Of a stretch of 64,000 nucleotides of DNA, positions 1 to 64,000 are shown one piece after another. How positions within the stretch are numbered: position 1 is the first letter of the stretch; each line of letters starts with the position of its first letter. Source of the DNA: Escherichia phage Es2; the sequence record OR515477.1; one strand, written 5' to 3'. Under the pieces are notes generated by a model that was not told the origin of the DNA, did no database searches, and saw only the letters and a program-made list of their open reading frames with translations. The position numbers were made by a program, and so were the translations under genes.

Positions 1-1
1 A

Positions 2-451
2 ATTAATCTGATGATTAATGGTCCGGGTGGTTATGTTGATACTGCTGCACAGTTATCTAACTTAATTGCTAATTGCCGTGGAACAGTTATAGGGCATCTG
101 ATTGGTCCTAGTGCTTCTGCTTACTGCACAATTTTCCTATCCTGTCATGGGTGGGTAGTACATCCACATGCTACGCTAATGGGGCACACGTTCTCTGGCG
201 GATTCTGTGAGAAGGGTCAAGAAATTAAGAAAGCCTATGAATCTTACAACAAGTTCGTAGAAGATATGATGCTAGATGTCTACTATCCGTTCTTCTCAAT
301 AGACGAAATCGACGAGATGGTAAAAGACAACAAAAATATCTATCTAGATAGCAAAGAAATCCATAAGCGTATTGAAATCTTGGCAAAATATCGATCTGAG
401 CAATATAATAAAGCCCAGTTACCTCAATTAGAGGAGCACAGTGAAGAGTAA
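2..451 (+). CDS. ClpP-like serine protease, 5' end truncated by window edge
   Basis: Reading frame open to window start; INGPGG, GPSASA (active-site Ser), HPH and GGF..KGQEI segments align with the ClpP catalytic core; terminator follows. Confidence 0.5.
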   Translation: MNLMINGPGGYVDTAAQLSNLIANCRGTVIGHLIGPSASAYCTIFLSCHGWVVHPHATLMGHTFSGGFCEKGQEIKKAYESYNKFVEDMMLDVYYPFFSIDEIDEMVKDNKNIYLDSKEIHKRIEILAKYRSEQYNKAQLPQLEEHSEE

Positions 452-460
452 GTAGTTTTA

Positions 461-492
461 AGCCAGGGTTTAACGACCCTGGCTTTTCTTTT
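461..492 (+). terminator. rho-independent terminator
   Basis: Hairpin AGCCAGGGT-ttaacg-ACCCTGGCT followed by TTTCTTTT. Confidence 0.6.
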
Positions 493-554
493 ATCTAAAA
501 TTCTTCTTGACAACGACAAAATTTTATGCTCCAGAAGTGATCTTTAAAAACACA

Positions 555-583
555 TTGTAATTTTCCTCCAAAATTAGTATAAT
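555..583 (+). promoter_or_regulatory. sigma70-type early promoter
   Basis: TTGTAA (555-560), 17 bp spacer, TATAAT (578-583), AT-rich upstream. Confidence 0.5.
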
Positions 584-607
584 GGTACTGGTTAGAGGAG
601 GTTACAA

Positions 608-1264
608 TTGGAAAAGTTCTTACAATTATTAACGGTACTGCTCCAAGAAGCGAAAGATCCAGCATCGCTTCTTAAACGTCTGCTAACTATCTTAGTTGCT
701 GTCATTATTTTCTTATTTGTTAGTAATACTAGCGAGGTGATGTCATTCTTAAAGACTTTCTCCACGTCTGCGGTTCTACAGGATGTTCAAACTCAAAGGA
801 TAGATAACTTTCCTAATGTAGCTAGAGAAAAAAGCATGGTACTCTTTTCTCAAACGGGTGCGGATGCTGTTTTTGTCGTCAAGTATAAACCCGATGCCAT
901 TAATGATTATTCTAACATTATTGCATGGGAAAGCAATGCGCAATTAGATAGGGCTGACTTGGCCGATAAAGCGGTAAATAAAACGTCTGAGCTATATAGA
1001 CGTCACTTGGAAGGCTTTAACTACGCATCGGATTTAAGTGTAAAAGTAAATAAATACATGGGGTTAGATATACCTGCGTTTAAGAACGTTACTTTTAATT
1101 ACATATACACTTGTCCATATTTCAATCTAAACAATATCTATGCTGGATATATTGGTATTGCTTGGAAAGATAATCCTGTAGATGCAGCCGATTCTGAGAA
1201 ATTTAACGAGTATTTAACAAAGCTCTGTTCCCCACAACAGAGATCTTTAGGTAGATCAATATGA
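608..1264 (+). CDS. holin, T4 gpt-like (single N-terminal TM, large periplasmic domain)
   Basis: 218 aa; TM segment LLTILVAVIIFLFV; C-terminal CPYFNLNNIYAG matches the T4 holin T motif CPYFNLDNIYAG as recalled; TTG start; directly upstream of endolysin. Confidence 0.55.
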   Translation: MEKFLQLLTVLLQEAKDPASLLKRLLTILVAVIIFLFVSNTSEVMSFLKTFSTSAVLQDVQTQRIDNFPNVAREKSMVLFSQTGADAVFVVKYKPDAINDYSNIIAWESNAQLDRADLADKAVNKTSELYRRHLEGFNYASDLSVKVNKYMGLDIPAFKNVTFNYIYTCPYFNLNNIYAGYIGIAWKDNPVDAADSEKFNEYLTKLCSPQQRSLGRSI

Positions 1265-1674
1265 GTTTTAAATTTGGTAAAAATAGTGAAAAACAATTAG
1301 CTACCGTTAAGCCAGAGCTACAAAAAGTAGCTCGTAGAGCTTTAGAATTATCTCCATATGATTTCACGATCGTACAGGGTATTCGTACAGTAGCACAAAG
1401 TGCCCAGAATATTGCTAATGGTACTTCATTTTTAAAAGATCCTAGTAAAAGCAAGCATATTACTGGGGATGCCCTTGATTTTGCTCCATATATTAATGGC
1501 AAAATTGATTGGAATGATTTAGAAGCATTTTGGGCAGTTAAAAAGGCTTTTGAACAAGCAGGTAAAGAACTAGGCATTAAACTTCGTTTTGGTGCTGATT
1601 GGAATGCTTCGGGAGACTATCACGATGAAATAAAACGTGGTACCTATGATGGCGGTCATGTCGAACTAGTTTAA
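1261..1674 (+). CDS. endolysin, L-alanyl-D-glutamate peptidase (M15-like zinc peptidase)
   Basis: 137 aa, same length as T5 endolysin (from memory); H-x-x-G-D-A-x-D and D-G-G-H-V-E zinc-ligand motifs. Confidence 0.7.
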   Translation: MSFKFGKNSEKQLATVKPELQKVARRALELSPYDFTIVQGIRTVAQSAQNIANGTSFLKDPSKSKHITGDALDFAPYINGKIDWNDLEAFWAVKKAFEQAGKELGIKLRFGADWNASGDYHDEIKRGTYDGGHVELV

Positions 1675-1685
1675 TTGATAACTGA

Positions 1686-1708
1686 GGCGGGAATATTCCC
1701 GCCTTTTT
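1686..1708 (+). terminator. rho-independent terminator
   Basis: Palindrome GGCGGGAAT/ATTCCCGCC followed by TTTTT. Confidence 0.65.
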
Positions 1709-1751
1709 AGGCAAAGGGGGCTTTAATAATTTTTGAAGATAGGAGAAAGCC

Positions 1752-2168
1752 ATGTTTGCAGAACTATTCACTATGATGCTGCTAGGTATCTGGAAAATAA
1801 GTCTAGTAGTATTCGTTTTAATGATAGTTTTTACTATCCTTGCATTAACTACCCGAAATAGCTTACTAATAAAGGTTATTCACGGACTAGAGTATATAAT
1901 TATGGGTTCATTCGGCGTTTGTAAATGCAATTGCCATAGAGATACGAAATATTGTTGGTTATGGATGGAACTAGAGAATCCTATATCCATAGCTTTGGCT
2001 GTTTCATTCGGCATGATTCTTATGGCCCTTACTCTAGCATTAATTCCTTTGATGTTAGCTGGGGGAGTTACAGCGTATTTCACCCTTTTCTCCCCGATAC
2101 TTATGTACTCAATTTACCCAATAACTATGTATCTAGTTAGGAAAAGATTTATACATGCAGTAGATTAA
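1752..2168 (+). CDS. multi-pass membrane protein, unknown function
   Basis: 138 aa with three to four hydrophobic segments; RBS AGGAGA upstream. Confidence 0.4.
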   Translation: MFAELFTMMLLGIWKISLVVFVLMIVFTILALTTRNSLLIKVIHGLEYIIMGSFGVCKCNCHRDTKYCWLWMELENPISIALAVSFGMILMALTLALIPLMLAGGVTAYFTLFSPILMYSIYPITMYLVRKRFIHAVD

Positions 2169-2181
2169 GATAAAAAAGTAG

Positions 2182-2210
2182 TTGACTTTTAGCCCTAGTT
2201 ATTATATAAT
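2182..2210 (+). promoter_or_regulatory. sigma70-type early promoter
   Basis: TTGACT, 17 bp spacer, TATAAT. Confidence 0.6.
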
Positions 2211-2243
2211 ATATACATAAATTAGTTAAGAGAGGTATATATT

Positions 2244-2675
2244 ATGTCTGATCGTTTCTATACTCAAATGGCGGAACATTTTCGTATACCACATTACGAG
2301 CTAAACATTGCACTCCGTGATCATGACTCTCCTGAGTACAAAAAGCTCGAAAAGAAAGCGGAAAAATCTATTGATACAAAGGTAGGTGCATCTATGTCTA
2401 AGGGCAAAAAGTTAACTCGTCTTGATCTTAATAAAATTTTAACTGAACTTTTGGGTACTGATATTGAAGGTGCTAAATTACCGCTTCTTGTACTAGAGAC
2501 TATGATTAAAAAGGTCAAAAATAAAGAGTATAAAAAGGTAGAAGTCCCAGAAGGCAGATTAAAGGCTCCTTATCAGGAAGCATTAACCGAGTGTTTGGGT
2601 GTAAATCTTGATCTGAGCACCGCAACCGTAAAAACTATGAAAAACTTCTTAGAGGCCATTAATAACTATGAGTAA
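2244..2675 (+). CDS. hypothetical early protein
   Basis: 143 aa ORF with RBS AGAGAGG; no recognisable motif. Confidence 0.45.
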   Translation: MSDRFYTQMAEHFRIPHYELNIALRDHDSPEYKKLEKKAEKSIDTKVGASMSKGKKLTRLDLNKILTELLGTDIEGAKLPLLVLETMIKKVKNKEYKKVEVPEGRLKAPYQEALTECLGVNLDLSTATVKTMKNFLEAINNYE

Positions 2676-2958
2676 ATTAGTATATCTATTGAAAGGTTCT
2701 ACTTGCAACCCTTGCAAAATGTTTGAGCCAGTATTTGATAAAGTAGTCAATGAATATAATTTGGAAGTCCATAAAGAGACTGATAATACAGAATTAATGC
2801 AGAAATTTGGCGTACGCCAAGTTCCTGTAGTAGTTCTGGCAGATCGCTTACCTAATGGTCGAGTAGAAGCTAATCATATTTTGATTGGACGTCAGCTTCG
2901 TAAAGAAACTATGCACGAAGCTATTAAAAATTTCCTGGATGATAATCCAGAGGATTAA
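2668..2958 (+). CDS. thioredoxin/glutaredoxin-like protein
   Basis: 96 aa; C-N-P-C redox-type motif near N-terminus after a beta-strand-like LVYLLKGS. Confidence 0.4.
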   Translation: MSKLVYLLKGSTCNPCKMFEPVFDKVVNEYNLEVHKETDNTELMQKFGVRQVPVVVLADRLPNGRVEANHILIGRQLRKETMHEAIKNFLDDNPED

Positions 2959-2965
2959 TAAACCA

Positions 2966-2997
2966 AGCCTGATCTTAGCGGATCAGGCTTTTATTTT
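2966..2997 (+). terminator. rho-independent terminator
   Basis: AGCCTGATC-ttagc-GATCAGGCT followed by TTTATTTT. Confidence 0.65.
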
Positions 2998-2999
2998 AC

Positions 3000-3028
3000 T
3001 TGCTTTCAGCTAAAAATTTTGGTATAAT
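3000..3028 (+). promoter_or_regulatory. sigma70-type early promoter
   Basis: TTGCTT, 17 bp spacer, TATAAT. Confidence 0.55.
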
Positions 3029-3055
3029 ACTTATATAAATTGATTGGAGGATTAA

Positions 3056-3301
3056 ATGTTAGCGGAACAAGCAAAACGTTTAGCTAGGATAAATAGAGCT
3101 GCTCTTCTCAAGAGCAGAAAGAAGCCGTATAGATACGTTAAAAGACGGATTCTAGCTTCTGTAGAGGCTGGGGGTTCTTTTATACAATTTAATCGTGATG
3201 AAATTAGTTATGAAGCTATAAAAGCCCTCTATAAAGATGGTTATACTCTAAAACTATCAAATAATTATGGTACAACTATTTTAAATGTTATTTGGGAATA
3301 A
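3056..3301 (+). CDS. hypothetical early protein
   Basis: 81 aa ORF with RBS GGAGGA. Confidence 0.4.
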   Translation: MLAEQAKRLARINRAALLKSRKKPYRYVKRRILASVEAGGSFIQFNRDEISYEAIKALYKDGYTLKLSNNYGTTILNVIWE

Positions 3302-4167
3302 TTATGAAAAAAGAATTTAATGTACATAAAACACTAGTAGTACCTGATGATGTTAACTTATTCTTTGTTGGTGATATTCATGGATGCAACGATTTACTAG
3401 AAGATGCACTACAATTAGCTGGATATAACGGCAAGAAAGATTGCGTTGTATGCGTGGGAGATTTAATTGATCGAGGCACGCAGAACCTACAAGTTTTAGC
3501 TAAATTCCTGTATAATCCACGCTTTATCAGTGTCCGTGGTAATCATGACCAATTTATGATTGTGGGAGATTGGGCTAACTGGATGTATAACGGTGGTATG
3601 TGGGCTATGAATGAACTAGATGCAGATACCATTAAAAATATTGCCGAAGACATGGCTGAAAAAATGCCAGTATTCCTAACTGTTAAACATCGCGGCAAGA
3701 AGTATGGTGTTGTTCATGGTGGTGTACCTTTTACATACAAAGAATGTGGTAATGAAGTAGAAACCCCAGTATGGGATAATCTTATTGCACAAGTAGAAGC
3801 AGCTAAGGAAGACCCACACGACCATCCTGGATACCATGTTGAGCCATACTTATGGGATCGAGATGTAATCCAAGAAATAGGTTTTCACTTAGCTAAAAAT
3901 GGTGAAGAACACTCATATTTCCAGCGTTATGCAGGGTTTAAAGAGAAATACATGGTAGAAGTACCTCCAGTTAATGGGGTAGACTTTGTATTTCATGGAC
4001 ATACCGGAGTACCTTACCCGATTTTATACCAGAACCGTGTTTATCTTGATACTGGCGGTGTTTTCAACGGGCAGTTGACGGTTGCGCAAGTTAATGATGA
4101 AACTGGGAAAATCACAACATTTACCACGCTTCGAGAAGATAGCTGTGGTGTACAGAGGATTCTTTAA
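3292..4167 (+). CDS. serine/threonine protein phosphatase (calcineurin-like metallophosphatase)
   Basis: 291 aa; GDIHG, GDLIDRG and GNHD metallophosphatase motifs. Confidence 0.7.
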   Translation: MGIIMKKEFNVHKTLVVPDDVNLFFVGDIHGCNDLLEDALQLAGYNGKKDCVVCVGDLIDRGTQNLQVLAKFLYNPRFISVRGNHDQFMIVGDWANWMYNGGMWAMNELDADTIKNIAEDMAEKMPVFLTVKHRGKKYGVVHGGVPFTYKECGNEVETPVWDNLIAQVEAAKEDPHDHPGYHVEPYLWDRDVIQEIGFHLAKNGEEHSYFQRYAGFKEKYMVEVPPVNGVDFVFHGHTGVPYPILYQNRVYLDTGGVFNGQLTVAQVNDETGKITTFTTLREDSCGVQRIL

Positions 4168-4454
4168 TGAATGATAGAATGAAAGAAGTACAAGAAGAAT
4201 TACGAGCAATGCGTATTGATGCCCTTCGTTGGAGAGCATTAGTTAATGCTTTCGTCAAAGGAGATACCGGAGTAATATATTCTGGAATAGCAGTCAATTT
4301 TTGTTTTAATTCTCCTGCTGAAATAGAGATAGAAACAAGGCTTACTACCTACCTTAATGAGGTAGACCTTAAGGAAGGAGAGACTCCCGGGGAGTTTAAA
4401 ACTAGAGTATTAACTACCTGGGTTGATAATTTAATACAAAAAAGGAGTAAGTGA
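4167..4454 (+). CDS. hypothetical early protein
   Basis: 95 aa ORF, start overlaps upstream stop (ATGA). Confidence 0.4.
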   Translation: MNDRMKEVQEELRAMRIDALRWRALVNAFVKGDTGVIYSGIAVNFCFNSPAEIEIETRLTTYLNEVDLKEGETPGEFKTRVLTTWVDNLIQKRSK

Positions 4455-5044
4455 TGAAGGTTAAATTCTGGTCAGACTTGCACTTAGACCACCCTGGAGC
4501 ACTACGTTTCCGTCCGTGGTTTAAGAACATGAAAGAGCACGATGAGTATATTCTAGATACTTTATCCAAGCATATTGGTAAACGAACAAAACTTATTTTG
4601 CTAGGAGATATTGCAGTAGGTCGTGAAGGTCTGGCCAAATTAAAGTCGGTTATCCACAATGTCCCTAATCAACTCATTATGGGTAATCATGATGCGGAGC
4701 GTCAAGGACTGAGTATTAGGGACTTAGCGGAAGTTTATGACGATATTCAAGCTCTAGGCAAACAGACTGGAGGTGGCAAAAAGTTTTGGCTATCTCACTG
4801 CCCTTTGCACCCTAATGAACTTCGTGGCAAACTAAATATTCACGGACATGTACATACTACTTCTTTACGTGATCCACGTTATATTAATGTCTCATTTGAA
4901 ATGAGTAGAACTCCAATTCCACTAGAGGATATTGTGTCTGGTAAGTTTACTAGTTACGATAGAGTGGTTAATTGTACTACCGGCGAGGTATTACAAATAG
5001 GAGAAGACGTAGCTGCTGTATTGCGTGGCGATATAAATGTCTAA
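4451..5044 (+). CDS. metallophosphoesterase-like protein
   Basis: 197 aa; LLGDIAVG, GNHD and GHVH motifs. Confidence 0.5.
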   Translation: MMKVKFWSDLHLDHPGALRFRPWFKNMKEHDEYILDTLSKHIGKRTKLILLGDIAVGREGLAKLKSVIHNVPNQLIMGNHDAERQGLSIRDLAEVYDDIQALGKQTGGGKKFWLSHCPLHPNELRGKLNIHGHVHTTSLRDPRYINVSFEMSRTPIPLEDIVSGKFTSYDRVVNCTTGEVLQIGEDVAAVLRGDINV

Positions 5045-5152
5045 GTATATAGCTAGGGCTATTATTAAACGAATTATACAAGTGATAGCAATACTTATAG
5101 TTATTTGTATTGCCATTGGCACAGGACTAGGCATTTTAATTAAAAGTTTTAT

Positions 5153-5181
5153 TTGCTAAAATGCCTAAATTTCTGTATAAT
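5153..5181 (+). promoter_or_regulatory. sigma70-type early promoter
   Basis: TTGCTA, 17 bp spacer, TATAAT. Confidence 0.55.
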
Positions 5182-5211
5182 TACTTTATAAATTGATGAG
5201 AAGGAATAAAA

Positions 5212-5643
5212 ATGAACAAAGTCGATAAAGCCTTAGTTTTCGCAGCAGCAGATAAGTTTGAACAAGTCAAGGCAACTTTCCGAACCTTGTTCCAGTCTTA
5301 CGTTCAAGATAAGTCTAATCCTATTTCTGAACGCTTAATGGTTTGGGAATGTCATGCTTGCAATGCCCTGCTAATTGCGGATTATCGTAGTGATATAGAT
5401 AAAGATCTCTGTGAAATCCTCATCCCTGAGGAAGCAGAACGTTATCAGCTAATCTCTTTTCAAGATTTGGCAGAGCACATAATCCCTGATGATCTTTGGG
5501 ATAAATACTATGGTGATCCTGAAGATGAGGGGATGACTCCAGAAGCATGTATTGAGTTAATCTGTAAGGATCATCCTGAAATTGCAGAAAAATTTGAAAA
5601 AGTTTTTGCTTCTGAGTTCTCTGGTGTTGTTAACGATTGGTAA
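5212..5643 (+). CDS. hypothetical early protein
   Basis: 143 aa ORF with RBS GAGAAGGAA. Confidence 0.45.
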   Translation: MNKVDKALVFAAADKFEQVKATFRTLFQSYVQDKSNPISERLMVWECHACNALLIADYRSDIDKDLCEILIPEEAERYQLISFQDLAEHIIPDDLWDKYYGDPEDEGMTPEACIELICKDHPEIAEKFEKVFASEFSGVVNDW

Positions 5644-5660
5644 GTAATTAAAAAATTCAG

Positions 5661-5689
5661 TTGCTTTAAGCCTTAAAATTCTGTATAAT
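5661..5689 (+). promoter_or_regulatory. sigma70-type early promoter
   Basis: TTGCTT, 17 bp spacer, TATAAT. Confidence 0.55.
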
Positions 5690-5721
5690 AAGTTCATAAA
5701 TTAATGAGAGAGGAAATTCTA

Positions 5722-5973
5722 ATGGAAAACATGACTAAAAATGAAATGGCTAACGTTCTGGCAATTCTCCTCGACATGCAGGGTTTTGAGGGTCAGCTCA
5801 TGAAGATGTCTATTCCGGCAATGAAAAAGATGTATGATTCTCTGAATAAGAATGCTATGGCATTCAACCTTGCAAAACAGGAAGCACGTTTTGCTAAAGA
5901 GCATCAAGCGACTGCCGAACGTCGTGCAGCATCTTTTGAGCGTGAAGTTAAGCAACTGAAAGGTAAGAAATAA
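5722..5973 (+). CDS. hypothetical early protein
   Basis: Start moved to the ATG at 5722, which has RBS GAGAGGA 7 nt upstream; ORF track begins at 5704. Confidence 0.4.
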   Translation: MENMTKNEMANVLAILLDMQGFEGQLMKMSIPAMKKMYDSLNKNAMAFNLAKQEARFAKEHQATAERRAASFEREVKQLKGKK

Positions 5974-5995
5974 GGACTAAGGGAGTATATAATTA

Positions 5996-6277
5996 ATGTT
6001 GATTGAAATTCTTATTGGGTTACTAGTTCTTACTACCCTAGTAGCGATTGGCGGAGTTATTGGGATTGTGAATGCACGAAAAAGCATGGAAAATATGCTT
6101 ATTACTAATGATGGACTACACCACCGTTTGCTAGAGCAAGAGCAGGATATTGAATTAGCACAAAGACGCTCGGATATTCTTAAGGAAAAATTAAATAATA
6201 TAGAAGCAATAGTTGGGAATAATAAATTACCTGCTAAAGTAATGCGTACACAGATAATCACGGAGATTAAAAAATGA
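5996..6277 (+). CDS. small membrane-anchored coiled-coil protein
   Basis: 93 aa; N-terminal TM then charged helical region. Confidence 0.4.
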   Translation: MLIEILIGLLVLTTLVAIGGVIGIVNARKSMENMLITNDGLHHRLLEQEQDIELAQRRSDILKEKLNNIEAIVGNNKLPAKVMRTQIITEIKK

Positions 6278-6519
6278 TGATGTTTATTCTAGCGTTTTAT
6301 CTAATTGTGGTTGGTGTACTGGTTACTAAGTATCACACATGGACACCAAAGAATGTAGGTAAGGTAGCACTGTTTGTTATCCCAGTTCCACTTATTATCT
6401 TTTCTATGTTACTGGTGATGTTAATTGGTAAAGTAACAAAAACTGATATTAAACGTATTGCTGATGAATTGCAACAGTCTTGTGATATGGTAGAGGATAT
6501 TATTAAAGATGAAGCTTAA
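6274..6519 (+). CDS. small membrane protein
   Basis: 81 aa with two hydrophobic segments; ATGA overlap with upstream gene. Confidence 0.4.
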   Translation: MMMFILAFYLIVVGVLVTKYHTWTPKNVGKVALFVIPVPLIIFSMLLVMLIGKVTKTDIKRIADELQQSCDMVEDIIKDEA

Positions 6520-6835
6520 TTTTAATGAATTAAATACCTTACATGAGATATTACAGTTTGTGAATAATAATATTAGTATTCCAGATGATACTCTAGAAGT
6601 TCTCATGTTAATCGAGAAAAAGGTAGGAATTGAAATTGAGGATTCTTGGAAACCACTTTCTGTATTAACACCACTTAATATAAAAGTGATAGTTAAAAAT
6701 ATTGATACTGGTGAAGAGTGTGAAATGATTCGTAAAGAACTAGCTGATAGTTATTCACCAAAGTCTGTAGTAATGTACCATGATGATACTCCTAAGGTTC
6801 TACAGACAGCTAATTACGTATGGCGTCTACCATGA
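6509..6835 (+). CDS. hypothetical early protein
   Basis: 108 aa ORF. Confidence 0.4.
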   Translation: MKLNFNELNTLHEILQFVNNNISIPDDTLEVLMLIEKKVGIEIEDSWKPLSVLTPLNIKVIVKNIDTGEECEMIRKELADSYSPKSVVMYHDDTPKVLQTANYVWRLP

Positions 6836-6978
6836 TTGATCTAGTACCAGTTACTGCGGGGCTAATAGCATTGCTAGTATTAGCAGTATTCATTATTGTG
6901 GAGCAGGCCAAAGTAATAAGGAGACTTAAAAACAATGATAAAACGTCTTGTTTATCAGGCACCAAAGATTGTAACTGA
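6832..6978 (+). CDS. small membrane peptide (48 aa), not in ORF track
   Basis: ATGA overlap with upstream stop; hydrophobic core AGLIALLVLAVFIIV; overlaps next ORF in another frame. Confidence 0.25.
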   Translation: MIDLVPVTAGLIALLVLAVFIIVEQAKVIRRLKNNDKTSCLSGTKDCN

Positions 6979-7135
6979 GTATTTTGTATTACTGCCTCAG
7001 ATTGTATTTCTAACAGCATTATTTAATATACTTTTTCGACATCTAGGAATAACGGAAAATATCTTCTACACTTCTGAACTACTTCCCTTTATGTACGAAG
7101 GCATCATCGTGGCAATTAACGGAGTTCGTAAATGA
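6935..7135 (+). CDS. small membrane protein
   Basis: 66 aa; strong RBS AAGGAGA 8 nt upstream. Confidence 0.4.
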   Translation: MIKRLVYQAPKIVTEYFVLLPQIVFLTALFNILFRHLGITENIFYTSELLPFMYEGIIVAINGVRK

Positions 7136-7593
7136 CAGCACTACAACAACTACAGAATTACTGGTTTGATAACCAATTTAACGATCTCTTTATCCAGTTG
7201 TTTGTCGAAACGAACGGACGCTTCAACTACCGATTCTTTAATAAGTTTCACGAAACAAAATTCTCCCATACAGAAATTAACGCAGCAATTCAGGACTTAA
7301 CAGGTTCTAAGGTAATTCAGTATCGTGAAGTAGACTTTACACCAGATTGTTTTGGATTTGAATTGTTTAAGAAAGCGTATAAATTTGGCAAGTTTGAGGA
7401 TGCTCGTCAATGGGTTCATGATTTCTGGTATAATACCGATATTGTTCCTAGTCGTGTGCTGATTCTTAACTGGATTGCTAAACAACACCCACCTAAAGCT
7501 CAATCGTCCTTCTTACCAACTGACACAGGAAACCTTTACCATGACAGAAAAGAAAAATCCATTGCTGGAGCAGATGAAGGAATGGGAGAGTAA
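7132..7593 (+). CDS. hypothetical early protein
   Basis: 153 aa ORF. Confidence 0.4.
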   Translation: MTALQQLQNYWFDNQFNDLFIQLFVETNGRFNYRFFNKFHETKFSHTEINAAIQDLTGSKVIQYREVDFTPDCFGFELFKKAYKFGKFEDARQWVHDFWYNTDIVPSRVLILNWIAKQHPPKAQSSFLPTDTGNLYHDRKEKSIAGADEGMGE

Positions 7594-7912
7594 TATTGAA
7601 ACTGGTCTAGTAGACGGAGAAGATATTGTTAACTCTATGCTAGAAGTAACAGTGGATAATATTAACCCTATTTTGGCCGGGGAAACCTCAGATCTTATAG
7701 GACTTTCTAGTACATTCGATTCTTTGGCTAAATTAGCCTTAGATAACGAAGAGATAACCAAAGAAGATCTCGCTACAGCTATGAATATGGCTATTAACGC
7801 CTATATTGGTAAACGTACTGATGAACTCGATAAACAAATCAAAAAGCGTGATACAACGTTAGATCTTATGGAAATGGCCACTATGTTAAGAAGTGGTAAA
7901 CAACTTCATTAA
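7541..7912 (+). CDS. hypothetical early protein (acidic)
   Basis: Start set at an internal ATG (MTEKKNPLL) to limit overlap; the true start is uncertain. Confidence 0.35.
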   Translation: MTEKKNPLLEQMKEWESNIETGLVDGEDIVNSMLEVTVDNINPILAGETSDLIGLSSTFDSLAKLALDNEEITKEDLATAMNMAINAYIGKRTDELDKQIKKRDTTLDLMEMATMLRSGKQLH

Positions 7913-7919
7913 TTTTAGG

Positions 7920-7953
7920 GGCCAGGACTTAATTGTTCTGGCCTTTTGTGTTT
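7920..7953 (+). terminator. rho-independent terminator
   Basis: GGCCAGGAC-ttaatt-GTTCTGGCC followed by TTTTGTGTTT. Confidence 0.55.
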
Positions 7954-7966
7954 CAAGGAACTCCAA

Positions 7967-8170
7967 ATGCAAGTATACGTCCTTACTAGAGACATAAATG
8001 AGTATAATCAGGATGGTGAGTATTTTGTAAAAGTGTTCGCTGAAAAGCCAAGTAAACAACAACTATTAGACGCTGGAGTACCAGAAGACCAGGCTAAGTA
8101 TATACTACAAGATAAAGAATTTACTGGAGATGCTTACGAATGCTTCCATCTTAGTTGTGAGAATATCTAA
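7967..8170 (+). CDS. hypothetical early protein
   Basis: ORF track start at 7946 lies inside the terminator hairpin, so the ATG at 7967 is preferred. Confidence 0.3.
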   Translation: MQVYVLTRDINEYNQDGEYFVKVFAEKPSKQQLLDAGVPEDQAKYILQDKEFTGDAYECFHLSCENI

Positions 8171-8171
8171 T

Positions 8172-8618
8172 ATGAGAGAAAAAGTAAATGAATTATTAAT
8201 CGAGGAAGCGAACAACTTCCCAATAAATAGGTTTATCAAATCGGATGGATCTATTAATAGAACTAAGATTAAGCAGTTACACCCCGACTTTCAACAAGAA
8301 GCGCTAAATCTTATATTTGTCAAGAAAGCTGTTGCAGCTCATGGGGTTTTCTTCGGGTATGAGCGTGTAAATTATAAGACAATGCAACAGCAGGTTGAGA
8401 TATATTGTCCAGACCACAAGGGTTATTACTGGCAAACTGCTAGATCTCATTTAGAAGGGCATGGTTGTCGACTGTGCGCACACAAGGTTGTGCAGCGTAT
8501 CACGGATTATGGAACTTATACCGTACCAGCATGTTATCATAAATTTGTAATTGACGATAACCATATAGTTTGGTATAATAAGTTTTCAAAGTTAAGAATG
8601 GAGATAAATAGTGAGTAG
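8172..8618 (+). CDS. zinc-finger-containing protein
   Basis: C-P-D-H...H-L-E-G-H-G-C-R-L-C-A-H cysteine/histidine cluster; start at 8172 (MREKVNELL), RBS unclear. Confidence 0.4.
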   Translation: MREKVNELLIEEANNFPINRFIKSDGSINRTKIKQLHPDFQQEALNLIFVKKAVAAHGVFFGYERVNYKTMQQQVEIYCPDHKGYYWQTARSHLEGHGCRLCAHKVVQRITDYGTYTVPACYHKFVIDDNHIVWYNKFSKLRMEINSE

Positions 8619-8901
8619 CTACATTGTATGGTCAAATCCATTAGCAGCACTTAGTAATAAATTATTTAAAACAGAATGGGGTAAAAACGAAATAGACTTA
8701 GGTAGTCGCCCAATACCAAATAAGCACCCATTAGTACCCGAGCTATATAGGGTAGTTATAAATGGCACAGAGTATTTGGTCGATAAATTTGACAGAAAAC
8801 GTTTACTAGAGGGTATCTACGATAATTCTATATCAATAAATGAATTAGTGGAACATGCCCAAATATATGATAAAAGCTGGATGTTAATATGGAAATCATA
8901 G
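8611..8901 (+). CDS. hypothetical early protein
   Basis: 96 aa ORF. Confidence 0.4.
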   Translation: MSSYIVWSNPLAALSNKLFKTEWGKNEIDLGSRPIPNKHPLVPELYRVVINGTEYLVDKFDRKRLLEGIYDNSISINELVEHAQIYDKSWMLIWKS

Positions 8902-9122
8902 CAATTATTTTAGTAGTTATGTTATTCATCGTAGTACTTGTATCTTTTGCTATTATGAGCAGAGCTAGAGAACTAGCAGAAGATCTAACAAAATTACGTG
9001 GTGAAGTGGCCGCCCTTAAACTACAGCGTGAGGCTTTAAAGTTGTTTGTAGTTCAGGGTAGCGTAGCTCATACACCAGAAGACTTCATCATATACCTCAA
9101 ACGCTATATGGGGATTAAATAA
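8889..9122 (+). CDS. small membrane-anchored coiled-coil protein
   Basis: 77 aa; N-terminal TM IIAIILVVMLFIVVLV then helical region. Confidence 0.35.
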   Translation: MEIIAIILVVMLFIVVLVSFAIMSRARELAEDLTKLRGEVAALKLQREALKLFVVQGSVAHTPEDFIIYLKRYMGIK

Positions 9123-9307
9123 TGGAAACACTTTTTCTTTTAATGCTCGTAGGTTCGTTAGTAGTTATATTAGCACTCCTATTAATCTGTAATATTCTTA
9201 ATAATAAGAATTTAGGACTAAAGTGTGAGAACCAAATCCTTAATCGTGAACTTGAGCAATATAACCTAGCAGCCCATAAACTATTAGACAAACTGGAGAA
9301 TAAATAA
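9122..9307 (+). CDS. small membrane-anchored coiled-coil protein
   Basis: 61 aa; same architecture as the preceding ORF. Confidence 0.35.
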   Translation: METLFLLMLVGSLVVILALLLICNILNNKNLGLKCENQILNRELEQYNLAAHKLLDKLENK

Positions 9308-9906
9308 TGTTCACACAACAACCTATTCAAGTAGTACCAGACCATGAACTGAACACATGGGATTATAGCTTTAAAGATTTAACTGCTACTGTACAATTCA
9401 AATCTATGAAGCTAACATTTGCACACACTGACCTTAGAGCATGTAAAGATCTTGAAGGTAAGCTAGAAGATGCTCGTAAGATTTTTGGCAAGGCTCGCAT
9501 CCCGGCTGATAACCTGATTAATGCACTGATCGATGCAGGATACAAACTCGTGAAGGCTGAGGTTAACCGTCCTAGTACTCCAGTGACTATTAGAGATCCG
9601 TGGCAATCAGGGCCAATCGCAATGCTAAATAAATCATCGGATTTGCACAATGTTCCATGTGGCGGTACGCTGTCGTCTAATCAATCCTATCGAGTTGGGG
9701 AAGATTATGGGCCTTCTATACAGTTGAAACATACTCAAGAAGCTCTTGAGTCTGACATGAAAAGCGTAGCACCGGGGAACTCTGGAGTTTCTAGGAATTC
9801 TGTCTATACTGTTCATTTAAACAATCCTGGTAATCATGGAAGTTTAGAGGATGCTATTATGGAGGCGTTGGGAGCTGTCATTAATGAAGATAAGAGAGGT
9901 AATTAA
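9307..9906 (+). CDS. hypothetical early protein
   Basis: 199 aa ORF; ATGA overlap with upstream gene. Confidence 0.45.
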   Translation: MFTQQPIQVVPDHELNTWDYSFKDLTATVQFKSMKLTFAHTDLRACKDLEGKLEDARKIFGKARIPADNLINALIDAGYKLVKAEVNRPSTPVTIRDPWQSGPIAMLNKSSDLHNVPCGGTLSSNQSYRVGEDYGPSIQLKHTQEALESDMKSVAPGNSGVSRNSVYTVHLNNPGNHGSLEDAIMEALGAVINEDKRGN

Positions 9907-10253
9907 TGATATTTGGTAAAACAAAAATAGCCCCTGCTGGGGAAAATTTAATTACTCTTAGCCTCTACTATAAGGATGAAAATGTAGAAATAGAAACATT
10001 AGAGTATGTTCTTATAAATACTAATAAGCCTAAAATAGGAGAGTTACTTGGTATAATCTCTAATATCTCTGATAGGGAAGATATTCCAAGTATAACACCA
10101 AAGAATATAGCTCACTTAGCACAACAATTAGGAATCTTGTGGTATAAAGTAGATCTTCCAGCTAAAGAAAGAACCAAAGGAACCTTTGCAGAGATCGCAA
10201 GAAAACCTAAGTCAGAAAAGAAAGAAACAGGGGAGCAAGCGTCTGATATATGA
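9906..10253 (+). CDS. hypothetical early protein
   Basis: 115 aa ORF. Confidence 0.4.
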   Translation: MIFGKTKIAPAGENLITLSLYYKDENVEIETLEYVLINTNKPKIGELLGIISNISDREDIPSITPKNIAHLAQQLGILWYKVDLPAKERTKGTFAEIARKPKSEKKETGEQASDI

Positions 10254-10963
10254 TTAAAGAAGCCGAAAAATTAAAACGTCTCATCCAGCTAGCGCGGGGT
10301 GCTACACAAAAGAGTCTTTCCCAGCTAACTAATGAAGAAAAATATGCAGTAATGTTTTTAGGAGATCATTATCCTGCTAGGTGGGATAAAGGTAAGATCA
10401 AGTATGATCGTGATGCAAAACAAGTTGTTTGGTCAGGCTCATATGTAGAAGTGAATAAAGCATTAAAGGCTTTAGATCCTGAAGCAAAAGGTTTCTCTTC
10501 TAATGCTATTCATATTCTAATTGATGAAGATCTCCCAAGATTTAAGGAAGCATCATTTAAAGAAGCATTAGCTAGTGAAGATCTTATTCCTTTTAAACAC
10601 GGTAAGTATGCACATCTTCCACCACTAGAAAAAGAGAAACCTACTCTAGTTAAAGATGAAGTTTATCGTGGGATTGGCACAATGCTAGCGAGTTTGACTG
10701 TAGCTCTCCATAAAGATCTAGAGTTAACGCCCCTAGAAAACGCTGTGCATTTCATGTGCCATAAGTACGAGGATACATTTAAAGAGCTATGTAAGTCGCT
10801 AGGAATGCCAAGTTACACGATATTAAACTATGCTCCTGAATATACTAGAGCAGCTCGTGGAACTATGGATTACGATGATACAGGATCCACTGCTTCCTAT
10901 TTAGCAACTTATATCTACTTCGCATCCTTAGGTATCAAACTCAAATCCAAGAAGGAGGAATAA
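10250..10963 (+). CDS. hypothetical early protein
   Basis: 237 aa ORF, last gene before the repeat region. Confidence 0.45.
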   Translation: MIKEAEKLKRLIQLARGATQKSLSQLTNEEKYAVMFLGDHYPARWDKGKIKYDRDAKQVVWSGSYVEVNKALKALDPEAKGFSSNAIHILIDEDLPRFKEASFKEALASEDLIPFKHGKYAHLPPLEKEKPTLVKDEVYRGIGTMLASLTVALHKDLELTPLENAVHFMCHKYEDTFKELCKSLGMPSYTILNYAPEYTRAARGTMDYDDTGSTASYLATYIYFASLGIKLKSKKEE

Positions 10964-10980
10964 AAGTTAACAAAAAGTTC

Positions 10981-11010
10981 TTGCATTCTCATACCCAAAC
11001 ATGTTATAAT
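10981..11010 (+). promoter_or_regulatory. sigma70-type promoter upstream of non-coding transcript
   Basis: TTGCAT, 17 bp spacer, TATAAT. Confidence 0.45.
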
Positions 11011-11017
11011 AATCTCA

Positions 11018-11185
11018 TAGATTAACAACTACTCTAGTTGATTAACTCTAGGGGCGATGATTATTACACGAATGTCTCGTATAGCTTGCGGCCTAGCAAC
11101 AGCGGTATGACGGCATGAGTACTCACGTAATTAATCACGCGCCCACAGGAGAGACTCTCATGAAATTGGGGGTCTCTTTTTCTTT
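11018..11185 (+). ncRNA. candidate small structured RNA (about 165 nt)
   Basis: Bracketed by the promoter at 10981-11010 and a hairpin plus T-tract terminator at 11148-11185; long-range helix GGGGCG/TGATTA with TAATCA/CGCCC; only a 17-codon ORF with weak SD. Confidence 0.3.
11148..11185 (+). terminator. rho-independent terminator
   Basis: AGAGAC...GTCTCT stem followed by TTTTTCTTT. Confidence 0.45.
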
Positions 11186-11269
11186 ATATTATTTAAATAT
11201 TTTTAATGGCAATATCTGTGTTCAAGATGATACACCTGTTGCCGCTCATCTGCTAGGATGGCACAACAC

Positions 11270-11560
11270 TTTCTTCTAGACTCCTAAGTTTCTAGGAATA
11301 GTTGAGCACTAACTCTAGAGTTTACATTAAACTTTAAATCTGTTTCTCTAGTCAACTCAGGCGGTTTTCATATTCCTAGAAACTCTAGCAATAGGCGGTT
11401 AATACAGGGCGGTTTTAGGGAGGGCGGTTATTTCTAGAAGACATTTTTTGAAAACACATTTCTAGAAATTACTGTCGTATTTGCACACTGCATTTCTAGA
11501 AATTTATGGTCGGATTTGCACAAACGCCTAAGTTTTTAGGAACATATAATCTCTTGAAAA
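11270..11560. repeat. TTCTAGAA palindrome cluster and CCTAAGTTTYTAGGA repeats
   Basis: At least 4 copies of ATTTCTAGAA(A) and 4 copies of the ctRAGTTTYTAGRA element. Confidence 0.6.
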
Positions 11561-12080
11561 TGGCAGCATTATTTCGGGCCGAAGGCCCGTGATTGCCTGA
11601 GTTTTTAGAGCCACAAGAATTTTCACTTGTCAAGCTATTTTGCCCCATTTAGCAAATAAAATTTTACTTTATCTCCTCTAATCTCAAATTAACCCAAATC
11701 TTCTCAACTCTTCCCCAAAATACCCGCAAATCAGGTGCTCCGCACCAAACATGCGCCTCTCCCACAGTTCCCCCAAAATTTCTCTCGCTCTCTCAACTTC
11801 TCCCCAAACATACACAATCACACACCCTCCAATCGAAGCCACAAAAATCTTGTCGGATTCGCACATCTTAATCCTAGAAAAACCGTGTCGGATTTGCACA
11901 TACCCCACAGGATTCGAACGCAGTTCGAGATTGCTGGAGTTTTTAGGAAAATTCATTGTCGGATTCGCACACTATAAAAATTTTTCGGGTCGGATTTGCA
12001 CACTACCAAAAATTGTCGGATTCGCACATACACGCCCGCACGTAACACCCGTGGAGCAATGTCGGATTTGCACAAAAGCG
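11470..12080. repeat. dispersed 14-mer repeat GTCGGATT(T/C)GCACA, about 8 copies
   Basis: Copies near 11476, 11508, 11852, 11886, 11958, 11988, 12013 and 12058 with irregular spacing. Confidence 0.65.
11690..11830. repeat. C/A-rich low-complexity tract with CCCCAAAA-type repeats
   Basis: Strong strand compositional bias; repeated tCCCCAAAa units. Confidence 0.5.
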
Positions 12081-12099
12081 CAGGGCAATTGCCCTGCGC

Positions 12100-12310
12100 T
12101 AAATGAGAATAAAAATAAGAATCATTCTCATTTAGAAAGCGGAATGAGAATGATAATAATTCGCATTTAGAAAGCGAAATGAGAATCAATCTCATTTAAG
12201 AACGGAAACGAAAATTATTCAGGAAGTGAAACGATTCTCATTTAGAAAGTGGAATGATTCTCATTTAGAAAGTGGAATGCAAATGATAATGATTCGCATT
12301 TAAGAATGGA
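12100..12310. repeat. tandem array of ATTCTCATTTAGAAAG(Y)GGAATGA units with embedded inverted repeats
   Basis: About 5 direct repeat units plus AAATGAGAAT/ATTCTCATTT palindromic cores. Confidence 0.65.
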
Positions 12311-12333
12311 AGTGAGAAACACTGTTATTTAAG

Positions 12334-12415
12334 TTATCCACAGACTTATCAACAGCACGATTTGACTTGACAAAATTCTAGCCATTTTGAGGCGTTATCA
12401 ACAGACTTATCAACA
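12334..12415. promoter_or_regulatory. cluster of DnaA-box-like sites
   Basis: TTATCCACA (12334-12342) matches the DnaA box consensus TTATNCACA; TTATCAACA at 12346, 12395 and 12407. Confidence 0.45.
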
Positions 12416-12423
12416 GCTTATCC

Positions 12424-12443
12424 TACTGTATAAATATACAGTA
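12424..12443. promoter_or_regulatory. LexA (SOS) box-like palindrome
   Basis: TACTGTATAAATATACAGTA, CTGT-N8-ACAG, 18 of 20 match to TACTGTATATATATACAGTA. Confidence 0.45.
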
Positions 12444-12636
12444 TTCCTATGCAGTGAATAATTCTAATATACAGCTAAAACGCTCTCAAACGCATTCTAA
12501 CGCGTTTAATTTTGGTGGGGATACTAAAACACGGGCAAAATTGGAGGAGGCTTAGAAATTAGTTAGCTCGCTAACGATCACACAAGGCGACACGTAACAT
12601 CCTAACCATTAGCAGGCTAACCATCGCGGGCGCGGT

Positions 12637-12659
12637 CAAATGAGAATGATTCTCATTTG
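12637..12659. repeat. perfect 22 bp palindrome
   Basis: CAAATGAGAATGATTCTCATTTG, same core as the 12.1-12.3 kb array. Confidence 0.55.
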
Positions 12660-12809
12660 AGAATTGGGGGCACTTCCTGATAGTTGCGCCCCGTGATTAT
12701 TACAGTAGTGGGCAACCTTTACGCTTTGCCCATTCCCGCCACTCATCTTGATGTCTAGACTTGCGACGGCGTACTAAAAACCATTTATACCAGTGATTAA
12801 ACCATCGTT

Positions 12810-13013
12810 TCATAAATCCTCCTCCGGTAGTCGGTGCGTGATTTTTTCCTCCTCTCCGTAGGAATCCACTAAATGCTGATAATAACCATCGTGATCATAA
12901 ATCACTTTATCATATTCGCCACGCTCGACCGCTTGTCGGTTTTCCGGCGTATCTGGCACGTAAAAAACATCAACCATTGTACTGATTTTGGTTACAACAA
13001 TTTTATTGCTCAT
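12810..13013 (-). CDS. hypothetical small acidic protein (67 aa)
   Basis: RBS GGAG upstream of ATG; inside higher-GC cassette. Confidence 0.4.
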   Translation of the reverse strand: MSNKIVVTKISTMVDVFYVPDTPENRQAVERGEYDKVIYDHDGYYQHLVDSYGEEEKITHRLPEEDL

Positions 13014-13038
13014 AATAACGCTCCGTTATTATATAATC

Positions 13039-13383
13039 TCATTGTGCCACCTTTCGAAACGCTGTTTCAATACTTTCCGCAGTTGACTGAATATACGCGC
13101 CTTTCATGATCAGGCGCTCAGTGCATACCTTACGGAAGATATTAATAAAATCATCTTCATTTTCTGCAATTAACGCTTCACCCATAACCTGAACGTCACA
13201 AGATGCAAAGGTCAAAAATTGAAACGCTAGTTCACGGGCAACGACCTCATTGATTTTATAATGCGCCTTGCCCTCATAAATATTAATAACGCCCTTATAT
13301 GTTGGGGAAAGCTGATTTAAATAATTTGCTAATAATGCTGGGCGGCAATTAGCAATAAAACGATTGCCTTCATAAATAACCAT
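13039..13383 (-). CDS. hypothetical protein (114 aa)
   Basis: Start set at the ATG with RBS GGGAGG 6 nt upstream (MVIYEGNRF); ORF track start is 13398. Confidence 0.4.
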   Translation of the reverse strand: MVIYEGNRFIANCRPALLANYLNQLSPTYKGVINIYEGKAHYKINEVVARELAFQFLTFASCDVQVMGEALIAENEDDFINIFRKVCTERLIMKGAYIQSTAESIETAFRKVAQ

Positions 13384-13510
13384 TTGACAGCCTCCCAATT
13401 AGATAGCCAGATAATAACATAAAGATCCCCAATGAAAGGGGGTCATTTTTAAATAGGGTGGCGGTAAAACCGCCAGCCATTGCAAGGATGATAACAATAA
13501 CGCTTTTCAT
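13367..13510 (-). CDS. small two-segment hydrophobic peptide (47 aa), not in ORF track
   Basis: MKSVIVIILAMAGGFTATLF...LSLGIFMLLSGYLIG; ATGA overlap with upstream stop. Confidence 0.3.
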
Positions 13511-13719
13511 AGTACCCCACGAAACGCAGCGTAAAAGGTGGCAAAATGTTTAACTGTTTCAGCTATCACGTTGCCGCGCTTGTCAAATTTCTTTTCTGTA
13601 ACACGAAAGGCATTCTTATTACGTGCTACATATTCAATTTTACAATCTTCCCGCTCGAACGTGTTAACATCCACCAGCTTAAAGCCTTTCGAACGTGCAA
13701 GAGAAACATTGCGGATCAT
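13507..13719 (-). CDS. hypothetical basic protein (70 aa)
   Basis: RBS AGGAGAA upstream of ATG. Confidence 0.4.
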   Translation of the reverse strand: MIRNVSLARSKGFKLVDVNTFEREDCKIEYVARNKNAFRVTEKKFDKRGNVIAETVKHFATFYAAFRGVL

Positions 13720-13721
13720 TT

Positions 13722-13871
13722 TTATTCTCCTTTACTAGTCATGCAGCCCAGCAGATAAGAAAATGCAGCGATACCCGCGCCAATAATAACCGCGTGAACA
13801 CCGAAAGCTATTGCAAAAAGGGATAAAATAGCGCCCAAGATACCTGCTAGAATAGCTCGAAAAATAACCAT
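13722..13871 (-). CDS. small two-segment hydrophobic peptide (49 aa), not in ORF track
   Basis: MVIFRAILAGILGAILSLFAIAFGVHAVIIGAGIAAFSYLLG; RBS AGGAGA 7 nt upstream. Confidence 0.3.
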   Translation of the reverse strand: MVIFRAILAGILGAILSLFAIAFGVHAVIIGAGIAAFSYLLGCMTSKGE

Positions 13872-13917
13872 TTTCATTCTCCTAGTTTGCGGGGCGAAAG
13901 TAACGCCCCGTTATTAC

Positions 13918-14158
13918 TTACATTAAAACAATTTTTGCCGCTTGTTTTTTAGTACAGTGTTCCGCTTTCAGGGTATCCAGCAAAAAGCCGGCCGTTTGCT
14001 GATCGATTTTATCGGCGTTGTATAGTTCTTGGATGGTGTTATAAGTTTTAGCAATGCCGAACTCCTGCACCATTTCATGAATGATGGCGCGATTAGATAC
14101 CCAGCCTTGCGCGGTGAACAGATGACTAGCAGAAGAATAAGCAACCATTTTAAACCTC
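13918..14158 (-). CDS. hypothetical protein (80 aa)
   Basis: Start set at the ATG with RBS GGAGG upstream (MVAYSSASHLF); ORF track start is 14181. Confidence 0.4.
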
Positions 14159-14266
14159 CAAATTTTTGGGAAAATTTTCAACCGTCCTCAAACGGTGTAA
14201 AGGCATTATAACAAAAAAGGTCGCCATAAAAGGCGACCTTTACAAAACTTTACATTAGATTATTTA

Positions 14267-15277
14267 TTACTCGTTTTCGGTGTTAGTGGTAAAAGTAGAA
14301 ATATCGATACCTTTTACCATTTCATCAATCATTTCAGCGATGTTAAAACTTTGCACCATTTCCAACATTGCCGCTTCCATAGCTGCCCCTGCTACCGCTT
14401 TCGCTTTCTGGTTGCTTGGGGCATACTGGTCAACCGCTACGCTCAGCAGGTTGGCAATTACTACTCGACCGATAGGCGTATCAATATAACCTTTAATCAT
14501 GAACGGTGCTTTTTTAGCCGCTACTTTCGTAATTTGAGTCAGTGCAATTTTACCCGCTTCCAGTTTTGCAGCGTTTACAACGGCGGATTTATTAGCGGCA
14601 ACGATGTTAGCAATCTTGGTCATGGTATTTTTTCCTTTATTTTCAGTGATTTGAGTATTAACGCTTTGAGTGTTAGAATTTACAGCATGGTTTTCTACGC
14701 TGTCAATAATCTGATCTTCATCTTTCCAGAAAGAAAAACCAGCGCTTTCTATATCCCCATCATAAATATACGGGTATAGCTCCCGTGGTAACAAAAAATT
14801 ACCGTCGCCATCAAAAGCCATTATACCGGTATATTGAGATCCGTCGTTATCCGGCTTATACCATCCAGCGGGTAAATACTTCCAGATAACATCTAAAAAT
14901 CCCTCAATGCTAGAAAGTCCATTTATCAGATCAAGCCCAATAAGCTCAAAACCATTTATATTAAATGATTGACGGCCTGAATTGCTATGATACGCAACAA
15001 TAGTATTGCCCTGCGCAACAATAAAATCGGTATCCGGCCCCGCTCCCCTGCCCGTAAAGATATGGCAATCCCGATTATGTAAAACTAGCGTTGCCCCTTG
15101 CTTATATAAGGGTAGAAAACTATCCATATCATAGGCGTCATATTCATCAAAAAAGTTTTGATGAATAGTTTCAACCTTGTTAATAAAATGTTTAATGCTG
15201 GTTGACTTGCTACCGTCCAGCAGGTTACGCAATGCACCTTTTAAGACGGTTGCGTTATCTGGTTTATAAAGCCTCAT
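14267..15277 (-). CDS. hypothetical protein (336 aa), first gene of the inverted-repeat-flanked cassette
   Basis: Strong RBS GAGGAGG 7 nt upstream; Gly/Asp-rich N-terminal half and Ala/Lys-rich helical C-terminal half; no recognised catalytic motif. Confidence 0.5.
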   Translation of the reverse strand: MRLYKPDNATVLKGALRNLLDGSKSTSIKHFINKVETIHQNFFDEYDAYDMDSFLPLYKQGATLVLHNRDCHIFTGRGAGPDTDFIVAQGNTIVAYHSNSGRQSFNINGFELIGLDLINGLSSIEGFLDVIWKYLPAGWYKPDNDGSQYTGIMAFDGDGNFLLPRELYPYIYDGDIESAGFSFWKDEDQIIDSVENHAVNSNTQSVNTQITENKGKNTMTKIANIVAANKSAVVNAAKLEAGKIALTQITKVAAKKAPFMIKGYIDTPIGRVVIANLLSVAVDQYAPSNQKAKAVAGAAMEAAMLEMVQSFNIAEMIDEMVKGIDISTFTTNTENE

Positions 15278-15541
15278 TTGTTCGGCCTCCTCGTTAATCG
15301 GTGAGTGAATGATAAAGGTATTTTCTTTCTAGGGGCAAATATTATTTTACCTTTTTATTTTCTTTGCCTAACTCCTAGTTTTATGCTAATCGCGCAGCGG
15401 TACAGTAAAGAGCAAAACACGGCGAAGCCACCAGGGCGACGGGTGAAGGCTTTACTTTAATATTACCCCACTGCATTTAGCTCGTTAGAAAGCGATTTAG
15501 GCCGCTTAAAATTGATTGCAGTTGTTAACACTACCTTTTTA

Positions 15542-15561
15542 CCCTGTATATTTATACAGTA
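15542..15561. promoter_or_regulatory. LexA (SOS) box-like palindrome
   Basis: CTGTATATTTATACAG, CTGT-N8-ACAG. Confidence 0.45.
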
Positions 15562-15569
15562 GGATAACC

Positions 15570-15651
15570 TGTGGATAAGTCTGTGTAAAAGTCCTTATAT
15601 CGCCGCCTATCATGTCAAGTTATTTTACAAAATGTATAAGTCTGTGGATAA
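15570..15651. promoter_or_regulatory. DnaA-box-like sites
   Basis: TGTGGATAA at 15570-15578 and 15643-15651, reverse complement of TTATCCACA. Confidence 0.45.
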
Positions 15652-15841
15652 CTTAAATAATAGTGTTTCTCACTAACTAATTTATGCAGTTATTATATCG
15701 TAAAATATAGTTAGTTGGCTAATAGGATTTTAAAGTGATTATGAGTCCGCTAATTAAACCTGAAAAACTCATTAGCTAGTCTGCTAATCATTTTGATATA
15801 ATATAATAGAGATTAAATTAATAACATAAGGAAACAATTAG

Positions 15842-16360
15842 ATGCCTAAATATAAACATATAGATTATGACCTTTTTAATAGTTACTTTTATTATGATGA
15901 AACATCGTTATCATTTTTACGCTGGCGAGAAGATCATGCCATCGCTGGTGGTTTAAATGGTAATTATTGGCAAGTTGAATTATTAGATAAAGGACAATTC
16001 AAAGTACATAGAATTATTTTTTGTATAATGAATGGTGGTATAGATAGCGAGCTAATGATTGATCATATTGATCGTAACCCCCGTAATAATAACATTTGGA
16101 ATCTTCGCGCGGTTGATAGTTCCCAGAATAACTATAATAAGACTCCTAGTGAGTATGAAAACTATAAGCGTGCTAATGGTATCCCTAGAAACATTTACGT
16201 TAATAAAATTCGCCCCCGTGATAGTTTCGGGCGTGATTATTTAACTGCTCAAATTAAGAATCCTATTACTAACAAGCGTGTTAGTAAGTCTGGTTATGAT
16301 TTACAAGAGTTATTATTATGGCTTGAAGCTAAAAAAGCTGAATTCGGAATTGTCAATTAA
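15842..16360 (+). CDS. HNH homing endonuclease (HNH_3-type)
   Basis: IDHIDRNPRNNNIWNLR motif; sits in an AT-rich islet within the higher-GC region. Confidence 0.6.
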   Translation: MPKYKHIDYDLFNSYFYYDETSLSFLRWREDHAIAGGLNGNYWQVELLDKGQFKVHRIIFCIMNGGIDSELMIDHIDRNPRNNNIWNLRAVDSSQNNYNKTPSEYENYKRANGIPRNIYVNKIRPRDSFGRDYLTAQIKNPITNKRVSKSGYDLQELLLWLEAKKAEFGIVN

Positions 16361-16384
16361 TTTATTTTATAAATTAACTCGTTT

Positions 16385-16416
16385 AGTCTTGATTTTTAAA
16401 AGTCAAGACCTTTTTC
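16385..16416 (+). terminator. rho-independent terminator
   Basis: AGTCTTGA-loop-TCAAGAC followed by CTTTTT. Confidence 0.5.
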
Positions 16417-16585
16417 AACTATTTTTCAATTTTGCGGTTGTTAAATATTTGTTAAACCGAAAATAAGCCGCCTAAAACGCCCCAGAACGCGATGAAAGTT
16501 TTAGTCATGCCATTGCATTGCCTACCCTCGTTTATCGCTACCACGAGCTTTTTAGATTTTGTCAAGTAGGGGAAAGCAAATATAA

Positions 16586-16876
16586 ATGAAAAAATTACTT
16601 GCCTATCTGCTATGTTTTGTGGTATTCACGCGCCCGTTTCTTTTAATTTTAGTGTGCCGCGCCCTAGTCGCCGCACGCCGTCCGGTGAATCGTGTCTTTA
16701 CGTTTCTTTACAAAAATAAGGTTGCGCCATTTTCGGGAATCCCCTATTATTTATCACGTAGGGCGGCAATGACGAACTACACGGCGGGAAGTTTACCGCC
16801 ACGCTCTTTAAAAATTGGGTATATCTTAAAGCCTATCGGCGGTAAACTTATTCATTATAAGGAATCGACGATATGA
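16586..16876 (+). CDS. hypothetical protein (96 aa)
   Basis: ORF with weak RBS and unusual Arg-rich hydrophobic composition. Confidence 0.25.
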   Translation: MKKLLAYLLCFVVFTRPFLLILVCRALVAARRPVNRVFTFLYKNKVAPFSGIPYYLSRRAAMTNYTAGSLPPRSLKIGYILKPIGGKLIHYKESTI

Positions 16877-17076
16877 AACAAACGCTTTTGATAACTGGTA
16901 AACCAGCTAAAAAATTAGATGGTACTACTAAAAAATTGTTGACAGTAGCGCAAAGATCCATAAGATATAGATTCACGCAGTACAAGAAAGGCCGCCAGCA
17001 AGGTTTAGAAATGATCTGGCGAAATATTATGATTGACCTGAAAGAAAATCATAAAAAACTGCAAAAAATTGTTTGA
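16873..17076 (+). CDS. hypothetical basic protein (67 aa)
   Basis: RBS AAGGA upstream. Confidence 0.3.
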   Translation: MKQTLLITGKPAKKLDGTTKKLLTVAQRSIRYRFTQYKKGRQQGLEMIWRNIMIDLKENHKKLQKIV

Positions 17077-17306
17077 CACCCTAGCCGATAGGCTTTAAGA
17101 TGTACCCAGTTCGATGAGAGCGATAACTTGATACAATTTGACGGTCGGTGCTTACCATAATGCATCCCGCCCCCTAACTGGGATATAGCGGCCTGAGTGG
17201 AGTTCTTTAAATTGATTATAATGGCGAGCGGATTGTTACTTATTACCTGCTACTATTTTCTAGTAGGTAATGCGAAACAATCCCCTAAATAACTGGAGTT
17301 TATACT

Positions 17307-17558
17307 ATGCAAAACGTTACTAATGCGCCGAAAATTGGTCAATCCGTTTTTATCCCTTTCGTTACCAAAACGGATGAATTAACCGGAAAAGCCGAACGTA
17401 TTAAAGGTGCGGCGCTTATGCCGTTCGATACAATCGACGCGGTATACGCTGAAAATGAACGCAGTAACAACGGCAAGCCGATTTATAACGTTCGCGTTAA
17501 ATCCGGCGACGTTGTAAAGGTTGTTCAACGCAACGAAAAATGGGAAGCTGTACTGTAA
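17307..17558 (+). CDS. pre-early-type hypothetical protein (83 aa)
   Basis: Conserved TCCCCTAAAT leader plus GGAG SD; followed by perfect hairpin at 17574-17599. Confidence 0.45.
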   Translation: MQNVTNAPKIGQSVFIPFVTKTDELTGKAERIKGAALMPFDTIDAVYAENERSNNGKPIYNVRVKSGDVVKVVQRNEKWEAVL

Positions 17559-17656
17559 TCTAGTGTTAACTTTATATTCCCCTGAAATATGGGGAATATA
17601 ACGATTAACATTAGTTAATCATAATCCCTTAAATTAAACTAATAGGAGTTTATATC

Positions 17657-18064
17657 ATGACTAACGCAAAAACCGCAAAATTCGCATGGAATGAAGAAAA
17701 CACCCAAAAAGCTGTTACCATGTACCAGCAGTTAATCAACGAAAACGGTTTAGATTTCGCAAATAGTGACGGGCTGAAAGAGATTGCAAAAGCAGTAGGC
17801 GCGGCTTCTCCCGTATCCGTTCGCTCAAAATTGACCAGTGCAAAAGCCTACCAGAAAAGCGATAAGCCGCGTAAAGTTGGCGGCGGCAGTTCTGTACGCA
17901 AAGCGCATTATGTGCGTGTTATTGCTAAACATGCCATTGATTCCGGCATTATCAAAGACGCTGACGATCTGGCATCACTGGAAAGTGCAAAACTTGAAAC
18001 GCTGGACGCGGTAGCGCAATTGCTAGGCGTTGCCGATGAAGTGAAACAAGCCGCAGGCGAATAA
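17657..18064 (+). CDS. pre-early-type hypothetical protein (135 aa)
   Basis: AATCCCTTAAAT leader plus GGAG SD. Confidence 0.45.
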   Translation: MTNAKTAKFAWNEENTQKAVTMYQQLINENGLDFANSDGLKEIAKAVGAASPVSVRSKLTSAKAYQKSDKPRKVGGGSSVRKAHYVRVIAKHAIDSGIIKDADDLASLESAKLETLDAVAQLLGVADEVKQAAGE

Positions 18065-18153
18065 TAGTTATACATTGCCCTTCCTAGTGGGAGGGCAATA
18101 ATATAACTGTTTAGCGATAGTTATTTTCTTCCCTTAAATCAGGAGTTTTAAAA

Positions 18154-18351
18154 ATGATTTTCTTTCCTACTGAATCATTAATTTTAGGCTTGTTTATTAT
18201 GGCGGCCTCATTATTGTTCGCTTATTTTCAAAATGATTTAGATTCATATTATTTTAAACGTAAATCTAAGTTAGCAAAGCGTTTAGGTCTGATTTGTTTT
18301 ATTGCCGCCGTTGCTTGTGGTGTTAGTTCTAGCCTTATGCCTTTAAATTAA
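18154..18351 (+). CDS. small membrane protein (65 aa)
   Basis: TCCCTTAAAT leader; two hydrophobic segments. Confidence 0.4.
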   Translation: MIFFPTESLILGLFIMAASLLFAYFQNDLDSYYFKRKSKLAKRLGLICFIAAVACGVSSSLMPLN

Positions 18352-18447
18352 TGTTGCAAATTATAACGCCTATTATTCAAGGCGTTATATTTGGCAATAT
18401 TTGCCAATAACAAACGTTTTTTAATCCCTTTAATGGAGTTTATTACT

Positions 18448-20112
18448 ATGATTATTTCCGCAGAAAAACAAACCGTTATCCTGAAAATGGCCGCTGACTT
18501 TAATTTCTATGGTAAACGTCTGCGCGCCACTAAACTGGAGGTCTGCGACGATATATCAAAAGCGGTCTACGATACAACAAAACACTCGACCGCCATTTGT
18601 GATTGGCTGGAAGCAAATAAACCAGTTAAACCAAAAGCTGCAAAAGTAGCAAAAGCTATTAAAAACGATGAGCGCCCCGAAGCGGCTGGGATCGTTTCTA
18701 GCACGGTTGAACAGTGGGAAGTAAAACAAGGCAAACGCTTTATTATTACGTCGATTCAGAATAATACTTTCCCGCATAAAAACTTTTTGGCCTCGCTTGA
18801 ACAGTATGCTAAATACATCGGCGCTGATTTGCTTGTTTCTAAGTATATTTATAATAAAAACGGCTTCCAAAATGGTGAAGGTGCGGATGGAATCAAATAT
18901 GATTCCGCGTTCGATAAGTATATTTGCAGCAAAAACGTGTTTTTAAACAACCGCCGTTTTGCTTTCATGGCTGAAATTAACGTTTTGCCTACCGCAGATT
19001 ATCCGCTTTCTGGATTCGCTGAAACTGCAACGGCGCTTAATCTTGAAGGTCTGGCAATTGGTCACGCTAAAATCACCGCCGAAAGCGTGCCAGCTTTAAA
19101 AGGTGAAGTAGTACGCCGCATGTACTCAACCGGAACGGCAACGCTAAAAAACTACATTCAGCAGAAAGCAGGGCAAAAAGCGGAAGCGCTGCATAACTTC
19201 GGTGCGCTGATTGTTGAGTTCGACGAAGACGGTGAGTTTTTTGTACGCCAGCTTGAAACAATGGACGAAAGCGGGGTGTTTTATGATCTGAATGTTTGCG
19301 CTACTCCCGCAGGATGCTATGAAACATCGGGGCATGTTTTAGGTTTACAATATGGCGACATCCACGCAGAAAAATTAGATGATGATTGTGCCGTTGCGTC
19401 ATGGGCTGGCGAAAATAGCTTGCTTGATATTCTTAAACCAAAATATCAGTTTATCCATGACGTTCACGATTTTACATCTCGCAATCATCATAATCGTGCG
19501 TCCGGTGTATTCCTAGCGAAACAGTACGCCGCCGGACGTGATAAAGTTCTGGATGATCTTATCGATACGGGGCGCGTGCTGGAATCAATGGAACGTGATT
19601 TTAGTCAAACGATCATTGTTGAATCGAATCACGATTTGGCGCTATCCCGTTGGCTGGATGATCGTAATGCTAACATTAAAGACGATCCAGCAAACGCCGA
19701 ACTATATCACCGCCTGAATGCTGCAATTTACGCGGCAATCGGTGAACACGACGAAACGTTTAACGTGTTAGATTATGCGCTGCGCAAGGTTGCAGGTTGC
19801 GAGTTTAACGCCATTTTCCTAACAACTGACCAATCATTTAAAATTGCAGGCATCGAGTGTGGCGTACACGGTCACAACGGCATTAACGGAAGCCGTGGCA
19901 ATCCTAAACAGTTTAAGAAATTGGGCAAACTGAACACGGGGCATACGCATACGGCAAGCATTTACGGCGGGGTATACACCGCTGGCGTGGCTGGTAGTCT
20001 GGACATGGGTTACAACGTTGGCGCGTCAAGCTGGACGCAAACGCATTTAATTACCTATGCAAACGGTCAGCGCACTTTGATTGACTTTAAAAACGGTAAA
20101 TTCTTTGCGTAA
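18448..20112 (+). CDS. A1: A1-like pre-early protein with calcineurin-like metallophosphatase motifs
   Basis: 554 aa from the ATG at 18448 (T5 A1 about 556 aa, from memory); GDIH, GHNG and GHTH motifs; AATCCCTTTAAT leader. Confidence 0.55.
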   Translation: MIISAEKQTVILKMAADFNFYGKRLRATKLEVCDDISKAVYDTTKHSTAICDWLEANKPVKPKAAKVAKAIKNDERPEAAGIVSSTVEQWEVKQGKRFIITSIQNNTFPHKNFLASLEQYAKYIGADLLVSKYIYNKNGFQNGEGADGIKYDSAFDKYICSKNVFLNNRRFAFMAEINVLPTADYPLSGFAETATALNLEGLAIGHAKITAESVPALKGEVVRRMYSTGTATLKNYIQQKAGQKAEALHNFGALIVEFDEDGEFFVRQLETMDESGVFYDLNVCATPAGCYETSGHVLGLQYGDIHAEKLDDDCAVASWAGENSLLDILKPKYQFIHDVHDFTSRNHHNRASGVFLAKQYAAGRDKVLDDLIDTGRVLESMERDFSQTIIVESNHDLALSRWLDDRNANIKDDPANAELYHRLNAAIYAAIGEHDETFNVLDYALRKVAGCEFNAIFLTTDQSFKIAGIECGVHGHNGINGSRGNPKQFKKLGKLNTGHTHTASIYGGVYTAGVAGSLDMGYNVGASSWTQTHLITYANGQRTLIDFKNGKFFA

Positions 20113-20166
20113 TTAAATTATTACCCTAGCGGCTTGAAATACAGCCGCTATTATAGGAGTCAAAAA

Positions 20167-20424
20167 ATGAAAGTTACATTACCCAAAACATTAGACGAAA
20201 AAGCGTTTATTTCCCCCGATGAAATGGAATCCGATAAAGTTTACAGCTTCGGGCCTATCCTAGCCGCCAAAACTAATACTGATGGAATTATTACAGTCGA
20301 TTATCGTGATAATGATATTGTTCCCTTTGACGATGATGACGCTTTTTACGAGTGGTTAAGCGATAATAATTTACCCGTAAGTGGTGAATTAACGCCGTAT
20401 CAGATGCAAATCATTATCAAATAA
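20167..20424 (+). CDS. pre-early-type hypothetical acidic protein (85 aa)
   Basis: Start at ATG with RBS GGAG upstream (MKVTLPK). Confidence 0.4.
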   Translation: MKVTLPKTLDEKAFISPDEMESDKVYSFGPILAAKTNTDGIITVDYRDNDIVPFDDDDAFYEWLSDNNLPVSGELTPYQMQIIIK

Positions 20425-20463
20425 TTTAAATCCCCTTATTAAACTAATTGGAGTTTTATAACT

Positions 20464-20856
20464 ATGAAAAAGCAAAATATCCCATTCGACCGCGCTCAGT
20501 CCTCAATTGTTCTGGTTTATTCCAACGGCGAACGTTACCACGTCGAGGCGGGGCACGTTATTGATGACCTATTAGATTTCAATGACGCTTTGCAGGTTAC
20601 TACCTTTGCATATACGCAGGGCAAACTAACCAGCCATATTAAAGCAAAAGGCGTTTATGTTGACACGGTGAAACAAGAAACGATTATCATCGACGCCGTA
20701 AAATCCGGCCTAGCCTTTGCAGTTGTCGCGCCTTGCCTCGCTTGCCTTGATGATCAATTGATTAGTGCAAAGGTCTACACATGTGCGGGGATTCGTTCTA
20801 GCGTATCCGGTGAGGATGTTAGTTTTATCGCTGATGCGTTGGCTTATGGTCTTTAA
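20464..20856 (+). CDS. pre-early-type hypothetical protein (130 aa), possible A2-like
   Basis: AATCCCCTTATTAAA leader plus GGAG SD; A2 assignment is a guess from size and position only. Confidence 0.35.
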   Translation: MKKQNIPFDRAQSSIVLVYSNGERYHVEAGHVIDDLLDFNDALQVTTFAYTQGKLTSHIKAKGVYVDTVKQETIIIDAVKSGLAFAVVAPCLACLDDQLISAKVYTCAGIRSSVSGEDVSFIADALAYGL

Positions 20857-20936
20857 TAGTTGATTTATTATTGCCCGCTTATAAATAGCGGGTAATGCTG
20901 AATTAATCTAATCCCTTAAATGGAGAACGTAACAAA

Positions 20937-21671
20937 ATGAGTCAAGTTAAAACGAATATTACCCGCTCTTTCCCGCATATTTCCCGCGTTATGATTTGGG
21001 ATCTGGACGGCACTATCATTAATTCTTTCCATCGTGTAGCGCCTTGTTTTGATAGCGAGGGCAATTTAGATTTAAATAAATATAAAAATGAAGCCTGCAA
21101 ACATCATTTAATAATGCAGGATTCATTATTGCCATTAGTTGAATATATGCGCCAGTGTATGAATGACGCTAACACGTTAAACATTATTTGCACCGCTCGA
21201 CTGATGAGCAAGTCAGATTATTATTTCTTGCGTAAACAAGGATTGCGGGGGCGTGGAAATAGCAATATCCGCGTGTTTTCCCGCGATACCCTGCACAAAT
21301 ACTTTAAAGCTGATAAAGTTAGCGAGATATACCACAGTAAGGACGCAGTTTATAAATCTTATTATTTTGAATTATTTAAACAATTATATCCGAACGCTGA
21401 TTTTACAATGATTGATGATCATAAAGGCGTGTTAGCGGCGGCGGCATCATACGGATTTAAAACGCTGGACGCACAAGCCGTTAACGATATTCTATCAATC
21501 GGTGTTACATTGATTGGTGAAACCTTTATTGATGAATCGCTCGACGATGATAATGATTATCAGTTCCTAGCAGACCGCCTGCAATTATGTTGGGAAGGTA
21601 TGACCGAGGAAGAACGCGCAGAATATAGTTGCAGTCCTCAACAGTACATCGAGAAATTAAAAGTTGCATAA
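20937..21671 (+). CDS. dmp: 5'-deoxyribonucleotidase (HAD superfamily), Dmp-like
   Basis: 244 aa, same length as T5 Dmp (from memory); WDLDGTI HAD motif I; AATCCCTTAAAT leader. Confidence 0.65.
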   Translation: MSQVKTNITRSFPHISRVMIWDLDGTIINSFHRVAPCFDSEGNLDLNKYKNEACKHHLIMQDSLLPLVEYMRQCMNDANTLNIICTARLMSKSDYYFLRKQGLRGRGNSNIRVFSRDTLHKYFKADKVSEIYHSKDAVYKSYYFELFKQLYPNADFTMIDDHKGVLAAAASYGFKTLDAQAVNDILSIGVTLIGETFIDESLDDDNDYQFLADRLQLCWEGMTEEERAEYSCSPQQYIEKLKVA

Positions 21672-21828
21672 TAATTAAAGTTGAAATAGTCACGGTGTGT
21701 AATGATAACATGCCGTGACTATTAGTCTGCTAAGTACCGGGCGGTAATGAGACTCATTCTCATCTGGTGGGCCACTGGACACACCTCCATGTGTAATCTT
21801 ATGAAATTTGGCAAAAAGGTAATTAGCG

Positions 21829-22032
21829 CTATTTACGGACTGACTGCTCAAAGACTTCCCGCCACAGAGGGTCAGTCTTAACTAGATTATTAATATGCTC
21901 AATAGCTTCATCAAATCTCATGAATCCTTCCGGGATTTCCGAAGACTTAGGAAAAACTTGCAGCATCTCCTGTGTGATACCCATCTTTTCAAGATCTTCT
22001 TGGGTTAACTTAAACTGTCCGAATTCTTTCAT
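21829..22032 (-). CDS. hypothetical protein (67 aa)
   Basis: ORF with stop/start overlap to upstream gene. Confidence 0.4.
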   Translation of the reverse strand: MKEFGQFKLTQEDLEKMGITQEMLQVFPKSSEIPEGFMRFDEAIEHINNLVKTDPLWREVFEQSVRK

Positions 22033-22274
22033 GAACTTCTCCTGTCTACCGGCTTATCTCCAGATTCTGACATACGAAATCTCTTTCGTGACGCCCGAGA
22101 ACCGTCCGCCCACTCCCTCTCAAACTCCGCACGTTTCTTCGCAAACCTCCGCTCTCTTTCCGCAATCTCCCGCGACACTTCCGCAATATATTTACGATGC
22201 GTATTAATAGCCGCAGTCATTCCGAAAACTCCCGCGATTACCCCGATAATAAAAGCAATTACAATACTAAACAT
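22029..22274 (-). CDS. small N-terminal-TM protein with charged C-terminus (81 aa)
   Basis: MFSIVIAFIIGVIAGVFG TM then Arg/Glu-rich helix. Confidence 0.4.
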   Translation of the reverse strand: MFSIVIAFIIGVIAGVFGMTAAINTHRKYIAEVSREIAERERRFAKKRAEFEREWADGSRASRKRFRMSESGDKPVDRRSS

Positions 22275-22461
22275 CTAGTTCTCTCTCAATTTGCAGAATA
22301 CGAGTGCTATCACAACGTTGCAATTCTACTAATTTTTCTATAGCAAATTGTTGTTGTTTTACCTGGGCCTCTAGAGTTTTTAGGCGAACGTACACGGTGT
22401 AAGAAATAATGAAAGCTGACCAAACTGCTAGTACTATTAATATAGCTACTACTTCCATCAT
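22267..22461 (-). CDS. small N-terminal-TM coiled-coil protein (64 aa), paralog family
   Basis: MMEVVAILIVLAVW TM; overlapping start/stop with neighbours. Confidence 0.4.
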   Translation of the reverse strand: MMEVVAILIVLAVWSAFIISYTVYVRLKTLEAQVKQQQFAIEKLVELQRCDSTRILQIERELDV

Positions 22462-22565
22462 TTACGTTTCTCCAGTAACAGAGTTTCAATTCTAGCTAAG
22501 TGGTTATCTAAAATACATTGCCCGATAATCACAATCCCTAGTAGTGCAATAATTACCCATTCCAT
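22458..22565 (-). CDS. small N-terminal-TM peptide (35 aa), paralog family, not in ORF track
   Basis: MEWVIIALLGIVIIG...RIETLLLEKRK, similar to the N-terminus of the next ORF. Confidence 0.3.
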   Translation of the reverse strand: MEWVIIALLGIVIIGQCILDNHLARIETLLLEKRK

Positions 22566-22720
22566 TGTTTACGCTCCTCTAATAAAATTTCAATCCTAGA
22601 TAATCTGTTACTCAACTGCATTAATTTAGCTTCTACTTGTGTTATAGAGGTATCTATTACACGTAAGCCTACAAAGAGAAGTATCAGTAAGATGAATATG
22701 CCAATAATTACCCATTCCAT
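22553..22720 (-). CDS. small N-terminal-TM coiled-coil protein (55 aa), paralog family
   Basis: Start set at MEWVIIGIFILLILLF; RIEILLEERK C-terminus. Confidence 0.35.
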   Translation of the reverse strand: MEWVIIGIFILLILLFVGLRVIDTSITQVEAKLMQLSNRLSRIEILLEERKQWNG

Positions 22721-22848
22721 TAAATCCACCCCGCCATAGCTGCTAACCAAAAACCTACGAAAATAAAGAATAGGATAGTTCCGAACCCAAAACTATTTAT
22801 CCAGCTATCATATACCTCTCCACGTCTGCTCTTTCTTTTGTTTGACAT
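22720..22848 (-). CDS. small C-terminal-TM peptide (42 aa)
   Basis: Start set at the ATG with GGAG 8 nt upstream (MSNKRKSRR...); basic N-terminus then hydrophobic tail. Confidence 0.3.
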   Translation of the reverse strand: MSNKRKSRRGEVYDSWINSFGFGTILFFIFVGFWLAAMAGWI

Positions 22849-23024
22849 ATCTTTCATGCTCCTATAAATGTGATTTTTGAAATATTCTATAATTTGTGCA
22901 CAACCGACCATGCCTGTGAACTCATAGAAGGACTTCTACTTTTCTTACATAGTGGTTTCTGCCAATATACCATCCAAGAAATAAAAAATTTAGTTTACTT
23001 GGATGTCTTTTTGTTTTATACTAA

Positions 23025-23291
23025 TTACAGGTAATTAGATTGCTCTAGTTTAAATTTACAATCACCGTATTTAAGGTCAAACTGACTGAGATCCCACCAC
23101 CCAAACTTAGTACGGAGCTGTACTACTGGAAAGCGATCTCCCTTAATACGAACTTTTTGAACCTTGAGGCCGTAATGTTCCTCTCCAGCACCACCAAAAG
23201 ATTTTACAAACCCCGTACAAAATGGTTTGGGGGCAGGTGCACAACCAGATAACATAACTGCGGCAACTAGTGCAATCACAAACTTTTTCAT
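23025..23291 (-). CDS. llp: lipoprotein, Llp-like (receptor-blocking lipoprotein)
   Basis: Signal peptide with lipobox LSGC; divergently transcribed from the adjacent RBP gene as in the T5 llp/oad pair. Confidence 0.55.
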   Translation of the reverse strand: MKKFVIALVAAVMLSGCAPAPKPFCTGFVKSFGGAGEEHYGLKVQKVRIKGDRFPVVQLRTKFGWWDLSQFDLKYGDCKFKLEQSNYL

Positions 23292-23376
23292 ATTTATCTC
23301 TCCATTTCTAATTTATGAATCTATTATAGCAAAATAGAGAGATGAAAGCAAATACATTTTTATAATAGGAGATTAT
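23292..23376. promoter_or_regulatory. divergent promoter region for llp and RBP genes
   Basis: AT-rich 85 bp with TATAAT-like hexamers on both strands and SD sequences for both genes. Confidence 0.35.
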
Positions 23377-25134
23377 ATGGGTTTTTTCGCTGGAAAATAT
23401 AGCGATGGTAAGACCGTACTATCTTTAAATACTGAATCTGGTGGTGACATTAATCGTCACTATAGCCCAAATGCCAATAGTATTTTTCATAGTGATATGC
23501 CATTTGTCCTAGTTGATGGTACTTACGAGGCTGGGTTAGGTAATGCCGGGAATGGGTTTTTTGTATGTCAAATGCCCTCTGACATAATAAATATTAAATC
23601 TAATGACCCGGGTAGAGTTATACTAACTGCTATTGAAATTAATGGTACTCACAGAGCTTTTCTTAATGGTACTCAGAGTAAGGTTGGTCAAACTATAGTT
23701 GCCACTCAGGCAGACCCCTTTAGGTCTTTTGCCAGTGTTTCTCAAACCAGTGGATTTGCATTTGGTAATAGTCTAGCATCTGGCACTTATAACTACAACC
23801 CCTCTCTAGGGCATGAAGAATCTATCTCTAGAAGTGGCACAGGGGGTACTACGTTACATAGTACGTATCATGGTATAGTTAGGCCCGGTGGTGGAGCACC
23901 TGTAGGAGTTACTGTTGCAGAAGCCTTTGCACAATTAGGTTTTCCTACTAATAGTAGCACAGTACCTGTAGATGGTAATAACCCATACTATTGGGATCCT
24001 GGATGGATGGCTCCTCTAGGAGCAGCATATAGGGGGCATGATTGGTTTTATGTTTGCAATTCTAATATACGTGGATATGGTGGGGTTAGGCAAGGGCTCC
24101 CTGGTAATGTAAATACTATGTACCATGATGGTGGTAATAGATTTGTTTGTAGAGGGTCTACTACTAATTTAGCTAACCAGTCGGGTGACTCTACAATACT
24201 ACAGGACTGGTATAATATAACTCCTACTAAGGTTATTTGGTATGTTCTTAATTTAAGGTACTCAAATGGTGGAATGAGTATTTCAGGTAACCCTTTCACT
24301 GGTTCTGATATTCTTATATCTCCTTCTAATTTTATAATTAAAGGGGTAAGTCTCCCTAATACCGGGTATAAATTTATTAATCAGAATGCTTTTGGTAACC
24401 TAGGTTACCGTCCTGATATGGAGTATATAGGGAATAACGCTGCGTATACTGGGGTTTTTGGGGATACCACTGCAAGGTGTGAACTTGTAGGATCTAGTAA
24501 TGGAGGGTTGTGGTCTCCTGTAGATTATGGAGGTGCCAAATCACAGATTAGCATTTACAAATTTGGAGCAGGTAAACAGTGGTATGTAAACTCTAACGAT
24601 AATACTATTGGTAATGAGCATGGGGTTGTTTGGGGACCATCAGCAGTTCCATTACGACTTTTTGGAGGAAATGTAGGTAGCTCTTACATGGGGGATGATA
24701 TTACTCCTAGCTATCCAGGAACTGGGGATAGGTACGTTGGTTTATCAACTATTGGGCTAGGTATACCTGGTGGCAATGCTACAGTAATTCTTACTACTGA
24801 AGTTATATCAGGTAATCTTAACTGTGCAGGTGTCCCAGCTAACACATGGAATAATGGTGTGTTTCAAGTACAAGGAAGAAAAGCGCATAGTTATAGTAAT
24901 GGAGATGCAATATTCCACCAGATTCTAACGCTACCTGTGGGCTATCTAGTACCTTTTCATACTACAGCAGCTTTTAGATACACCCCTAATAATGCTTTAA
25001 GCAGGAATAGTTTTATATATACCGCTAAAAACCTAGGAAATGGAAATGTAGAGTTAGGGGTAGTTATGCATGTCAGTTTAGGTAGTGCAGTTTTCTTACC
25101 TAGACTAAGAGTAACAGTTCAACGCCTTACCTAA
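23377..25134 (+). CDS. receptor-binding tail protein, pb5-like
   Basis: 585 aa, Gly/Asn/Ser/Thr-rich; position between llp and terminase; receptor specificity not determinable. Confidence 0.55.
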
Positions 25135-25144
25135 AGGAGGAAAT

Positions 25145-25627
25145 ATGGCAAATGATGTACTAGTACCAGATCTTATGTCCCCTGAAGGGATGGATGTGAT
25201 TGAAGCTTATTTACAGTGCGGCAGCGATGTGCCTTCTGCCGCACGTAGTCTTGGAATGTCCGAAATTGCTTTCCGAGATATTATGAATCGTAGTGAAGTT
25301 AAGAACTACTTAAATGATATTTTTATGGAGAGTGGTTTCCGTAATAGGGATCGTTTATTTGGTGTTCTAGATGAAGTTATTAAACGTAAGCTAGAGGAGC
25401 TAGAAGAAACTGGCATGGGTTCTGACCAAGATATTATGGATATTCTCTGGAAAGCACATAAAATGAAAATGGAAGAAATGAAGATGATGGTAGAGTTGGA
25501 AAAAGCTAAAGCTGCTGTCCGTGCTCCTGCTAATCAGACCAATATTCAGAATAACATTATTGCTGGAGCTGGGGATCAAAACTACATGGATTTAATTACT
25601 TCCCTAGCTACTGGAGGTAAAAAGTAA
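25145..25627 (+). CDS. putative terminase small subunit
   Basis: 160 aa immediately upstream of TerL with coupled stop/start; N-terminal HTH-like segment. Confidence 0.35.
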
Positions 25628-26943
25628 TGGAAGTATCAAGACCCTATGTTAATACAGTAGACGTTATTGACTTCGGAATAGATAAACGTTTCTTCCGTCT
25701 ACCTGTTTCAGGAATACTAGCACAAGAGGGTATTACACCTAATGGTCCTCAAATAGCAATTATTAATGCACTAGAAGACCCTAGACATCGTTTTGTAACA
25801 GCGTGTGTGTCACGTCGTGTAGGCAAATCCTTCATCGCATACACACTTGGGTTTCTAAAATTGCTGGAACCCAATGTGAAGGTGTTAGTAGTTGCCCCTA
25901 ACTATTCACTGGCTAATATTGGTTGGTCACAGATTCGTGGTCTTATCAAGAAATATGGGCTACAAACAGAACGTGAGAACGCTAAGGATAAAGAGATTGA
26001 GTTAGCTAATGGTTCTCTATTTAAACTAGCTTCTGCAGCGCAGGCTGACTCCGCAGTTGGACGTTCATATGACTTTATCATTTTTGACGAAGCTGCAATT
26101 TCTGATGTAGGTGGTGATGCTTTTAGAGTTCAGTTGCGACCTACTCTGGATAAGCCTAATTCTAAGGCTCTGTTTATCTCTACTCCTCGTGGTGGTAACT
26201 GGTTTAAAGAGTTTTATGCCTACGGATTTGATGATACGCTACCTAACTGGGTATCTATTCATGGTACATATCGTGATAACCCTCGTGCCGACCTGAATGA
26301 CATTGAGGAAGCACGTCGTACTGTTAGTAAAAACTACTTCCGCCAGGAATATGAGGCTGATTTCTCTGTATTCGAAGGACAGATCTTTGATACCTTTAAC
26401 GCTATCGATCATGTTAAAGACCTCAAAGGTATGCGTCACTTCTTTAAAGATGATGAAGCATTCGAAACATTACTTGGTATTGACGTTGGTTATCGTGATC
26501 CTACGGCAGTTCTTACTATTAAATATCATTACGATACAGATACTTACTATGTATTAGAAGAGTACCAGCAGGCGGAGAAAACTACAGCTCAACATGCCGC
26601 TTATATTCAGCACTGTATAGATCGTTATAATGTAGATCGTATCTTTGTTGACTCTGCAGCAGCTCAGTTCCGTCAGGACTTAGCTTATGAACATGAAATT
26701 GCATCAGCTCCAGCTAAAAAGTCTGTCCTAGATGGCCTAGCATGTTTGCAAGCGCTATTCCAACAGGGTAAGATTATTGTAGATGCTTCATGTTCCTCCC
26801 TAATTCATGCATTGCAGAATTATAAGTGGGACTTCCAAGAAGGCGAAGAGAAATTATCACGTGAAAAACCACGTCATGATGCTAACTCTCACCTTTGTGA
26901 TGCACTGCGCTATGGAATTTACTCTATTTCCCGTGGTAAATAA
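25627..26943 (+). CDS. terminase large subunit
   Basis: 438 aa; Walker A-like VSRRVGKS and Walker B-like IIFDEAA. Confidence 0.75.
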   Translation: MEVSRPYVNTVDVIDFGIDKRFFRLPVSGILAQEGITPNGPQIAIINALEDPRHRFVTACVSRRVGKSFIAYTLGFLKLLEPNVKVLVVAPNYSLANIGWSQIRGLIKKYGLQTERENAKDKEIELANGSLFKLASAAQADSAVGRSYDFIIFDEAAISDVGGDAFRVQLRPTLDKPNSKALFISTPRGGNWFKEFYAYGFDDTLPNWVSIHGTYRDNPRADLNDIEEARRTVSKNYFRQEYEADFSVFEGQIFDTFNAIDHVKDLKGMRHFFKDDEAFETLLGIDVGYRDPTAVLTIKYHYDTDTYYVLEEYQQAEKTTAQHAAYIQHCIDRYNVDRIFVDSAAAQFRQDLAYEHEIASAPAKKSVLDGLACLQALFQQGKIIVDASCSSLIHALQNYKWDFQEGEEKLSREKPRHDANSHLCDALRYGIYSISRGK

Positions 26944-27057
26944 ATAAGTATAGGATGGGATACTACTCAGTTGGTATCCCATTCCTGCATTTTAAAATCC
27001 CCTTTACAAATTCGATACGATTATGTATACTATATTCATACAGTTGAGGAGAACACT

Positions 27058-27495
27058 ATGGCAAGCAATATAAAATATAAACGCGATGCTATATCCCTTA
27101 TGAGAGACGGAATAAAAAGTCAATATAAAAAAGACTCTCAATGTGCTATCTGCGGTTGTGCTGAAGAATTAGAGCTTCATCATTACCATACGGTGTCTCT
27201 ACTAGTTAAAAAATTTGCTAAAGAACTCCAATTGGATTTCACTGACGAAGAAACAGTCCTCTCAAATAGGACGGCATTCTATGATCGATATAGGCATGAG
27301 CTAGTAGAAGACACTGTTACCCTTTGTGTACACCATCACCAATTATTACATAAGGTTTACACAAAAGAACCTCCTTTATTTTCTGCTAATAAGCAAAAAG
27401 TGTGGGTTCAAAAGCAGAAAGACAAATTACAGAATCCTCAAGAAAAGACACAAGTCAAGACTGAAACAAAATCAGGATTCGCAAGGTTCTTATAA
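27058..27495 (+). CDS. HNH endonuclease (packaging-associated type)
   Basis: C-A-I-C-G-C ... H-H ... C-V-H-H-H motif; start set at ATG with RBS GAGGAG; ORF track start is 26971. Confidence 0.45.
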   Translation: MASNIKYKRDAISLMRDGIKSQYKKDSQCAICGCAEELELHHYHTVSLLVKKFAKELQLDFTDEETVLSNRTAFYDRYRHELVEDTVTLCVHHHQLLHKVYTKEPPLFSANKQKVWVQKQKDKLQNPQEKTQVKTETKSGFARFL

Positions 27496-28706
27496 TGGGT
27501 TTTAAAAGCTGGATTACTGAAAAGCTAAATCCGGGTCAACGTATTATAAGAGACATGGAACCAGTTAGTCACCGCACTAACCGTAAGCCTTTTACCACTG
27601 GACAAGCCTATAGCAAGATTGAGATTCTCAATCGAACTGCCAATATGGTTATAGATAGTGCGGCGGAGTGTTCTTATACTGTCGGAGATAAATATAATAT
27701 TGTCACGTATGCCAATGGCATCAAGGCAAAGACTCTAGACACTCTCTTAAATGTACGACCTAATCCATTCATGGATATAAGCACATTCCGTAGACTTGTA
27801 GTCACTGACCTACTTTTTGAAGGTTGTGCGTACATCTATTGGGATGGCACAGCACTTTATCATGTCCCTGCTGCACTAATGCAAGTAGAGGCAGATGCCA
27901 ATAAGTTTATCAAAAAATTTATATTTAATAACCAGATAGACTATCGCGTAGATGAGATTATCTTTATAAAGGATAACAGTTACGTGTGTGGCACAAATTC
28001 TCAAATTTCTGGACAATCTCGTGTTGCCACTGTTATTGATTCTCTTGAGAAGCGTTCTAAGATGCTTAACTTTAAAGAGAAGTTCCTCGATAACGGAACC
28101 GTGATTGGTCTTATTCTTGAGACGGATGAAATCCTGAACAAGAAATTGCGTGAGCGTAAACAAGAAGAATTACAACTAGATTATAATCCTAGTACTGGTC
28201 AGTCCTCTGTCCTGATTCTAGATGGTGGTATGAAAGCTAAACCGTACTCCCAAATATCCTCTTTTAAAGATCTAGACTTTAAGGAAGACATTGAAGGATT
28301 TAATAAATCTATCTGTCTAGCCTTTGGTGTTCCGCAAGTGCTACTTGATGGTGGTAATAACGCGAACATTCGACCAAACATCGAACTGTTCTATTACATG
28401 ACTATCATTCCTATGCTGAACAAACTGACTAGTTCTCTAACTTTCTTTTTTGGTTATAAGATCACTCCTAATACAAAGGAAGTCGCAGCATTAACACCAG
28501 ATAAAGAAGCAGAGGCTAAACATTTAACCTCATTGGTTAATAATGGTATTATAACCGGTAACGAAGCTCGTTCAGAGCTGAACCTGGACCCTTTAGATGA
28601 TGAGCAGATGAATAAGATTCGTATTCCTGCTAACGTCGCTGGTTCCGCAACAGGTGTATCTGGTCAAGAAGGTGGCAGACCCAAAGGTTCCACCGAGGGA
28701 GATTAA
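27495..28706 (+). CDS. portal protein
   Basis: 403 aa, same size as T5 pb7 (from memory); between terminase and protease/capsid. Confidence 0.7.
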   Translation: MGFKSWITEKLNPGQRIIRDMEPVSHRTNRKPFTTGQAYSKIEILNRTANMVIDSAAECSYTVGDKYNIVTYANGIKAKTLDTLLNVRPNPFMDISTFRRLVVTDLLFEGCAYIYWDGTALYHVPAALMQVEADANKFIKKFIFNNQIDYRVDEIIFIKDNSYVCGTNSQISGQSRVATVIDSLEKRSKMLNFKEKFLDNGTVIGLILETDEILNKKLRERKQEELQLDYNPSTGQSSVLILDGGMKAKPYSQISSFKDLDFKEDIEGFNKSICLAFGVPQVLLDGGNNANIRPNIELFYYMTIIPMLNKLTSSLTFFFGYKITPNTKEVAALTPDKEAEAKHLTSLVNNGIITGNEARSELNLDPLDDEQMNKIRIPANVAGSATGVSGQEGGRPKGSTEGD

Positions 28707-28708
28707 GA

Positions 28709-29191
28709 ATGATTGATTATAGTGGTCTAAAGACCATTTTTGGTGAAAAACTGCCAGAATCTCATATCTTCTTTGCTACGGTTGCTGCACATAAATATGT
28801 TCCTAGCTATGCTTTTCTTCGAAGAGAACTAGGGCTTTCATCTGCGCATACTAACCGTAAAGTATGGAAGAAATTTGTAGAGGCTTATGGTAAAGCAGTT
28901 CCTCCGGCCCCACCATTAACTCTTTCTAAAGATTTAACTGCTAGCATGTCAGTTGAAGAAGGAGCAGCATTAACACTTTCTGTTACTGCAACTGGTGGTA
29001 CTGGTCCATATACTTATGCATGGACTAAAGATGGTTCTCCTATTCCTGGTGCTTCAGGGGCTACCTATACTAAGCCTACAGCAGCAGCTGAGGATGCTGG
29101 CTCTTATAAAGTAACTGTAACAGATAGTAAGCGAGTAAGTAAGGATTCTACTGCGTGCACTGTGACAGTTAACCCTGGGGTTGGAGGCTAA
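28709..29191 (+). CDS. capsid decoration protein with Ig-like domain, pb10-like
   Basis: 160 aa; C-terminal TATGGTGPYTYAWTKDGSPIPGA Ig-like segment. Confidence 0.45.
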   Translation: MIDYSGLKTIFGEKLPESHIFFATVAAHKYVPSYAFLRRELGLSSAHTNRKVWKKFVEAYGKAVPPAPPLTLSKDLTASMSVEEGAALTLSVTATGGTGPYTYAWTKDGSPIPGASGATYTKPTAAAEDAGSYKVTVTDSKRVSKDSTACTVTVNPGVGG

Positions 29192-29194
29192 TAA

Positions 29195-29827
29195 ATGACA
29201 CAAGCTGCGATTGACTATAATAAGTTAAAATCAGCACCGGTTCATTTAGATGCTTATATTAAATCTATTGATAGCGAATCCAAAGAGGGTGTTGTAAAAA
29301 TCCGTGGATTCGCTAATACAATTAGTAAAGATCGCGCTGGTGATGTAATTCCTGCTTCTGCATGGAAAACGTCTAATGCACTTACTAACTACATGAAAAA
29401 CCCGATTATTCTTTTCGGACACGATCATCGTCGTCCAATCGGTAAGTGTATTGATCTTAACCCTACTGAAATGGGCCTCGAAATCGAATGCGAGATCTAT
29501 GAAAGTTCTGACCCGGCTATCTTTTCACTAATTAAAAACGGTGTACTGAAAACTTTTAGTATCGGATTCCGCTGCCTAGATGCAGAGTGGGATGAAGCTA
29601 CTGATATATTTATTATTAAAGATTTAGAACTATACGAAGTTTCGGTAGTTTCTGTACCTTGTAATCAGGACTCAACATTCAATCTCGCTAAGAGTATGAA
29701 TGGTCATGATTATACTGAATGGCGTAAATCTTTTACTGCAATAAGTTCTAAAGCTGCCCCAGCTCAAGAACGTAATCTTTCTGAACTAGAAAAACTTGCG
29801 ATAGCTTTAGGCTACGTTAAAGAATAA
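29195..29827 (+). CDS. prohead protease
   Basis: 210 aa immediately upstream of the major capsid gene; size matches T5 pb11 (from memory). Confidence 0.6.
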   Translation: MTQAAIDYNKLKSAPVHLDAYIKSIDSESKEGVVKIRGFANTISKDRAGDVIPASAWKTSNALTNYMKNPIILFGHDHRRPIGKCIDLNPTEMGLEIECEIYESSDPAIFSLIKNGVLKTFSIGFRCLDAEWDEATDIFIIKDLELYEVSVVSVPCNQDSTFNLAKSMNGHDYTEWRKSFTAISSKAAPAQERNLSELEKLAIALGYVKE

Positions 29828-29844
29828 CGGAGAATTATTTAAAA

Positions 29845-31221
29845 ATGACTATTGATATTAATAAGCTGAAAGAAGAACTTGGTCTGGGTGATCTGGCTAA
29901 ATCTCTGGAAGGTCTGACCGCTGCTCAGAAAGCTGCTGAAGCTGAACGTATGCGTAAAGAGCAGGAAGAAAAAGAACTGGCTCGTATGAATGACCTGGTT
30001 TCTAAAGCAGTTGGCGAAGATCGTCAGAAACTGGAACAAGCTCTGGAACTGGTTAAGTCTCTGGATGAGAAATCTAAGAAGAGCGCAGAACTGTTCGCAC
30101 AGACCGTAGAAAAACAACAGGAAACTATTGTTGGTCTTCAGGATGAAATTAAATCTCTGCTGACAGCTCGTGAAGGTCGTTCCTTCGTCGGTGATAGCGT
30201 AGCTAAAGCACTGTATGGTACTCAGGAAAACTTTGAAGACGAAGTAGAAAAACTGGTTCTGTTATCTTATGTAATGGAAAAAGGCGTATTCGAGACCGAG
30301 CATGGTCAGAGACACCTGAAAGCAGTGAATCAGTCTTCTTCCGTAGAAGTTTCTAGTGAAAGCTATGAAACTATTTTCTCTCAGCGTATTATCCGCGACC
30401 TGCAGAAAGAGCTGGTAGTTGGTGCACTGTTCGAAGAACTGCCGATGTCTAGTAAGATTCTTACTATGCTGGTTGAACCGGATGCTGGTAAAGCTACTTG
30501 GGTTGCTGCTTCTACCTATGGTACTGATGCAACTACTGGTGATGAAGTTAAAGGCGCTCTTAAAGAAATTCACTTCAGTACTTACAAACTGGCTGCTAAG
30601 TCCTTCATTACTGATGAAACTGAAGAAGATGCAATCTTCTCCCTGCTGCCACTGCTACGTAAGCGTCTGATTGAAGCACACGCTGTTTCTATCGAGGAAG
30701 CGTTTATGACCGGTGATGGTACTGGTAAGCCTAAAGGTCTGTTGACTCTTGCTAGCGAAGATGGTGCTAAAGTTACTACTGAAGCTAAAGCTGATGGTAC
30801 TGTTCTGGTAACTGCTAAAACCATTTCTAAACTACGTCGTAAACTGGGCCGTCATGGTCTGAAACTGAGCAAACTGGTACTTATCGTATCTATGGATGCT
30901 TACTATGATCTTCTGGAAGATGAAGAATGGCAGGATGTTGCACAGGTTGGTAACGATGCTGTTAAACTGCAAGGTCAGGTTGGTCGTATCTATGGTCTGC
31001 CGGTTGTAGTTTCTGAGTACTTCCCAGCTAAAGCAGCTGAGAAAGAGTTCGCAGTTATTGTTTATAAAGATAACTTCGTAATGCCACGCCAGCGTGCTGT
31101 TACTGTTGAACGTGAGCGTCAAGCTGGTAAACAGCGTGATGCATACTACGTTACTCAGCGTGTTAACCTGCAACGTTACTTTAGTAATGGTGTTGTATCC
31201 GGTGCTTACGCTACCGCTTAA
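29845..31221 (+). CDS. major capsid protein
   Basis: 458 aa, same size as T5 pb8 (from memory); N-terminal coiled-coil delta/scaffold-like domain; highest codon optimisation in window. Confidence 0.75.
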   Translation: MTIDINKLKEELGLGDLAKSLEGLTAAQKAAEAERMRKEQEEKELARMNDLVSKAVGEDRQKLEQALELVKSLDEKSKKSAELFAQTVEKQQETIVGLQDEIKSLLTAREGRSFVGDSVAKALYGTQENFEDEVEKLVLLSYVMEKGVFETEHGQRHLKAVNQSSSVEVSSESYETIFSQRIIRDLQKELVVGALFEELPMSSKILTMLVEPDAGKATWVAASTYGTDATTGDEVKGALKEIHFSTYKLAAKSFITDETEEDAIFSLLPLLRKRLIEAHAVSIEEAFMTGDGTGKPKGLLTLASEDGAKVTTEAKADGTVLVTAKTISKLRRKLGRHGLKLSKLVLIVSMDAYYDLLEDEEWQDVAQVGNDAVKLQGQVGRIYGLPVVVSEYFPAKAAEKEFAVIVYKDNFVMPRQRAVTVERERQAGKQRDAYYVTQRVNLQRYFSNGVVSGAYATA

Positions 31222-31242
31222 TACAGGCTTTTCAGCCGATAA

Positions 31243-31266
31243 GGAGAGCTTCGGCTCTCCTTTTTT
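31243..31266 (+). terminator. rho-independent terminator
   Basis: GGAGAGC-ttcg-GCTCTCC followed by TTTTTT. Confidence 0.65.
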
Positions 31267-31280
31267 ATTGGGAAAAATAA

Positions 31281-31793
31281 ATGCAAATAATCACAGCTGA
31301 AGACTATAGATTATACGGTGGGTTAAAACGACCGGAACTAGAATCTGGTGTAGAAATGATGATTACTGCTGCCAATGCGCTGATTACTAGCCTTCTAGGC
31401 ATGGATGATGCTGATGCGGTAGACCAGTTAATCAATACAAAACCTACTCGTAAAAAATACTTTTTAAGTTCTCCCTCAGCTACTTCAGTAACCAAAATGA
31501 CTATTAATGATAAGGAGATAGATCCCGAGCAATACAAGTTATACTCAGATGGGGTTATACTTCTTAAATTTAATCCTCCAGAAGGTTATATGGATGTAGA
31601 ATACACACAAGGTGGATTTAATCCAATACCTGAGGATCTCAAACTTGCAGCATGCATGCTAGTAGATCATTGGCACAAACAGGATTATCGCCAAGCTAAA
31701 ACAATTGGTGGAGAAACAGTTACTTTTAATAATACTAAGTCTGGTATACCAGAGCATATTCGTACTATTATTGAAGTCTACAGGAGAGTATAA
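31281..31793 (+). CDS. head completion / connector protein
   Basis: 170 aa; position after capsid gene. Confidence 0.4.
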   Translation: MQIITAEDYRLYGGLKRPELESGVEMMITAANALITSLLGMDDADAVDQLINTKPTRKKYFLSSPSATSVTKMTINDKEIDPEQYKLYSDGVILLKFNPPEGYMDVEYTQGGFNPIPEDLKLAACMLVDHWHKQDYRQAKTIGGETVTFNNTKSGIPEHIRTIIEVYRRV

Positions 31794-32560
31794 TGTCTCT
31801 TTCTGATTTAGCTACACAAATTATTAAGGAGCAACTAGATACTGCGGGACGTTCCGAGAATAATAAGAATACCGTTGTATATTCTGTTGAAACAGGACTG
31901 AAAGATCCTACTAGAGATGGTACTGTTGCTCAGGTATCTTTTAAATTCTCAAAACCTGTATCCCAAGACCTCCTTAATGTTAGGACCGCTTCTATTCTAA
32001 AAGCAGTTTCTTCTAGCTTAGATCTAACAGGAGACTTAGGTGCTTTAGAAAGTCTTATTCAAGCAACCGCTGGTAAAAAATCCTCTGTAGGTAAAAAACG
32101 TTCTACTGGTAGAGTTCAAGTAAACTTTGGGGATCCTAGAGACGTAGAAGATGGATATTCTGGTGCAGTAACAGGTGCTTCAGGACGTTTTGTATCTAAT
32201 AGCAATATGAAGGTTATTCTGGAGTTGGTTGCTAAAGAATACCTTATAAAGGATATGAAAAAAGCAGGAGCTCCACTTAAATTTAGAACAGGTCGTTTTG
32301 CAAATTCTCTAAAAGTTAAAGATGTTATGCTTAGAGATGCTGGAACTAGCAAAGGTGCTCCTGAATTAAATGTTACATATAATTATATGGTACGTCCATA
32401 TTCAGTATTTAATCCTGCAGTATCTACATATCGAAGGTTGTCATTACGACCCTACCCAGGTGCTAGAAACCCTCAAAGACTAATTGGAGAGGCGATAGCT
32501 AAAGCTGCAAGAGACTTAATTCACTCCAGATACAAAATTAAGGTTAATCAAGGAACCTAA
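31793..32560 (+). CDS. head-tail joining / tail completion protein
   Basis: 255 aa; position. Confidence 0.4.
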   Translation: MSLSDLATQIIKEQLDTAGRSENNKNTVVYSVETGLKDPTRDGTVAQVSFKFSKPVSQDLLNVRTASILKAVSSSLDLTGDLGALESLIQATAGKKSSVGKKRSTGRVQVNFGDPRDVEDGYSGAVTGASGRFVSNSNMKVILELVAKEYLIKDMKKAGAPLKFRTGRFANSLKVKDVMLRDAGTSKGAPELNVTYNYMVRPYSVFNPAVSTYRRLSLRPYPGARNPQRLIGEAIAKAARDLIHSRYKIKVNQGT

Positions 32561-32563
32561 TAA

Positions 32564-33049
32564 ATGGATCACAGAACAAGTATAGCACAAGCTCTGGTTG
32601 ACCGAATAGCCAAACAAATGGATGGCTCCCAACCAGATGAATATTTTAATAACTTGTATGGAAACGTCTCACGTCAAACTTATAAGTTTGAGGAGATAAG
32701 AGAGTTTCCTTATGTTGCAGTTCATATCGGAACTGAAACTGGGCAGTATCTTCCCTCAGGTCAACAGTGGATGTTTTTAGAACTTCCTATCCTGGTGTAT
32801 GATAAAGAGAAAACAGACATTCAAGAGCAACTTGAAAAACTCGTAGCGGATATAAAAACCGTTATTGACACAGGTGGAAATTTAGAATATACTGTTAGTA
32901 AACCTAATGGATCGACCTTCCCATGTGAGGCGACTGATATGAGCATTACATCAGTTAGTACAGATGAGGGTCTACTGGCCCCATATGGTTTAGCAGAAAT
33001 AAATGTAACAGTGAGGTATCAGCCTCCACGTAGGTCACTTCGCAGATAA
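32564..33049 (+). CDS. tail terminator protein
   Basis: 161 aa immediately upstream of the tail tube gene. Confidence 0.4.
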   Translation: MDHRTSIAQALVDRIAKQMDGSQPDEYFNNLYGNVSRQTYKFEEIREFPYVAVHIGTETGQYLPSGQQWMFLELPILVYDKEKTDIQEQLEKLVADIKTVIDTGGNLEYTVSKPNGSTFPCEATDMSITSVSTDEGLLAPYGLAEINVTVRYQPPRRSLRR

Positions 33050-33075
33050 GTTACAGATTAGGAGAAAATAATTAA

Positions 33076-34482
33076 ATGTCTTTACAACTATTACGTAATA
33101 CTCGAATCTTCGTGTCTACGGTTAAGACTGGTCACGATAAGACCAACACGCAAGAGATTCTAGTTCAGGATGATATTTCTTGGGGTCAGGACAGTAACTC
33201 AACAGATATTACTGTTAACGAAGCTGGTCCGCGTCCTACTCGTGGTTCTAAACGTTTTAACGATTCTTTAAATGCGGCTGAGTGGAGTTTTTCTACTTAT
33301 ATCCTGCCATACAAGGATAAAACTACTAGCAAACAAATTGTCCCTGACTATATGTTATGGCATGCACTTTCTAGTGGTAAAGCTATTAACCTTGATGGAG
33401 ATACCGGAGCACATAATAATGCTACTAACTTCATGGTTAACTTCAAAGATAACGCATATCACGAACTGGCTATGCTGCATATTTACATTCTAACTGACAA
33501 TGCGTGGAGTTACATTGACTCTTGCCAGATCAACCAGGCAGAAGTTAACGTTGATATTGAAGATATTGGTCGTGTAACTTGGTCTGGTAATGGTAATCAG
33601 CTCATCCCGTTAGACAGCCAACCATTTGACCCTGATGCATTAGGTATTGATGATGAAACCTATATGGCTATTCAGAGTTCTTACATTAAGAACAAGTTAA
33701 CTATCCTAAAAATTAAGGATATGGATTCTGATAAGGCATATGATATTCCTATTACTGGTGGTACTTTTACCATTAATAACAACATCACGTACCTAACCCC
33801 GAATATTATGTCACGTGTAAATATTCCAATCGGCTCATTTACTGGTGCGTTTGAACTAACGGGTTCTTTGACAGCATACCTTAATGATAAGTCTCTAGGA
33901 TCTATGGAATTATATAAAGATCTAATTAAAACCCTTAAGGTAGTTAACCGTTTTGAAATCGCACTTATTTTGGGTGGTGAATATGACGAGGAACGTCCGG
34001 CAGCTGTGTTAGTTGCTAAACAGGCGCACGTTAACATTCCTACTATTGAGACTGATGATGTACTTGGTACTTCAGTAGAGTTTAAGGCTATTCCTACAGA
34101 TTTGGATACTGGTGACGAGGGTTATCTCGGATTTTCTAACAAGTATACAAAAACTACTGTGGCTAATCTGATTGCTACGGGGGATGGTGCTAAAACTCCA
34201 CCAAAACTAGTTGAATCAATCACAGTTAAATCTGCTGGTGAGGCTACTTCTGTAACAAATAGTAATACTTTACAGATGTCTGTTGAGGTAACACCTCCAG
34301 AAGCTACTAATAAGGCTGTAACTTGGTCTATTTCTAGCGGTAACGCAGCTACGATTGATGCAGAATCAGGGTTATTAACAGCTGATGCTTCTAGAACTGG
34401 TGCAGTTACTGTGAAGGCTGTAGCTAAAGACGGTTCTGGTGTAGAAGGTACTAAAACTATCACAGTTAGTGCTGGTGGTTAA
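33076..34482 (+). CDS. major tail tube protein with C-terminal Ig-like domain, pb6-like
   Basis: 468 aa; C-terminal Ig-like (BIG2-type) segment ITVKSAGEAT...VTWSISSGNAATID. Confidence 0.65.
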   Translation: MSLQLLRNTRIFVSTVKTGHDKTNTQEILVQDDISWGQDSNSTDITVNEAGPRPTRGSKRFNDSLNAAEWSFSTYILPYKDKTTSKQIVPDYMLWHALSSGKAINLDGDTGAHNNATNFMVNFKDNAYHELAMLHIYILTDNAWSYIDSCQINQAEVNVDIEDIGRVTWSGNGNQLIPLDSQPFDPDALGIDDETYMAIQSSYIKNKLTILKIKDMDSDKAYDIPITGGTFTINNNITYLTPNIMSRVNIPIGSFTGAFELTGSLTAYLNDKSLGSMELYKDLIKTLKVVNRFEIALILGGEYDEERPAAVLVAKQAHVNIPTIETDDVLGTSVEFKAIPTDLDTGDEGYLGFSNKYTKTTVANLIATGDGAKTPPKLVESITVKSAGEATSVTNSNTLQMSVEVTPPEATNKAVTWSISSGNAATIDAESGLLTADASRTGAVTVKAVAKDGSGVEGTKTITVSAGG

Positions 34483-34486
34483 ATAA

Positions 34487-35386
34487 ATGTACTACTCTCT
34501 AATGCGAGAGTCAAAAGTTATAGTTGAGTATGATGGTAGGGCATTTCATTTTGATGCCCTATCAAACTATGATGTACAAACCTCCTACGAGGAATTCAAG
34601 ACTCTTCGTAGGACTGTTCATCGTAGAACTAACTATGCAGACTCTATTATAAATGCTCAAACCCCTTCTTCTATCTCTCTAGCAGTAAATTTTAGTAATA
34701 CTCTTACTGAAGCTAACTTCTTTGAATGGTTAGGTTTTGATAGAAAAGGTAATACTTTCTTACTCCCATTATATAGTAATAATATTGAACCTATTATGTT
34801 TAATATCTATATAGTAAATAAAGATAATAACTGTGTATATTTTGAAAACTGCTATGTATCTACAGTAGATTTTTCTTTAGATAAAAATATACCAATTCTT
34901 AATGTTGGTATTGAATCGGGAAAATTTTCCGAAGTATCTACGTATAGGGAAGCAGCTTCTATTATACAGGGTGAAGTAATGTCTTACAGCCCAGTAATAG
35001 CTTCTACTAATGGCAGCATCTTACCAGGTCTTATTTCTGCCTCTTTATCTTTCCAACAGCAGTGCTCCTGGAGAGAGGATAAGAGTGTTTTTGATATAAA
35101 TAAAATTTATAATAATAAAAGAGCTTATGTAACTGAAATGAATGCTTCGGCAACCATTTCTCTGTACTACTTAAAACGTTTTGCAGGAGACATGGTTTAC
35201 AATATCGAACCGGAGATAGATGTACCATTAAATATAAGAAATAATAATATTTCTATAGATTTTCCTTCAGCACGTATTACAAAACGCCTAGATTTCTCAG
35301 ATGTGTATAGAGTTGAGTGGGATATTATACCTACTGCTTCTTCAGACCCAGTGAGAATAGATTTCTTTGGAGAAATTAAAAAATGA
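34487..35386 (+). CDS. tail protein, p140-like
   Basis: 299 aa; position after tail tube gene. Confidence 0.4.
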   Translation: MYYSLMRESKVIVEYDGRAFHFDALSNYDVQTSYEEFKTLRRTVHRRTNYADSIINAQTPSSISLAVNFSNTLTEANFFEWLGFDRKGNTFLLPLYSNNIEPIMFNIYIVNKDNNCVYFENCYVSTVDFSLDKNIPILNVGIESGKFSEVSTYREAASIIQGEVMSYSPVIASTNGSILPGLISASLSFQQQCSWREDKSVFDINKIYNNKRAYVTEMNASATISLYYLKRFAGDMVYNIEPEIDVPLNIRNNNISIDFPSARITKRLDFSDVYRVEWDIIPTASSDPVRIDFFGEIKK

Positions 35387-35787
35387 TTAATTTAAAAGAT
35401 ATTACTCTCGATACTCGTACTATTACTCTTTCCTACCCGGGTATGCCGAACTTTAAACTAGAACTTAACTATATGTCTCGTGCTACCTCTAAACGTGTTA
35501 TTTCTTCTGCTAAACGCGATGAATGGGTTAATGGTACTTTGATTCAGGTACAGGATGATGATAAGTTCATTGAAGCCTTTGTTGACGCAGCTATTAAAGG
35601 TTGGACCGGTTTGACTGTAGGTGATGTTGAAAAACTGATGCTGATTGAAACAGATGCTGATCCTGCTACTGAAGTTCCTTTTAGCCGCGATAATGCTGTA
35701 ATGCTCATGCAGAACTCTGCTGCGTTTGATTCTTGGATCAACCAGACAGTGTTCCACTTAGATACTTTTCGTAGCCCAAAAGCGTAA
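35383..35787 (+). CDS. putative tail assembly chaperone
   Basis: 134 aa acidic protein upstream of the tape measure gene. Confidence 0.3.
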   Translation: MINLKDITLDTRTITLSYPGMPNFKLELNYMSRATSKRVISSAKRDEWVNGTLIQVQDDDKFIEAFVDAAIKGWTGLTVGDVEKLMLIETDADPATEVPFSRDNAVMLMQNSAAFDSWINQTVFHLDTFRSPKA

Positions 35788-35848
35788 AGAACTTCTAGAT
35801 GCTGTTGCTGATTTCGCAGATAAATGTATTAAAAGCTCAGCATCTAAA

Positions 35849-36217
35849 ATGACCAAACAACAATATTTAATACTTTGTGAGTCAATGGGTATAGAACCTG
35901 ATCCTAAGGCTATGCCTGTTGAACTCGAAGATTTTCCACCTATTGTGGCTATTAGTATGAATATTTATAATAGTCTGATTGACTGCTTCATACCAAGTGA
36001 CTTTCCTATCTTTATAGGTAAAGATAAGGCTGCTCTAGGTGTTTTATTTGATATTTATGGGATTACTGATCCTATAGAGAAAGAATTTGTTCTACACATT
36101 ATCAATATATTTGATGCTAAAGCTGTAGATGCTGCACGTAAACGTGCTGAGAAGCATAAACCGCAAAACGGAAGGATTCCTAACGTTAAGCCACATGCTA
36201 GATCTCGTGCACGGTAA
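35849..36217 (+). CDS. putative tail assembly chaperone
   Basis: 122 aa directly upstream of the tape measure gene. Confidence 0.3.
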   Translation: MTKQQYLILCESMGIEPDPKAMPVELEDFPPIVAISMNIYNSLIDCFIPSDFPIFIGKDKAALGVLFDIYGITDPIEKEFVLHIINIFDAKAVDAARKRAEKHKPQNGRIPNVKPHARSRAR

Positions 36218-36252
36218 AAGTTTCCTCCAATGGGCGTTCCACGATGAGGCTT

Positions 36253-36283
36253 GGCTCTGGGTGATTTGCCCAGAGCCTTTTTT
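36253..36283 (+). terminator. rho-independent terminator
   Basis: GGCTCTGGG-tgattt-CCCAGAGCC followed by TTTTTT. Confidence 0.6.
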
Positions 36284-36300
36284 ATTGGGAAAAATAAAAT

Positions 36301-39300
36301 ATGACTGACAAGCTAATACGAGAATTACTAATAGACGTTAAACAGAAGGGGGCAACTCGTACTGCAAAGTCTATTGAAAACGTATCTGATGCATTAGAGA
36401 ATGCTGCTGCTGCTTCTGAACTAACAAATGAGCAGTTAGGTAAAATGCCCAGAACTCTTTATTCCATTGAGAGGGCAGCAGACAGAGCAGCGAAAAGTCT
36501 TACTAAAATGCAAGCTAGTAGGGGTATGGCTGGTATCACTAAATCCATTGATGGTATTGGTGATAAGCTAGACTACCTAGCTATCCAGCTTATTGAAGTA
36601 ACAGATAAACTAGAAATTGGATTCGATGGAGTTTCTAGATCTGTTAAAACAATGGGTAATGATGTTGCAGCTGCAACAGAAAAAGTCCAGGATAGATTAT
36701 ACGATACTAATAGAGCATTAGGTGGCACAGCTAGGGGTTTTAATGATACTGCTGGTGCCGCTGGTAGAGCTTCTAGAGCTATTGGTAATACTTCTGGTTC
36801 AGCACGTGGTGCAACTCGTGATTTTGCGGCAATGGCTAAGATCGGTGGTAGTCTACCTATTATGTACGCAGCTCTTGCTTCCAACATCTTCGTTTTGCAA
36901 TCAGCATTTGAACAACTTAAACTAGGTGATCAGCTAAATCGTCTAGAAAAATTTGGTGTTATAGTAGGTACTCAGACAGGTACTCCTGTTCAGACCCTTG
37001 CTAGATCGTTACAAGAAGCTGCCGGATATGCTATTTCTTTTGAGGAAGCAATGAGACAGGCATCTTCAGCATCTGCTTATGGATTTGATGCTGAACAACT
37101 TAATAAATTTGGTTTAGTAGCTCGTCGTGCGGCTGCTGTTCTTGGCGTTGATATGACTGATGCACTTAACCGTGTAATTAAGGGCGTATCTAAACAAGAA
37201 ATCGAACTTCTGGATGAACTTGGTGTTACTATTCGCCTTAACGATGCTTATGCTGATTACGTTAAACAGTTAAATGCTGCAAACACAGGTATAACATATA
37301 ATGTTAATAGTCTTACCACTTTCCAGAAACAACAAGCATACGCTAACGCGGTAATTGCTGAATCTACTAAGCGGTTTGGCTACCTAGATGAAGTACTACG
37401 TGCAACTCCATGGGAGCAATTTGCTGCTAATGCAGATGCTGCACTAAGAAAAATACAACAAGCTGCTGCTAAGTATTTAGGGCCAGTAATTGATGCTATC
37501 AATACAGTATTTTATACATCTCAGGCTTCTATATCTGCGGAGGCAGCTAGAGCTCAAGAAAAAACTAATAGACAGATAGACCCTACCAACGTTGGTGCTG
37601 TTGCTTTAAGTTTAGCTGCTTCTGAAGAAGGCTATAATAAAGCTCTAGATATGTATAAGGAATCTCTTGATAAGCGTAATAAGCTAAAATCTGAGTTCGA
37701 TAAACGAATGGAACAAGCAGATTTCTATACAAAACTAGCTATACGTCAAGTTGGTGAAGGTATTCCTGTTGGTCTCGCAGCAGCAGGTGCTTCGGAGGCC
37801 AATAAGCAATTTGTAGCAGAAACTGCAGCTATGGGTCTACAAGTAACTAGACTTGGTAAGGAAGTAGAGGATTCTACAGAGAACCTCAATGCTTGGAAAT
37901 CAGCGTATCAAGCTGCTGGGGCTGCTGCTGCAAAGGCTAGTCCAGAGTTTCAGAAGCAAATTAATCTACAGAGAGATACTACTGATCCTGATGCTGTATA
38001 CGATTTTAATTCTACTGTATTAAAAGGTCTAACTGAGCAACAGAAAGCGTACAATCAGACTAAGAAAACTGCTAGTGACTTAGCTAATGATATACAGAAC
38101 GTTGCTCAGAATACAGATACTGCTGCTAAAACTAGTGCTACTTTAGCAGATGCTATAAAAAACATAGAATCTCTATCTCTAGGTACTGGTAAGAGTGCTG
38201 ATGAATACGTTAAAAATCTTAACCTAGGCTACAACACTCTGTCTGAAATGAAAACTGCGTCTCAGGCCTTATCTGAGTACGTTAAACTAACCGGTAATGA
38301 GACTAAGAACCAGTTAGCAGTTCAACAGAAGATAGCTGACGTATACAACCAAACTAAAGATAAAGAAAAGGCACAGGAAGCCGGTAGGCGTTTAGAACTC
38401 CAACAGTTAGAAGAGCAAGAAGCTGCTTTACGCCGTGTTCTTCAAACAAACCAGGGAAATAAAGCTGTTGAGAAAGAAATTGAAAAAATTCAGCTGGAGA
38501 AACTTAAACTTACTAATCAGGGTATGGAGGCTCAGAAGAAAGTTAAGGATTATACAGATAAAATTCTGGGTGTAGACCGTGAGATAGCTCTTCTGAATGA
38601 CCGTACTATGACTAGCACTCAGTATAGATTAGCACAGTTAAGGTTAGAACTAACCATAGAGGAAGAAAAATACGAGTGGTACTTAAAACAAGCGGATAAA
38701 CAAAAAGAGGCAGAGCAGTCTAGACGTGCTCAAGCACAGATAAGTAGAGAGTTATGGGAAGCAGAGAAACAAGCTACTGCTACTCATGTATCCGCCCTTA
38801 TGGATGCCTTAGAGGTTAGCCAAACGCAGAGAAATGTCACTGGTCAGTCACAGATTCTCACTGAAAGGTTATCTATTCTGCAGCAGCAGCTGGAACTGTC
38901 TAAAGGTAATACTGAAGAAGAAATTAAATATCGTAATGAGATTTATAAAACTTCAGCAGCCTTAGAGCAGCTTAGAAAACAGAGAGATAGCCAGATGCAG
39001 CAACAGGTAGGGTCTTCTGTAGGTGCTGTATATACTCCTACAACTGGACTATCTGGAGAAGATAAAGATTTTGCTGATATGGGAAATAGAATGGCTTCTT
39101 ATGATCAGGCAATCTCTAAACTATCTGAGCTAAACTCTGAAGCAACCGCTGTAGCTCAAAGCATGGGTAACTTAACCAATGCTATGATTCAATTCTCTCA
39201 GGGATCTTTAGATACTACATCTATGATTGCTTCCGGTATGCAGACTGTGGCCTCTATGATTCAATATAGTACTAGTCAACAGGTTAGTGCAATTGATCAG

Positions 39301-39981
39301 GCTATTGCAGCAGAGCAGAAACGAGATGGTAAATCTGAAGCATCTAAAGCTAAACTGAAAAAGTTAGAAGCTGAAAAGCTGAAGATTCAACAAGACGCAG
39401 CTAAGAAGCAGATTATCATCCAAACTGCCGTAGCTGTAATGCAGGCGGCAACAGCTGTACCTTACCCGTTCTCTATCCCTCTAATGGTAGCGGCAGGTTT
39501 GGCAGGTGCATTAGCTCTTGCTCAAGCATCTTCTGCATCTGGTATGTCAAGTATTGCTGATTCTGGAGCGGATACAACTAGTTACCTAACCTTAGGAGAG
39601 CGCCAGAAGAATATAGATGTGTCTATGTCTGCTAATGCTGGTGAATTATCTTATATTCGTGGCGATAAAGGCATAGGCGGTGCTAATTCATTTGTGCCTC
39701 GTGCCGAAGGTGGTAATATGTACCCTGGGGTTAGCTATCAAATGGGGGAGCATGGTACAGAAGTAGTTACCCCTATGGTTCCTATGAAAGCTACGCCTAA
39801 TGATGAGCTAAAAACCTCATCCAACTCAACTTCAGGAAGACCTATCATCCTGAATATTAGTGCTATGGATGCTGCAAGTTTTAGAGAGTTTGCTTCTAGT
39901 AATAGTGGTGCTCTAAGAGACGCGGTAGAATTAGCTCTGAATGAGAACGGTGCTAGTCTGAAAACATTAGGAAATTCTTAA
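36301..39981 (+). CDS. tail tape measure protein, pb2-like
   Basis: 1226 aa, Ala/Gln/Lys-rich coiled coil with hydrophobic segment near C-terminus. Confidence 0.75.
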   Translation: MTDKLIRELLIDVKQKGATRTAKSIENVSDALENAAAASELTNEQLGKMPRTLYSIERAADRAAKSLTKMQASRGMAGITKSIDGIGDKLDYLAIQLIEVTDKLEIGFDGVSRSVKTMGNDVAAATEKVQDRLYDTNRALGGTARGFNDTAGAAGRASRAIGNTSGSARGATRDFAAMAKIGGSLPIMYAALASNIFVLQSAFEQLKLGDQLNRLEKFGVIVGTQTGTPVQTLARSLQEAAGYAISFEEAMRQASSASAYGFDAEQLNKFGLVARRAAAVLGVDMTDALNRVIKGVSKQEIELLDELGVTIRLNDAYADYVKQLNAANTGITYNVNSLTTFQKQQAYANAVIAESTKRFGYLDEVLRATPWEQFAANADAALRKIQQAAAKYLGPVIDAINTVFYTSQASISAEAARAQEKTNRQIDPTNVGAVALSLAASEEGYNKALDMYKESLDKRNKLKSEFDKRMEQADFYTKLAIRQVGEGIPVGLAAAGASEANKQFVAETAAMGLQVTRLGKEVEDSTENLNAWKSAYQAAGAAAAKASPEFQKQINLQRDTTDPDAVYDFNSTVLKGLTEQQKAYNQTKKTASDLANDIQNVAQNTDTAAKTSATLADAIKNIESLSLGTGKSADEYVKNLNLGYNTLSEMKTASQALSEYVKLTGNETKNQLAVQQKIADVYNQTKDKEKAQEAGRRLELQQLEEQEAALRRVLQTNQGNKAVEKEIEKIQLEKLKLTNQGMEAQKKVKDYTDKILGVDREIALLNDRTMTSTQYRLAQLRLELTIEEEKYEWYLKQADKQKEAEQSRRAQAQISRELWEAEKQATATHVSALMDALEVSQTQRNVTGQSQILTERLSILQQQLELSKGNTEEEIKYRNEIYKTSAALEQLRKQRDSQMQQQVGSSVGAVYTPTTGLSGEDKDFADMGNRMASYDQAISKLSELNSEATAVAQSMGNLTNAMIQFSQGSLDTTSMIASGMQTVASMIQYSTSQQVSAIDQAIAAEQKRDGKSEASKAKLKKLEAEKLKIQQDAAKKQIIIQTAVAVMQAATAVPYPFSIPLMVAAGLAGALALAQASSASGMSSIADSGADTTSYLTLGERQKNIDVSMSANAGELSYIRGDKGIGGANSFVPRAEGGNMYPGVSYQMGEHGTEVVTPMVPMKATPNDELKTSSNSTSGRPIILNISAMDAASFREFASSNSGALRDAVELALNENGASLKTLGNS

Positions 39982-39985
39982 AACT

Positions 39986-40015
39986 GGAGGAGGACTTTGA
40001 GTCCTCCTTTTCTTT
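39986..40015 (+). terminator. rho-independent terminator
   Basis: GGAGGAC-tttga-GTCCTCC followed by TTTTCTTT. Confidence 0.6.
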
Positions 40016-40033
40016 ATGGAAAAATAAAAATTT

Positions 40034-40062
40034 CTTGATAAAATTTTCTAATACTATTATAA
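40034..40062 (+). promoter_or_regulatory. sigma70-like promoter upstream of distal tail protein gene
   Basis: TTGATA, 17 bp spacer, TATAAT. Confidence 0.4.
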
Positions 40063-40090
40063 TAATTGTATCTAAGAGGAGAAATTAACT

Positions 40091-40705
40091 ATGAGATTAC
40101 CAGACCCATACACGAATCCAGAACTTTCAGGATTAGGATTCGAAAGTGTTAACCTGATTGATAATGACCCAGTAATTCGTGATGAGTTACCTAATGGTAA
40201 AGTTAACGAAGTTAAGGTATCTGCTCAGTACTGGGGTATAAATATTTCTTACCCAGAATTGTTTCCCGATGAATATAGTGTTCTCGATTCCTTTATTCTA
40301 GAGTATAAGAGGACAGGAGGCTATATTGATGTTATATTACCTCAGTATGAGGCTTTTAGGGTTAGGGGTAATACTAACTTAGTAAATATACCAGCAGGAC
40401 AAAAAGGCTCCAATATTACTATGGATACAAAAGGTATTCTTACGGGTATCCCTAAACCAGGTGATTTATTTAAGTTATCCAATCACCCAAAAGTTTATAA
40501 AATAACATCATTTAATAGATCTGGTAATTCATGGTCTATTAACGTATATCCTGACCTATTTATAACTACTACTGGAGCTGAAAAACCAGTATTTAATGGG
40601 ATACTATTTAGAACAAAACTCATGAATGGTGATGCTTTCGGATCTACATTAAATAATAATGGAACATACTCCGGCATCTCATTAAATTTACGGGAAAGTT
40701 TATGA
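40091..40705 (+). CDS. distal tail protein, pb9-like
   Basis: 204 aa; position between tape measure and baseplate hub. Confidence 0.55.
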   Translation: MRLPDPYTNPELSGLGFESVNLIDNDPVIRDELPNGKVNEVKVSAQYWGINISYPELFPDEYSVLDSFILEYKRTGGYIDVILPQYEAFRVRGNTNLVNIPAGQKGSNITMDTKGILTGIPKPGDLFKLSNHPKVYKITSFNRSGNSWSINVYPDLFITTTGAEKPVFNGILFRTKLMNGDAFGSTLNNNGTYSGISLNLRESL

Positions 40706-43551
40706 AAAAAATACTAGATAGTGCTAGAAACTACTTAAAAAATAATAGCAGAATAAAAACTGCTAGTCTAATTTCTTTAGAATTACCTGGCTCTACTGGT
40801 ACTAGTACTGCTTTTATTTACTTAACTGACTATTTTAGAGATGTACTATATAATGGTATTTTGTACCAGGCCGGTAAAGTTAAGTCTATTAGCACACATA
40901 AACAAAATAGAGATTTATCTATTGGCAGCCTATCTTTTACTATTACAGGTACAGCGCAGGATGAAGTACTGAAATTAGTGCAGAATGGTGTATCTTTTTT
41001 AGACAGATTAGTATCAATTCACCAAGCAATTATTACAGAAGATGGTTCTATTTTATCTGTAGACCCAGACACAAATGGGCCTTTATTATACTTTAGAGGT
41101 AGAATTACTGGTGGAGGTATTAAGGATAATATTAGCACTTCGGGAGTTGGAACCTCCACAATTACTTGGAATTGTTCTAACCAATTCTATGATTTTGATA
41201 GGGTTAATGGTAGATTTACTGATGATGCTTCTCATAGAGGGCTTGAAGTTGTAGCAGGACAATTACTTCCATCTAACGGGGCTAAAAGACTTGAGTACCA
41301 AGAAGACTACGGTTTCTTTCATGCCAATAAAAGTATCTCTATTCTAGCAAAGTATCAGGTACAGGAAGAAAGATACAAACTAAAGTCTAAGAAAAAGCTA
41401 TTTGGACTATCTAGAAGTTATAGTCTTAAAAAGTATTATGAGACTGTTACTAAAGAAGTAGATATAGATTTTAACCTTGCTGCTAAGTATATACCAGTAG
41501 TTTATGGTGTACAGAAAATACCAGGAATACCTATTTTTGCGGATACGGAATTACATAATCCTAACATAGTTTATGTAGTATATGCTTTTGCTGAAGGAGA
41601 GATAGACGGTTTTCTTGACTTTTCCTTTGGGGATAACCCTATGATTTGTATGGACTCTAATGATAGCTCCGCTAGAACCTGCTTTGGTACTAAAAAAGTG
41701 GCTGGGGACACCATGCAAAGAATAGCGTCAGGAACACCTTCTAGTAGTCCTTCCGTTCATGGGCAGGAGTATAAGTATAATGATGGTAATGGTGACATAA
41801 GAATTTGGACGTATCATGGAAAACCTGACCAAACGGCTTCTGAAGTACTAGTAGATATAGCTAAAGAACGTGGGTTCTACCTTCAGAATATGAATGGCAA
41901 TGGACCGGAGTATTGGGATGCTAGGTATAAACTACTAGATACTGCATACGCAGTGGTGCGCTTCACTATTAATGAAAATAGGACTGAGATTCCTGAAGTT
42001 AGTGCTGAAATTCAAGGTAAAAAAGTAAAAGTCTATCATTCTGATGGTAGAGTAACTGCTAATAGTACTAGTTTAAATGGTATTTGGCAAACACTTGATT
42101 ACTTAACCTCTGATAGATATGGCGCTAATATTACCCTTGATCAGTTCCCTCTTCAGCAACTAATACAGGAAGCAGCTATTTTAGATATTATAGATGAATC
42201 CTATCAGGTATCTTGGCAGCCGTATTGGAGATACGTTGGGTGGACTGATCCACTAGCAGAAAATAGACAAATAGTACAAATGAATACTATTCTGGATACA
42301 TCTGAATCAGTATTTAAAAATGTGCAAGGTTTATTAGAGTCCTACGGTGGGGCTATTAACAATTTATCTGGCCAGTATAGAGTTACTGTAGAAAAATACT
42401 CTAATACTCCGCTAGAGATTAATTTTCTAGATACTTACGGTGATTTGGAGCTATCAGATACTACTGGTAGAAATAAATTCAATTCAGTTCAAGCATCTAT
42501 CGTAGATCCCGCCCTTAGTTGGAAAACTAATTCCATTACATTCTATAATTCCAAGTATAAGGAACAGGACAAGAACCTAGATAAAAAATTACAACTGTCT
42601 TTTGCTAATATTACTAATTATTATACTGCAAGAAGTTTTGCTGATAGGGAGCTTAAGAAATCCAGATACTCAAGAACACTCTCTTTCTCATTACCATATC
42701 AATTCATTGGTATTGAACCTAATGATGCTATTGCATTTACATACGACCGTTATGGGTGGGATAAGAAGTATTTCCTAGTAGACGAAGTGGAAAACTCTAG
42801 GGAAGGAAAAATAAATGTTACCCTACAGGAATATGGAGAAGATGTATTTATCAATTCTGAGCAGGTTGATAATAGCGGTAATGATATTCCTGATATTAGT
42901 AATAATGTCCTTCCTCCTAGAGACTTTAAATATACTCCTACTCCTGGCGGTTTAGTAGGCTCTATAGGTAAAAATGGTGAGTTATCTTGGCTTCCGAGTC
43001 TAACCAATAATGTAGTCTATTACTCTATCGTGCATTCCGGTCATGCTGAACCTTATATTGTGCAGCAACTAGAAACAAATCCCAACGAACGGATGATCCA
43101 AGAGATAATTGGAGAGTCTGCAGGTTTAGCAATATTTGAAATAAGGGCTGTGGATATAAACGGTAGAAGAAGTTCTCCAGTAACATTATCTATAGAACTT
43201 AACTCTGCTAAAAACCTAAGTGTAGTATCTAATTTTAGGGTAACTAATACGGCTTCTGGGGATGTAACTGAGTTTGTAGGCCCAGATGTAAAACTAGCTT
43301 GGGATAGAATACCAGAAGAAGATATAATAGAGAGTATATTCTATACTCTGGAGATCTATGATTCCCAGAATAGAATGCTAAGAAGTGTACGTATTGAAAA
43401 TCAGTATACTTATGACTATTTATTAACGTATAATAAGGCAGATTTTGCTCTTCATAACAGTGATGCTCTAGGAATCAATAGAAAACTATATTTTCGTATT
43501 AGAGCAGAAGGAGATGATGGAGAACAGTCTGTGGAGTGGGCATCCATTTAA
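40702..43551 (+). CDS. baseplate hub / tail tip protein, pb3-like
   Basis: 949 aa, same size as T5 pb3 (from memory); position. Confidence 0.65.
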   Translation: MKKILDSARNYLKNNSRIKTASLISLELPGSTGTSTAFIYLTDYFRDVLYNGILYQAGKVKSISTHKQNRDLSIGSLSFTITGTAQDEVLKLVQNGVSFLDRLVSIHQAIITEDGSILSVDPDTNGPLLYFRGRITGGGIKDNISTSGVGTSTITWNCSNQFYDFDRVNGRFTDDASHRGLEVVAGQLLPSNGAKRLEYQEDYGFFHANKSISILAKYQVQEERYKLKSKKKLFGLSRSYSLKKYYETVTKEVDIDFNLAAKYIPVVYGVQKIPGIPIFADTELHNPNIVYVVYAFAEGEIDGFLDFSFGDNPMICMDSNDSSARTCFGTKKVAGDTMQRIASGTPSSSPSVHGQEYKYNDGNGDIRIWTYHGKPDQTASEVLVDIAKERGFYLQNMNGNGPEYWDARYKLLDTAYAVVRFTINENRTEIPEVSAEIQGKKVKVYHSDGRVTANSTSLNGIWQTLDYLTSDRYGANITLDQFPLQQLIQEAAILDIIDESYQVSWQPYWRYVGWTDPLAENRQIVQMNTILDTSESVFKNVQGLLESYGGAINNLSGQYRVTVEKYSNTPLEINFLDTYGDLELSDTTGRNKFNSVQASIVDPALSWKTNSITFYNSKYKEQDKNLDKKLQLSFANITNYYTARSFADRELKKSRYSRTLSFSLPYQFIGIEPNDAIAFTYDRYGWDKKYFLVDEVENSREGKINVTLQEYGEDVFINSEQVDNSGNDIPDISNNVLPPRDFKYTPTPGGLVGSIGKNGELSWLPSLTNNVVYYSIVHSGHAEPYIVQQLETNPNERMIQEIIGESAGLAIFEIRAVDINGRRSSPVTLSIELNSAKNLSVVSNFRVTNTASGDVTEFVGPDVKLAWDRIPEEDIIESIFYTLEIYDSQNRMLRSVRIENQYTYDYLLTYNKADFALHNSDALGINRKLYFRIRAEGDDGEQSVEWASI

Positions 43552-45608
43552 TGATTTCGAATAATGCACCAGCCAAAATGGTCTTAAATAGTATAATGAC
43601 TGGATATACAATGGCATATGTCCAGCACTCTATATATACTGACTATGACGTTATTGGTAGATCTTTTTGGTTAAAGACAGAAGAAAGTATAGATAGACGT
43701 GATTATACTGGTATAGATACTTTCTTCGTAATGATTAATAATCTAACCCCTTCTACCTCCTACGGGGTTCAGGGGGCTTTCTATGACTCAATTATTGACT
43801 CAGAGTTACTGGAAGCTAAGATTGGTATCAACCTCTCTAATGAAACTAACTTTAGAACAAAGGAAAAGCCAATAATTACTGCAGCAAGATCTGAATCAGA
43901 ACCCGTCGACGTGGGTGTTGGTGCTCCAATAGTTGTTGTAGATACTACTGGGGAAGCTAGTTACTGCACTATTGAATTAAAAAGTACTGCATCAGAAGAT
44001 AGTGAATGGGTTAAGTATTATATAGGCGCATTGGGATCTACTATCAAATTTGGTGGTGTTCCGGTTGGCGACTATAAGATCAGAATATCGGGTCAAGTTA
44101 CGATGCCAGATGGTGTTACAGTTGACTCATCTGGTTATTATGAATACCCTAGCGTTTTCACTGTAGCTTATAATTTCGTACCACCTACTGCACCTACTAA
44201 CATTGCCTTTAAAGCTGCACGAATCGCAGACGGTAAGGAACGATATGATGTTAGAATAGAGTGGGACTGGGAACGTGGTGCTGGTGCTAATGTCCGTGAA
44301 TTTCTAGTCACTTATATAAACTCTGAGGAATATGCTAAGACTGGCTGGGCTAAAGCTCAAAAGATAAACGTTGGGGCTGCTAGAGCTGCAACGATCATAT
44401 CATTCCCATGGAAAGTTGAGCATACTTTTAAGGTATCATCAATTGCCTGGGGACCAAATAAGCAAGATATAACAGAATCAGCTCCTGTAACATTTATATT
44501 GAATGAAGATACTCCTCTAGACAACAGCTTTGTCAATGAGACGGGTATTGATGTTAATTATGCCTTTATTAAAGGTAGTATGAAAGATGGAGAAATCTGG
44601 AGGCAGACATTCTTAATCGACGCAGCCACTGGCGCTATTAACATTGGTCTGTTAGATGAAGAAGGAAAAGCACCTATTTCTTTTGACCCTATAAACCGTG
44701 TTGTTAACGTTGATGGGAAAGTAATTACTAGAGATATTAATGCTGCAAACTTTATTATGACTAACTTATCCGGTAAGGATAATCCAGCAATTTACACTCA
44801 AGGTAAATCTTGGGGGGATAATAACTCCGGTATTTGGATGGGCATGGATAATACCTCTGCCAAAGCTAAGTTAGACATTGGTAATGCCACACAGTGGATT
44901 CGTTATGATGGTGATGTGCTACGTATTTCTAGCGGTGTAGTAATTGGAACACCAAATGGTGACGTAGATATTGAAACTGGTTTGCAAGGCAAACAAACCG
45001 TATTTATTTATAAACTTGGTAAAAGTTTGCCAGCAAAACCATTAGAGCAAGATTATCCCCCTCCTGGTTGGTCTAAAACACCGCCTAATCGTACTGATAT
45101 GACTCAGAATATCTATGCTACTACTGGTACTTTAGATCCTGTTACTAATAGATTATTAGAGGGTACTAGCTGGTCTGATGTAGTTCAGTGGAGTGGTACT
45201 GAAGGTACTATAGGGCATGACGGACAACGTGGTCCTGGGATGTACTCCTTAGGCATACCTGGTCTTGGGGGCTGGGATGATGGACAAGCTAATTCCTTCT
45301 TCCAGAATAACTTTGGTAGTCCCCCTGTTAAATATGATGTATTAACTGAATTTAATAGTAATGCCCCACAATCAGCATTTACACGGCAATGGAATGGTTC
45401 TAGTTGGGTTAACCCTGCAATGGTTCTCCACGGAAACATGATTGTTAATGGAACAGTGACGGCAGATAAAATTGTAGCAGGAAATGCTTTCTTGTCTCAA
45501 ATTGGTGTTAATATCATCTATGATAGAAATGCTGCGTTATCCGGGAATCCTGAGGCATACTACAAGATGAAGATAGACCTAAATAGTGGGTATATCCATA
45601 TAAGGTAA
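43536..45608 (+). CDS. tail tip central fibre protein, pb4-like
   Basis: 690 aa; position after hub. Confidence 0.55.
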   Translation: MGIHLMISNNAPAKMVLNSIMTGYTMAYVQHSIYTDYDVIGRSFWLKTEESIDRRDYTGIDTFFVMINNLTPSTSYGVQGAFYDSIIDSELLEAKIGINLSNETNFRTKEKPIITAARSESEPVDVGVGAPIVVVDTTGEASYCTIELKSTASEDSEWVKYYIGALGSTIKFGGVPVGDYKIRISGQVTMPDGVTVDSSGYYEYPSVFTVAYNFVPPTAPTNIAFKAARIADGKERYDVRIEWDWERGAGANVREFLVTYINSEEYAKTGWAKAQKINVGAARAATIISFPWKVEHTFKVSSIAWGPNKQDITESAPVTFILNEDTPLDNSFVNETGIDVNYAFIKGSMKDGEIWRQTFLIDAATGAINIGLLDEEGKAPISFDPINRVVNVDGKVITRDINAANFIMTNLSGKDNPAIYTQGKSWGDNNSGIWMGMDNTSAKAKLDIGNATQWIRYDGDVLRISSGVVIGTPNGDVDIETGLQGKQTVFIYKLGKSLPAKPLEQDYPPPGWSKTPPNRTDMTQNIYATTGTLDPVTNRLLEGTSWSDVVQWSGTEGTIGHDGQRGPGMYSLGIPGLGGWDDGQANSFFQNNFGSPPVKYDVLTEFNSNAPQSAFTRQWNGSSWVNPAMVLHGNMIVNGTVTADKIVAGNAFLSQIGVNIIYDRNAALSGNPEAYYKMKIDLNSGYIHIR

Positions 45609-45614
45609 TAAATA

Positions 45615-46037
45615 ATGAGTACTGAAAATAGAGTTATAGACTTAGTAATAGATGAGAAAGTGCCTTATGGTCTACTAATGCAATTCTTAGATGTTGATGA
45701 TAGTACTTATCCCCCTACAAATACCCCTGTTAACTTAACGGGGTATTCTCTAAGGGGTACTATAAAGAATAGCCTTGATGAGACTGCGGAAACTTTAGCA
45801 TCTTTTACTACTAAAATTATTGATGCTGCTCAAGGTGCTATAGCTATAAGTTTACCCATAGAAGCGGTAGAGAATATTGGTGAAAAAGCCACCAAAGAAA
45901 GAGATAGATATAACCCTCGTCAGCGATTCGCAGGATACTATGATATAATTATGACTAGAGATGTTATAGGATCTGCAATTAGCTCCTTTCGTATAATGGA
46001 GGGTAAAGTATTTATCAGTGATGGGGTAACTAAATAA
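45615..46037 (+). CDS. tail collar protein, p132-like
   Basis: 140 aa between pb4-like and tail fibre genes. Confidence 0.45.
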
Positions 46038-48391
46038 TGGCAGTAACTACTAAAATTATCGTACAGCAGATATTAAATATTGATGATACTAAAGCTACTG
46101 CTAGTAAATTTCCTAGATATACAGTAACTCTAGGTAATTCTATTAGCTCTATTACTGCAAGTGAGTTAGTATCTTCTATTGAGGCAGCAGCTAAGTCTGC
46201 TGCAGCTGCAAAAGATTCTGAGATAGCGGCTAAAACTTCGGAGCTTAACGCTAAGAACTCTGAACAGGAAGCTGCTATTTCTGCTGGAGCTTCTGAAGCT
46301 TCTGCTACTCAGTCTGCTACCTCTGCTACTCAGTCTGCCACTTCTGCTACTAAATCTGCAGAATCAGCTGCAGCTGCAAAAACCTCTGAAACCAATGCTA
46401 AGTCTAGTGAAACAAAAGCTAAAACCTCCGAGACTAATGCAAAAACTAGTGAAACTAATGCAAAGTCTAGTGAAATCAAAGCTAAGGCCTCCGAGACTAA
46501 TGCTAAGGCTAGTGAAACTAATGCTGCTGCTTCGGCTGCAGCGGCAAAACTTAGTGAGGATAATGCAAAAATCAGTGAGACTAATGCTGCTGCATCCGCT
46601 GCGGATTCCAGTGGTTTTAGGAATGAGGCGGAAACATTCTCTACACAAGCTGCCACATCAGCTTCTGCTGCAAAAACCTCCGAAACAAAGGCTAAAACTA
46701 GCGAAACTAATGCAAAAGCTAGTGAGACTAAAGCCAAAGCTAGTGAGACTAACGCAGCTAGTTCCGCAACTTCAGCTAGTCAGTCAGTAACTACTATTCA
46801 AGGCTTAAAATCAGATGTTGAGCAGCTAAAATCAGATACTCAGGCCATTAAAAACAGTGCTGTAACAGAGACAACAGCTATAAAGGCAGATGTTGCGCAG
46901 TTAAAAACGGATACACAAGGTATTAAAGATAGCGCGGTAGCTGAGACAACAACTTTAAAAAACCAAGCTGCAACTTCTGCAACTAATGCTGCTAATTCTG
47001 CAGCAGAAGCGGGGAGACAGGCTACTGCTGCTGCTAATAGTACTAATACTGCTAAAACTGAAGCCGATCGTTCAAAAACTGAGGCTGATAGATCAGAAGC
47101 TGCTGCCAATGCTACTCCTGACATTCAGCCTCTTCCAGATGTATGGATACCGTTCAACGATTCACTGGATATGATTACGGGCTTTTCTCCATCTTATAAA
47201 AAGATTGTTATTGGTGACGATGAAATTACGATGCCGGGCGACAAGATTGTTAAATTTAATCGAGCGTCTACTGCAACGTATGTTAATAAGTCTGGCGCGT
47301 TCACAATTGCTGAAATCGATGAACCAAGATTTGAACGTGAAGGTTTGCTTATTGAGGGGCAGAGAACTAATTATCTATTAAACTCAAATAAACCGCAGTC
47401 GTGGCCTATACACTCATCACTAAATAAAGAGTTTAGTAGCGACAATTTTAACTTCAACTATGCAACAGTATCGCCGACTAATGGTATTATAGGGACAACA
47501 GGTGGCTACATGATAATCAATGTTGCCACCAGAGATAGGTTTAATCTACCTAACGGTGAAAGTTTTACTTTTTCTTGTCGTGCAAAAGGTAGCAAGTGCA
47601 GACTCAGAGCGCGTGTAGCTTACGCTGGTGATGGTGGTGCTGATGTTTTTTCGGCAGACGCATACCTTGACTTTGATTCAGTATCGGCTTCAGTAAGCGG
47701 TCAAACCAATCTTATTAGATCAAAAGTTGAACAGCGTGGAGAATGGCTTTATTTTGAAGTGACATACACGGCGGACGCTGATCGCAACGCCATAAACTGT
47801 GCTTTCTTTTTTGCTAACAAGATTAGAGAAGAACCATTTTATGAAGATTCAACGATTACGCTAGCTACATCACAAATTGAGCTTGGCTCCTGCGCATCAT
47901 CGTTTATTGTATCAGGTGGCACTCCAACCACAAGAGCAAGTGACGTTGTGACCATTCCAGCACAAAACAACCTTGCTATTAGGCCATTTACTGTTCTTTG
48001 CGAAGTAAACAAAAATTGGACTACTCCACCAAATGTAGCCCCACGTATATTTGATGTCGGTGGGCACCAGATTGATGATAATTATTTGTCACTTGGGTTT
48101 GTATCAACAGGAAAGCTGGCTGCAAATGTCGGAATGATTCAACCGCAGATTGCTGTTGATGGGGATAAGTTTGTTGTTGGTTTAAGGGCTAAATCAGACT
48201 TATCTGTTAATGCTATATTCAATGGCAATTATACAACTAACCCTAATGGTAAAGAGTTCGGAATCACGGCAACATCGTACCGATTCGGAGGGCAAACTGC
48301 GGCGGGAACTCGTCACTTATTTGGCCATATCCGCAATTTAAGAATCTGGTTTAAAGAGCTAACTGATAGACAAATGAAGGAGTATGTATGA
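46037..48391 (+). CDS. L-shaped tail fibre protein A-like, with tandem repeats and C-terminal LamG/lectin-like domain
   Basis: 784 aa; 7-aa KTSETNA-type repeats; C-terminal GTRHLFGHIRNLRIWFKELTDRQMKEY resembles a concanavalin-A-like lectin domain end motif. Confidence 0.5.
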   Translation: MAVTTKIIVQQILNIDDTKATASKFPRYTVTLGNSISSITASELVSSIEAAAKSAAAAKDSEIAAKTSELNAKNSEQEAAISAGASEASATQSATSATQSATSATKSAESAAAAKTSETNAKSSETKAKTSETNAKTSETNAKSSEIKAKASETNAKASETNAAASAAAAKLSEDNAKISETNAAASAADSSGFRNEAETFSTQAATSASAAKTSETKAKTSETNAKASETKAKASETNAASSATSASQSVTTIQGLKSDVEQLKSDTQAIKNSAVTETTAIKADVAQLKTDTQGIKDSAVAETTTLKNQAATSATNAANSAAEAGRQATAAANSTNTAKTEADRSKTEADRSEAAANATPDIQPLPDVWIPFNDSLDMITGFSPSYKKIVIGDDEITMPGDKIVKFNRASTATYVNKSGAFTIAEIDEPRFEREGLLIEGQRTNYLLNSNKPQSWPIHSSLNKEFSSDNFNFNYATVSPTNGIIGTTGGYMIINVATRDRFNLPNGESFTFSCRAKGSKCRLRARVAYAGDGGADVFSADAYLDFDSVSASVSGQTNLIRSKVEQRGEWLYFEVTYTADADRNAINCAFFFANKIREEPFYEDSTITLATSQIELGSCASSFIVSGGTPTTRASDVVTIPAQNNLAIRPFTVLCEVNKNWTTPPNVAPRIFDVGGHQIDDNYLSLGFVSTGKLAANVGMIQPQIAVDGDKFVVGLRAKSDLSVNAIFNGNYTTNPNGKEFGITATSYRFGGQTAAGTRHLFGHIRNLRIWFKELTDRQMKEYV
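46300..46770 (+). repeat. in-frame 15-nt and 21-nt tandem codon repeats within tail fibre gene
   Basis: TCTGCTACTCAGTCTGCY units then about 12 AAAACCTCTGAAACYAATGCW-like 21-mers in two blocks. Confidence 0.6.
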
Positions 48392-48666
48392 GAGATATAA
48401 TCCTAAAATTCACGGATAAATCAGCATATAAAGATTTTCTCTTAAAAATAGAGTGGGATACTAATGAAACTTTGCAAAACCAAATAATGCTTGATGAAAT
48501 TGGATATACTTATACTGAAATCTCTCCGCTAGGTGATGATGAGCCTAGATGCATCCGTAATGAGGGGTATTATGTTAATGTAAGGATTCTTGATGAATCC
48601 TTTACTTACGAATACTTTGAGCCTTTTATAGTTCAGCTAGAACAGCCTCTTAGAGAGTGGGCATAA
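48388..48666 (+). CDS. hypothetical protein (92 aa) between the fibre genes
   Basis: ORF with ATGA overlap to upstream gene. Confidence 0.35.
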   Translation: MRDIILKFTDKSAYKDFLLKIEWDTNETLQNQIMLDEIGYTYTEISPLGDDEPRCIRNEGYYVNVRILDESFTYEYFEPFIVQLEQPLREWA

Positions 48667-48675
48667 GGTTTTATA

Positions 48676-50421
48676 ATGGTAACTAAAACAGTAATTCCTA
48701 CGGATATTACAAAACTTAAAAACGAGTCACTTAATAAGAATAATAACCTGAGTGACTTAGCAGACCGTGCAGCAGCATGGCTAAATGTGCGTCCTATTGG
48801 ATCCACCCCTCTTGCGGGGGATCCTGTTGGGGACTATGATGCCGCAACTAAACGTTGGGTAGAGAATAAGATTAACACTGGTACAGTTGGACCCACTATG
48901 AATGGTGTTATGAACTACGGTGTTGGTGATTTTCACCTCCGAGATAGTCGTGCATATATTCAACCATACGAAGTCGTTTCTGACGGACAGCTTCTTAATA
49001 GGGCTGACTGGCCTGAGCTTTGGGCTTATGCTCAGATGGTTGGGCTTATAGAGGATTCCGTCTGGTTAGCGGATAAATTCCAGCGTGGTAAATACTCATC
49101 AGGAGATGGAACAACAACTTTTCGTGTTCCAGATAGGAATGGGGTACAGCAAGGGTCAATACGTGCTCTTTATGGTCGTGGTGATGGCGGTATGTCCGAC
49201 GCTAACGGTCGTGCTTTTGAATCCGCTGCACCGAATATTACAGGTGCTGTTCCTAGCTACTCAGGAGGTATGTATGCTCAGGTATTCGGTTCTGCTGCTA
49301 GAGGTGCATTCTTTTCTGATAATATGCTTTTTCCTAACGGGGATGGGGATGTCATCCCTGCAGGTAAGACACCGCTTACTGGCCGTTGTAACACGCTAAA
49401 TTTTGACGCCTCACGTTCAAGTCCAATTTACGGAGCATCAAATGATGAGATTCTTACACGAAATTTTGTAGGTGTATGGGTGATTCGTGCATCTGGTGGT
49501 TTCGTTGCAGCAAATACATCATGGAGTGTTATTAACGGCGATGCGACCAGACCGATAGACGGCACAAGAGTTGAATCAGGGAAAGTAAGCGTAGAATATA
49601 AGATTGGAACGGCTATTGAGGCGCAGGGTAATGTCTATACTGCTGCAACAATGGGTGGGGCATATTCTACCCAGCTCTCTGTTAAAAATGCCACTACGGG
49701 CAAAGAGAAAGATATCAGCGTCACAGAAGATGGTGATCTGTGGTCCGACCGCTTTAAGGCTAGATTTGGCACCCGTATGGCTTGGGCTCAGACCGGCTGG
49801 GCCTATGGCACATTTTCCCAAGCCAACCAATCCATCGGTAACGACTACAATTTCTACAGTATTCTTAGCGGCTCCCAAAGTTCAAGCACGGGCTATAAAA
49901 CTCATACCCATATTGGTCAAATCCACAATGACAACGGTTCATTTGCTGATAGCTGCTGGCATGTTGCAGGTGATGATGATAACAAATATGGTGTACGTTT
50001 AAAAATTCAGCCTAATAATAATAGTATTTATTTCTATTCTTGGTGGCCTGGTGCTTCAGCAGTCTATACTTTGCAATTAAATGCTGTATCTGATTCTCGC
50101 TTAAAGCATGATATTAAGGCTATAGACGCAACTAAGTCCATCGAGGTATTAAAAGGATTAGAATTCCAATCCTTTGTATATAATAACGATGAAAAATCTC
50201 GCGTCCGACGTGGGGTTATTGCTCAGCAAGTAGAGACTATAGAACCACTTTATGTAAAAACTAGAAGATTTTATAATAATGATGGGGTGGAGCAAGAACA
50301 GAAGGAATTAGATACGACTCCAATGCTTCTTGACACTATGCATGTCGTGCAAGAACTTATAAAACGGATTGAATCTTTGGAAGAAGAACTCAAACAATTA
50401 AAAGTACAATTAGTACAGTAA
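48676..50421 (+). CDS. tail fibre protein B-like, with phage tail collar domain and C-terminal S74 intramolecular chaperone domain
   Basis: 581 aa; N-terminal QLLNRADWPELWAY...GDGTTTFRVPD collar-type motif; C-terminal SDSRLKHDI autoproteolysis-type motif. Confidence 0.55.
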   Translation: MVTKTVIPTDITKLKNESLNKNNNLSDLADRAAAWLNVRPIGSTPLAGDPVGDYDAATKRWVENKINTGTVGPTMNGVMNYGVGDFHLRDSRAYIQPYEVVSDGQLLNRADWPELWAYAQMVGLIEDSVWLADKFQRGKYSSGDGTTTFRVPDRNGVQQGSIRALYGRGDGGMSDANGRAFESAAPNITGAVPSYSGGMYAQVFGSAARGAFFSDNMLFPNGDGDVIPAGKTPLTGRCNTLNFDASRSSPIYGASNDEILTRNFVGVWVIRASGGFVAANTSWSVINGDATRPIDGTRVESGKVSVEYKIGTAIEAQGNVYTAATMGGAYSTQLSVKNATTGKEKDISVTEDGDLWSDRFKARFGTRMAWAQTGWAYGTFSQANQSIGNDYNFYSILSGSQSSSTGYKTHTHIGQIHNDNGSFADSCWHVAGDDDNKYGVRLKIQPNNNSIYFYSWWPGASAVYTLQLNAVSDSRLKHDIKAIDATKSIEVLKGLEFQSFVYNNDEKSRVRRGVIAQQVETIEPLYVKTRRFYNNDGVEQEQKELDTTPMLLDTMHVVQELIKRIESLEEELKQLKVQLVQ

Positions 50422-50428
50422 TAAAAGA

Positions 50429-50463
50429 AAACCCCAGTGGACAAAATCCACTGGGGTTTTATT
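50429..50463. terminator. bidirectional rho-independent terminator at convergence of late and replication modules
   Basis: CCCCAGTGG-acaaaat-CCACTGGGG flanked by A-run and T-run. Confidence 0.65.
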
Positions 50464-50465
50464 AC

Positions 50466-50726
50466 TTATTTACTGCCTTCTATAATACCAAGATTATAAA
50501 TGGCTAAAAGGAATTTTAAATGCTCATTGTCACTATTAGTGCAAAGTTCTATAAAACCTTCAGGATCCCAAAAAGTAACATTACCTTCTTTATCTGTTTT
50601 CAGCACAAACTTTTCGGATTCAGTGGTTTTAATCTGATAAGTAGACATATTGGTATTAACAATACCTACCATACTAGGGTTAGTAAAATTATTTGTTTCC
50701 TGAACTTCCAAATCCACCTTCTCCAC
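50466..50726 (-). CDS. hypothetical protein (86 aa)
   Basis: ORF downstream of dUTPase gene. Confidence 0.4.
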   Translation of the reverse strand: MEKVDLEVQETNNFTNPSMVGIVNTNMSTYQIKTTESEKFVLKTDKEGNVTFWDPEGFIELCTNSDNEHLKFLLAIYNLGIIEGSK

Positions 50727-51135
50727 GTTCTGTCTCCTCTAGTTCATCAACGATTTCAAAATGATGAGTTGAATAGTGTGGTAGTACCACTAGCTGACAA
50801 AGTCTTTCAAAATTTTCCAGGGTTTGCATTTCGGAACCGTAATTGAATAGGTTCATCTTAATAGTTCCACGATAGTCTGAGTCGATCACTCCTGCGGTGT
50901 TTGCAATCATCAGATGACGCTTACCTAAGGAGCTACGAGGAACTACCAAACCGAACCAACCTCGCGGAATTTCTACCGCGACACCGGTGTCAATCATTAA
51001 GGATTTGCCTGGTGCAATAGCACGTAAATCTGCAGCAGGGTTAGTACCAAAGAATGCTCGCAGATCCATACCTGCAGCATCTTCGGAACCAATCTTAGGC
51101 ATACAATCTGGATGAGTTAATTTAATTTTAATCAT
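50689..51135 (-). CDS. dut: dUTPase
   Basis: 148 aa; AGMDLRA, RSSL, GVIDSDYRG and GGFGSSG motifs. Confidence 0.8.
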   Translation of the reverse strand: MIKIKLTHPDCMPKIGSEDAAGMDLRAFFGTNPAADLRAIAPGKSLMIDTGVAVEIPRGWFGLVVPRSSLGKRHLMIANTAGVIDSDYRGTIKMNLFNYGSEMQTLENFERLCQLVVLPHYSTHHFEIVDELEETERGEGGFGSSGNK

Positions 51136-52007
51136 TGTTCTGCAATCTCCAAAATATCTTTTGTAAACTTATCTAATACATCTTGACCTACAGCGGCGAT
51201 AGCATCTACACAGTAGGTTGGTAAATCAACCAGAATTAAGTTTCGATAAAGTAATTCTTCCGAAGCATTTAAATTCTGTATATATTTCTGTTTTCCAGGT
51301 AGTGGAAGCTGATCAATAATATCCAGAACGTTACCAAATTCACGAATAATATTATACCCGCGTTTTGCCCCAATACCTTCAACACCTCGGATATTATCCC
51401 CTAAATCACCCATAATTGCTTTCAGAGAGATAAACTGCTCTACATCGTCAACATTATGATGCTCATACATATCACGAAGATGATATTCACGACGTGTTGT
51501 AAAAGAAAAACGAGAAACTTTATCAGTTAATAAAGTATCCCAGTCACCATCAGTAGAAATCAACCAAACGTGATCATACAGATGTCCAATGAGTTTAACA
51601 ATATAAGCCGCCATATCATCTGCTTCTACACCACGAATAGTGAAAGTTGGGAATGTAGTTTCACATAATTCGAAAGCATCTTTCAAATACTCGAAGAACT
51701 GCTCATCTAATGCTTTCTCCTCTTCCGTACGCTGAGAGTATTTCTCATCTCGGTTCCCTTTATACTCGGGGAGATGCTCTAAGCGGAATGCAGACTTTCC
51801 TTTATCTCCTAAAACTATTGTAGTTCTAGCGGAATAAGATTTTGCTAGAGACTGAATAGTGGAAACATAACTTGAGGCAAATGGTTTTTTACTGTTATTA
51901 TGCTTGAAGCGAAAGCCTAAGTTAGTTCCATCGACAATCATTAGGTTACGACGGGAAGCCATTTCAGCTTCCTCTTCTTCAATAAATTTTCCCCAGGATT
52001 TACTCAT
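51132..52007 (-). CDS. flap endonuclease (5'-3' exonuclease), D15-like
   Basis: 291 aa, same size as T5 D15 (from memory); acidic clusters typical of FEN/PIN domains. Confidence 0.65.
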   Translation of the reverse strand: MSKSWGKFIEEEEAEMASRRNLMIVDGTNLGFRFKHNNSKKPFASSYVSTIQSLAKSYSARTTIVLGDKGKSAFRLEHLPEYKGNRDEKYSQRTEEEKALDEQFFEYLKDAFELCETTFPTFTIRGVEADDMAAYIVKLIGHLYDHVWLISTDGDWDTLLTDKVSRFSFTTRREYHLRDMYEHHNVDDVEQFISLKAIMGDLGDNIRGVEGIGAKRGYNIIREFGNVLDIIDQLPLPGKQKYIQNLNASEELLYRNLILVDLPTYCVDAIAAVGQDVLDKFTKDILEIAEQ

Positions 52008-52489
52008 TATTTAATTAAGTCCTCAACAGATGCATGATGTAGCCACGGCTCAAATAAACCAATTACGATTTCCATGTCTTTCTTATTTAACACCATATGG
52101 GTACGACTCATTAAGTTGTCAACCATCGGGTCTGAGCTATCCAAAGCTATTAACCACTGTCCTCTGTCTTTCTTGAATATTAATGCAGGTTTGGAGTTCA
52201 TCTGCTCACCTTCACGTGAGCATTGCTGCCACCACTTCTCTAGAGTGGATTCACCAACATTAAATAAATTACTTGATATATTATCATCTTTATACCACTT
52301 AACTTCGAAGCAGTATTTACTAATGTGTCCACTTTGTGGTGGAAGGTAGATGTCACCTTTTAGTCCATGGCTCTGGCCAAAAGCACCAGAGCCAGGAACA
52401 CGTTCCCACTCAAGACCTGTACGCTCACGTAGAATATCTCTTACCTGATATTCGCCACGTTTACCTTTCTCTCTACTATCTACAGCCAT
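52007..52489 (-). CDS. putative nuclease (PD-(D/E)XK-like), D14-like
   Basis: 160 aa; E-x-K-type segment CFEVKW and GxG-rich N-terminus; weak. Confidence 0.3.
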   Translation of the reverse strand: MAVDSREKGKRGEYQVRDILRERTGLEWERVPGSGAFGQSHGLKGDIYLPPQSGHISKYCFEVKWYKDDNISSNLFNVGESTLEKWWQQCSREGEQMNSKPALIFKKDRGQWLIALDSSDPMVDNLMSRTHMVLNKKDMEIVIGLFEPWLHHASVEDLIK

Positions 52490-52492
52490 GTT

Positions 52493-54361
52493 TTAATCTA
52501 AGTAGGAAAATCCTTCTGCATCTTTTTTGACGGTAATCTTATGGGCCAATGGATGCGTATGCCCATGAGAAACAATGATAGAATTTAGACCTTCTTCCTC
52601 ATTTAATAATTCAACAAGGGTGTCAAGTCCTTTCGTATCAATAAAGCTGATTACTTCATCAAGGAATAGAAGATTAATATTAACTTTACTAATAGATGTT
52701 AGTAGCATTCGAATAGCTAACAGAGTTGCTAAATTAATTCTACTTTGTTGACCAGTGGAGCAGTTCTCCATACTGGTACGGTTTCCATCATTGAAGATTA
52801 CTACTTGTAATTTTGTTTCATCAAGTTCAAATCCAAGTGCGAACTTACCACCAGTCATAATAGAAAGGTATTTATTAATTAATTCTTCGAATACTTTCAC
52901 ACTATGCTCTAGTTTATACCCTACCAGATTTTTCAATGCGGCGATCAGAATATCGAGATCAGCAACAGCTTCTGATACTCCATCCAGTTTGGAAGTAATC
53001 TCAGACATTTCTGCCTCAGCTTTCTCAATCTGTTCTAGTTTCGCTTTATATTTTGCATTGGCTAATTCAACATTTGCATTATGCTCTTTGGCAATTGCAA
53101 CCTTAGAACGTCCGTCAGCGATTTCCTGTTCTAGTTGTCGGATTTGCACCTGTAGGTTTTGCACATTGAGTTCTTCAAAAGAAGCATCACTCATTGAATT
53201 TTTGAACTCGTCTCTAGCTGCCACTGCTTTATCCAAAGCATCCTTTGCTCTAATATAAGTAGTGTACTCAAGTTGTTCTTTCTTCAACTGTTCTAACTTA
53301 GCTTCAAGAGATTGTTTCTCTTTGAACAGAGGATCATATTCTGTTCTAGCCATATCCATTGCTTTTTGAGCAGCAGTTGTATCAAGATGAGTACCACAGG
53401 TAGGACATTCAGTATTTGAAGCCTCTTGCTTGAACTTCTGATAACGTTTCTTAACTTCGCCCGCACATGAGGTCACAATCGTTAGGTCACGCGTAACACT
53501 TGAGATCTCTTCATTTTGGTCAATGGGCGCAGGCAAGTTTTTGAAAGGCTCGAAAGATTGTTCGGCAACTTGTACAGCTTTGTCCAAATTACGCAATTTA
53601 GTAATATTAGCCTCTTGAGACTTGGCTAATGCCGCCTTAATTTTCGATTCAGTAAGTTCTTGTGCTAATGGCCCTTCATCAAACTCTGGTACTTCTACAG
53701 GTTCCTGCAAAGTTCCCAGATTATCTTTACTATTGAGGATCTTCGTAATTACAGCCATTTGGCCCTGCAGATTACTTAAAGTAGCTGCCACTTCTTTACG
53801 ATCAGCCTTAATAGTTTCAGACATTTCTTTATACTGCTCTTGATTAAACAAGTTAACAAGAAACGCTTTACGTGTTGCATCGGTAGCTTTGAGGAAGTCT
53901 AGATTTGAACCAACAGATTGATAGATTAGTTTGGTGAAAGTTTGGAAGTCACCACCCATGATCTCTTCAATCATCTTGTACGTTTGGGTTGCAGTATGCC
54001 CACTAATATCTTCCCCGTTCTTAATCAACGTTACTTTAGCGGTTGATTTGACAACTTTATGCAGCTCATATTCATCATCATCTTTTGAAAAGTAAGCGTG
54101 CATATCGTACTCTTTTTTTGGAGCATTCCAAGAGAACAGAGCATCTTTCTTAATGCCGCGCGAGTTCTTATTATAAAATAGTTCTTCAATAACAGTAGCA
54201 ATAGTGGATTTCCCTAGCCCATTGCCACCAATTAGTTGAGTAACTGGATTCTTATCGAAATGAATTACGATGTCCTTACCGTAAGACATAACGTTACTAA
54301 ATTTTAGTGTCTTAATTGTAATCTTTGACATATTTCGCAGCTCTAGCCAAGATTCTATCAA
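52493..54361 (-). CDS. SbcC/Rad50-like ATPase
   Basis: 622 aa; Walker A GGNGLGKST, zinc-hook CPTCG within coiled coil, Walker B LLFLDEV. Confidence 0.7.
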   Translation of the reverse strand: MIESWLELRNMSKITIKTLKFSNVMSYGKDIVIHFDKNPVTQLIGGNGLGKSTIATVIEELFYNKNSRGIKKDALFSWNAPKKEYDMHAYFSKDDDEYELHKVVKSTAKVTLIKNGEDISGHTATQTYKMIEEIMGGDFQTFTKLIYQSVGSNLDFLKATDATRKAFLVNLFNQEQYKEMSETIKADRKEVAATLSNLQGQMAVITKILNSKDNLGTLQEPVEVPEFDEGPLAQELTESKIKAALAKSQEANITKLRNLDKAVQVAEQSFEPFKNLPAPIDQNEEISSVTRDLTIVTSCAGEVKKRYQKFKQEASNTECPTCGTHLDTTAAQKAMDMARTEYDPLFKEKQSLEAKLEQLKKEQLEYTTYIRAKDALDKAVAARDEFKNSMSDASFEELNVQNLQVQIRQLEQEIADGRSKVAIAKEHNANVELANAKYKAKLEQIEKAEAEMSEITSKLDGVSEAVADLDILIAALKNLVGYKLEHSVKVFEELINKYLSIMTGGKFALGFELDETKLQVVIFNDGNRTSMENCSTGQQSRINLATLLAIRMLLTSISKVNINLLFLDEVISFIDTKGLDTLVELLNEEEGLNSIIVSHGHTHPLAHKITVKKDAEGFSYLD

Positions 54362-55289
54362 TGTCGCCTTGAGATAGCTTCTCTACTTCACGGAAGTAAA
54401 GTTCAAGTTCACCTAACATATCAAGATCAACAAGATTTAACTTAGCGTCTTTAGTAACTCGATGGTTAATCTTCTTATCTAATAAATCAGAGTCTTTGAT
54501 TGACTTTAATTGAACAACGTCACCAGTAACTTCATAGACTACACGATCATAATCACTAGGTTCCATCTCTTCACCGGCTCCGATTGTTTTACGAATCAGT
54601 TGTGGTAAATCACCGAGTTCAATCCATTCTACTTTTAATGTGTCGGTATCAACGATAAGACAACCATTTGTACCTTTTGTGCGCTCTCTATGGAACGATG
54701 TAGTTAATGGAGACCCTGGGTAGAGAAGTCTAGTAGATCCGATAGTCTGGCTATTAGTATAAGAATGTAAATCGCCAGCAATTACAGTATCATAACAGTT
54801 ATACTTAGTTAGATCAATTTCTGGTTTTACATGTGGAGGGATTTCACCACGAACATGCGTGAAACATAGTTTTGATTCAGACGGTTTCCATTTGGATTTA
54901 TGGATCTCATCATACGGAACAATATCAAATTCAGGGGAACGATATGGTTTGGTAATTACTTCCCACTTACCACTCGTTACCTTATTAATAACTCCTGCAT
55001 AATGATATAGACATGAAATCGTTTTAGTTAACATTTCATGATTTCCAGTAAAGATTTTACCTGGGTGGTCAAGTCTTGACATGAACTGTTCAAGCAGTTC
55101 TATTTCTTCTGACGACGGGTCGGCAACATCAAGAATATCACCACCAGCAATATGAAGATCACAGTTATGATTATGGAATATATCATTTAACCGTTCTCCT
55201 AGCATCAGGAAACGACGCTTCTGCCATTCCTTTGGAACTTTATCTTGTCCTAGTTTGATATGATGATCAGCACTAAATAATATTCTCAT
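54312..55289 (-). CDS. SbcD/Mre11-like nuclease
   Basis: 325 aa; N-terminal DHH and GNHE metallophosphatase motifs. Confidence 0.7.
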   Translation of the reverse strand: MRILFSADHHIKLGQDKVPKEWQKRRFLMLGERLNDIFHNHNCDLHIAGGDILDVADPSSEEIELLEQFMSRLDHPGKIFTGNHEMLTKTISCLYHYAGVINKVTSGKWEVITKPYRSPEFDIVPYDEIHKSKWKPSESKLCFTHVRGEIPPHVKPEIDLTKYNCYDTVIAGDLHSYTNSQTIGSTRLLYPGSPLTTSFHRERTKGTNGCLIVDTDTLKVEWIELGDLPQLIRKTIGAGEEMEPSDYDRVVYEVTGDVVQLKSIKDSDLLDKKINHRVTKDAKLNLVDLDMLGELELYFREVEKLSQGDIDRILARAAKYVKDYN

Positions 55290-55325
55290 TGGTTAAAAAG
55301 AAAGGGGCCGAAGCCCCTCTATTTA

Positions 55326-56099
55326 TTAGTCGTCCAGATCGCTTGCAGCTTCTGAGTCAATACCTTTCTGGGAGCCTGCATTGCTATTACCAGATTTGGC
55401 ATCATCATCTTTATTCTCACGACCCTCCATGAAGGCTAGAATTGCTTCTTTCTGCTCTTCATAGGTAGGAACCGGATAGGTTTGTTCCAGAGAAGGAACT
55501 TTTTCGAACTTAATGATGTCGCCATCTTCATCACACATAGCTTCACCGATCAGGTCGACATCCGCAGCATATTGCTTAGATTCCGCACTGTTAGGATCTT
55601 GCAGCTTAATCTGGAACTGCATAGCAGCAATCTGCTGTACATCATACTCAGTATCGAAACCTTTACCTTTTTTCTCGATAGAAATATCGATATCAAATGG
55701 AGTTGCCAGGCTCAGCTGCTTCATGATAGACTGGATGCCTTTCAGAATAGTGGCCTTAACTTCCATTACTTTCAGTTTGTTATCAGAACGGTCAATAACA
55801 AAAGCGATATAGTTTTTCTTCGGTTTCAGCGGAACACGATTACCATCTTTATCCAGCTCTTTCTCGAAGAAGCCCATCTCATGAACCGGATCAGCTTTAC
55901 CACGAACAAAACTCTCTTTGTCACGGTTAAAACGGAGACATTCGAAAGGAGCTACGTTACCCTCTTTATTATTCAGCCAATAGACATAACGTGGAAGAAC
56001 ACCAGAAACGATACGAACACGAGTGATACCGTTGTTGAACTTCAGGAATTCGATTTTATCGTTAGAACCGCCAGTAGTTTCGCCCCAAGACTTAGCCAT
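55326..56099 (-). CDS. putative single-stranded DNA-binding protein
   Basis: 257 aa with acidic C-terminal tail ending DSEAASDLDD; position in replication module. Confidence 0.3.
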   Translation of the reverse strand: MAKSWGETTGGSNDKIEFLKFNNGITRVRIVSGVLPRYVYWLNNKEGNVAPFECLRFNRDKESFVRGKADPVHEMGFFEKELDKDGNRVPLKPKKNYIAFVIDRSDNKLKVMEVKATILKGIQSIMKQLSLATPFDIDISIEKKGKGFDTEYDVQQIAAMQFQIKLQDPNSAESKQYAADVDLIGEAMCDEDGDIIKFEKVPSLEQTYPVPTYEEQKEAILAFMEGRENKDDDAKSGNSNAGSQKGIDSEAASDLDD

Positions 56100-56376
56100 A
56101 TTTTATTTCCTCTTTAAAGATTAATTTCGATTTGTTAATTGCGATTAGTGGGTTAGTGTCGATTACTAAACGTGGTATCCATACTGGAACATATTGTATG
56201 TCCAAACTAGGATCGTTTGTAAACTTGTATTCGGCATAATTTCGTAGACTTAAAATTCCTAGATATTCTGCCAGTTGTCTATTAGACAATTTATTTGGAT
56301 TATCAACTATTGTTGATTCATTCAAAATGAATGAGGAACCGACCAATAATTGGTGAGCATCAGGCTCTGTAAGCAT
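56092..56376 (-). CDS. hypothetical protein (94 aa)
   Basis: RBS GAGGA upstream. Confidence 0.4.
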   Translation of the reverse strand: MLTEPDAHQLLVGSSFILNESTIVDNPNKLSNRQLAEYLGILSLRNYAEYKFTNDPSLDIQYVPVWIPRLVIDTNPLIAINKSKLIFKEEIKYG

Positions 56377-56483
56377 TCTTTTGAATAACTTAATAATTAG
56401 GTCGGAATTTCCTCTAGCTAGTAAGTATAGCTTTTCATAATCGAAGAATTTAATTTTTGTTTTCTCCTCGAATTTATGTATAT

Positions 56484-56513
56484 ATTATACTAGATTTCGA
56501 GAGAATTTAGCAA
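56484..56513 (-). promoter_or_regulatory. sigma70-type early promoter (minus strand)
   Basis: On minus strand TTGCTA, 18 bp spacer, TATAAT; a second copy of the -10 region lies near 56575. Confidence 0.45.
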
Positions 56514-56596
56514 CTAAAATTTTTATTTTTCTGCTTCGGACTTTCTTATCAATCCGAAACTTTCTCTCTCAAATTTATGTATATATTATACATCAT

Positions 56597-57949
56597 TTAT
56601 GAGCTGTTGCCAAATGCAATTTTAGCTAATTGAACTGCTTTCTCCGGAGTCATGGTAATAGTTTTCCACCCGTTGTTACGATATACTGCCATACGTCCAG
56701 AAGCCTGTCTTAGTCCAGTGCCCCCTTTCATAATTAGATCTACAACAATAGGGTCGAGTTTACCTTCGACAATACGTTGAACACGGCCTGCAAGCTGTTC
56801 AATGAGAGATTCATTATTAATGAGGCTTCCCATTATTAAACAAGACAACTCATTAAGAGAAATACCTTCAGAGAAGATGCTCTGAGCTGCTGCAAGTACA
56901 CAAGGTCCACCTTTTGCTATATCTTCCTGGATTTTTAATCGGTCATCTAAGTGGGTTGCCCCTATAATTTCATATGTTGTAACACCACGCTGTGCAAGAG
57001 CTTCTAATACTGTTTGGATTAACTCTGTTCTATCGCTTACAATGAGTACTTTATGCCCCATATTCACGTATAAATGTGCTAGATTTATAATAGTCTCTCG
57101 GTATTCAGGATGATTATATACATCGTTAGCACGTAATGCCCATGGTACGTTTTGGTTCCCTGATAACTCAACAGGTACGGAATACCTATGGATTGTAGGT
57201 GCAACAGTATTATTAACCGGTGGGCTAAAGATCTTATATCCAAAGAAATCTTTGAACATAACTTGTAGACCATCTTTTCTTTTTAATGTACCGGATAGTC
57301 CAATCTTATAGCGAGCACAGGATATTTCTAGGAAGTTAGTGAAAGTTGTAGCCACACAATGGTGAACTTCATCAACTATAACAGTACCGAATACTTTAGA
57401 AAGATTATTCGCATGTTTATTCACTGTTTGAATATTACTAACCACAATTGGTGGATCAATATTGTATTTCCCAGAACCTATGATACCTGGTTCAAACCCA
57501 AACCATTTACGAACCTCTGCCGCCCACATTTCACGAATAGATGTGTTGGTACAAATTACCAAAGTTTTTTGGCCAAATTTATACGCAAGTGCAAGGGCTA
57601 AGATAGTTTTACCAAATCCTGGCTTACCATTAATAATACAGGTATCATCGCACTCTTCATATATTGGGAGCTGGTCTTCTTCACGTAGCTTGAACTTAGG
57701 TTTTGGTATATCTACCGGAGCTAATGTACGTTTATCTACTAATTCGTATTTTACTCCTTTAGCATCTAGTAAGTCCAGACGCGTAATAGGAATCCACTTA
57801 ATCTCTTTGGCAACAACACCACTATTCTTATACATAATAGGGTATTTACTAGTCATTGTCTCAATGTGATAAGTGGTTTGTTTACTACAATAATCCCAAA
57901 GTTCATCATCGGGCTTGAAATAGGCTTTATTAGATATAACAACCTTCAT
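56597..57949 (-). CDS. SF2 DNA helicase, D10-like
   Basis: 450 aa; Walker A GKPGFGKT and DEVH box. Confidence 0.65.
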   Translation of the reverse strand: MKVVISNKAYFKPDDELWDYCSKQTTYHIETMTSKYPIMYKNSGVVAKEIKWIPITRLDLLDAKGVKYELVDKRTLAPVDIPKPKFKLREEDQLPIYEECDDTCIINGKPGFGKTILALALAYKFGQKTLVICTNTSIREMWAAEVRKWFGFEPGIIGSGKYNIDPPIVVSNIQTVNKHANNLSKVFGTVIVDEVHHCVATTFTNFLEISCARYKIGLSGTLKRKDGLQVMFKDFFGYKIFSPPVNNTVAPTIHRYSVPVELSGNQNVPWALRANDVYNHPEYRETIINLAHLYVNMGHKVLIVSDRTELIQTVLEALAQRGVTTYEIIGATHLDDRLKIQEDIAKGGPCVLAAAQSIFSEGISLNELSCLIMGSLINNESLIEQLAGRVQRIVEGKLDPIVVDLIMKGGTGLRQASGRMAVYRNNGWKTITMTPEKAVQLAKIAFGNSS

Positions 57950-58443
57950 AATTTTATTCTAAGTCTAGGAATTTCAGGCTCCTCTTGATGGACTTGATAA
58001 ATAACAGGGCTATTATTTACCAGAATATAGCTTATATAAGCTGGAACATAAGATAATACAAATGGATATGGAACTTTAGCCACATAGCATTGGTATTTTC
58101 CATTATAGATTCTAGCTGAATGCAAAACTTTAGAGGTGACAACATCATAGAACGTAGTTTTCTTCCAGTTAATAAGATTTCCATCAGAATCTATAAATTG
58201 GCTACGCTTTGACCCAACTAATTGAGACAACATTGATATTCTACCTCTAATAGGATAGAGCTTATATGGTAATTCTTTCCGTTTCTCAAATAGAATAAGC
58301 CTACGTTGAGAAAAAGTGCCAGGCAACTTCCTGTTATCTAGCACATATTTATTATATCTTGTTGTAATTACGGAATAATCACCTTCTTGCTCAATTGATA
58401 CGAACGCCCGTAAAGCATATACGGGCAATTTGAAATCAAGCAC
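57946..58443 (-). CDS. hypothetical protein (165 aa)
   Basis: ORF between polymerase and helicase genes. Confidence 0.4.
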   Translation of the reverse strand: MLDFKLPVYALRAFVSIEQEGDYSVITTRYNKYVLDNRKLPGTFSQRRLILFEKRKELPYKLYPIRGRISMLSQLVGSKRSQFIDSDGNLINWKKTTFYDVVTSKVLHSARIYNGKYQCYVAKVPYPFVLSYVPAYISYILVNNSPVIYQVHQEEPEIPRLRIKL

Positions 58444-61003
58444 CGAGAATCCTTCTCACGTTATCCAGATCTTTACATACAGCAATAAACTTATCATCCT
58501 TGTACTTGCTATGATCTGGATGCTCTTTATCCATTGCAGCTAGTTTCTTATACTCGAACTCTACATCAAGTAATACACCCTTGACATAACGAGTGTATTC
58601 ATCATCATCAATACAAGCGATTGATGGATGCTGCTTCTTCATCTTACCACAAGAGTAGTCACGAGAACCTCCAGCTTCAGAATCAGAATCAATACCAATC
58701 GGACAACCAGGAATACTGATACCACGGTCTTTCTGAATATTACGAATCAGGATTTCATTGTATTGGTCGATCAAGTCTTCACGAACAATAGCAACTACGG
58801 AGTCATGAACCAGCATAACAATCTTCATCTCTTGTTCTAGGCCAAGAGAAATGATCTCATTGTCTGCATCTACAGCACCTAAAAGGAGGCTATCAGAAGA
58901 AGCAGACTGAATGATTGCGTTAAATCCAGAACGGATTTCTTCACCCTGAACACCACGGTCTTCGGAGTGGATATTATGCAGACGACGTTTACGACCAAAG
59001 TGACTGTAGATAAATCCATGATTCTTGATCTGATCGTGGCACTTATCAATCCAACGTTTAAGCTGTGGGAACTGACCGAAGTACGTTTCAATGTACTCTT
59101 TAGCATCTGCAACAGTACACTCCACAAATGGTTCACCTGTCTTAGCAGCTTGTTCCAGAAGAGCTTCATTAACAGAATGAGCTACTTTAGCCGGGCCAGA
59201 ACCGTACAAAATACCGAAGGTGATTGCCTTAGCGGCCTGACGTAGTGCTGGGAACAACTTCTTAACATCACGAGGTTCGCATTGGAGCTTAAATACCATG
59301 TGTGCGATGTTAGAGTGGAAGTCAGGGTATTTATCAGGCTCATTTCTCATGTTGATAAATACTTGTTGCATATTTCTATCCCCAGATAGAACAGCAGCAT
59401 AATAAACTTCCGCAGTTGTTAAGTCCCATGCGATTACACGATACCCGGGAGGAGCTACTACACAACCCTTGATAATAGATTCATCACGAGGTAACTGTTG
59501 AAGGTTCAGTTTACCAGAAGAACTCAGACGACCAGAAGTAGTCATGTGTTCGTGGAAGCCAGTACGAATGCAACCATCAGCATCAATGCTCAGAAGAATC
59601 TTCTCAACGTAAGTGGAGATCAGCTTAGTCAGCTTACGAATCTCTAGCAGAGTTTTAGCGATTGGATGCTGCGTAGACAGTTCGTTCAGAGCTTCTGCAT
59701 CTGTAGAGTCCGCTCCAGTATCTGTCAATTTACCTGTTGGAGTTAAGCCAACATAATCAAACAGAAGAACACGTAGTTGCTTAACAGAGTTTGGGTTAAA
59801 CGCCTCGTTCTGGTCTTTTTCTAGCTGAACGACTTCTGGATAAGTATACAGTTTCTCACGAGCCTTATTCAGGTTATGGGTTAACTGGTACTGTGCTTCT
59901 TTCAAGCGATCAATAGAAATTGGTACACCGCGATCTTCAACACGTTGCAGGAACACGCAACCAGGCATCAAAACATCGTAGTATAGACTGCAAAGTTTTT
60001 CATTCTTCTCAATTTTTGGTAAGAAGAAGTTGTGCAAACGTATGGTGGCATCGGTATCTTTTGCAGCGTAAGGCCACATAATATCAAACGGAATTAAATC
60101 ATAGGTGAAATCTTCTTTCTTGATTTTATGTGCTTTGCAGTAATCCTCCTTGAACTTATCTAGTTCAAAGTCATAGTCGCCCATATCGGTATACTTCATT
60201 GCTAGAGATTTCAAGCCATGAGTACCACGACGCTCATCTAGAACATAATGCTGCAACATGGTATCATGGAGCCTGCGTTCTTTATGTGCTTTATCAAAGG
60301 TAAGTCCCAGATGGTACTTATAAAAGTGCATATCAAACTTCAAGTTGTGAAAAACAATAGTGTGGTTTTCACTATCCAGAATTTTCTGGAGATAATATAC
60401 TGCAACCTCTGTGAGACAATCAGAATCGATATACACACCCTGATACTCTTGGTGAGACATAGAAACACCAAGCAGATAACCATCTCGACAGTATAGTGCT
60501 GAGGTTTCGGAGTCGAATGCGACAGGTCCGATAACCATATTATACACCATCTTGATATATTCTTCCGCCTCATCAGGGTCAGTAATAGGGCGGTAATCAC
60601 CAGCTTTTGCAATCTTCTCGCGACCATTGATAATATCGTGGATATTTTCTACTGTTGCATCGAAAACTGGTTTCATTTCAGGTTTAAAGTGTAGCTGGGC
60701 TGGGCTGATACTCGCAATCCAGTTAGCATATCCATTATATTCTACACGTTTACCAGTATAGTCACCAATGCCTTTCTTACCTGCGAAATACAGGAAAGGT
60801 TCAGCACCTACTAGTATAACAAAATCGTAATCATTCGGATCAAATGGGTTTTCTGGTGTTCCAATAGTAATGTGCTTTTTAAGCAAACGACCAGATAACT
60901 TCTCGTTACACATATGGAATACATCAACTTCCTCACCGTATAGCTGGAAGTGTTTATCGTAACGAGTGTTATTTAGAGCTTTATCAACTACTGCGATTTT
61001 CAA
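58436..61003 (-). CDS. DNA polymerase, family A, with 3'-5' exonuclease domain
   Basis: 855 aa, same size as T5 DNA polymerase (from memory); exonuclease and Pol A palm segments recognisable. Confidence 0.8.
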   Translation of the reverse strand: MKIAVVDKALNNTRYDKHFQLYGEEVDVFHMCNEKLSGRLLKKHITIGTPENPFDPNDYDFVILVGAEPFLYFAGKKGIGDYTGKRVEYNGYANWIASISPAQLHFKPEMKPVFDATVENIHDIINGREKIAKAGDYRPITDPDEAEEYIKMVYNMVIGPVAFDSETSALYCRDGYLLGVSMSHQEYQGVYIDSDCLTEVAVYYLQKILDSENHTIVFHNLKFDMHFYKYHLGLTFDKAHKERRLHDTMLQHYVLDERRGTHGLKSLAMKYTDMGDYDFELDKFKEDYCKAHKIKKEDFTYDLIPFDIMWPYAAKDTDATIRLHNFFLPKIEKNEKLCSLYYDVLMPGCVFLQRVEDRGVPISIDRLKEAQYQLTHNLNKAREKLYTYPEVVQLEKDQNEAFNPNSVKQLRVLLFDYVGLTPTGKLTDTGADSTDAEALNELSTQHPIAKTLLEIRKLTKLISTYVEKILLSIDADGCIRTGFHEHMTTSGRLSSSGKLNLQQLPRDESIIKGCVVAPPGYRVIAWDLTTAEVYYAAVLSGDRNMQQVFINMRNEPDKYPDFHSNIAHMVFKLQCEPRDVKKLFPALRQAAKAITFGILYGSGPAKVAHSVNEALLEQAAKTGEPFVECTVADAKEYIETYFGQFPQLKRWIDKCHDQIKNHGFIYSHFGRKRRLHNIHSEDRGVQGEEIRSGFNAIIQSASSDSLLLGAVDADNEIISLGLEQEMKIVMLVHDSVVAIVREDLIDQYNEILIRNIQKDRGISIPGCPIGIDSDSEAGGSRDYSCGKMKKQHPSIACIDDDEYTRYVKGVLLDVEFEYKKLAAMDKEHPDHSKYKDDKFIAVCKDLDNVRRILGA

Positions 61004-61096
61004 ATTTAATCTCCTCTTGGTAAGTAAGTATAACTTCAGTGTTTCTTCTCTAACTTACCAATATATTATATCAAAGTATTAGGATAATAGCAAATA

Positions 61097-61426
61097 CTAT
61101 TTATATGTGTGTAGTAGTTTAAGCATTTCGTTGCGCTGCTTTTCTACTGCCTTAAGTTCTTCATCTATGCGCAAGAAAGCTCCGAGTACTTTCATAGATT
61201 GCTCAGTATTTTCTACAACAGCCCAATCATACGTTAGATATACCTCTTGACCAGTATCTTTTACTATAAAGTAAATATATGATGCTGGTAATTTAGAGTC
61301 TCCAAATAGATGGAAATCCTTTCGTTTATTAAGGGATTCTAGTACCGTAAACCGTTCTAATTCCACTCTTTCATGTGTTGTACTGTCGTATACTGGAACA
61401 TCCTCATAAATATATACATATTCCAT
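61097..61426 (-). CDS. hypothetical protein (109 aa)
   Basis: RBS GAGGAG upstream; own promoter. Confidence 0.45.
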   Translation of the reverse strand: MEYVYIYEDVPVYDSTTHERVELERFTVLESLNKRKDFHLFGDSKLPASYIYFIVKDTGQEVYLTYDWAVVENTEQSMKVLGAFLRIDEELKAVEKQRNEMLKLLHTYK

Positions 61427-61453
61427 AGTGACTCCTCAGTTATTTATGAAAAT

Positions 61454-61483
61454 ATTATACCAAATCTTTGAGCGATTCAGCAA
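61454..61483 (-). promoter_or_regulatory. sigma70-type early promoter (minus strand)
   Basis: On minus strand TTGCTG, 18 bp spacer, TATAAT, then RBS and ATG at 61426. Confidence 0.5.
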
Positions 61484-62345
61484 CTAAAATTTCAATACGT
61501 TTTGCTAACATATCAATTTCATCTTTGTTTAAATCCCCAGGATCTTTACCTTCAGGCAGAAGAAAGTTAGCAACTACAGGTGTTAAACGCGTTTTTGTAC
61601 GAATTAACTTGGCCAATGCTTGTGCAGCCTTATTACCAGAAGCATCATTATCTAGTAAGATAACAACAACTTTAACACCAGCAATAATATAAGGACTGAA
61701 CTTATCTGCAATGTTATCCGAGGTAAACTGATGTGTACCAAAGCAGCAAGAAGCATAGTCTATACCATTATCCTCTAGGTTCAGCATATCAAAGATACCT
61801 TCAACTAGAATAAGAACTGGAGTATTATATCGTACAGGGAAAATCGGTGGTGAAACTTGTTTTGGTTTTACTAAGTATTTAGGAGGGGCAGAACTGTTTA
61901 TAGAACGACCCAAAAATAGGATATTGCGTCCAACAGCATCTGTGATTGGGAATACAATTCTGCCTTCCCAGTCTGCTTGGTGTTGGAAAGCAAAATATTT
62001 CTTCAAGGTCTTAGAACTTATACCTCGGAAATCACCTTCGAAAAGGTAAGCAGATTCAGGAATTGCAAGATTCGTAGATCCATTCCTAATCTCTGAAATC
62101 TTTTTACGTACCTGCGATAGCCTTGGGGACTGTCGGTACTGAGTCTCATTAAAATAATGGTAAATGCTCGGTATACCTTTACCGAAGCCACAACTCAAGC
62201 AGTGCATAATACCTGTTTCAGGATCAATACGCAAACTTGGGTGTTTATCGTCATGATCTGGATTGAGACAACAGATGAGGATGTCCCCACCTGTGTCTTT
62301 ATATTCAATGCCTTTCAGATCAAGTAGTTCTGTTATTCTACTCAT
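61455..62345 (-). CDS. DNA primase (DnaG-like, zinc finger plus TOPRIM)
   Basis: 296 aa; C-x-x-H...C-x-x-C zinc finger CCLNPDHDDKHPS...CLSCG and TOPRIM-like LVEGIFD. Confidence 0.6.
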   Translation of the reverse strand: MSRITELLDLKGIEYKDTGGDILICCLNPDHDDKHPSLRIDPETGIMHCLSCGFGKGIPSIYHYFNETQYRQSPRLSQVRKKISEIRNGSTNLAIPESAYLFEGDFRGISSKTLKKYFAFQHQADWEGRIVFPITDAVGRNILFLGRSINSSAPPKYLVKPKQVSPPIFPVRYNTPVLILVEGIFDMLNLEDNGIDYASCCFGTHQFTSDNIADKFSPYIIAGVKVVVILLDNDASGNKAAQALAKLIRTKTRLTPVVANFLLPEGKDPGDLNKDEIDMLAKRIEILVAESLKDLV

Positions 62346-63811
62346 ATATCGCTGGCCTGTTCACCTGTTGAATTTTCAGTTTTGTCTTTCTTAGCACGTT
62401 TAGGTTGAGCCGGCTTATCCTTCTCAATAGGGATAACGAACTCAGCTTCCATTTGAGATATATCTTCCATTGCTAGGTTGGTAGTGTTATCCATCCGCAA
62501 GGTTTCCCAGTTCATTTTAGGCATAAACTTCACGCTATCAGAAGAACGAGTCTTAACGAAGTCAAACATAATAGCACCTTGACCATTATCAGCTTTTGCA
62601 GCATTAAGATTAGCCGCCATGTCTGCAGAATCAAGAATACCCTTTGACATACGTGTTCTACCATCTTGATCGATCTGGTAAGGAGCTACACCAGCCACGT
62701 TATGTTTCTGGCAGATAGATTTGAAAGACGAGCTAACAACCATCTGTTCTTTCCAGTCATACATATCAATGGTTTTAGAGTCTGGAAGTCGGGTTTGGTT
62801 AATATAGTCCAGTAAAGCTACTGTAACTTTATCACCATATCTAGCAACTAATTTATTTAATTCTACGTCAACTGTTGTAATGGACAGTTCAGGGTCATAA
62901 ACGATAATCATAGGAGTATGTAGTTCATATCCTTCTATTAGCTTACTCTCCATATCGTAGAAATCACTCATCTTAGCCATTGTGTACTGTTTAACGAAGT
63001 TGTCGAAAAGCTCTTCACCACCATTAAACATTCTAGCTCTAGTTCTGGCTAATCTCAACAGAGCTGCACCTTCTAGAGTATTATTACGCATTGCTAATGC
63101 TGATACACCAGCTAACATGGCTAGATTACGTCTAAATACTTCATGTTCTTTCATCTCAATTGAGAAGTATGGAGCAATATCCCCATTCAAATATTGCTGA
63201 ACCTGTATGTTTGAACAGATAATGGATTTACCAGTACCACGCCAACCACCAAGCAGTAACGTTTCTGTGCGAGCTAAACCGATTTGAGCGTCGAACTCAT
63301 TACAAATACCAAGAGCGATTAAGTTCAGTTTGGTATCTTCTTCTCTCTGGAAAATACGCATGTTATCTGCGTTGAATACTTTTCCAGTATTCGTTACTTT
63401 CTCTTCTAATTTTAAGTGAAGGGAGGCAACTCGGTTGAGAATTTCTCCCTGATCCAGCATTGTTAAATCTTGAAGCACGTCTGTTTCTAGAAGCTTCAGG
63501 AATAAATCCTGTGTATATTCGGCTTCTAGGACTTCAAGTGCCTGTTCCATGCTCACTTCTGGAATTTGAGTGTTAGCTAAGACGACTAGAGCTTGAGAAA
63601 GGCGGGCGTTCCTATTAGCTTCAAGCATAAGTGCGTCAATGGACGGCATTGTGTTATATTTTTTATAATAATTCTGGACGGCTTGGTAAATTGAGGAGAA
63701 AGCGTCATTAAAATGATCTTTATGCAGTTTTGAGAATGTTTCCAATGCTATTTGCTTCTGTTCGGAAGCTAGAAGCATCTTCAACACTACAGCTTGCACG
63801 TTAAACAAGGT
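62342..63811 (-). CDS. DnaB-like replicative helicase
   Basis: P-loop GGWRGTGKS; start uncertain (ATG at 63811 or 63865, the latter overlaps an upstream hairpin). Confidence 0.5.
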   Translation of the reverse strand, partial: TLFNVQAVVLKMLLASEQKQIALETFSKLHKDHFNDAFSSIYQAVQNYYKKYNTMPSIDALMLEANRNARLSQALVVLANTQIPEVSMEQALEVLEAEYTQDLFLKLLETDVLQDLTMLDQGEILNRVASLHLKLEEKVTNTGKVFNADNMRIFQREEDTKLNLIALGICNEFDAQIGLARTETLLLGGWRGTGKSIICSNIQVQQYLNGDIAPYFSIEMKEHEVFRRNLAMLAGVSALAMRNNTLEGAALLRLARTRARMFNGGEELFDNFVKQYTMAKMSDFYDMESKLIEGYELHTPMIIVYDPELSITTVDVELNKLVARYGDKVTVALLDYINQTRLPDSKTIDMYDWKEQMVVSSSFKSICQKHNVAGVAPYQIDQDGRTRMSKGILDSADMAANLNAAKADNGQGAIMFDFVKTRSSDSVKFMPKMNWETLRMDNTTNLAMEDISQMEAEFVIPIEKDKPAQPKRAKKDKTENSTGEQASDI

Positions 63812-63850
63812 CATTCTCCTTTGCACGCTTTCGTGCCTTCTAAATGCAAA

Positions 63851-63880
63851 AAGGGGAAGGAGCATAGCCCCCTCCCCTTA
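63851..63880 (-). terminator. putative terminator (minus strand)
   Basis: On minus strand AAGGGGA...TCCCCTT hairpin followed by TTTTGCATTT. Confidence 0.35.
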
Positions 63881-63896
63881 GGTTTAATTTACCAGA

Positions 63897-64000
63897 TTAT
63901 TCAGCAGCCGCAGCTTTTGCATCCAGTTTAGCACGCTTAGCGGCACCATCATAGTCCTTAGCAACCAGACCACGACGAGACAGCATAGATTTAACACCGC
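63897..64000 (-). CDS. 3' end of a gene continuing beyond window
   Basis: Open frame on minus strand ending ...KRAKLDAKAAAAE-stop; only 34 codons visible. Confidence 0.3.
   Translation of the reverse strand, partial: GVKSMLSRRGLVAKDYDGAAKRAKLDAKAAAAE

Follow-up and report, generated by a model that had tools for sequence, protein, structure and literature searches.

Bacteriophage T5 (NC_005859) carries long direct terminal repeats, annotated at positions 1-10219 and 111532-121750 of its record, and the oad/llp pair (108427-110662) lies just left of the right repeat. Within the 10,219-bp repeat, the gene order is dmp, T5.002, A1, T5.005, A2, T5.007, an HNH gene and T5.011-015, followed by the injection-stop (iss) region. 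According to Davison's study of 25 T5-like phages (10.1101/866236), the iss features include two 131-bp inverted repeats and paired DnaA boxes, and Repeat Region 3 overruns the left repeat by 270 bp. In BF23 (OR083247), which has a repeat of 9,743 bp, the ends were set from reads with PhageTerm (PMC10644984). Phages with short direct terminal repeats of the T7/T3 type likewise have fixed ends made from concatemers, and there too an assembler merges the identical end copies; however, the T7 repeats are 160-230 bp and non-coding, whereas the T5 repeat is ~10 kb and contains genes as well as an injection-stop signal.

The window analysed here is the whole stretch of 64,000 nucleotides (positions 1 to 64,000) from Escherichia phage Es2 (OR515477.1). 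Its source is a T5-like phage (Demerecviridae, Markadamsvirinae, Tequintavirus-type): over the 64 kb of genome compared, queries of 18-25 kb matched many Tequintavirus records with 87-94% identity along 80-92% of their length, in agreement with membership of Tequintavirus and Markadamsvirinae. Judged from the sequence, the window very probably represents an ordinary T5-family genome in which the two identical 10-kb end repeats have been merged into one internal copy, the record having been circularised or rotated in a way that left this single ~10.2-kb copy in its interior. The window is organised as follows:

1-11607, plus strand: early left-arm genes, corresponding to the unique DNA that follows the left repeat in the virion, colinear with T5 21604 to 10220
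608-1264: holin (PHROG E 4e-78; 95% amino acid identity to T5 C1)
1261-1674: endolysin (PHROG E 2e-54; 99% amino acid identity to T5 lys)
11608-21780, no strand assigned: putative collapsed copy of the long direct terminal repeat, i.e. the first-step-transfer region; it runs opposite to the T5 convention and was placed by aligning its junctions with those of T5, Elw, MM-1, Stitch, SIY1lw and BF23
21829-22911, minus strand: small genes, mostly for membrane proteins; homologues of T5.159-162 from the right-hand end of the unique DNA
21829-22032: extra 67-aa ORF abutting the left end of the repeat
23025-23291, minus strand: llp, receptor-blocking lipoprotein with a lipobox (phrog_1119; 88/88 residues identical to the BF23 receptor-blocking protein)
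23377-25134, plus strand: receptor-binding tail protein (RBP) of the pb5/Hrs family (phrog_4815, E 3e-274)
25145-26943, plus strand: TerS and TerL (98.1% and 99.8% amino acid identity to T5; Pfam Terminase_6N and Terminase_6C)
26971-50421, plus strand: late structural module with portal, decoration protein, protease, major capsid protein, connector, tail tube, distal tail and baseplate proteins, and fibres
36301-39981, plus strand: tape measure protein, in the late structural module
50689-63865, minus strand: replication and recombination module with dut, D15 flap endonuclease, D14, D13/D12 (SbcCD-like), D11, D10 helicase, primase and D6 helicase
58436-61003, minus strand: DNA polymerase, in the replication and recombination module

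The late module is colinear with T5 105784 to 81684 except for the fibre region (46363-50419), PHROG gave tail fibre matches, and the replication module has 94-97% nucleotide identity to T5 81684 to 67976. For the RBP, amino acid identity is 67.6% with its BF23 counterpart and 32% with T5 pb5, in the latter case for the C-terminal half of pb5. ARAGORN and Rfam at the gathering threshold detected neither tRNAs nor known RNA families in the window. PHROG matches and comparison with T5 place the genes in the left-to-right order given in an earlier note on this DNA; the T5 record also bears out its statements that pre-early genes (dmp, A1 and A2) lie inside the ~10 kb terminal repeat and that llp and oad occupy the right end of the unique DNA.

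The earlier note had suggested an alignment to T5-family genomes. By BLAST, the window is colinear over its whole length with T5 taken in reverse complement and with its terminal repeats fused, along one unbroken path: 1-11607 corresponds to T5 21604 to 10220, 11608-21780 to the whole T5 terminal repeat (10219 to 1 as well as 121750 to 111532), and 21781-64000 to T5 111531 to 67976. The blocks on this path have 76-97% nucleotide identity and E = 0, so that a chance match is not an issue. Moreover, both junction types of T5, Elw and MM-1, i.e. from the left repeat to unique DNA and from unique DNA to the right repeat, align through window positions 11608 and 21780 without a break. Accordingly, one flank of the block is the homologue of the DNA after the T5 left repeat while the other flank is the homologue of the DNA before the T5 right repeat. 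A single block with the left-repeat flank on one side and the right-repeat flank on the other is impossible in a linear virion genome; such an arrangement is the outcome of merging the two copies and circularising or rotating the sequence. This is the collapsed repeat or circularised assembly that the earlier note had suspected, and the extent it guessed for the block, roughly 11-22 kb, agrees with the homology-derived 11608-21780.

No second copy of the repeat is present in the 64-kb window. A partial second copy was likewise rejected, as the longest self-BLAST match is 133 nt. Among the best 60 matching records, 49 are 102-113.5 kb long, i.e. short by about one repeat, and their matches were internal or confined to one end; the two-copy genomes are the records of 117.8-121.8 kb. 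In T5, Elw and MM-1, two-copy status was read from both ends; in the others, it was deduced from record length, from matches that stop at the record end and from more than one matching place. We therefore rejected the internal placement of the repeat as a native gene order, since records with such a placement are about one repeat shorter than two-copy records. The single-copy T5-like records (e.g. S131, phiLLS, mar004NP2, STP-SP2 and ECOP18) share the collapsed, rotated form of the window, with a length of 102-113.5 kb and the repeat internal or at one end, and show 87-92% identity to the window within the repeat; they differ from it in that the best coverage is 94% at 91-92% identity, and in having arbitrary start points, many of them at TerL.

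The gene content of the block is that of a T5-type long repeat, with dmp, A1 and A2 each matching the T5 protein over its full length:

13039-15277, minus strand: divergently transcribed pre-early block homologous to T5.011-T5.015 (tblastn, 90-100% amino acid identity to T5.011, T5.014 and T5.015; DUF7566)
13510-13719, minus strand: AP-endonuclease homologue, in the T5.011-T5.015-like block
15842-16360, plus strand: HNH homing endonuclease in the same slot as T5 hegG (PHROG HNH 7e-31; 56% amino acid identity to hegG)
17657-18064, plus strand: A2, DNA-binding protein needed for second-step transfer (98.5% amino acid identity to T5 A2; phrog_1725)
18448-20112, plus strand: A1, DNA transfer and host-shutoff protein (94.6% amino acid identity over all 556 aa of T5 A1; phrog_1745, E 5e-245)
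20937-21671, plus strand: dmp, deoxynucleoside-5'-monophosphatase (95.5% amino acid identity to T5 Dmp)

A1, A2, dmp and the RBP had no match in the Pfam copy used, which is without the new T5-specific families, and were named by PHROGs and by direct comparison with the T5 proteins. The window shares with T5 the gene order of the repeat from dmp to iss, the unique flanks on both sides, the terminus sequences, the sequence of the nick site and the terminase. It differs from T5 in having one repeat copy instead of two, in its reverse orientation, in the inferred repeat length of about 10,173 bp, in an HNH gene that is only 56% identical, in an RBP and an Llp that are not of the T5 (FhuA) type, in the extra 67-aa ORF beside the left end, and in the absence of three T5 homing-endonuclease genes. 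By comparison, BF23 has the same RBP family, the identical Llp and ends set at the same window positions, but lacks an HNH gene in the repeat as well as the 67-aa ORF beside the left end.

The earlier note held that the boundaries of the repeat could not be set from a single copy. This was too pessimistic: because both terminus sequences are conserved in two-copy relatives, the boundaries can be placed by homology from one copy. In alignments, the terminus sequences are conserved in seven such relatives (T5, Elw, MM-1, Stitch, SIY1lw, BF23 and chee24), and in six of the seven, including members of Epseptimavirus, the annotated boundary lies within 1-5 nt of a common window position. Specifically, the records of T5, Elw, MM-1, SIY1lw and BF23 terminate precisely at the position homologous to 11608, and that of Stitch 5 nt away; at the other end, the boundaries of the relatives fall between 21780 and 21781 +/- 1 nt, T5 being off by 1 nt. 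We infer that the physical ends lie between 11607 and 11608 and between 21780 and 21781, +/- 1-5 nt. The following sequences surround them:

11558-11640, no strand assigned: conserved block across what is the right physical end in the T5 convention, ...CGGGCCGAAGGCCCGTGATTGCCTGAGTTTTTA/GAGCCACAAGAATTTTCACTTG (column conservation 0.93-1.0, 8 phages)
11575-11589: hairpin CGGGCCGAAGGCCCG, inside the conserved right-end block and about 20 nt outside the repeat
21781-21830, no strand assigned: conserved block directly outside the left physical end, ACACCTCCATGTGTAATCTTATGAAATTTGGCAAAAAG (conservation 0.83-1.0, 9 phages; junction alignments)

The right-end block is invariant and straddles the end, while the left-end block lies wholly outside it; the last ~90 nt inside the repeat at the left end are variable among phages (conservation 0.5-0.9), a point against the merged-repeat reading, as is the chee24 annotation described below. 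The two blocks are tentative candidates for signals by which the T5-family terminase recognises or cleaves the DNA, and a limited literature search found no functional mapping of these signals.

A repeat-dense, largely non-coding stretch at about 10964-12700 is the known T5 injection-stop region. Its hallmarks, i.e. paired DnaA boxes within 131-bp inverted repeats, an array of GTCGGATTYGCACA, palindromic repeats and the consensus of the nick site, were all found, in agreement with the architecture described by Davison (10.1101/866236):

11474-12074, plus strand: array of 8 GTCGGATTYGCACA repeats across the repeat boundary, 2 of which lie beyond the terminal repeat and 6 within it
12074-12099, plus strand: nick-site hairpin AAAA/GCGCAGGGCAATTGCCCTGCGC, with a predicted single-strand interruption between 12077 and 12078
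12113-12663, no strand assigned: palindromic AATGAGAATSATTCTCATT repeats of the iss (families D1, D3, D6 and D7), with one more copy at 21746-21764 near the other repeat end
12311-12441, no strand assigned: 131-bp inverted-repeat arm of the IRD'-spacer-IRC' type (inverted repeats I1 and I2; self-BLAST against 15674-15544)
15544-15674, no strand assigned: partner 131-bp inverted-repeat arm of the IRC-spacer-IRD type (inverted repeats, self-BLAST)

The GTCGGATTYGCACA motif has 10 matches in the window compared with 0.05 expected. From its position and copy number, the array most likely corresponds to Davison's DRD repeats, of which T5 has 9 copies. Window 12077/12078 aligns to the 'major DNA single-chain interruption' annotated at T5 9748/9749 with the Pu-pGCGC consensus kept, a position that comes from the sequence only. 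The first arm contains two DnaA-box pairs (12334/12346 and 12395/12407), each with a 3-bp gap, and the partner arm contains one pair (15570/15582) and a box at 15643. With the pattern used, there are thus 7 boxes, i.e. three full pairs and one single; T5 also has 7, and the described architecture has 8. All 8 matches of AATGAGAATSATTCTCATT lie within the repeat, compared with 0.07 expected, 7 of them near one end and one 17 nt from the left end. The palindrome might serve to bind a protein and so link the two ends, although T5 and MM-1 are without a copy near the left end. Finally, a consensus scan of 10.5-23.5 kb for promoters and terminators gave matches not clearly above shuffled expectation.

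The existence of the repeat leaves room for an isolate whose boundaries differ from those derived by homology, for example a shorter repeat as annotated for chee24, whose boundaries lie inward of the consensus positions by 93 and about 207 nt. The small offsets of Stitch (5 nt at one end) and T5 (1 nt at the other) also speak for this reading. We consider such a difference unlikely, as the other six annotated two-copy genomes, among them Epseptimavirus members and the PhageTerm-based BF23, are concordant to <=5 nt. Moreover, the chee24 sequence is itself homologous and conserved across both consensus cut positions, suggesting that its annotation is conservative.

A genome that is truly circularly permuted by headful packaging, with a native gene order and neither fixed ends nor a long exact repeat, was predicted for phiLLS from a terminase tree and restriction patterns (PMC5519627), and phiLLS is a close relative with a 107-kb single-copy record and an RBP region 93.5% identical to that of the window. 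For the phage studied here, this is the least probable of the readings, and barely credible: its TerL is nearly that of T5, a phage known to have fixed ends and 10-kb repeats, the window retains the exact terminus sequences, the BF23 reads gave fixed direct terminal repeats (PMC10644984), and the anatomy of the iss and first-step-transfer region makes sense only with a fixed left end. With this TerL and these fixed-terminus sequences, the phage does not group with the headful (pac) class. Real intracellular DNA, i.e. a replicative circle or a concatemer junction, would carry exactly the junction seen in the window, and replicating T5 circles without one repeat have been seen by electron microscopy, as cited in 10.1101/866236. 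Sequence alone gives the same picture for this origin and for assembly collapse, and their biological meaning is identical; still, an intracellular origin is very improbable, as most of the related records among the best 60 are isolate genomes about one repeat short, as expected from routine collapse of virion-DNA reads.

The virion DNA would be linear and start at the complement of window 21780 (GTCCAGTGG...). Going leftwards from there, dmp, A1, A2 and the injection-stop region would come first, as far as 11608, and would be followed by the early genes, the replication genes and the late genes; a second copy of 21780 to 11608 (...TGTGGCTC) would close the molecule, provided that the physical ends of the isolate lie at the positions homologous to those of its relatives. 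The infection mechanism is presumably as in T5 and BF23. In this family, the left repeat is known to be the first part to enter the cell, and transfer stops when the iss repeats are reached; A1 and A2, both pre-early proteins, then let the remaining genome enter. Replication runs via circles or concatemers with one repeat per genome unit, and the terminase remakes the duplicated ends at fixed sites. Short-read assemblers merge the two identical copies into a circular single-copy arrangement like that of the window, as at a natural concatemer junction.

The collapsed repeat is an artefact of representation that also mirrors the natural concatemer junction, and it is already known: nothing new is involved because most public T5-family records are stored in merged-repeat form. 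The value of the finding is mainly practical, and no new biology follows. For annotators, the record is probably ~10.2 kb shorter than the virion genome, with the true ends at about 11608 and 21780, and it should not be taken as circularly permuted, as was done for the related single-copy genome of phiLLS (PMC5519627). The gene order over 11-22 kb is that of a concatemer-type junction and not that of the virion.

The window has a GC content of 35-44% and no tRNA genes across its 64 kb; its long ORFs switch from the plus to the minus strand at ~50.4 kb. In a megablast search against 50,697 phage records, window 8-26 kb matched 560 records, the top one with 86-88% coverage and 89-91% identity. 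Because almost all of these are T5-like phages of Salmonella, Escherichia or Klebsiella, the matches place the window in a T5-family phage (Demerecviridae, Markadamsvirinae). Other parts are 93-94% identical to Tequintavirus records and agree with this placement.

The gene order read in the earlier note was checked by searching PHROGs and by comparing the proteins directly with those of T5, and each of the landmarks it had named was recovered:

608-1264, holin, 95% amino acid identity to T5
1261-1674, endolysin, 99% identity
17657-18064, A2, 98.5% identity
18448-20112, A1, 94.6% identity
20937-21671, dmp, 95.5% identity
23025-23291, minus strand, Llp (receptor-blocking lipoprotein)
23377-25134, RBP (receptor-binding tail protein)
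25145-25627, TerS, 98.1% identity
25627-26943, TerL, 99.8% identity

Next come the head and tail module and, encoded on the minus strand, the replication module.

In the T5 record (NC_005859), the left repeat is annotated at 1-10219 and the right repeat at 111532-121750; the left repeat contains dmp, A1, A2, an HNH gene, T5.011-017 and the injection stop signal (9140-10149), while oad and llp lie immediately left of the right repeat. By BLAST against four T5 segments, the window follows a single colinear path in reverse orientation:

1-11607, T5 21604 to 10220
11608-21780, T5 repeat 10219 to 1, equivalently 121750 to 111532
21781-64000, T5 111531 to 67976

The left flank of the repeat homologue is the DNA that follows the T5 left repeat, its right flank is the DNA that precedes the T5 right repeat, and self-BLAST detected no second repeat copy within the 64-kb window. 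Because a single homologue carries the left-repeat flank on one side and the right-repeat flank on the other, we infer that both copies have been fused, as these flanks are incompatible with a linear virion genome. In total, the colinearity, the flanks and the single copy support a collapsed terminal repeat or circularised assembly, as proposed earlier, and the alignment to T5-family genomes called for at that time gives one colinear path to T5 with the repeats fused.

Contrary to the earlier view, a single copy is enough to infer both repeat boundaries, through homology to two-copy relatives. We used 800-nt segments spanning the left repeat-to-unique and unique-to-right repeat junctions of T5, vB_EcoD-Elw (Elw) and vB_EcoS_MM-1 (MM-1), all of which align uninterrupted through the window. 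These three records terminate at ...TGTGGCTC, and TAAAAACTCAGG comes next in left-repeat context; in a base-level alignment, the window carries the same TGTGGCTC / TAAAAACTCAGG junction, which places the right end (T5 convention) at 11607/11608. Similarly, the records start (T)GTCCA..., which ...CATGGAGGTGT precedes in right-repeat context, placing the left end at 21780/21781. The predicted repeat thus spans 11608-21780 (10,173 bp), with the putative physical ends at these positions. Of two Epseptimavirus genomes with annotated repeats, SIY1lw has both ends exactly at the window boundaries, and Stitch has one exact and the other 5 nt away. In BF23 (OR083247), for which PhageTerm analysis of reads gave repeats of 9,743 bp (PMC10644984), the end at 11607/11608 is exact and the left one lies within 1-2 nt. 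Measured against positions common to six other annotated genomes, the annotated repeat of chee24 (MF431730) is shorter by 93 nt at one end and ~207 nt at the other; because its sequence is homologous across both consensus junctions, this is probably an annotation difference. Slightly shifted ends in the Es2 isolate are possible.

Assemblers merge identical repeat copies. Among the 60 best-matching records, the two-copy genomes are records of 117.8-121.8 kb (T5, Elw and MM-1 were read at both ends; for the others, two copies are deduced from record length and end-reaching matches), and the majority are 102-113.5 kb, about one repeat short, and carry the repeat either internally or at one end. 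Given this majority, the arrangement in the window is the usual database representation, and the collapsed-repeat feature is already known. Several T5-like records start at the start of TerL. A true replicative-form origin of the sequence would be indistinguishable from assembly collapse at the sequence level and, if true, alters nothing biologically. Headful packaging and circular permutation have been predicted for the close relative phiLLS (PMC5519627); however, three findings count against this for the T5 family: the identity of the terminase to that of T5, the conservation of the termini, and the read evidence from BF23. As TerL and TerS are near-identical to those of T5, T5-like end-formation chemistry is the default expectation.

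The repeat-dense non-coding DNA is the known injection-stop region (iss). It has a 131-bp inverted repeat (arms 12311-12441 and 15544-15674) with DnaA boxes paired at 3-bp spacing (12334/12346, 12395/12407, 15570/15582) and a single box (15643); the repeat boundary falls within a set of eight GTCGGATTYGCACA repeats (11474-12074; 10 matches in the whole window vs 0.05 expected). The same kinds of elements were described in a comparison of 25 T5-like phages, among them a 131-bp pair (IRD'-spacer-IRC' and IRC-spacer-IRD), DnaA boxes in pairs, nine DRD repeats, and a Repeat Region 3 that overruns into unique DNA (Davison, 10.1101/866236). The palindrome AATGAGAATSATTCTCATT has 8 matches vs 0.07 expected, all within the repeat: seven in the iss region (12114-12657) and one at 21746-21764, 17 nt from the left terminus. 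Elw, chee24, Stitch, SIY1lw and L6jm carry the latter copy as well; T5, MM-1 and BF23 lack it. The hairpin at 12074-12099 aligns with the annotated major nick of T5 and keeps the Pu-pGCGC consensus at 12077/12078, the putative nick position. An HNH homing endonuclease gene (15842-16360, plus strand) lies between repeat regions inside the terminal repeat, at the place that hegG occupies in T5, but is only 56% identical to hegG; most T5-like phages have no insert at this slot (Davison, 10.1101/866236).

A 67-aa ORF (21829-22032, minus strand; phrog_20937, function unknown) lies within ~50 nt of the predicted left terminus on a ~200-nt insertion that is present in S130/S131 (98% nucleotide identity), L6jm, Stitch and SIY1lw but absent from T5, Elw, MM-1, BF23 and chee24. 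The adsorption module (23025-25134) is of BF23 rather than T5 type: Llp is identical to the BF23 receptor-blocking protein (88/88), and RBP is 67.6% identical to BF23 RBP but only 32% to the C-terminal half of T5 pb5. These similarities suggest BtuB rather than FhuA as receptor, with the BF23 receptor taken from PMC10644984. The window lacks counterparts of three T5 endonuclease genes (T5.154, T5.141 and hegJ); by BLAST and T5 annotation, the colinear map skips them cleanly at 27039-27057, 36280-36286 and 62342-62345. T5 has a single ltf gene, which by BLAST shares no nucleotide similarity with the lateral tail-fibre region of the window (46037-50421). This region encodes two fibre proteins (784 and 581 aa), a two-gene layout also reported for DT57C (LtfA and LtfB; PMC10644984), and contains a ~120-nt internal repeat (46342-46462 and 46637-46756). 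BLAST likewise found no nucleotide similarity to T5 for early segments 4167-5044 and 9906-11221, which are ordinary mosaicism; one contains a divergent phosphoesterase gene together with a 95-aa ORF (phrog_14979), and in the other, ORFs of 115 and 237 aa (phrog_13456, phrog_8993) replace T5.018.

Known T5-family biology, transferred by homology, predicts that the left repeat would enter first, that transfer would halt at iss, and that A1 and A2 would then permit second-step transfer. Replication would involve circles without one repeat as well as concatemers, as described (10.1101/866236), and terminase would regenerate the duplicated ends. An invariant block (11558-11640) spans the right end and contains the hairpin CGGGCCGAAGGCCCG at 11575-11589; a second block (21781-21830; conservation 0.83-1.0) lies just outside the left end, and the final ~90 nt inside that end are variable. 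Both blocks are possible terminase signals, and this pair is the one loose end that deserves specialist attention.

Follow-up and report, generated by a model that had tools for sequence, protein, structure and literature searches.

Positions 2244-10963 of Escherichia phage Es2 (OR515477.1), numbered within the 64-kb stretch of DNA analysed here (the window), very probably make up the cluster of left-hand early genes, or "C-region", found in T5-like phages (Tequintavirus). A Tequintavirus (T5-like) genome is the source of the whole window, and gene-by-gene mapping aligns the block with T5.038-T5.019 of phage T5, a cluster classically known as the "early C-region" and previously mapped and annotated there; the block is a real observation but one already known.

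Correspondence with phage T5

Many Tequintavirus genomes, including Bf23 and NBSal005, share 90-94% nucleotide identity with Es2 over the whole block, which is flanked on one side by the lysis cassette (T-type holin and endolysin, 608-1674) and on the other by the large non-coding region next to the terminal repeat. Gene order and strand are identical to those of the T5 early C-region (NC_005859), and the products mostly share 84-100% protein identity, with lower values for T5.034 (52%) and T5.019 (74%). The five promoters (including P-F30) and two terminators of the T5 region are all matched, and the T5 products that carry transmembrane notes are the counterparts of the hydrophobic products of the block. 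The T5 record AY509815 is described as an "early C-region fragment" and names promoter P-F30 and one similar to P-D/E33. It is from this homology to T5 that the early status of the Es2 block would follow. Es2 differs from T5 in that T5.031 and T5.018 are missing, an extra 95-aa ORF lies between C2 and T5.034, the T5.034 allele is Epseptimavirus-like, a Bf23/NBSal005-type ORF pair (9906-10963) sits where T5 has T5.018, and two conserved micro-ORFs (40 and 48 aa) are unannotated in the T5 reference.

Gene layout and coding evidence

The tightly packed small ORFs with ATGA-type overlaps described in the initial annotation are borne out: 24 ORFs, all on the + strand, lie between 2244 and 10963, with a median length of 96 aa (13 of the 24 are shorter than 100 aa) and a coding fraction of 96.7%. 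Overlaps occur at 16 of the 23 junctions, five of them 4-nt ATGA/GTGA, four 1-nt TAATG and seven longer. For the 22 ORFs that can be matched to T5 or Bas26 (Epseptimavirus), dN/dS is 0.00-0.31 throughout, which identifies them as real genes under purifying selection. Neither of those two phages has a counterpart of the 95-aa ORF (4167-4454) or of the 115-aa/237-aa pair, whose support as genes consists of 86-99% protein identity confined to NBSal005 and Bf23. It is scarcely credible that many of the short ORFs are chance frames in AT-rich DNA, an idea prompted by the purely mechanical nature of the ORF list and by the absence of micro-ORFs 5037-5159 and 6832-6978 from the T5 reference annotation. 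The substitution pattern just described already refutes it; moreover, both micro-ORFs are intact in six of six relatives and each is represented in PHROG or annotated in some other phage, and the dense, same-strand layout of the block argues in the same direction.

Promoters and terminators

At least five near-identical TTGCTx-17-TATAAT promoters had been proposed for the block. Five strong sigma-70 promoters are indeed present, but only three are of the TTGCTx type (3000, 5153 and 5661), the two further strong sites (2182 and 8551) being TTGACx-17-TATAAT; in the 64-kb window as a whole, the exact TTGCTx-17-TATAAT pattern occurs five times against 0.21 expected. The T5 reference record annotates a promoter at each of the five places, and the sites have in common an A-rich upstream block, a TTGCTx/TTGACx -35 hexamer, a perfect TATAAT and, immediately downstream, an ATAAATT box. 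Their positions are conserved wherever the fetched stretch of a relative covers the site, across two genera with ∼70% DNA identity; promoter 1, which falls outside the three Epseptimavirus stretches compared, is identical in T5, Bf23 and NBSal005.

2182..2210, + strand: early promoter 1, TTGACT-17-TATAAT, upstream of the T5.038 homologue; matches T5 feature 19368-19442
3000..3028, + strand: early promoter 2, TTGCTT-17-TATAAT; matches T5 feature 18550-18624
5153..5181, + strand: early promoter 3, TTGCTA-17-TATAAT, the known P-F30 named in T5 records
5661..5689, + strand: early promoter 4, TTGCTT-17-TATAAT, similar to T5 P-D/E33 (AY509815 annotation)
8551..8579, + strand: early promoter 5, TTGACG-17-TATAAT with TG extension; matches T5 feature 13212-13286
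2965..2990, + strand: intrinsic terminator ending the first transcription unit, 11-bp stem then T run; T5 terminator 18607-18637
7917..7946, + strand: intrinsic terminator after the T5.025 homologue, 12-bp stem then T run; T5 terminator 13864-13898

Promoter 5 lies within the T5.023 homologue, at the 3′ end of that gene. No promoter for the T5.024 and T5.023 homologues was found by the block promoter scan downstream of the terminator at 7917-7946, so that these genes would need read-through or an unrecognised promoter.

Enzymes and proteins linked to transcription

The initial annotation held that no member of the block could be assigned from sequence, which is wrong for about six: the zinc module protein described below and the following five.

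2244..2675, + strand: T5.038 homologue, 143 aa, basic, 100% identical to T5
2668..2958, + strand: T5.037 homologue, thioredoxin fold with CNPC motif; Pfam Thioredoxin_3 and Thioredoxin above gathering score
3304..4167, + strand: T5.035 homologue (classical gene C2), lambda-type Ser/Thr protein phosphatase, 287 aa, 32.6 kDa
4451..5044, + strand: T5.034 homologue, second metallophosphoesterase, start GTG 4451 or ATG 4454; Pfam Metallophos and Metallophos_2
7132..7593, + strand: gpT5.026 homologue, 98% identical to T5 14226-14687

The T5.038 homologue matches phrog_4328 and the C-terminal part of phrog_624 ("DNA binding protein", E 6e-9), is conserved across the Demerecviridae, with tblastn matches in Klebsiella, Proteus and Vibrio phages, and is labelled as DNA-binding in some phage records. 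NCBIfam thioredoxin and NrdH-like matches to the 2668-2958 product lie under the cut-offs. The C2 product contains the motifs GDIHG, GDLIDRG and GNHD and shares the Metallophos domain (Pfam, E 4e-17) with the lambda Ser/Thr phosphatase (PDB 1G5B, E 4e-32) and with E. coli PrpA and PrpB; it is ∼65 residues longer than the lambda enzyme, with an insertion and a C-terminal extension, and the match consists of two stretches. The T5.034 homologue shares 52% protein identity with T5 and 92% with Epseptimavirus Bas26, which indicates that this gene is mosaic.

Two of these genes connect the block with transcription control through published work on T5, from which the corresponding properties of the Es2 proteins would be carried over. 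T5.035 has been mapped to gene C2, which is needed for normal transcription control (PMC7472727), and gpT5.026 attaches to the beta subunit of RNA polymerase and takes part in the switch from early to late transcription (Klimuk et al., 2020; PMC7472727). The 7132-7593 product has the same size, pI and genomic position as gpT5.026 (18,138 Da and pI 5.94 as compared with the published 18,178 Da and 5.93; PMC7472727), and mutagenesis primers A2 and B1 of that study map to 7169-7212. Beta-subunit binding and the effect on the switch were demonstrated for the T5 protein rather than for the Es2 product.

A zinc module protein without a nuclease domain

8172..8618, + strand: T5.023 homologue, 148 aa, helical N-terminus, CxxH-x16-CxxC zinc module (DUF723-like) and beta-rich C-terminus

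The Cys/His zinc cluster previously noted in this product is confirmed, C79, H82, C99 and C102 being invariant among 10 homologues. A zinc module of this kind (Pfam DUF723) is found in phage homing endonucleases, on T5orf172, GIY-YIG and HNH proteins, and several of these match the AF2 model (pLDDT 92.4) with an rmsd of ∼0.9 Å over 53-55 residues; the Es2 product, however, has no nuclease domain and carries a small beta-rich C-terminal domain in its place. The DUF723 assignment was made through precomputed hits of homologues to PF05265, one of these homologues (P0009) being fused to a T5orf172 nuclease domain, and through BFVD fold matches, which are phage endonucleases; a Pfam search of Es2's own protein gave no match, even at E up to 1, and solved structures gave no significant match to the model. 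A decaying endonuclease remnant is ruled out by the strong purifying selection on the gene (dN/dS 0.04-0.10). The nuclease-less protein is most likely a DNA-binding protein.

Small membrane proteins

Seven products have hydrophobic, membrane-type segments.

5037..5159, + strand: 40-aa membrane micro-protein, basic N-terminus and one hydrophobic segment (17-35, score 2.94)
5996..6277, + strand: T5.030 homologue, 93 aa, N-terminal membrane segment (7-25, score 2.57) and charged helical tail
6274..6519, + strand: T5.029 homologue, DUF7442 phage membrane protein, 81 aa, two membrane segments and acidic tail
6832..6978, + strand: 48-aa membrane micro-protein, ATGA overlap on the T5.028 stop codon, segment score 2.91
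6935..7135, + strand: T5.027 homologue, hydrophobic, 66 aa, annotated with two membrane segments in T5
8889..9122, + strand: T5.021 homologue, DUF7237 (Pfam), 77 aa, membrane segment (3-21, score 3.43) and heptad-patterned tail
9122..9307, + strand: T5.020 homologue, 61 aa, N-terminal membrane segment (4-22, score 3.22) and helical tail

Six of these had been described as coiled-coil peptides sharing an N-terminal transmembrane segment and a helical tail. A hydrophobic segment is present in all six, and in the 40-aa ORF (Kyte-Doolittle 19-residue mean 1.9-3.4), but the architecture is not uniform: the ORFs at 5996, 6832, 8889 and 9122 have a single N-terminal segment and a charged tail, that at 6274 has two segments and an acidic tail, and that at 6935 has no tail and one segment in the hydropathy scan versus two in the T5 annotation. 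"Single transmembrane domain" is noted in T5 for the counterparts of 5996-6277 and 9122-9307. The peptides do not form one family, no mutual sequence similarity being detectable, and the coiled-coil label holds for one peptide only, the 8889-9122 tail, whose heptad pattern was significant in a shuffle test (2 of 2000 shuffles); the 6274 ORF was marginal (69 of 2000), and the remaining membrane peptides, including 5996-6277, showed no significant periodicity.

The 40-aa ORF (phrog_21849; dN/dS 0.28) is annotated in Bf23 and not in the T5 reference. The 48-aa ORF is annotated as bas26_0174, is unannotated in T5, Bf23 and NBSal005, and is kept in six of six relatives at 73-96% protein identity with dN/dS 0.20, the changes in the alignment being synonymous and hydrophobic-for-hydrophobic.

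In most of the seven, basic residues follow just after a single N-terminal segment, and the short helical tails should therefore face the cytoplasm; host-directed roles might be envisaged. That these proteins behave like antiholins or set the time of lysis, much as T4 RI acts on the T holin, appears improbable. The endolysin gene lies 570 bp upstream of the first gene of the block, the holin is a member of the T4 T family (Pfam Phage_holin_T, E 2e-113), and several products are approximately RI-sized with a single N-terminal membrane segment; however, none of the membrane proteins matches a lysis-related Pfam or PHROG family, their sequences predict cytoplasmic tails whereas RI is periplasmic, and 3.8-7 kb with several promoters and terminators separate their genes from the lysis genes.

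Other small proteins and variable slots

3056..3301, + strand: T5.036 homologue, 81 aa, pI 10.1, absent from Epseptimavirus relatives
4167..4454, + strand: 95-aa ORF, variable slot, phrog_14979; among six relatives examined, present in NBSal005 only
5212..5643, + strand: T5.033 homologue, DUF7020 (Pfam, E 3e-45), 143 aa, acidic (pI 4.35), own promoter
5722..5973, + strand: T5.032 homologue, DUF7179 (Pfam), 83 aa, basic; 252 nt as annotated in T5 and NBSal005
6509..6835, + strand: T5.028 homologue, 108 aa, acidic, phrog_4731, dN/dS 0.13-0.22
7541..7912, + strand: T5.025 homologue, acidic (pI 4.4), phrog_4905
7967..8170, + strand: T5.024 homologue, 67 aa, acidic, variable slot, phrog_6933, absent from Epseptimavirus relatives
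8611..8901, + strand: T5.022 homologue, 96 aa, phrog_9887, dN/dS 0.03 versus T5
9307..9906, + strand: T5.019 homologue, 199 aa, phrog_5271
9906..10253, + strand: 115-aa ORF, cassette replacing T5.018, common to Bf23 and NBSal005, absent from T5
10250..10963, + strand: 237-aa ORF, cassette replacing T5.018

The label "major head protein" for the T5.036 homologue is a database mislabel. Homologues of the 5212-5643 product are all at least 73% identical and occur almost only in T5-like phages; its AF2 model is all-helical (pLDDT 72) and gave no match in a PDB fold search. The T5.032 homologue shares 99% protein and 96% nucleotide identity with Bas26; a GAGAGAGG ribosome-binding site lies upstream of ATG 5722, and ATG 5704 probably lies in the leader. 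The phrog_4905 alignment of the T5.025 homologue begins at residue 12, and its true start may be 7574. Among 1.84 billion representative proteins the T5.019 homologue matched only T5-like relatives and repeat artefacts, and the 237-aa ORF had four homologue clusters only among 5.8 billion protein clusters and no match in Pfam, NCBIfam or PDB.

For about 18 of the 24 products, family membership among T5-like phages is all that is established. Most members do not show confident homology to characterised housekeeping proteins, and the description of the block as a pool of candidates was a fair one. The further suggestion of host takeover or anti-defence is an already published view; nothing in the analysis points specifically to anti-defence. 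An anti-defence island, with several members acting as inhibitors of bacterial immune systems after the second DNA transfer step, is a possible but rather unlikely reading. Its candidates would be the variable slots (3056-3301, 4167-4454, 7967-8170 and 9906-10963), which differ between close relatives as is typical of accessory genes, and the acidic proteins (5212-5643, 6509-6835 and 7541-7912), several block products being small and acidic, like other T5 proteins that the PARIS defence system senses; that early genes counter immunity is also already suspected in the field. No member, however, matches a characterised anti-defence protein in Pfam, PHROG or NCBIfam, and the T5 counter-defence functions (tRNA-Lys, Rad) and PARIS triggers Ptr1 and Ptr2 all map elsewhere. 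T5 restriction resistance depends on where the site lies with respect to the terminal repeat, an indication that pre-early genes, rather than this block, are responsible.

Proposed working of the block

The C-region cluster would be transcribed rightward (in window coordinates) by host sigma-70 RNA polymerase after the second DNA transfer step, beginning at the five strong T5-type early promoters and punctuated by the two intrinsic terminators, with genes inside each unit presumably coupled in translation through overlapping stop and start codons. Its predicted output comprises three enzymes (the thioredoxin-fold protein, lambda-type Ser/Thr phosphatase C2 and the second metallophosphoesterase), gpT5.026, which would bind the beta subunit of RNA polymerase and assist the early-to-late switch, a protein that has the zinc module of homing endonucleases but lacks the nuclease domain that accompanies it there, seven very small putative inner-membrane proteins, most with short helical tails likely to face the cytoplasm, and about ten probably soluble proteins with hardly any relatives outside T5-like phages.

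Comparable early accessory regions of virulent coliphages are represented by the class I genes of T7 and the early small membrane proteins of T4 (Imm, Sp), in which host RNA polymerase reads densely packed, very small genes that encode both host-directed regulators and small membrane proteins; no sequence or fold relationship with the block was found. From its sequence, the block appears to hold early-class accessory genes of a lytic phage, two of these genes having known roles in viral transcription switching.

Genomic Context of the Block

The block of densely packed small ORFs at 2244-10963 is the T5 early C-region, since homology, position and promoter sites all fit this assignment, and its early temporal class would follow by analogy with T5, from whose literature it is carried over (PMC7472727). 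In a megablast search of phage genomes the block matched 448 records, nearly all of them T5-like Escherichia or Salmonella phages, with the best full-length matches to NBSal005 (93%), SP15 (92%) and Bf23 (92%) and with 90-94% DNA identity to Tequintavirus genomes. The T5 counterpart (NC_005859) runs from T5.038 down to T5.019 and is covered in part by AY509815, deposited in 2004 as an 'early C-region fragment'; 21 of the 24 ORFs correspond one-to-one and collinearly to T5 11908-19360, at 52-100% protein identity. Annotated relatives have the lysis cassette on one side of the block and the left terminal repeat on the other, and the layout of the window is identical:

608-1264, upstream of the block, T4 T-type holin (Pfam, E 2e-113)
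1261-1674, upstream of the block, endolysin
downstream of the block, non-coding DNA rich in repeats, followed by pre-early genes on the opposite strand

Directly 3′ of the endolysin and 5′ of the block is a homologue of T5.039 (1752-2168, + strand), a hydrophobic protein of 138 aa with a Cys-rich loop (CKCNCHRDTKYC), which is annotated in T5 as having four transmembrane domains and for which no family assignment was obtained.

On the other side, a conserved extended -10 promoter (TTGCAT, an 18-nt spacer ending in TGT, TATAAT) lies directly 3′ of the last ORF of the block. It opens a segment (10981-11188, + strand) that continues with ∼170 nt lacking a conserved ORF and a strong intrinsic terminator at 11147-11180, and the predicted RNA of which has a folding energy of -61.3 kcal/mol (z = -6.3) and no match in Rfam. 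A promoter is found at this place in Bf23, NBSal005, Bas26 and Seabear as well, followed by a variable transcribed part. The segment, situated between the early genes and the terminal repeat, may encode a small RNA. Beyond it, 11280-12670 is the counterpart of the large T5 non-coding region that carries the injection stop signal and borders the terminal repeat. Its dense repeat arrays include seven copies of TGTCGGATT(T/C)GCACA, seven of the palindrome AATGAGAATCATTCTCATT, which resembles a Fur box, and two of GTTATC(C/A)ACAGACTTATCAACAGC, which contains the DnaA-box-like sequence TTATCCACA.

Promoters and Terminators

The initial annotation described at least five near-identical TTGCTx-17-TATAAT promoters serving these genes. 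Five strong sites are present, but just three are of the TTGCTx type and the other two are TTGACx:

2182, TTGACT-17-TATAAT promoter
3000, TTGCTx-17-TATAAT promoter
5153, TTGCTx-17-TATAAT promoter
5661, TTGCTx-17-TATAAT promoter
8551, TTGACG-17-TATAAT promoter
2965-2990, terminator, matching T5
7917-7946, terminator, matching T5

The exact TTGCTx-17-TATAAT pattern occurs five times in the 64 kb, against 0.21 expected; the two copies outside the block are at 23323-23351 and 61065-61093, both on the - strand. The promoters at 2182, 3000, 5153 and 5661 have in common an A-rich block upstream and an ATAAATT box 3′ of the -10 element. All five positions are kept in T5, Bf23 and NBSal005, as are all four sites that lay inside the stretches fetched from the Epseptimaviruses Bas26, phiR2-01 and Seabear. 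Each of the five corresponds to one of the five promoters annotated in the T5 record, and AY509815 names the promoter preceding T5.033 P-F30 (GenBank M11604) and describes that preceding T5.032 as similar to P-D/E33 (M11600); the promoters of the block belong to a known class. PN25, a classic T5 promoter, had no match in the window at up to three mismatches to the sequence used. A further candidate at 6871, within the 48-aa ORF and in a region with a predicted promoter in the Bf23 record, was rejected on account of its poor -10 element and lack of conservation in NBSal005.

Coding Content and Selection

All 24 ORFs of the block are on the + strand, with a median length of 96 aa and 13 of them shorter than 100 aa. 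The tight packing with ATGA-type overlaps noted initially is borne out: 96.7% of the block is coding and 16 of the 23 junctions overlap (five of ATGA/GTGA type, four TAATG and seven longer). Every ORF with a counterpart in T5 or in Bas26, the Epseptimavirus comparator at ∼70% DNA identity, gave a dN/dS of 0.00-0.31, and these ORFs are therefore genes rather than chance frames. A 95-aa ORF (4167-4454) and the pair of ORFs that replaces T5.018 (9906-10253 and 10250-10963) are without counterparts in T5 and Bas26 and are supported by near-identity to NBSal005 and Bf23.

Two micro-ORFs absent from the T5 reference annotation, of 40 aa (5037-5159) and 48 aa (6832-6978, correctly delimited in the initial annotation), pass the same dN/dS test, evidence that both are real genes. 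The start of the 48-aa ORF and the T5.028 homologue's stop codon overlap as ATGA (TTGA in Epseptimaviruses); the ORF is intact in six of six relatives and is annotated in Bas26, and substitutions in its alignment include synonymous ones and exchanges of one hydrophobic residue for another. For the T5.032 homologue, the ATG at 5722 is preceded by a ribosome-binding site (GAGAGAGG) and is also the start in T5 and NBSal005; it is preferred to the ATG at 5704, which is ∼7 nt past the predicted transcription start.

Membrane Peptides

Six peptides had been proposed to share an N-terminal transmembrane segment and a helical tail. A Kyte-Doolittle scan (19-residue mean) detects membrane-type hydrophobic segments in each of these peptides, and in the 40-aa ORF as well, with means of at least 1.88, in agreement with the transmembrane notes of the T5 record and with Pfam DUF7442 ('phage membrane protein') at 6274-6519. 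The segments thus stand, but the architectures differ. The products starting at 5996, 6832, 8889 and 9122 combine one N-terminal segment, with basic residues directly after it, and a charged tail, that at 6274 has two segments and an acidic tail, and that at 6935 is hydrophobic and tailless. T5 encodes one more peptide of this type, T5.031, which Es2 lacks. The peptides are, at the level of sequence, not a detectable family: each falls in a separate PHROG or Pfam family, and all-vs-all BLASTP, which found no paralogy, gave only composition-level matches between hydrophobic stretches (E ≥ 0.05). In a crude heptad shuffle test, coiled-coil-like periodicity of the tail was significant only for 8889-9122 (2/2000) and marginal for 6274-6519 (69/2000); the others were not significant.

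Products with Assignable Functions

That none of the products can be assigned, as initially held, is an overstatement, given a thioredoxin fold, two metallophosphoesterases, gpT5.026 and the module of the zinc protein discussed below. The product of 2668-2958 has a thioredoxin fold, exceeding the Pfam cut-offs for Thioredoxin_3 (28.3 against 24.8) and Thioredoxin (27.8 against 23.5), with a CNPC motif as its CxxC at residues 13-16; it falls short of the NCBIfam equivalog cut-offs. On its sequence, 3304-4167 is a lambda-type (PPP) Ser/Thr phosphatase, scoring 63.8 bits for Pfam Metallophos (cut-off 21.5), matching PDB 1G5B at E 4e-32 and carrying all three signature motifs (GDxHG, GDxxDRG and GNH[DE]). 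The classical C2 mutation maps to the 32-kDa phosphatase (Klimuk et al., PMC7472727), and the effect of C2 on RNA polymerase is therefore probably indirect. A second metallophosphoesterase is encoded by 4451-5044.

The product of 7132-7593 is, to judge from its match, gpT5.026, the RNA polymerase-binding protein: it is 98% identical over 153 aa, its mass (18,138 Da) and pI (5.94) match those published, and the published gpT5.026 mutagenesis primers fall inside the ORF. In T5, gpT5.026 co-purifies with RNA polymerase and weakens its discriminator-region contacts, binding the β subunit (residues 1-151 and 703-795) with a Kd of ∼1 nM or lower; without it, early transcripts increase, late ones fall and lysis takes longer (PMC7472727).

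Homologues of 2244-2675 occur throughout the Demerecviridae, with examples in phages of Klebsiella, Proteus and Vibrio, and some of those records call them DNA-binding proteins; a PDB sequence search gave no significant match. The acidic DUF7020 product of 5212-5643, which has its own promoter, P-F30, yielded an all-helical AF2 model of moderate quality (pLDDT 72) and no meaningful PDB fold match. A DNA mimic is one speculative reading of this product. Almost no relatives beyond T5-like phages were found for 9307-9906 and 10250-10963. An exhaustive search with the former returned two phage relatives and three proteins of 2000-2500 aa, the latter three being Cna_B, MucBP and LRR adhesins that aligned by way of many short repeats and were dismissed as artefacts; 10250-10963 has only four homologue clusters and no significant match in a PDB sequence search. 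The other small soluble products matched only PHROG families of unknown function. Two names in circulation are propagated errors, namely 'major head protein' for the 81-aa T5.036 family (3056-3301; RefSeq, phrog_7354) and 'D11 protein' for T5.033 homologues (5212-5643) in UniRef. Neither suits an early protein of 9-16 kDa; pb8, the actual major head protein of T5, is of ∼50 kDa (PMC7472727).

The Zinc Protein

The Cys/His cluster recognized in the 148-aa product of 8172-8618, a homologue of T5.023, is confirmed, with C79, H82, C99 and C102 invariant across homologues and a fourth cysteine, C122, variable. Homologues are confined to T5-like phages and related metagenomic contigs, and the protein is under strong constraint (dN/dS 0.04-0.10). 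All nine homologue clusters carry a precomputed match to PF05265 (DUF723); direct hmmscan of the window's own protein against Pfam returned nothing at E up to 1. Within PHROGs, residues 48-106 weakly match two endonuclease families. A relative in Salmonella phage S124, P0009, retains the first ∼110 residues, after which comes a T5orf172 nuclease domain, whereas the Es2 protein has a β-rich tail at this point and no nuclease domain of the GIY-YIG/T5orf172, HNH or similar type. The confident AlphaFold model (pLDDT 92.4, pTM 0.85) gave no significant hit to solved structures; among viral predicted structures (BFVD), the module is matched in endonuclease, T5orf172 and GIY-YIG nuclease proteins (E 4e-13 to 1e-3), and in proteins named restriction enzyme and giant-virus proteins. 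A PDB sequence search found nothing significant, with the zinc-binding ribosomal protein uS14 at E 0.2-0.7. We read the zinc protein as a nuclease-less descendant of the DNA-binding module of a homing endonuclease, and infer that it binds DNA.

Architecture and conservation allow further, more speculative proposals. The zinc protein could be a domesticated domain that now acts as a sequence-specific regulator or, alternatively, could protect against a related endonuclease. Separately, the single-pass membrane peptides starting at 5037, 5996, 6832, 8889 and 9122 (with T5.031 in T5), which are tiny, positionally conserved and have predicted cytoplasmic tails, could form an inner-membrane toolkit that might tether or sequester host cytoplasmic factors, perhaps those of division, proteolysis or membrane-associated immunity, at the membrane early in infection. 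We regard these proposals as distinctly improbable.

Mosaicism and Possible Anti-Defence Functions

The block is a mosaic in which conserved core genes are interleaved with variable slots, namely T5.036, the 95-aa ORF, T5.031, T5.024, T5.021 and the T5.018 position. Inside this Tequintavirus-type block, 4451-5044 is 92% identical to the Bas26 allele versus 52% to those of T5 and Bf23, and it adjoins the 95-aa ORF, shared among the relatives with NBSal005 only, which is evidence of recombination between genera at this slot. The T5.032 homologue (5722-5973; DUF7179, basic, 83 aa) is 99% identical to Bas26 in protein and 96% in DNA, compared with 57-78% in DNA for its neighbours, which points to either recent inter-genus exchange or unusually strong constraint on the gene and its promoter.

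Variable slots are usual for accessory genes, and are the sole feature of the block that leans towards the idea that some of its products are anti-defence proteins; in the BF23 genome paper, host takeover and anti-immunity are given as the probable roles of early genes whose function is unknown. However, T5 restriction resistance is reported to depend on sites outside the terminal repeat, which would indicate pre-early functions and so argue against such a role for the block. The T5 genes already known to counter or trigger defence (Ptr1, Ptr2, tRNA-Lys, Rad and Dmp) map elsewhere, no link between them and the block was found in the literature, and searches of the block products in Pfam, PHROGs and NCBIfam gave no anti-defence family name.

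Implications for T5-like Phages

Much of this picture is already known. The T5 reference annotation includes the gene content, the promoters, the terminators and the transmembrane notes, one member of the block has been characterized biochemically, and the host-takeover reading is published (BF23 genome paper). The initial description is correct in this sense, and overstated in promoter uniformity, the coiled-coil label and the denial of any assignment. The additions made here are modest, comprising a gene-by-gene map of this isolate, support for two micro-ORFs as genes, recognition of the zinc protein as a nuclease-less relative of the DNA-binding modules of homing endonucleases, and correction of two misnomers. 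T5-like phages serve as models and are candidates for phage therapy, and their temporal switch in transcription and the majority of their early proteins still await explanation. The block houses both genes so far tied to the T5 switch, C2 and gene 026, together with ∼18 conserved proteins without assigned function, so that functional screens are sensible here, as the literature recognizes.

Follow-up and report, generated by a model that had tools for sequence, protein, structure and literature searches.

What lies between the last early genes of a T5-like phage and the repeat-rich DNA beside its left terminal repeat? T5 has served as a model phage for about seventy years, and textbooks cover its two-step DNA injection and its temporal gene classes. 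In the window (the whole 64,000-nucleotide stretch of DNA analysed here), a sequence-only reading had proposed at this place a small structured RNA that has its own promoter and does not encode a protein. Our analysis showed that the element is very probably a real, unannotated non-coding RNA gene of the Markadamsvirinae (T5-like) phages. The conservation of the promoter, the folds of the individual alleles, the strand bias, the covariation and the tests of open reading frames all agreed with the earlier proposal.

Positions 10900-11300 of the window shared 99.0-99.5% identity with two Tequintavirus phages, VSe12 of Salmonella and HdH2 of Escherichia, and gave partial matches in 438 T5-like records; judged by this similarity, the window is a Tequintavirus genome. 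Its orientation was the reverse of the standard T5 map. Upstream of the RNA cassette were the last genes of the leftward early operon, the counterparts of HdH2 gp021-gp019:

9307-9906, plus strand: upstream early ORF
9906-10253, plus strand: upstream early ORF
10250-10963, plus strand: last early ORF

The stop codon of the last early ORF ended at 10963, leaving 17 nt to the -35 element of the RNA promoter, and the repeat-rich non-coding region started at about 11270, so that the element was indeed located at the border of the early genes and the repeat region, as first supposed. Projection from annotated relatives placed the terminal-repeat boundary at about 11565-11610 of the window, the boundary of phage MM-1 corresponding to about 11565. 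The cassette, which points toward the left terminal repeat, was situated in unique DNA 400-600 bp beyond the boundary of this repeat, and the pre-early genes past the cassette were convergent to it. It was single-copy, also in the HdH2 record of full virion length (120,120 bp). In T5 (NC_005859), where the left terminal repeat ends at 10219 and the last early gene, T5.018, ends at 10936, the slot of the cassette was between T5.018 and the terminal repeat, and homology to T5 itself picked up again at window position 11221, about position 10608 of NC_005859.

The order in which T5 DNA is injected during two-step transfer is established. From its position, the T5 map and this injection order, the RNA gene would be the first transcription unit on the second-step-transfer DNA. 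The slot was without any annotation in the three T5 reference records, and a conserved RNA gene with a near-perfect promoter, placed between the first-step-transfer region and the early genes and absent from all three, would be a new player in the transition from pre-early to early expression, and possibly also in replication or packaging at the repeat boundary. No small RNA of T5 or Tequintavirus was found in the literature searched, in which the T5 region was described merely as a long non-coding or untranslated region (PMC10644984; bioRxiv 10.1101/866236).

Transcription of the element is attributed to an extended -10 promoter, which consisted of the following parts:

10964-10980, plus strand: A/T-rich stretch AAAGTTAACAAAAAGTTC, from the stop codon of the last early ORF to the -35 element
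10981-10986, plus strand: -35 element TTGCAT
11002-11010, plus strand: extended -10 element TGTTATAAT, with TG at 11002-11003 and TATAAT at 11005-11010, 18 nt after the -35 element
11017, plus strand: predicted transcription start at the A of CTCATAG, 7 nt downstream of the -10 element

TTGCAT and TATAAT had been read before as a promoter with a 17-nt spacer; both hexamers were in place, but the spacer was 18 nt and ended in TG. TTGCAT matched TTGACA at only three of six positions, which is why the promoter was not listed in the consensus scan. The start was predicted from the spacing and from known T5 promoters, of which the classical ones start at the A of TCATA, and it would fall near 10,845 on the opposite strand in the coordinates of T5 NC_005859. 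The A/T-rich stretch at 10964-10980 may serve as an UP-like element, and a AAACGTTAACAAAAT-like block upstream of the -35 element was kept in the A, B and C cassettes, which are named after their alleles as listed below.

The promoter was compared in about thirty distinct upstream sequences. At the same position, the relatives contained TTGACA-17/18-TGTTATAAT, for which the promoter scan gave 12/12 with TG in EH3 and Seabear and 11/12 with TG in T5. The -35 element across the relatives was TTGACA, TTGACG or TTGCAT, mostly one of the first two, and DT57C also contained TTGCAT. The extended -10 element TGTTATAAT was invariant in the A, B and C cassettes, and was represented by TGTTATCAT in the T5 type and by TGTTACAAT in phiR2-01. 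The spacer of 17-18 nt occurred in at least seven unrelated sequence versions, while the -35 and extended -10 elements were kept. By this selective conservation of the hexamers against a free spacer the promoter is functional, and a conserved -35/extended -10 pair around a variable spacer is the pattern of a sigma-70 promoter belonging to an independent small RNA gene. The TTGCAT version was common to the A1 cassette and the A2 cassette of DT57C; by comparison of the cassettes, the promoter block recombines independently of the allele of the long hairpin H2.

The minimum-free-energy fold of 11017-11190 had an energy of -61.3 kcal/mol (z = -5.86), and none of 200 dinucleotide shuffles was as good. 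The allele of the window, A1, contained three hairpins:

11018-11050, plus strand: hairpin H1, a 5' stem-loop around a CUC loop, extended in A1, from fold and covariation
11051-11144, plus strand: hairpin H2, one long unbranched bulged hairpin of 94 nt and 34 pairs in allele A1
11147-11185, plus strand: hairpin H3, the intrinsic terminator with its U-tract, which includes the family-wide G5 run at 11168-11172

The long-range helix of the sequence-only reading, in which GGGGCG/TGATTA pairs with TAATCA/CGCCC, was present in this fold, and H2 held both of its parts (GGGGCG/CGCCC and UGAUUA/UAAUCA). The hairpin with a T-tract that had been taken for a terminator was called at 11147-11180; its stem had 14 pairs, its loop had a size of 6, and TCTTTATATT came after it. 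A terminator is annotated at the place of H3 in the HdH2 record. In the mechanism that we propose, the host sigma-70 RNA polymerase would start at about 11017 from the extended -10 promoter (10981-11010) and, in A1, would stop at the intrinsic terminator (11147-11185), which would give a transcript of about 169 nt with three hairpins, both ends being predicted. RNA-seq data of the Tequintavirus Bas33, published with an evaluation gene by gene according to the annotation, are publicly deposited (ENA PRJEB101990; PMC13250531). The main polymorphism inside allele A1, which was otherwise identical, was the length of the C-run that closes the 3' side of H2 (11142-11146): CCC-A in the window, CCCCC in HdH2 and CCCCCC in VSe12.

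A different view of the interval, which we regard as highly improbable, is that the early operon simply ends there with its 3' untranslated region and terminator, or that the interval encodes a micro-peptide from one of two short frames, the 17-codon ORF or the ORF at 11160. With the upstream stop codon and the -35 element only 17 nt apart, the operon transcripts must cross the cassette, and small CDSs are annotated here in several GenBank records. The near-consensus promoter, however, was conserved, and T5 had a separate hairpin before the promoter. The first of the two frames was located inside H2 and was judged non-coding:

11057-11110, plus strand: 17-codon ORF MIITRMSRIACGLATAV, with ATG at 11057 and TGA at 11108-11110

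This frame, initiated with MIIT, had 17 codons in A1, 35 in A2, 25 in A3 and 11 in A4 (A4 by eye); beyond the fourth residue these frames had nothing in common, and the B, C and T5 types contained no such frame, in line with the earlier statement that the interval had no convincing ORF. The second frame started at ATG 11160 in the terminator loop, where AGGAG (11147-11151), 8 nt before the ATG, is in favor of translation, but its length by eye was 39 codons in the window, 8 in A2, A4 and C, 1 in A3 and 18 in T5, and its register relative to the G5 run differed between the alleles. A coding frame conserved in the relatives, the finding named beforehand as contrary to an RNA gene, was looked for in nine alleles with a six-frame coding test, and no ORF was conserved on either strand; the minus-strand ORFs of 21-45 codons, mostly with GTG or TTG starts, were unrelated between the alleles.

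Small hypothetical CDSs are annotated over the RNA gene, on either strand, in many GenBank records, and they were inconsistent between the alleles:

L002, 3262-3381: small CDS over the RNA gene
L129, 489-629: small CDS over the RNA gene
L130, 459-599: small CDS over the RNA gene
L132, 455-595: small CDS over the RNA gene
L005, 1727-1852: small CDS over the RNA gene
L135, 420-814: small CDS over the RNA gene
L136, 417-653: small CDS over the RNA gene

These CDSs are probably spurious, and an ncRNA feature should replace them in the records.

For comparison across the family, the conserved block that starts at 11221 was used as the anchor, and the 300-450 nt upstream of it were taken from phages in GenBank and from contigs of IMG/VR and of metagenomes. 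In this slot, every T5-like locus fetched, T5 included, contained a cassette with one common design: a near-consensus sigma-70 promoter, a small 5' H1, a long H2 and a 3' hairpin with an invariant G5 run, which was followed by very A/T-rich DNA across the family. H2 occurred as at least ten discrete alleles, among which were the following:

Allele A1: the window, VSe12 and HdH2
Allele A2: DT57C
Allele A3: VEc33
Allele A4: SE7 and MM-1
Allele B: Seabear
Allele C: H8, 9-29 and EH3
Alleles T5a and T5b: T5a is the allele of T5
Diverged H2 form: Yersinia phage phiR2-01
Further H2 type: AKFV33

The major H2 types were 41-56% identical to each other in pairwise optimal global alignments. With a concatenated query of eight reference H2 alleles, 391 records were found, each at least 90% identical to one of the alleles, out of about 445 T5-like records that contained the neighbouring conserved block. 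The identity of at least 90% held across two genera, Tequintavirus and Epseptimavirus, whereas the nearby T5.019-like protein went down to 54-62% identity in the more distant records. AKFV33 differed from all eight references, and by this measure further alleles exist. A profile HMM of the T5-type H2 did not detect the allele of the window. One metagenome scan and two IMG/VR scans gave only the types known from the first IMG/VR scan and the GenBank loci, and the new H2 types of phiR2-01 and AKFV33 came from GenBank phage records. The allele pattern is unusual: alleles of discrete sequence have a conserved shape, and each of them is near-identical across two genera. Allele swaps offer a ready-made experimental handle.

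The genes beside the cassette differed too. With the A, B and C alleles, the upstream neighbour was a 237-aa phrog_8993 protein (window 10250-10963); with T5, TrudiGerster and AKFV33, it was a T5.018-like protein (294 aa in T5, phrog_8583; L003, 2437-3321), to which the neighbour in phiR2-01 was assigned by position. No Pfam, PHROG-function or PDB lead was obtained for either the phrog_8993 or the phrog_8583 protein. The tracking of the RNA superclass by the type of the upstream gene could be simple linkage or functional pairing. In DT57C, an extra gene annotated as a homing endonuclease was located between the last early gene and the RNA promoter (L004, 1158-1514), and Kenya-K18 contained a 357-nt hypothetical CDS at the same site (L128, 357-713). 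The DNA just upstream of the RNA promoter appears to be an insertion hot spot, with the RNA cassette staying intact.

Structural analysis showed that the form of H2 was kept among alleles whose sequences could not be aligned. The folds of nine alleles had z-scores of -4.0 to -7.0, and that of AKFV33 had a z-score of -5.1. H2 was a single unbranched hairpin in all ten alleles; it contained 94-149 nt and 34-53 pairs in nine of them, and the fold of AKFV33 was of the same form. MAFFT and RNAalifold did not align the helices across the major types, and the cross-type evidence therefore comes from folding each allele independently. Within types, the covariation across T5-like genomes that had been suggested as a check was observed, as compensatory changes and changes with G-U intermediates in a small number of events. 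In H1, with its unambiguously aligned flanks, three of the eight pairs were changed on both sides among A1, A2 and A4, and the covariation score was above all of 500 shuffles. In the T5 type, 99.8% of the cells were paired, compared with about 40% when the partners were slid by 1-3 columns; three pairs were changed on both sides (UA/CG, AU/UA and AU/GC), three more were changed via G-U, and one cell was broken. The independent compensatory events were few because the alleles are few and internally almost invariant. For these predicted structures, the independent refolding of unalignable alleles is a stronger argument than the covariation.

The same folds bear on the question of whether the inverted repeat acts as RNA or as DNA. 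As a DNA-level palindrome, it would form a cruciform, a protein-binding inverted repeat or a single-strand hairpin for replication, nicking or terminal-repeat processing, and the promoter would be incidental. This long inverted repeat does adjoin a region dense in repeats and palindromes, and ACTCTAG words are common to the cassette and the nearby repeats. However, the fold of the plus strand was more stable than that of the reverse complement in all nine alleles tested, by 2-16 kcal/mol. In addition, the variable positions went via G-U pairs, which are A-C mismatches on the other strand; for this reason the 3' hairpin of the A and C alleles, with G-U pairs in its CUCUCAU/AUGGGGG stem, is strand-specific. 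Together with the selective keeping of the promoter hexamers beside a varying spacer, these observations make a palindrome acting as DNA very unlikely.

Position, promoter strength and the G5 run were conserved family-wide, as were the layout of three hairpins and the unbranched, bulged shape of H2, and no single-stranded segment was conserved across the A/B/C and T5-type superclasses. Since the shape of H2 was kept and no single-stranded seed was conserved, we infer an RNA that is recognised by its shape. Such a product would presumably be abundant and stable and act in trans, and its likeliest role would be to bind, as a platform or decoy, a protein of the host or phage with affinity for double-stranded or structured RNA. 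This mechanism, drawn solely from the conservation pattern, is put forward tentatively as one possible function of the product; for the whole statement, the non-coding RNA gene together with the platform or decoy mechanism, we consider the chances about even. Searches of Rfam, the 64-kb window and the E. coli genomes brought up no known RNA homologous to it, no target and no protein partner. The discrete alleles would reflect either the incompatibility of stems in hybrids or real specificity types.

Antisense pairing seems less likely than a platform or decoy. A base-pairing small RNA would depend on Hfq or ProQ and regulate host or phage mRNAs early in second-step transfer, and the layout of the cassette, with its own promoter, structured body, 3' hairpin and U-tail, is the typical enterobacterial one; the RNA has a short single-stranded 5' end and linkers, and it would be expressed from early-entering DNA. 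Nevertheless, besides the missing conservation of any single-stranded segment between the superclasses, the complementarity to the 64-kb window was 11 nt at most, blastn against 5,426 E. coli genomes gave no match by similarity or complementarity, and the helices lock up most of the RNA. We therefore consider a base-pairing function unlikely.

The RNA was also compared with known RNA classes. The proposed Rfam scan was carried out with Rfam 15 on the window (E-values up to 10) and on five allele loci (T5 type, B, C, A2/A3 and A4), and no family was found in the cassette. The sole match touching the element, Plasmodium RUF6-5, reached 19.5 bits against a gathering score of 70 and was attributed to chance. 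Within Rfam and the literature searched, the RNA belongs to no described family, and its allelic structure is unusual. Blastn, nhmmer and a 24-nt word from the promoter and leader detected no paralogue in the window. A tRNA or tmRNA was rejected because ARAGORN found 0 genes in 10500-12600. A 6S RNA was rejected as well: Rfam gave no match, and the folds had only small bulges, their largest loop was the apical one, and a large central bubble was absent. For a retron ncRNA (msr-msd), the only likeness was the long hairpin resembling msd; the 5' end paired with the segment just before H2 and not with the 3' end, and no reverse transcriptase gene was annotated among the flanking genes. An antisense RNA of a type I toxin-antitoxin system was excluded in the same way, with no hydrophobic toxin ORF conserved opposite the RNA and no relation between the minus-strand ORFs of different alleles.

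Downstream of the cassette, the most conserved stretch of the region was found:

11221-11300, no strand assigned: conserved block beginning with GTTCAAGATGATACACCTGTTGCCGCTCATCTGCTAGGATGGCACAACAC, 87-100% identical in the fetched loci, including those with unalignable cassettes

This block of about 80 bp was located about 35-50 nt downstream of the cassette and contained an inverted repeat, TGTTGCC and GGCACAACA separated by 16 nt. It is probably a separate cis element; at the border of the repeat it may serve to bind a protein or be related to the terminase. A pairing between the apical GCGAYAGG-like motif of the RNA and CCTGTTGC in the block was considered and rejected, since in a shuffle test the ungapped score was significant for A3 only (p = 0.037) and not in the other ten cassettes, and the variants of the block did not co-vary with the RNA type.

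The conserved block gives weight to a further explanation, that the cassette is a cis-acting transcription unit. Transcription into the conserved DNA at the repeat boundary would then prime or activate replication, or act in concatemer processing or packaging, and the folded RNA would act during transcription, for example as an antiterminator or primer fold. The fixed position of the cassette upstream of the block and 400-600 bp from the repeat boundary, the invariant G5 run followed by very A/T-rich DNA, and the clustered repeats of the adjoining region are all in keeping with this, as are the DnaA boxes that Davison described in the neighbouring region, in an arrangement reminiscent of oriC (bioRxiv 10.1101/866236). 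Room for a cis role is also left by the 3' ends of the cassettes, most of which are without a canonical terminator: none was called in the T5, B and C cassettes, where the G5 hairpin was followed by an interrupted U-rich tract that was variable in sequence even within type C. The canonical terminator is specific to the A1 allele, and the transcripts of the T5, B and C types may extend further, or may obtain their 3' ends by some other form of termination or processing. In A1, however, the strong 14-pair terminator with its U-tract should release the RNA before the conserved block, and priming leaves unexplained why an unbranched hairpin of 34-53 pairs is conserved in unalignable alleles. In the literature searched, neither an origin nor a packaging signal of T5 had been mapped to this place. 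Taking both sides together, we consider a purely cis-acting unit unlikely, to the same degree as a base-pairing RNA.

Several other elements were observed in the DNA around the RNA gene. GGCGGTT occurred four times at 11360-11429 (8 copies in the whole window versus 3.2 expected) and TTCTAGAA three times at 11432-11501; the short-word clusters at 11300-11520 are probably the direct repeats of Davison in repeat region 3. ACTCTAG occurred seven times within 10643-11388, out of 18 copies in 64 kb, and two of these copies were inside the RNA gene. The palindrome TCTAGAGTTAACGCCCCTAGA at 10717-10737, within the last early ORF, gave a terminator-like call on the minus strand, and its lower strand contained the words AACTCTAGA and TCTAGGGGCG, as found before H2; the words common to this palindrome and the RNA could be due to chance or represent a shared protein-binding word. 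At 12474-12507, an overlapping pair of terminator-like hairpins on both strands is probably the bidirectional terminator that ends the convergent pre-early operon and matches the terminator annotated in T5 at 9275-9296. Sub-threshold Rfam matches at 12071-12206 to SprD (26 bits, E = 0.012), PrrF, LhrC and RAGATH-17 were far below the gathering scores and most likely represent terminator-like hairpins and repeats.

The function of small RNAs from virulent phages is mostly unknown. The species C and D RNAs of T4 and the putative small RNAs of Pseudomonas phage PAK_P3 (PMC4933390) are, like the T5-like RNA, short and stable-looking, transcribed from their own promoters and without an ORF, in lytic phages. 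In the Rfam scans, no sequence or model similarity was found between these RNAs and the T5-like RNA. The T5-like RNA differs from them in its fixed site at the terminal-repeat border and in its discrete hairpin alleles, for which we know of no comparable report in T4 or PAK_P3.

The pRNA of the phi29 family is about 170 nt long and is encoded near the genome end under a strong early promoter, and its secondary structure is kept although its sequence diverges. The T5-like RNA has the size, the near-end position, the strong promoter and the structural conservation despite divergence in common with it. The phi29 pRNA, however, has a three-way junction, its molecules can interact through complementary loops, and the genome that it serves is protein-primed and has a phi29-type motor, whereas the T5-like RNA is an unbranched hairpin in which no loop-loop complementarity was seen, and T5 uses a terminase. 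With one hairpin loop and no branch in H2 in all ten alleles, and thus no three-way junction, a phi29-type pRNA was rejected. We know of no report of an RNA in the packaging machinery of T5.

A strong promoter with a structured transcript of 70-550 nt beside a cis site, as observed here, is also found in ColE1 RNA II, T4 oriF/oriG, T7 phiOR, the 6S RNA of lambda PR'-tR' and HK022 put, and the G-rich segment of the T5-like cassette followed by A/T-rich DNA is reminiscent of R-loop-stabilising sites. The cassette differs from these origin, primer and promoter-proximal transcripts in having no origin, no Q- or nut-like element and no downstream gene, and the A1 allele ends in an efficient-looking terminator.

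The working analogy for the platform or decoy mechanism is provided by adenovirus VA RNA I and the EBERs of EBV, which are abundant RNAs of about 160-170 nt with a long imperfect hairpin, recognised by shape by host double-stranded-RNA-binding proteins. They are eukaryotic polymerase III transcripts and not homologous to the T5-like RNA, and the resemblance is architectural only. By this analogy, H2 would be a VA RNA-like decoy or inhibitor against a host factor that recognises structured RNA, with the alleles as specificity types; this specific version of the mechanism we hold to be improbable. The targets of such a decoy may include an RNA-sensing or RNA-templated defence system, RNase III, or a chaperone of the ProQ or Hfq type, and the decoy would fire from its consensus promoter the moment the second-step DNA enters. 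An arms race, or the need to match a phage-encoded partner, would maintain its alleles, which are internally invariant yet mutually unalignable. If true, the T5-like RNA would be a rare anti-host RNA with allelic specificities in a classical virulent coliphage.

Follow-up and report, generated by a model that had tools for sequence, protein, structure and literature searches.

The DNA analysed here (the window, 64,000 nt of Escherichia phage Es2, OR515477.1) belongs to a T5-like phage (Demerecviridae) and is presented in reversed orientation. Between its convergent pre-early and early ORFs lies a repeat-dense, non-coding interval (10,964-12,809), and the genes A1, A2 and dmp are located in the same terminal repeat as this repeat region (Table 1). 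Positions 11,215-12,540 are collinear with T5 NC_005859 9,310-10,615, with 80-98% identity per 50 columns. NC_005859 annotates that T5 segment as 'injection stop signal (iss)', which bears out the correspondence with the T5 injection stop region that the initial annotation had proposed, and AY587007 annotates each of its repeats. Of the AY587007 features, only direct repeat D copy 9 and palindrome C have no counterpart in the window. The T5 iss stretch is called Repeat Region 3 (Wang 2005, AY587007; Davison 2020, 10.1101/866236).

Table 1. Features of the Es2 repeat region and associated loci, in window coordinates (a dot marks features with no strand assigned).
Feature	Position	Strand	Remarks
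Conserved block, unique side	11215..11282	.	Outside terminal repeat; identity 0.92 per position, 26 relatives
Unique-side repeat cluster	11283..11541	.	CCTAAGTTTYTAGGA, GGCGGTT, TTCTAGAA, direct repeat D copies 8 and 7
Direct repeat D copies 8, 7	11473-11487, 11509-11522		Outside terminal repeat
GC hairpin GGGCCGAAGGCCC	11576..11588		C(UUCG)G loop on - strand; 20 bp outside terminal-repeat end
Right boundary of long direct terminal repeat, CCTGAGTTTTTA / GAGCCACA	11596..11616	.	Putative, at 11608/11609 by homology
C/A-rich, G-poor tract, CCCCAAA x3	11640..11850	+	Includes T5 direct repeat A copies 2-3
Direct repeat D copies 6 to 1, TGTCGGATTYGCACA	11851..12074	+	One orientation, within terminal repeat
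24-bp perfect palindrome AGCGCAGGGCAATTGCCCTGCGCT	12077..12100	.	T5 palindrome J, by homology to T5
AT-rich ATTCTCATTTAGAAAG array	12101..12310	.	T5 direct repeat C copies 1-4 and palindromes E-I
IRC'-spacer-IRD' module	12311..12441	+	Identity 0.90-0.99; DnaA-type box pairs and palindrome D
DnaA-type box pair TTATCCACAgacTTATCAACA	12334-12354		
DnaA-type box pair TTATCAACAgacTTATCAACA	12395-12415		
Palindrome D TACTGTATAAATATACAGTA	12424..12443	.	LexA SOS-box consensus at 19/20 positions; identity 0.96
25-bp palindrome, direct-repeat-C type, TCAAATGAGAATgATTCTCATTTGA	12636..12660	.	Far side of DnaA/LexA module
Inverted partner module (T5 IRC-spacer-IRD, Repeat Region 2)	15544..15674	-	Divergent pre-early promoter region
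A2, DNA-binding protein	17657-18064	+	phrog_1725, 8e-52
A1, DNA transfer protein	18391-20112	+	phrog_1745, 5e-245

On the unique side, positions 11232-11281 are identical to T5 at 50/50 positions. In the adjoining cluster the repeat units are conserved at 0.81-1.00, against 0.55 in the 11298-11359 spacer. The element TTCTAGAA has three exact copies (11432, 11460 and 11494), with only five copies in the 64-kb window, and near-copies occur as TTCTAGAC at 11274 and TCCTAGAA at 11374 and 11872; the palindromes reported initially are thus present, but not in the four or more copies then counted. The four CCTAAGTTTYTAGGA elements of that account resolve into two exact copies (11283 and 11527) and three variants with 3 mismatches, at 11374 (- strand), 11596 and 11934. 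Both elements are conserved in T5, where they are unannotated. GGCGGTT occurs four times at 11360-11429, and the unique DNA also holds CCTAAGT repeats. On the inner side, the C/A-rich tract had also been recognized, and it corresponds to T5 direct repeat A, copies 2-3 of which lie at 11703-11721 and 11683-11699; the tract has 37% C, 31% A and 6% G (GC skew -0.58), and its identity among relatives is 0.86-0.94. All five repeat classes described at the outset lie where they had been placed and exceed chance, some counts being slightly off. The DnaA box pairs, the LexA-like palindrome, the GGCGGTT repeats, the 25-bp palindrome and the GC hairpin had escaped notice.

The 14-mer GTCGGATTYGCACA, first seen as about eight irregularly spaced copies, is T5 direct repeat D; the stretch 11474-12074 holds seven exact copies and an eighth with a single mismatch, at spacings of 35, 343, 35, 71, 31, 26 and 46 bp. 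At up to 2 mismatches, 0.47 copies are expected per 64 kb, and the observed count was reached in 0/100 shuffles. Among the 26 relatives, in which repeat units generally are more conserved than spacers, direct repeat D units reach 0.95 against 0.82 for their spacers (p=2e-14). In the Klebsiella Sugarlandvirus IME260, 11-12 copies flank the repeat boundary (~6 outside, 5-6 inside). A reading of the repeat as a weak DnaA box was rejected: ATTTGCACA fits 8/9 positions, yet in the IME260 variants GAAATGCACA and GATATGCACA it is the non-DnaA half that survives and the DnaA-like half that is lost. Since the IME260 variants GTCGGAAATGCACAT and GTCGGATATGCACAT retain the outer halves, a specific 15-bp protein site is favoured over a DnaA box.

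Next to the copies inside the terminal repeat lies palindrome J. The perfect palindrome of the initial annotation is real, but it measures 24 bp and not 22 bp. It holds the homologue of the T5 major 7.9% single-strand nick site (GCGCAGGG, 12078-12085); on the - strand a terminator-like TTTTGTG follows the palindrome, whose hairpin is seen in predicted folds. The tandem array with embedded inverted repeats, likewise reported before, is the direct-repeat-C array with palindromes E-I (210 bp, ~30% GC). It contains three exact copies of ATTCTCATTTAGAAAG and one with 1 mismatch, and consists of 7-1-7 palindromes of the type TGAGAAT-N-ATTCTCA; over 12113-12279, Tandem Repeats Finder gave periods of 23, 29 and 35, numerous inverted repeats lie inside the array, and folding as a single strand gives z=-8.1. 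The array differs in copy number between phages (+29 bp relative to T5, -46 bp in Spc35). Within it, at ~12126, falls the counterpart of the shear point of T5 first-step transfer (AY 9618). The related 25-bp palindrome at 12636-12660 is absent from T5 and has a coverage of ~0.70 in relatives. Fur-family operators are also of 7-1-7 type (TGATAATnATTATCA). The direct-repeat-C palindromes resemble them (TGAGAATnATTCTCA) with one symmetric base per half-site different, three units of the region being within 2 mismatches of the Fur 7-1-7 motif. Fur boxes in the array were nevertheless rejected, as every site in 11200-12700 has more than 3 mismatches to the 19-bp consensus GATAATGATAATCATTATC; with just the 7-1-7 resemblance left, Fur is kept as a lead only. 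The sole perfect Fur-type 7-1-7 sequence is in the dmp coding sequence, at 21548.

The IRC'-spacer-IRD' module carries DnaA-type boxes, that is, 9-mers equal or near to TTWTNCACA, in head-to-tail pairs 12 bp apart from start to start. One of the four boxes of the region has the strict consensus and three have one mismatch; window-wide, strict boxes are not enriched (8 found, 7.9 expected). The initial suggestion of host-protein sites holds for the presence of DnaA-type boxes but not for IHF, whose sites are not enriched window-wide (7 matches, 6 expected), the one match to the IHF consensus in the region not being conserved. The LexA (SOS) operator consensus of Enterobacterales is TACTG(TA)5CAGTA. 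Only 0.01 matches within 3 mismatches are expected per 64 kb, and palindrome D has 1 mismatch with a perfect CTGT-N8-ACAG core. This LexA-like core is conserved in seven phages of three genera (Tequintavirus, Epseptimavirus and Sugarlandvirus). No mention of the LexA-like nature of palindrome D was found in the searchable literature; the match is possibly an unreported detail, although an earlier mention may exist. The module pairs with an inverted partner at 3.1 kb distance, through arms of 39 nt at 97% and 77 nt at 77%. The partner has its own DnaA-type pairs (15570-15590 and 15631-15651) and a second LexA-like box (15542-15561).

The core of the region is present in 26/26 close relatives at 0.84-0.95 per-position identity, whereas the flanking genes, which are mosaic among these phages, are found in only 15-58%. 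The match extends to 581 phage records. IME260 carries direct repeat D, direct-repeat-C-type palindromes and GGGCGGTT, as well as CCTAAGT-type repeats, DnaA pairs and palindrome D. The earlier idea that the repeat families could be lineage-specific is contradicted by this distribution. At 14 metagenomic loci with distant A1 homologues (36-47% identity), neither these motifs nor a comparable non-coding region was found within 10 kb; these homologues were set aside as an uninformative comparison, as they may not come from T5-like phages.

The terminal repeat, as placed by homology, would span 11609-21781 (10,173 bp), with the left terminus at 21781. Its right end lies inside the repeat region, a point that had been missed. 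The annotated left-terminal-repeat ends of T5 (NC 10219, AY 10139), Spc35 (9573) and phiR2-01 (9901) all map to 11608/11609, some of these record boundaries perhaps having been copied from T5 by homology; saus111K annotates another boundary. The IME260 repeat end is ~21 nt further out. At least eight IMG/VR records also terminate at 11608/11609, stopping ~244 nt short of direct repeat D copy 6. That 11608/11609 is the physical genome terminus is therefore a probable assignment by homology only. About 400 bp of the region (11,200-11,608) fall past both the stop point and the end of the terminal repeat, so the whole region cannot be the stop signal.

Taken together, homology, anatomy and conservation identify the repeat region as very probably the Es2 copy of T5 Repeat Region 3, carrying the cis-acting iss. 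Repeat Region 3 is the untranslated junction at which the ~10-kb direct terminal repeat, the DNA of first-step transfer, meets the remainder of the genome. A stop of transfer near this point is known for T5 from the literature, and a transfer stop has been reported for T5 and BF23. By homology, Es2 would also perform two-step transfer and have its own repeat boundary here. The region is real, conserved and already described; the window adds another sequence of a region that has been described and annotated before, so the finding itself is not new. The same architecture was described in 25 T5-like phages (Davison 2020, 10.1101/866236). Papers of 2023-2026 present the iss as non-coding, rich in repeats and palindromes, and of unknown mechanism, and the BF23 paper notes that functional studies are lacking.

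The roles that can be proposed for individual sub-elements are tentative. The most likely mechanism would be that, once ~9.6 kb are in the cell, a nucleoprotein complex forms on the DnaA/LexA module and the direct-repeat-C array, is possibly bridged to the inverted twin, and arrests transfer until released by the pre-early proteins A1 and A2. In T5, A1 and A2 are trans-acting genes required for transfer restart. For direct repeat D and the hairpin, which straddle the repeat end, a role in end formation, packaging or restart, exerted by way of a phage-encoded protein, would be more probable. In vitro, T5-type DNA is ejected completely into FhuA proteoliposomes (Davison 2020, 10.1101/866236), which implies a host factor. 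A more specific and rather improbable version is that the T5-type stop region acts as a host-repressor trap. With two DnaA-type box pairs and a near-perfect LexA-type site in each inverted module, LexA would join DnaA in the complex assembled on the DNA that enters first. Direct repeat D, whose 15-mers lie on both sides of the repeat end in Markadamsvirinae as well as in Sugarlandvirus, would bind a phage protein, either A2 or a terminase subunit, that ties transfer restart or packaging to the junction. LexA cleavage is an unlikely release trigger, since growth of T5-type phages on recA hosts is generally reported.

A packaging or end-formation signal in part of the region is quite possible, if short of probable, and would be compatible with an iss further inside the repeat. 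It would take in direct repeat D, the conserved hairpin, the CCTGAGTTTTTAGAGCCACA motif and the unique-side repeats, where a terminase or end-forming nuclease would recognise concatemers and cut them at the right end of the terminal repeat. As a general rule, the last DNA packaged by a phage is the first ejected; since the left end enters first, the right end should be packaged first. The coincidence of the T5, Spc35 and phiR2-01 annotated ends at one nucleotide, inside a conserved motif, fits this proposal, with the reservations on record boundaries given above. The nearby GC hairpin is 100% conserved among the 26 relatives and is replaced by a different hairpin at the same place in IME260. 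Direct repeat D flanks the boundary in both lineages (two copies outside and six inside in Es2), and the constraint on its units and the 15-bp protein site suggested by the IME260 variants point the same way. Terminase binding at the boundary is putative, however, and the left terminus at 21781 has neither the boundary motif nor direct repeat D. A terminase cut motif common to both repeat ends, AGTTTTTAGAGCCACA, was rejected, as it is lacking at 21781.

A mainly transcriptional element is unlikely. It would terminate the pre-early and early transcripts that converge here, hold a promoter under LexA control, or give rise to a non-coding RNA, for which the candidate runs on the - strand from ~12454 to the palindrome-J terminator. 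The convergence of the flanking genes and the terminator-like palindrome J (RNA fold of 12072-12200, z=-9.8), on which weak sRNA-model matches are anchored, are consistent with it. However, every Rfam match was far under the gathering score, so that no known RNA family was found at that score, and the tRNA search gave no tRNAs. Another candidate small RNA lies at 11010-11180 (+). A promoter-like TTGAGA-17-TAGAAT lies at 12489-12461 (-), directly upstream of the LexA-like box, and the twin module has a -10-like hexamer inside its LexA-like box; but neither T5 nor other relatives keep the -35 element of the 12489-12461 site, the count of promoter-like sites departs from shuffles by no more than ~1.5 sd, and 1.3 kb of conserved repeats is more than terminators need. 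According to older reports, transfer needs no metabolic energy, which disfavours a LexA-controlled promoter driving second-step entry by transcription. An oriC-like or iteron replication origin is even less likely: the paired DnaA-type boxes, the AT-rich array as unwinding element and the eight iteron-like 14-mers in the same orientation are suggestive, but strict DnaA boxes are not enriched, the direct repeat D spacing is irregular, electron microscopy puts the T5 origins near the genome centre and replication genes are silent during first-step transfer (Davison 2020, 10.1101/866236). Almost no weight can be given to the region being coding after all. Mechanical ORFs do reach 139 aa (11751-12170), and 'hypothetical protein' genes are annotated under the match in several GenBank records. 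Yet this ORF and four other mechanical ORFs in the region had no Pfam match, indels of 1, 2, 10, 10 and 29 nt relative to T5 break every frame, the curated T5 records have no gene here, and conservation tracks repeat units, not codons. The absence of Pfam matches and the frame-breaking indels agree with the initial view of a non-coding, DNA-level element.

The two-step DNA transfer of T5, with its stop at ~8%, has been known since the 1960s, and Heusterspreute in 1987 and Davison in 2015 are reportedly the sources for its injection stop signal region. The Es2 copy of Repeat Region 3 offers experimental handles: the repeat units, and not the spacers, are constrained; the terminal-repeat end lies inside the region, amid direct-repeat-D units and adjoining a conserved hairpin; and one conserved palindrome, palindrome D, is a candidate site matching the textbook LexA sequence. 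The T5 engineering tools of 2021 make these handles testable.

Compared with known systems, the arrangement at the repeat end recalls T7, in which short direct repeats also flank the direct terminal repeat at the concatemer junction. The T7 terminal repeat is 160 bp against ~10 kb here, sequences and repeat lengths differ, and to our knowledge there is no homology between the T7 flanking arrays and the Es2 region. Unlike oriC and DnaA-regulated promoters, the Es2 modules form an inverted pair 3.1 kb apart. Palindrome D differs from known LexA operators in that it lies in the first-entering DNA of a virulent phage and not at a host SOS gene or prophage switch, and it is a candidate site that is not demonstrably over a conserved promoter. 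With respect to T5, Es2 has one extra 29-bp unit in the direct-repeat-C array, lacks direct repeat D copy 9, has one mismatch in copy 8 and shows two 10-bp indels near copies 5-6. Its second DnaA pair contains two copies of TTATCAACA, one of which is TTATCCCCA in T5, and palindrome C with its terminator is replaced by the 25-bp direct-repeat-C-type palindrome. The named elements otherwise follow in the same order as in T5: IRD'-spacer-IRC' with the DnaA pairs, palindrome D, direct repeat C with palindromes E-I, palindrome J, direct repeat D copies 1-8, direct repeat A copies 2-3 and the repeat end. As in T5, they lie at the inner end of the terminal repeat and run into unique DNA, with the inverted twin near the pre-early promoters.

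Judged by its sequence, the window is a T5-like phage and runs in the opposite orientation to T5. With the 1.6-kb stretch as query, megablast matched 457 phage records and blastn 581, nearly all of them Demerecviridae. Window positions 11,215-12,540 are collinear with positions 9,310-10,615 of T5 (NC_005859), overlapping the interval annotated there as "injection stop signal (iss)" (9,140-10,149); in that record the left terminal repeat ends at 10,219 and the major single-strand interruption lies at 9,748/9,749. The T5 record AY587007 annotates the repeats individually, and its features, transferred to the window through the alignment, account for most of the families described in the initial annotation (see table). 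"Repeat Region 3" and its inverted twin (IRC-spacer-IRD) have been described for 25 T5-like phages (Davison, bioRxiv 10.1101/866236), and the twin was also found here. Genes A1, A2 and dmp are situated within the same terminal repeat. The region is almost certainly the counterpart of the T5 injection-stop-signal region, or Repeat Region 3, a feature already known and annotated in T5. The correspondence first proposed from position was borne out, and that interpretation was essentially right save for lineage specificity.

Features in and around the repeat region (window coordinates)
Feature	Position	Remark
Direct repeat D, copies 1-8	11,474-12,074	GTCGGATTYGCACA units; AY587007 mapping
Direct repeat C, copies 1-4, and palindromes E-I		ATTCTCATTTAGAAAG array; AY587007 mapping
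Palindrome J with 7.9% nick	12,077-12,100	24-bp palindrome; AY587007 mapping
Direct repeat A, copies 2-3		within C/A tract; AY587007 mapping
IRD', IRC', direct repeat B	12,334-12,354; 12,395-12,415	paired DnaA-type boxes; AY587007 mapping
TTCTAGAA, CCTAAGTTTYTAGGA elements		outside terminal repeat; conserved in T5 sequence, absent from AY587007 features
Palindrome D	12,424-12,443	TACTGTATAAATATACAGTA; putative LexA site
LexA-like copy in twin module	15,542-15,561	putative LexA site
Twin IRC-spacer-IRD	15,544-15,674	
GGCGGTT family	11,360-11,429	four copies in 70 bp
GC hairpin	11,576-11,588	GGGCCGAAGGCCC
Outlying direct-repeat-D motif	9,636-9,649	within 199-aa ORF 9,307-9,906
Intrinsic terminator	11,147-11,180	14-bp stem
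Fur-type 7-1-7 palindrome	21,548-21,562	TGATAATGATTATCA; within dmp coding sequence
Direct-repeat-C-type palindrome	21,748-21,762	TGAGACTCATTCTCA

All of the repeat families listed initially are present. They lie in a non-coding interval (10,964-12,809) on which the flanking genes converge, since a plus-strand ORF ends at 10,963 and a minus-strand ORF occupies 12,810-13,013. The GTCGGATTYGCACA unit occurs about eight times, as reported (seven exact copies and one with 1 mismatch), for a chance expectation of 0.47 per 64 kb. The C/A-rich tract covers 211 bp (37% C, 6% G, three CCCCAAA), and the ATTCTCATTTAGAAAG units make up an array, both tandem and inverted, whose periods are 23, 29 and 35. 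The perfect palindrome also exists, but it is longer than the 22 bp first given. The TTCTAGAA and CCTAAGTTTYTAGGA elements were found with fewer exact copies than the four claimed for each: TTCTAGAA has three in 70 bp (five in the entire window) plus three near-copies, and CCTAAGTTTYTAGGA two plus three variants with 3 mismatches. The GGCGGTT family, missing from the initial list, was found too in T5 and in Klebsiella phage IME260. CTAG is about 5-fold enriched in 11,200-11,620 (10 per 420 bp vs 307 per 64 kb) because several repeat families include it. The outlying direct-repeat-D motif (1 mismatch) keeps its distance to the main cluster in most scanned relatives.

Other readings of the interval were a coding sequence, a replication origin, and a transcriptional element or small RNA. 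The longest mechanical ORFs of the region had no Pfam match and the alignment to T5 contains indels of 1, 2, 10, 10 and 29 nt, so the region is considered non-coding, in agreement with the absence of credible ORFs noted at first. Against a transcriptional element or small RNA, Rfam gave no match above threshold, and promoter-like sites were no more numerous than in shuffles. In the interval separating the repeat region from the last early gene, at 10,980-11,184 (+), there may be a small RNA: TTGCAT-18-TATAAT with TGn resembles a promoter and precedes a strongly structured RNA of about 150 nt (z=-5.2) and an intrinsic terminator. Only about half of the relatives have this candidate, which has no Rfam match.

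In T5, Spc35 and phiR2-01, the annotated end of the repeat maps to one nucleotide, 11,608/11,609, in CCTGAGTTTTTA/GAGCCACA. At least 8 IMG/VR records terminate at the same site, some 244 nt ahead of copy 6 of direct repeat D, and the repeat end of IME260 lies about 21 nt farther out. Since window position 21,781 aligns with T5 position 1, the terminal repeat would, by homology, span 11,609-21,781 (10,173 bp), and about 400 bp of the region (11,200-11,608) would thus be unique DNA beyond it. The first-step-transfer shear point of T5 (AY 9,618) maps to about 12,126, within the direct-repeat-C array. At 21,781-21,782, the position homologous to the left terminus of T5, the sequence continues uninterrupted into other phage DNA; therefore the source assembly appears to hold a single collapsed repeat copy or to be circularly permuted.

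Conservation was compared among 26 non-redundant relatives retrieved via the A1 protein. The core (11,200-12,500) is present in 26/26, with a per-position identity of 0.84-0.95; flanking coding DNA at 9,900-11,100 occurs in only 15-58% of them, and 12,700-12,800 in only 21%. Direct-repeat-D units are more conserved than their intervening spacers (0.95 vs 0.82, p=2e-14). Outside the terminal repeat, a 68-bp block (11,215-11,282) is conserved among relatives at an identity of 0.92 and matches T5 at 50/50 positions. The GC hairpin, which lies outside the terminal repeat at 20 bp from its end and reads C(UUCG)G on the minus strand, is invariant in the 26 relatives, and at that spot IME260 has a different hairpin, which suggests selection on structure rather than sequence. 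Distant A1 homologues (36-47% identity) had none of these features.

Palindrome D matches the LexA SOS-box consensus at 19/20 positions, with an expectation of 0.01 per window at up to 3 mismatches. The LexA-like core is kept in T5 (both modules), Spc35, saus111K, misterkot, phiR2-01 (two copies) and IME260, and the boxes are conserved across three genera. LexA and SOS are not mentioned by Davison (2020), and among the papers covered by full-text searches none links LexA with T5-like first-step DNA; the priority of these putative sites is uncertain. Further palindromes occur near the left terminus. The perfect Fur-type palindrome is found in 23/26 relatives, and the direct-repeat-C-type one, 20-33 bp off the terminus, in about 10/26 and not in T5; this family therefore stands near both terminal-repeat ends in some phages.

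In the literature to 2026, the iss is described as non-coding and rich in repeats, with an unknown mode of action. Davison proposed that DnaA boxes are held by membrane-bound DnaA and that the DNA is cut free by A1/A2 (10.1101/866236). The preferred reading is a composite junction, in which one part would be the stop and another would carry phage-protein sites, an assignment of roles that is tentative and rather doubtful. The best stop candidates would be the DnaA/LexA-type module and the adjoining palindrome array. These are situated immediately inside the shear point, and their inverted twin is conserved. For the direct-repeat-D units, hairpin and boundary motif, the better explanation may be that they are recognised by a phage protein whose action on the repeat end would serve packaging, end formation or restart.

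The same families occur in IME260, which belongs to a separate lineage, Sugarlandvirus; they are therefore not lineage-specific, contrary to the initial suggestion. This phage carries 11-12 direct-repeat-D-type units (GTCGGAWWTGCACAT) at 889-1591, about six outside and five or six inside its annotated repeat boundary, several at 27-bp spacing. It also keeps direct-repeat-C-type units, GGGCGGTT and CCTAAGT-type repeats, DnaA pairs and palindrome D.
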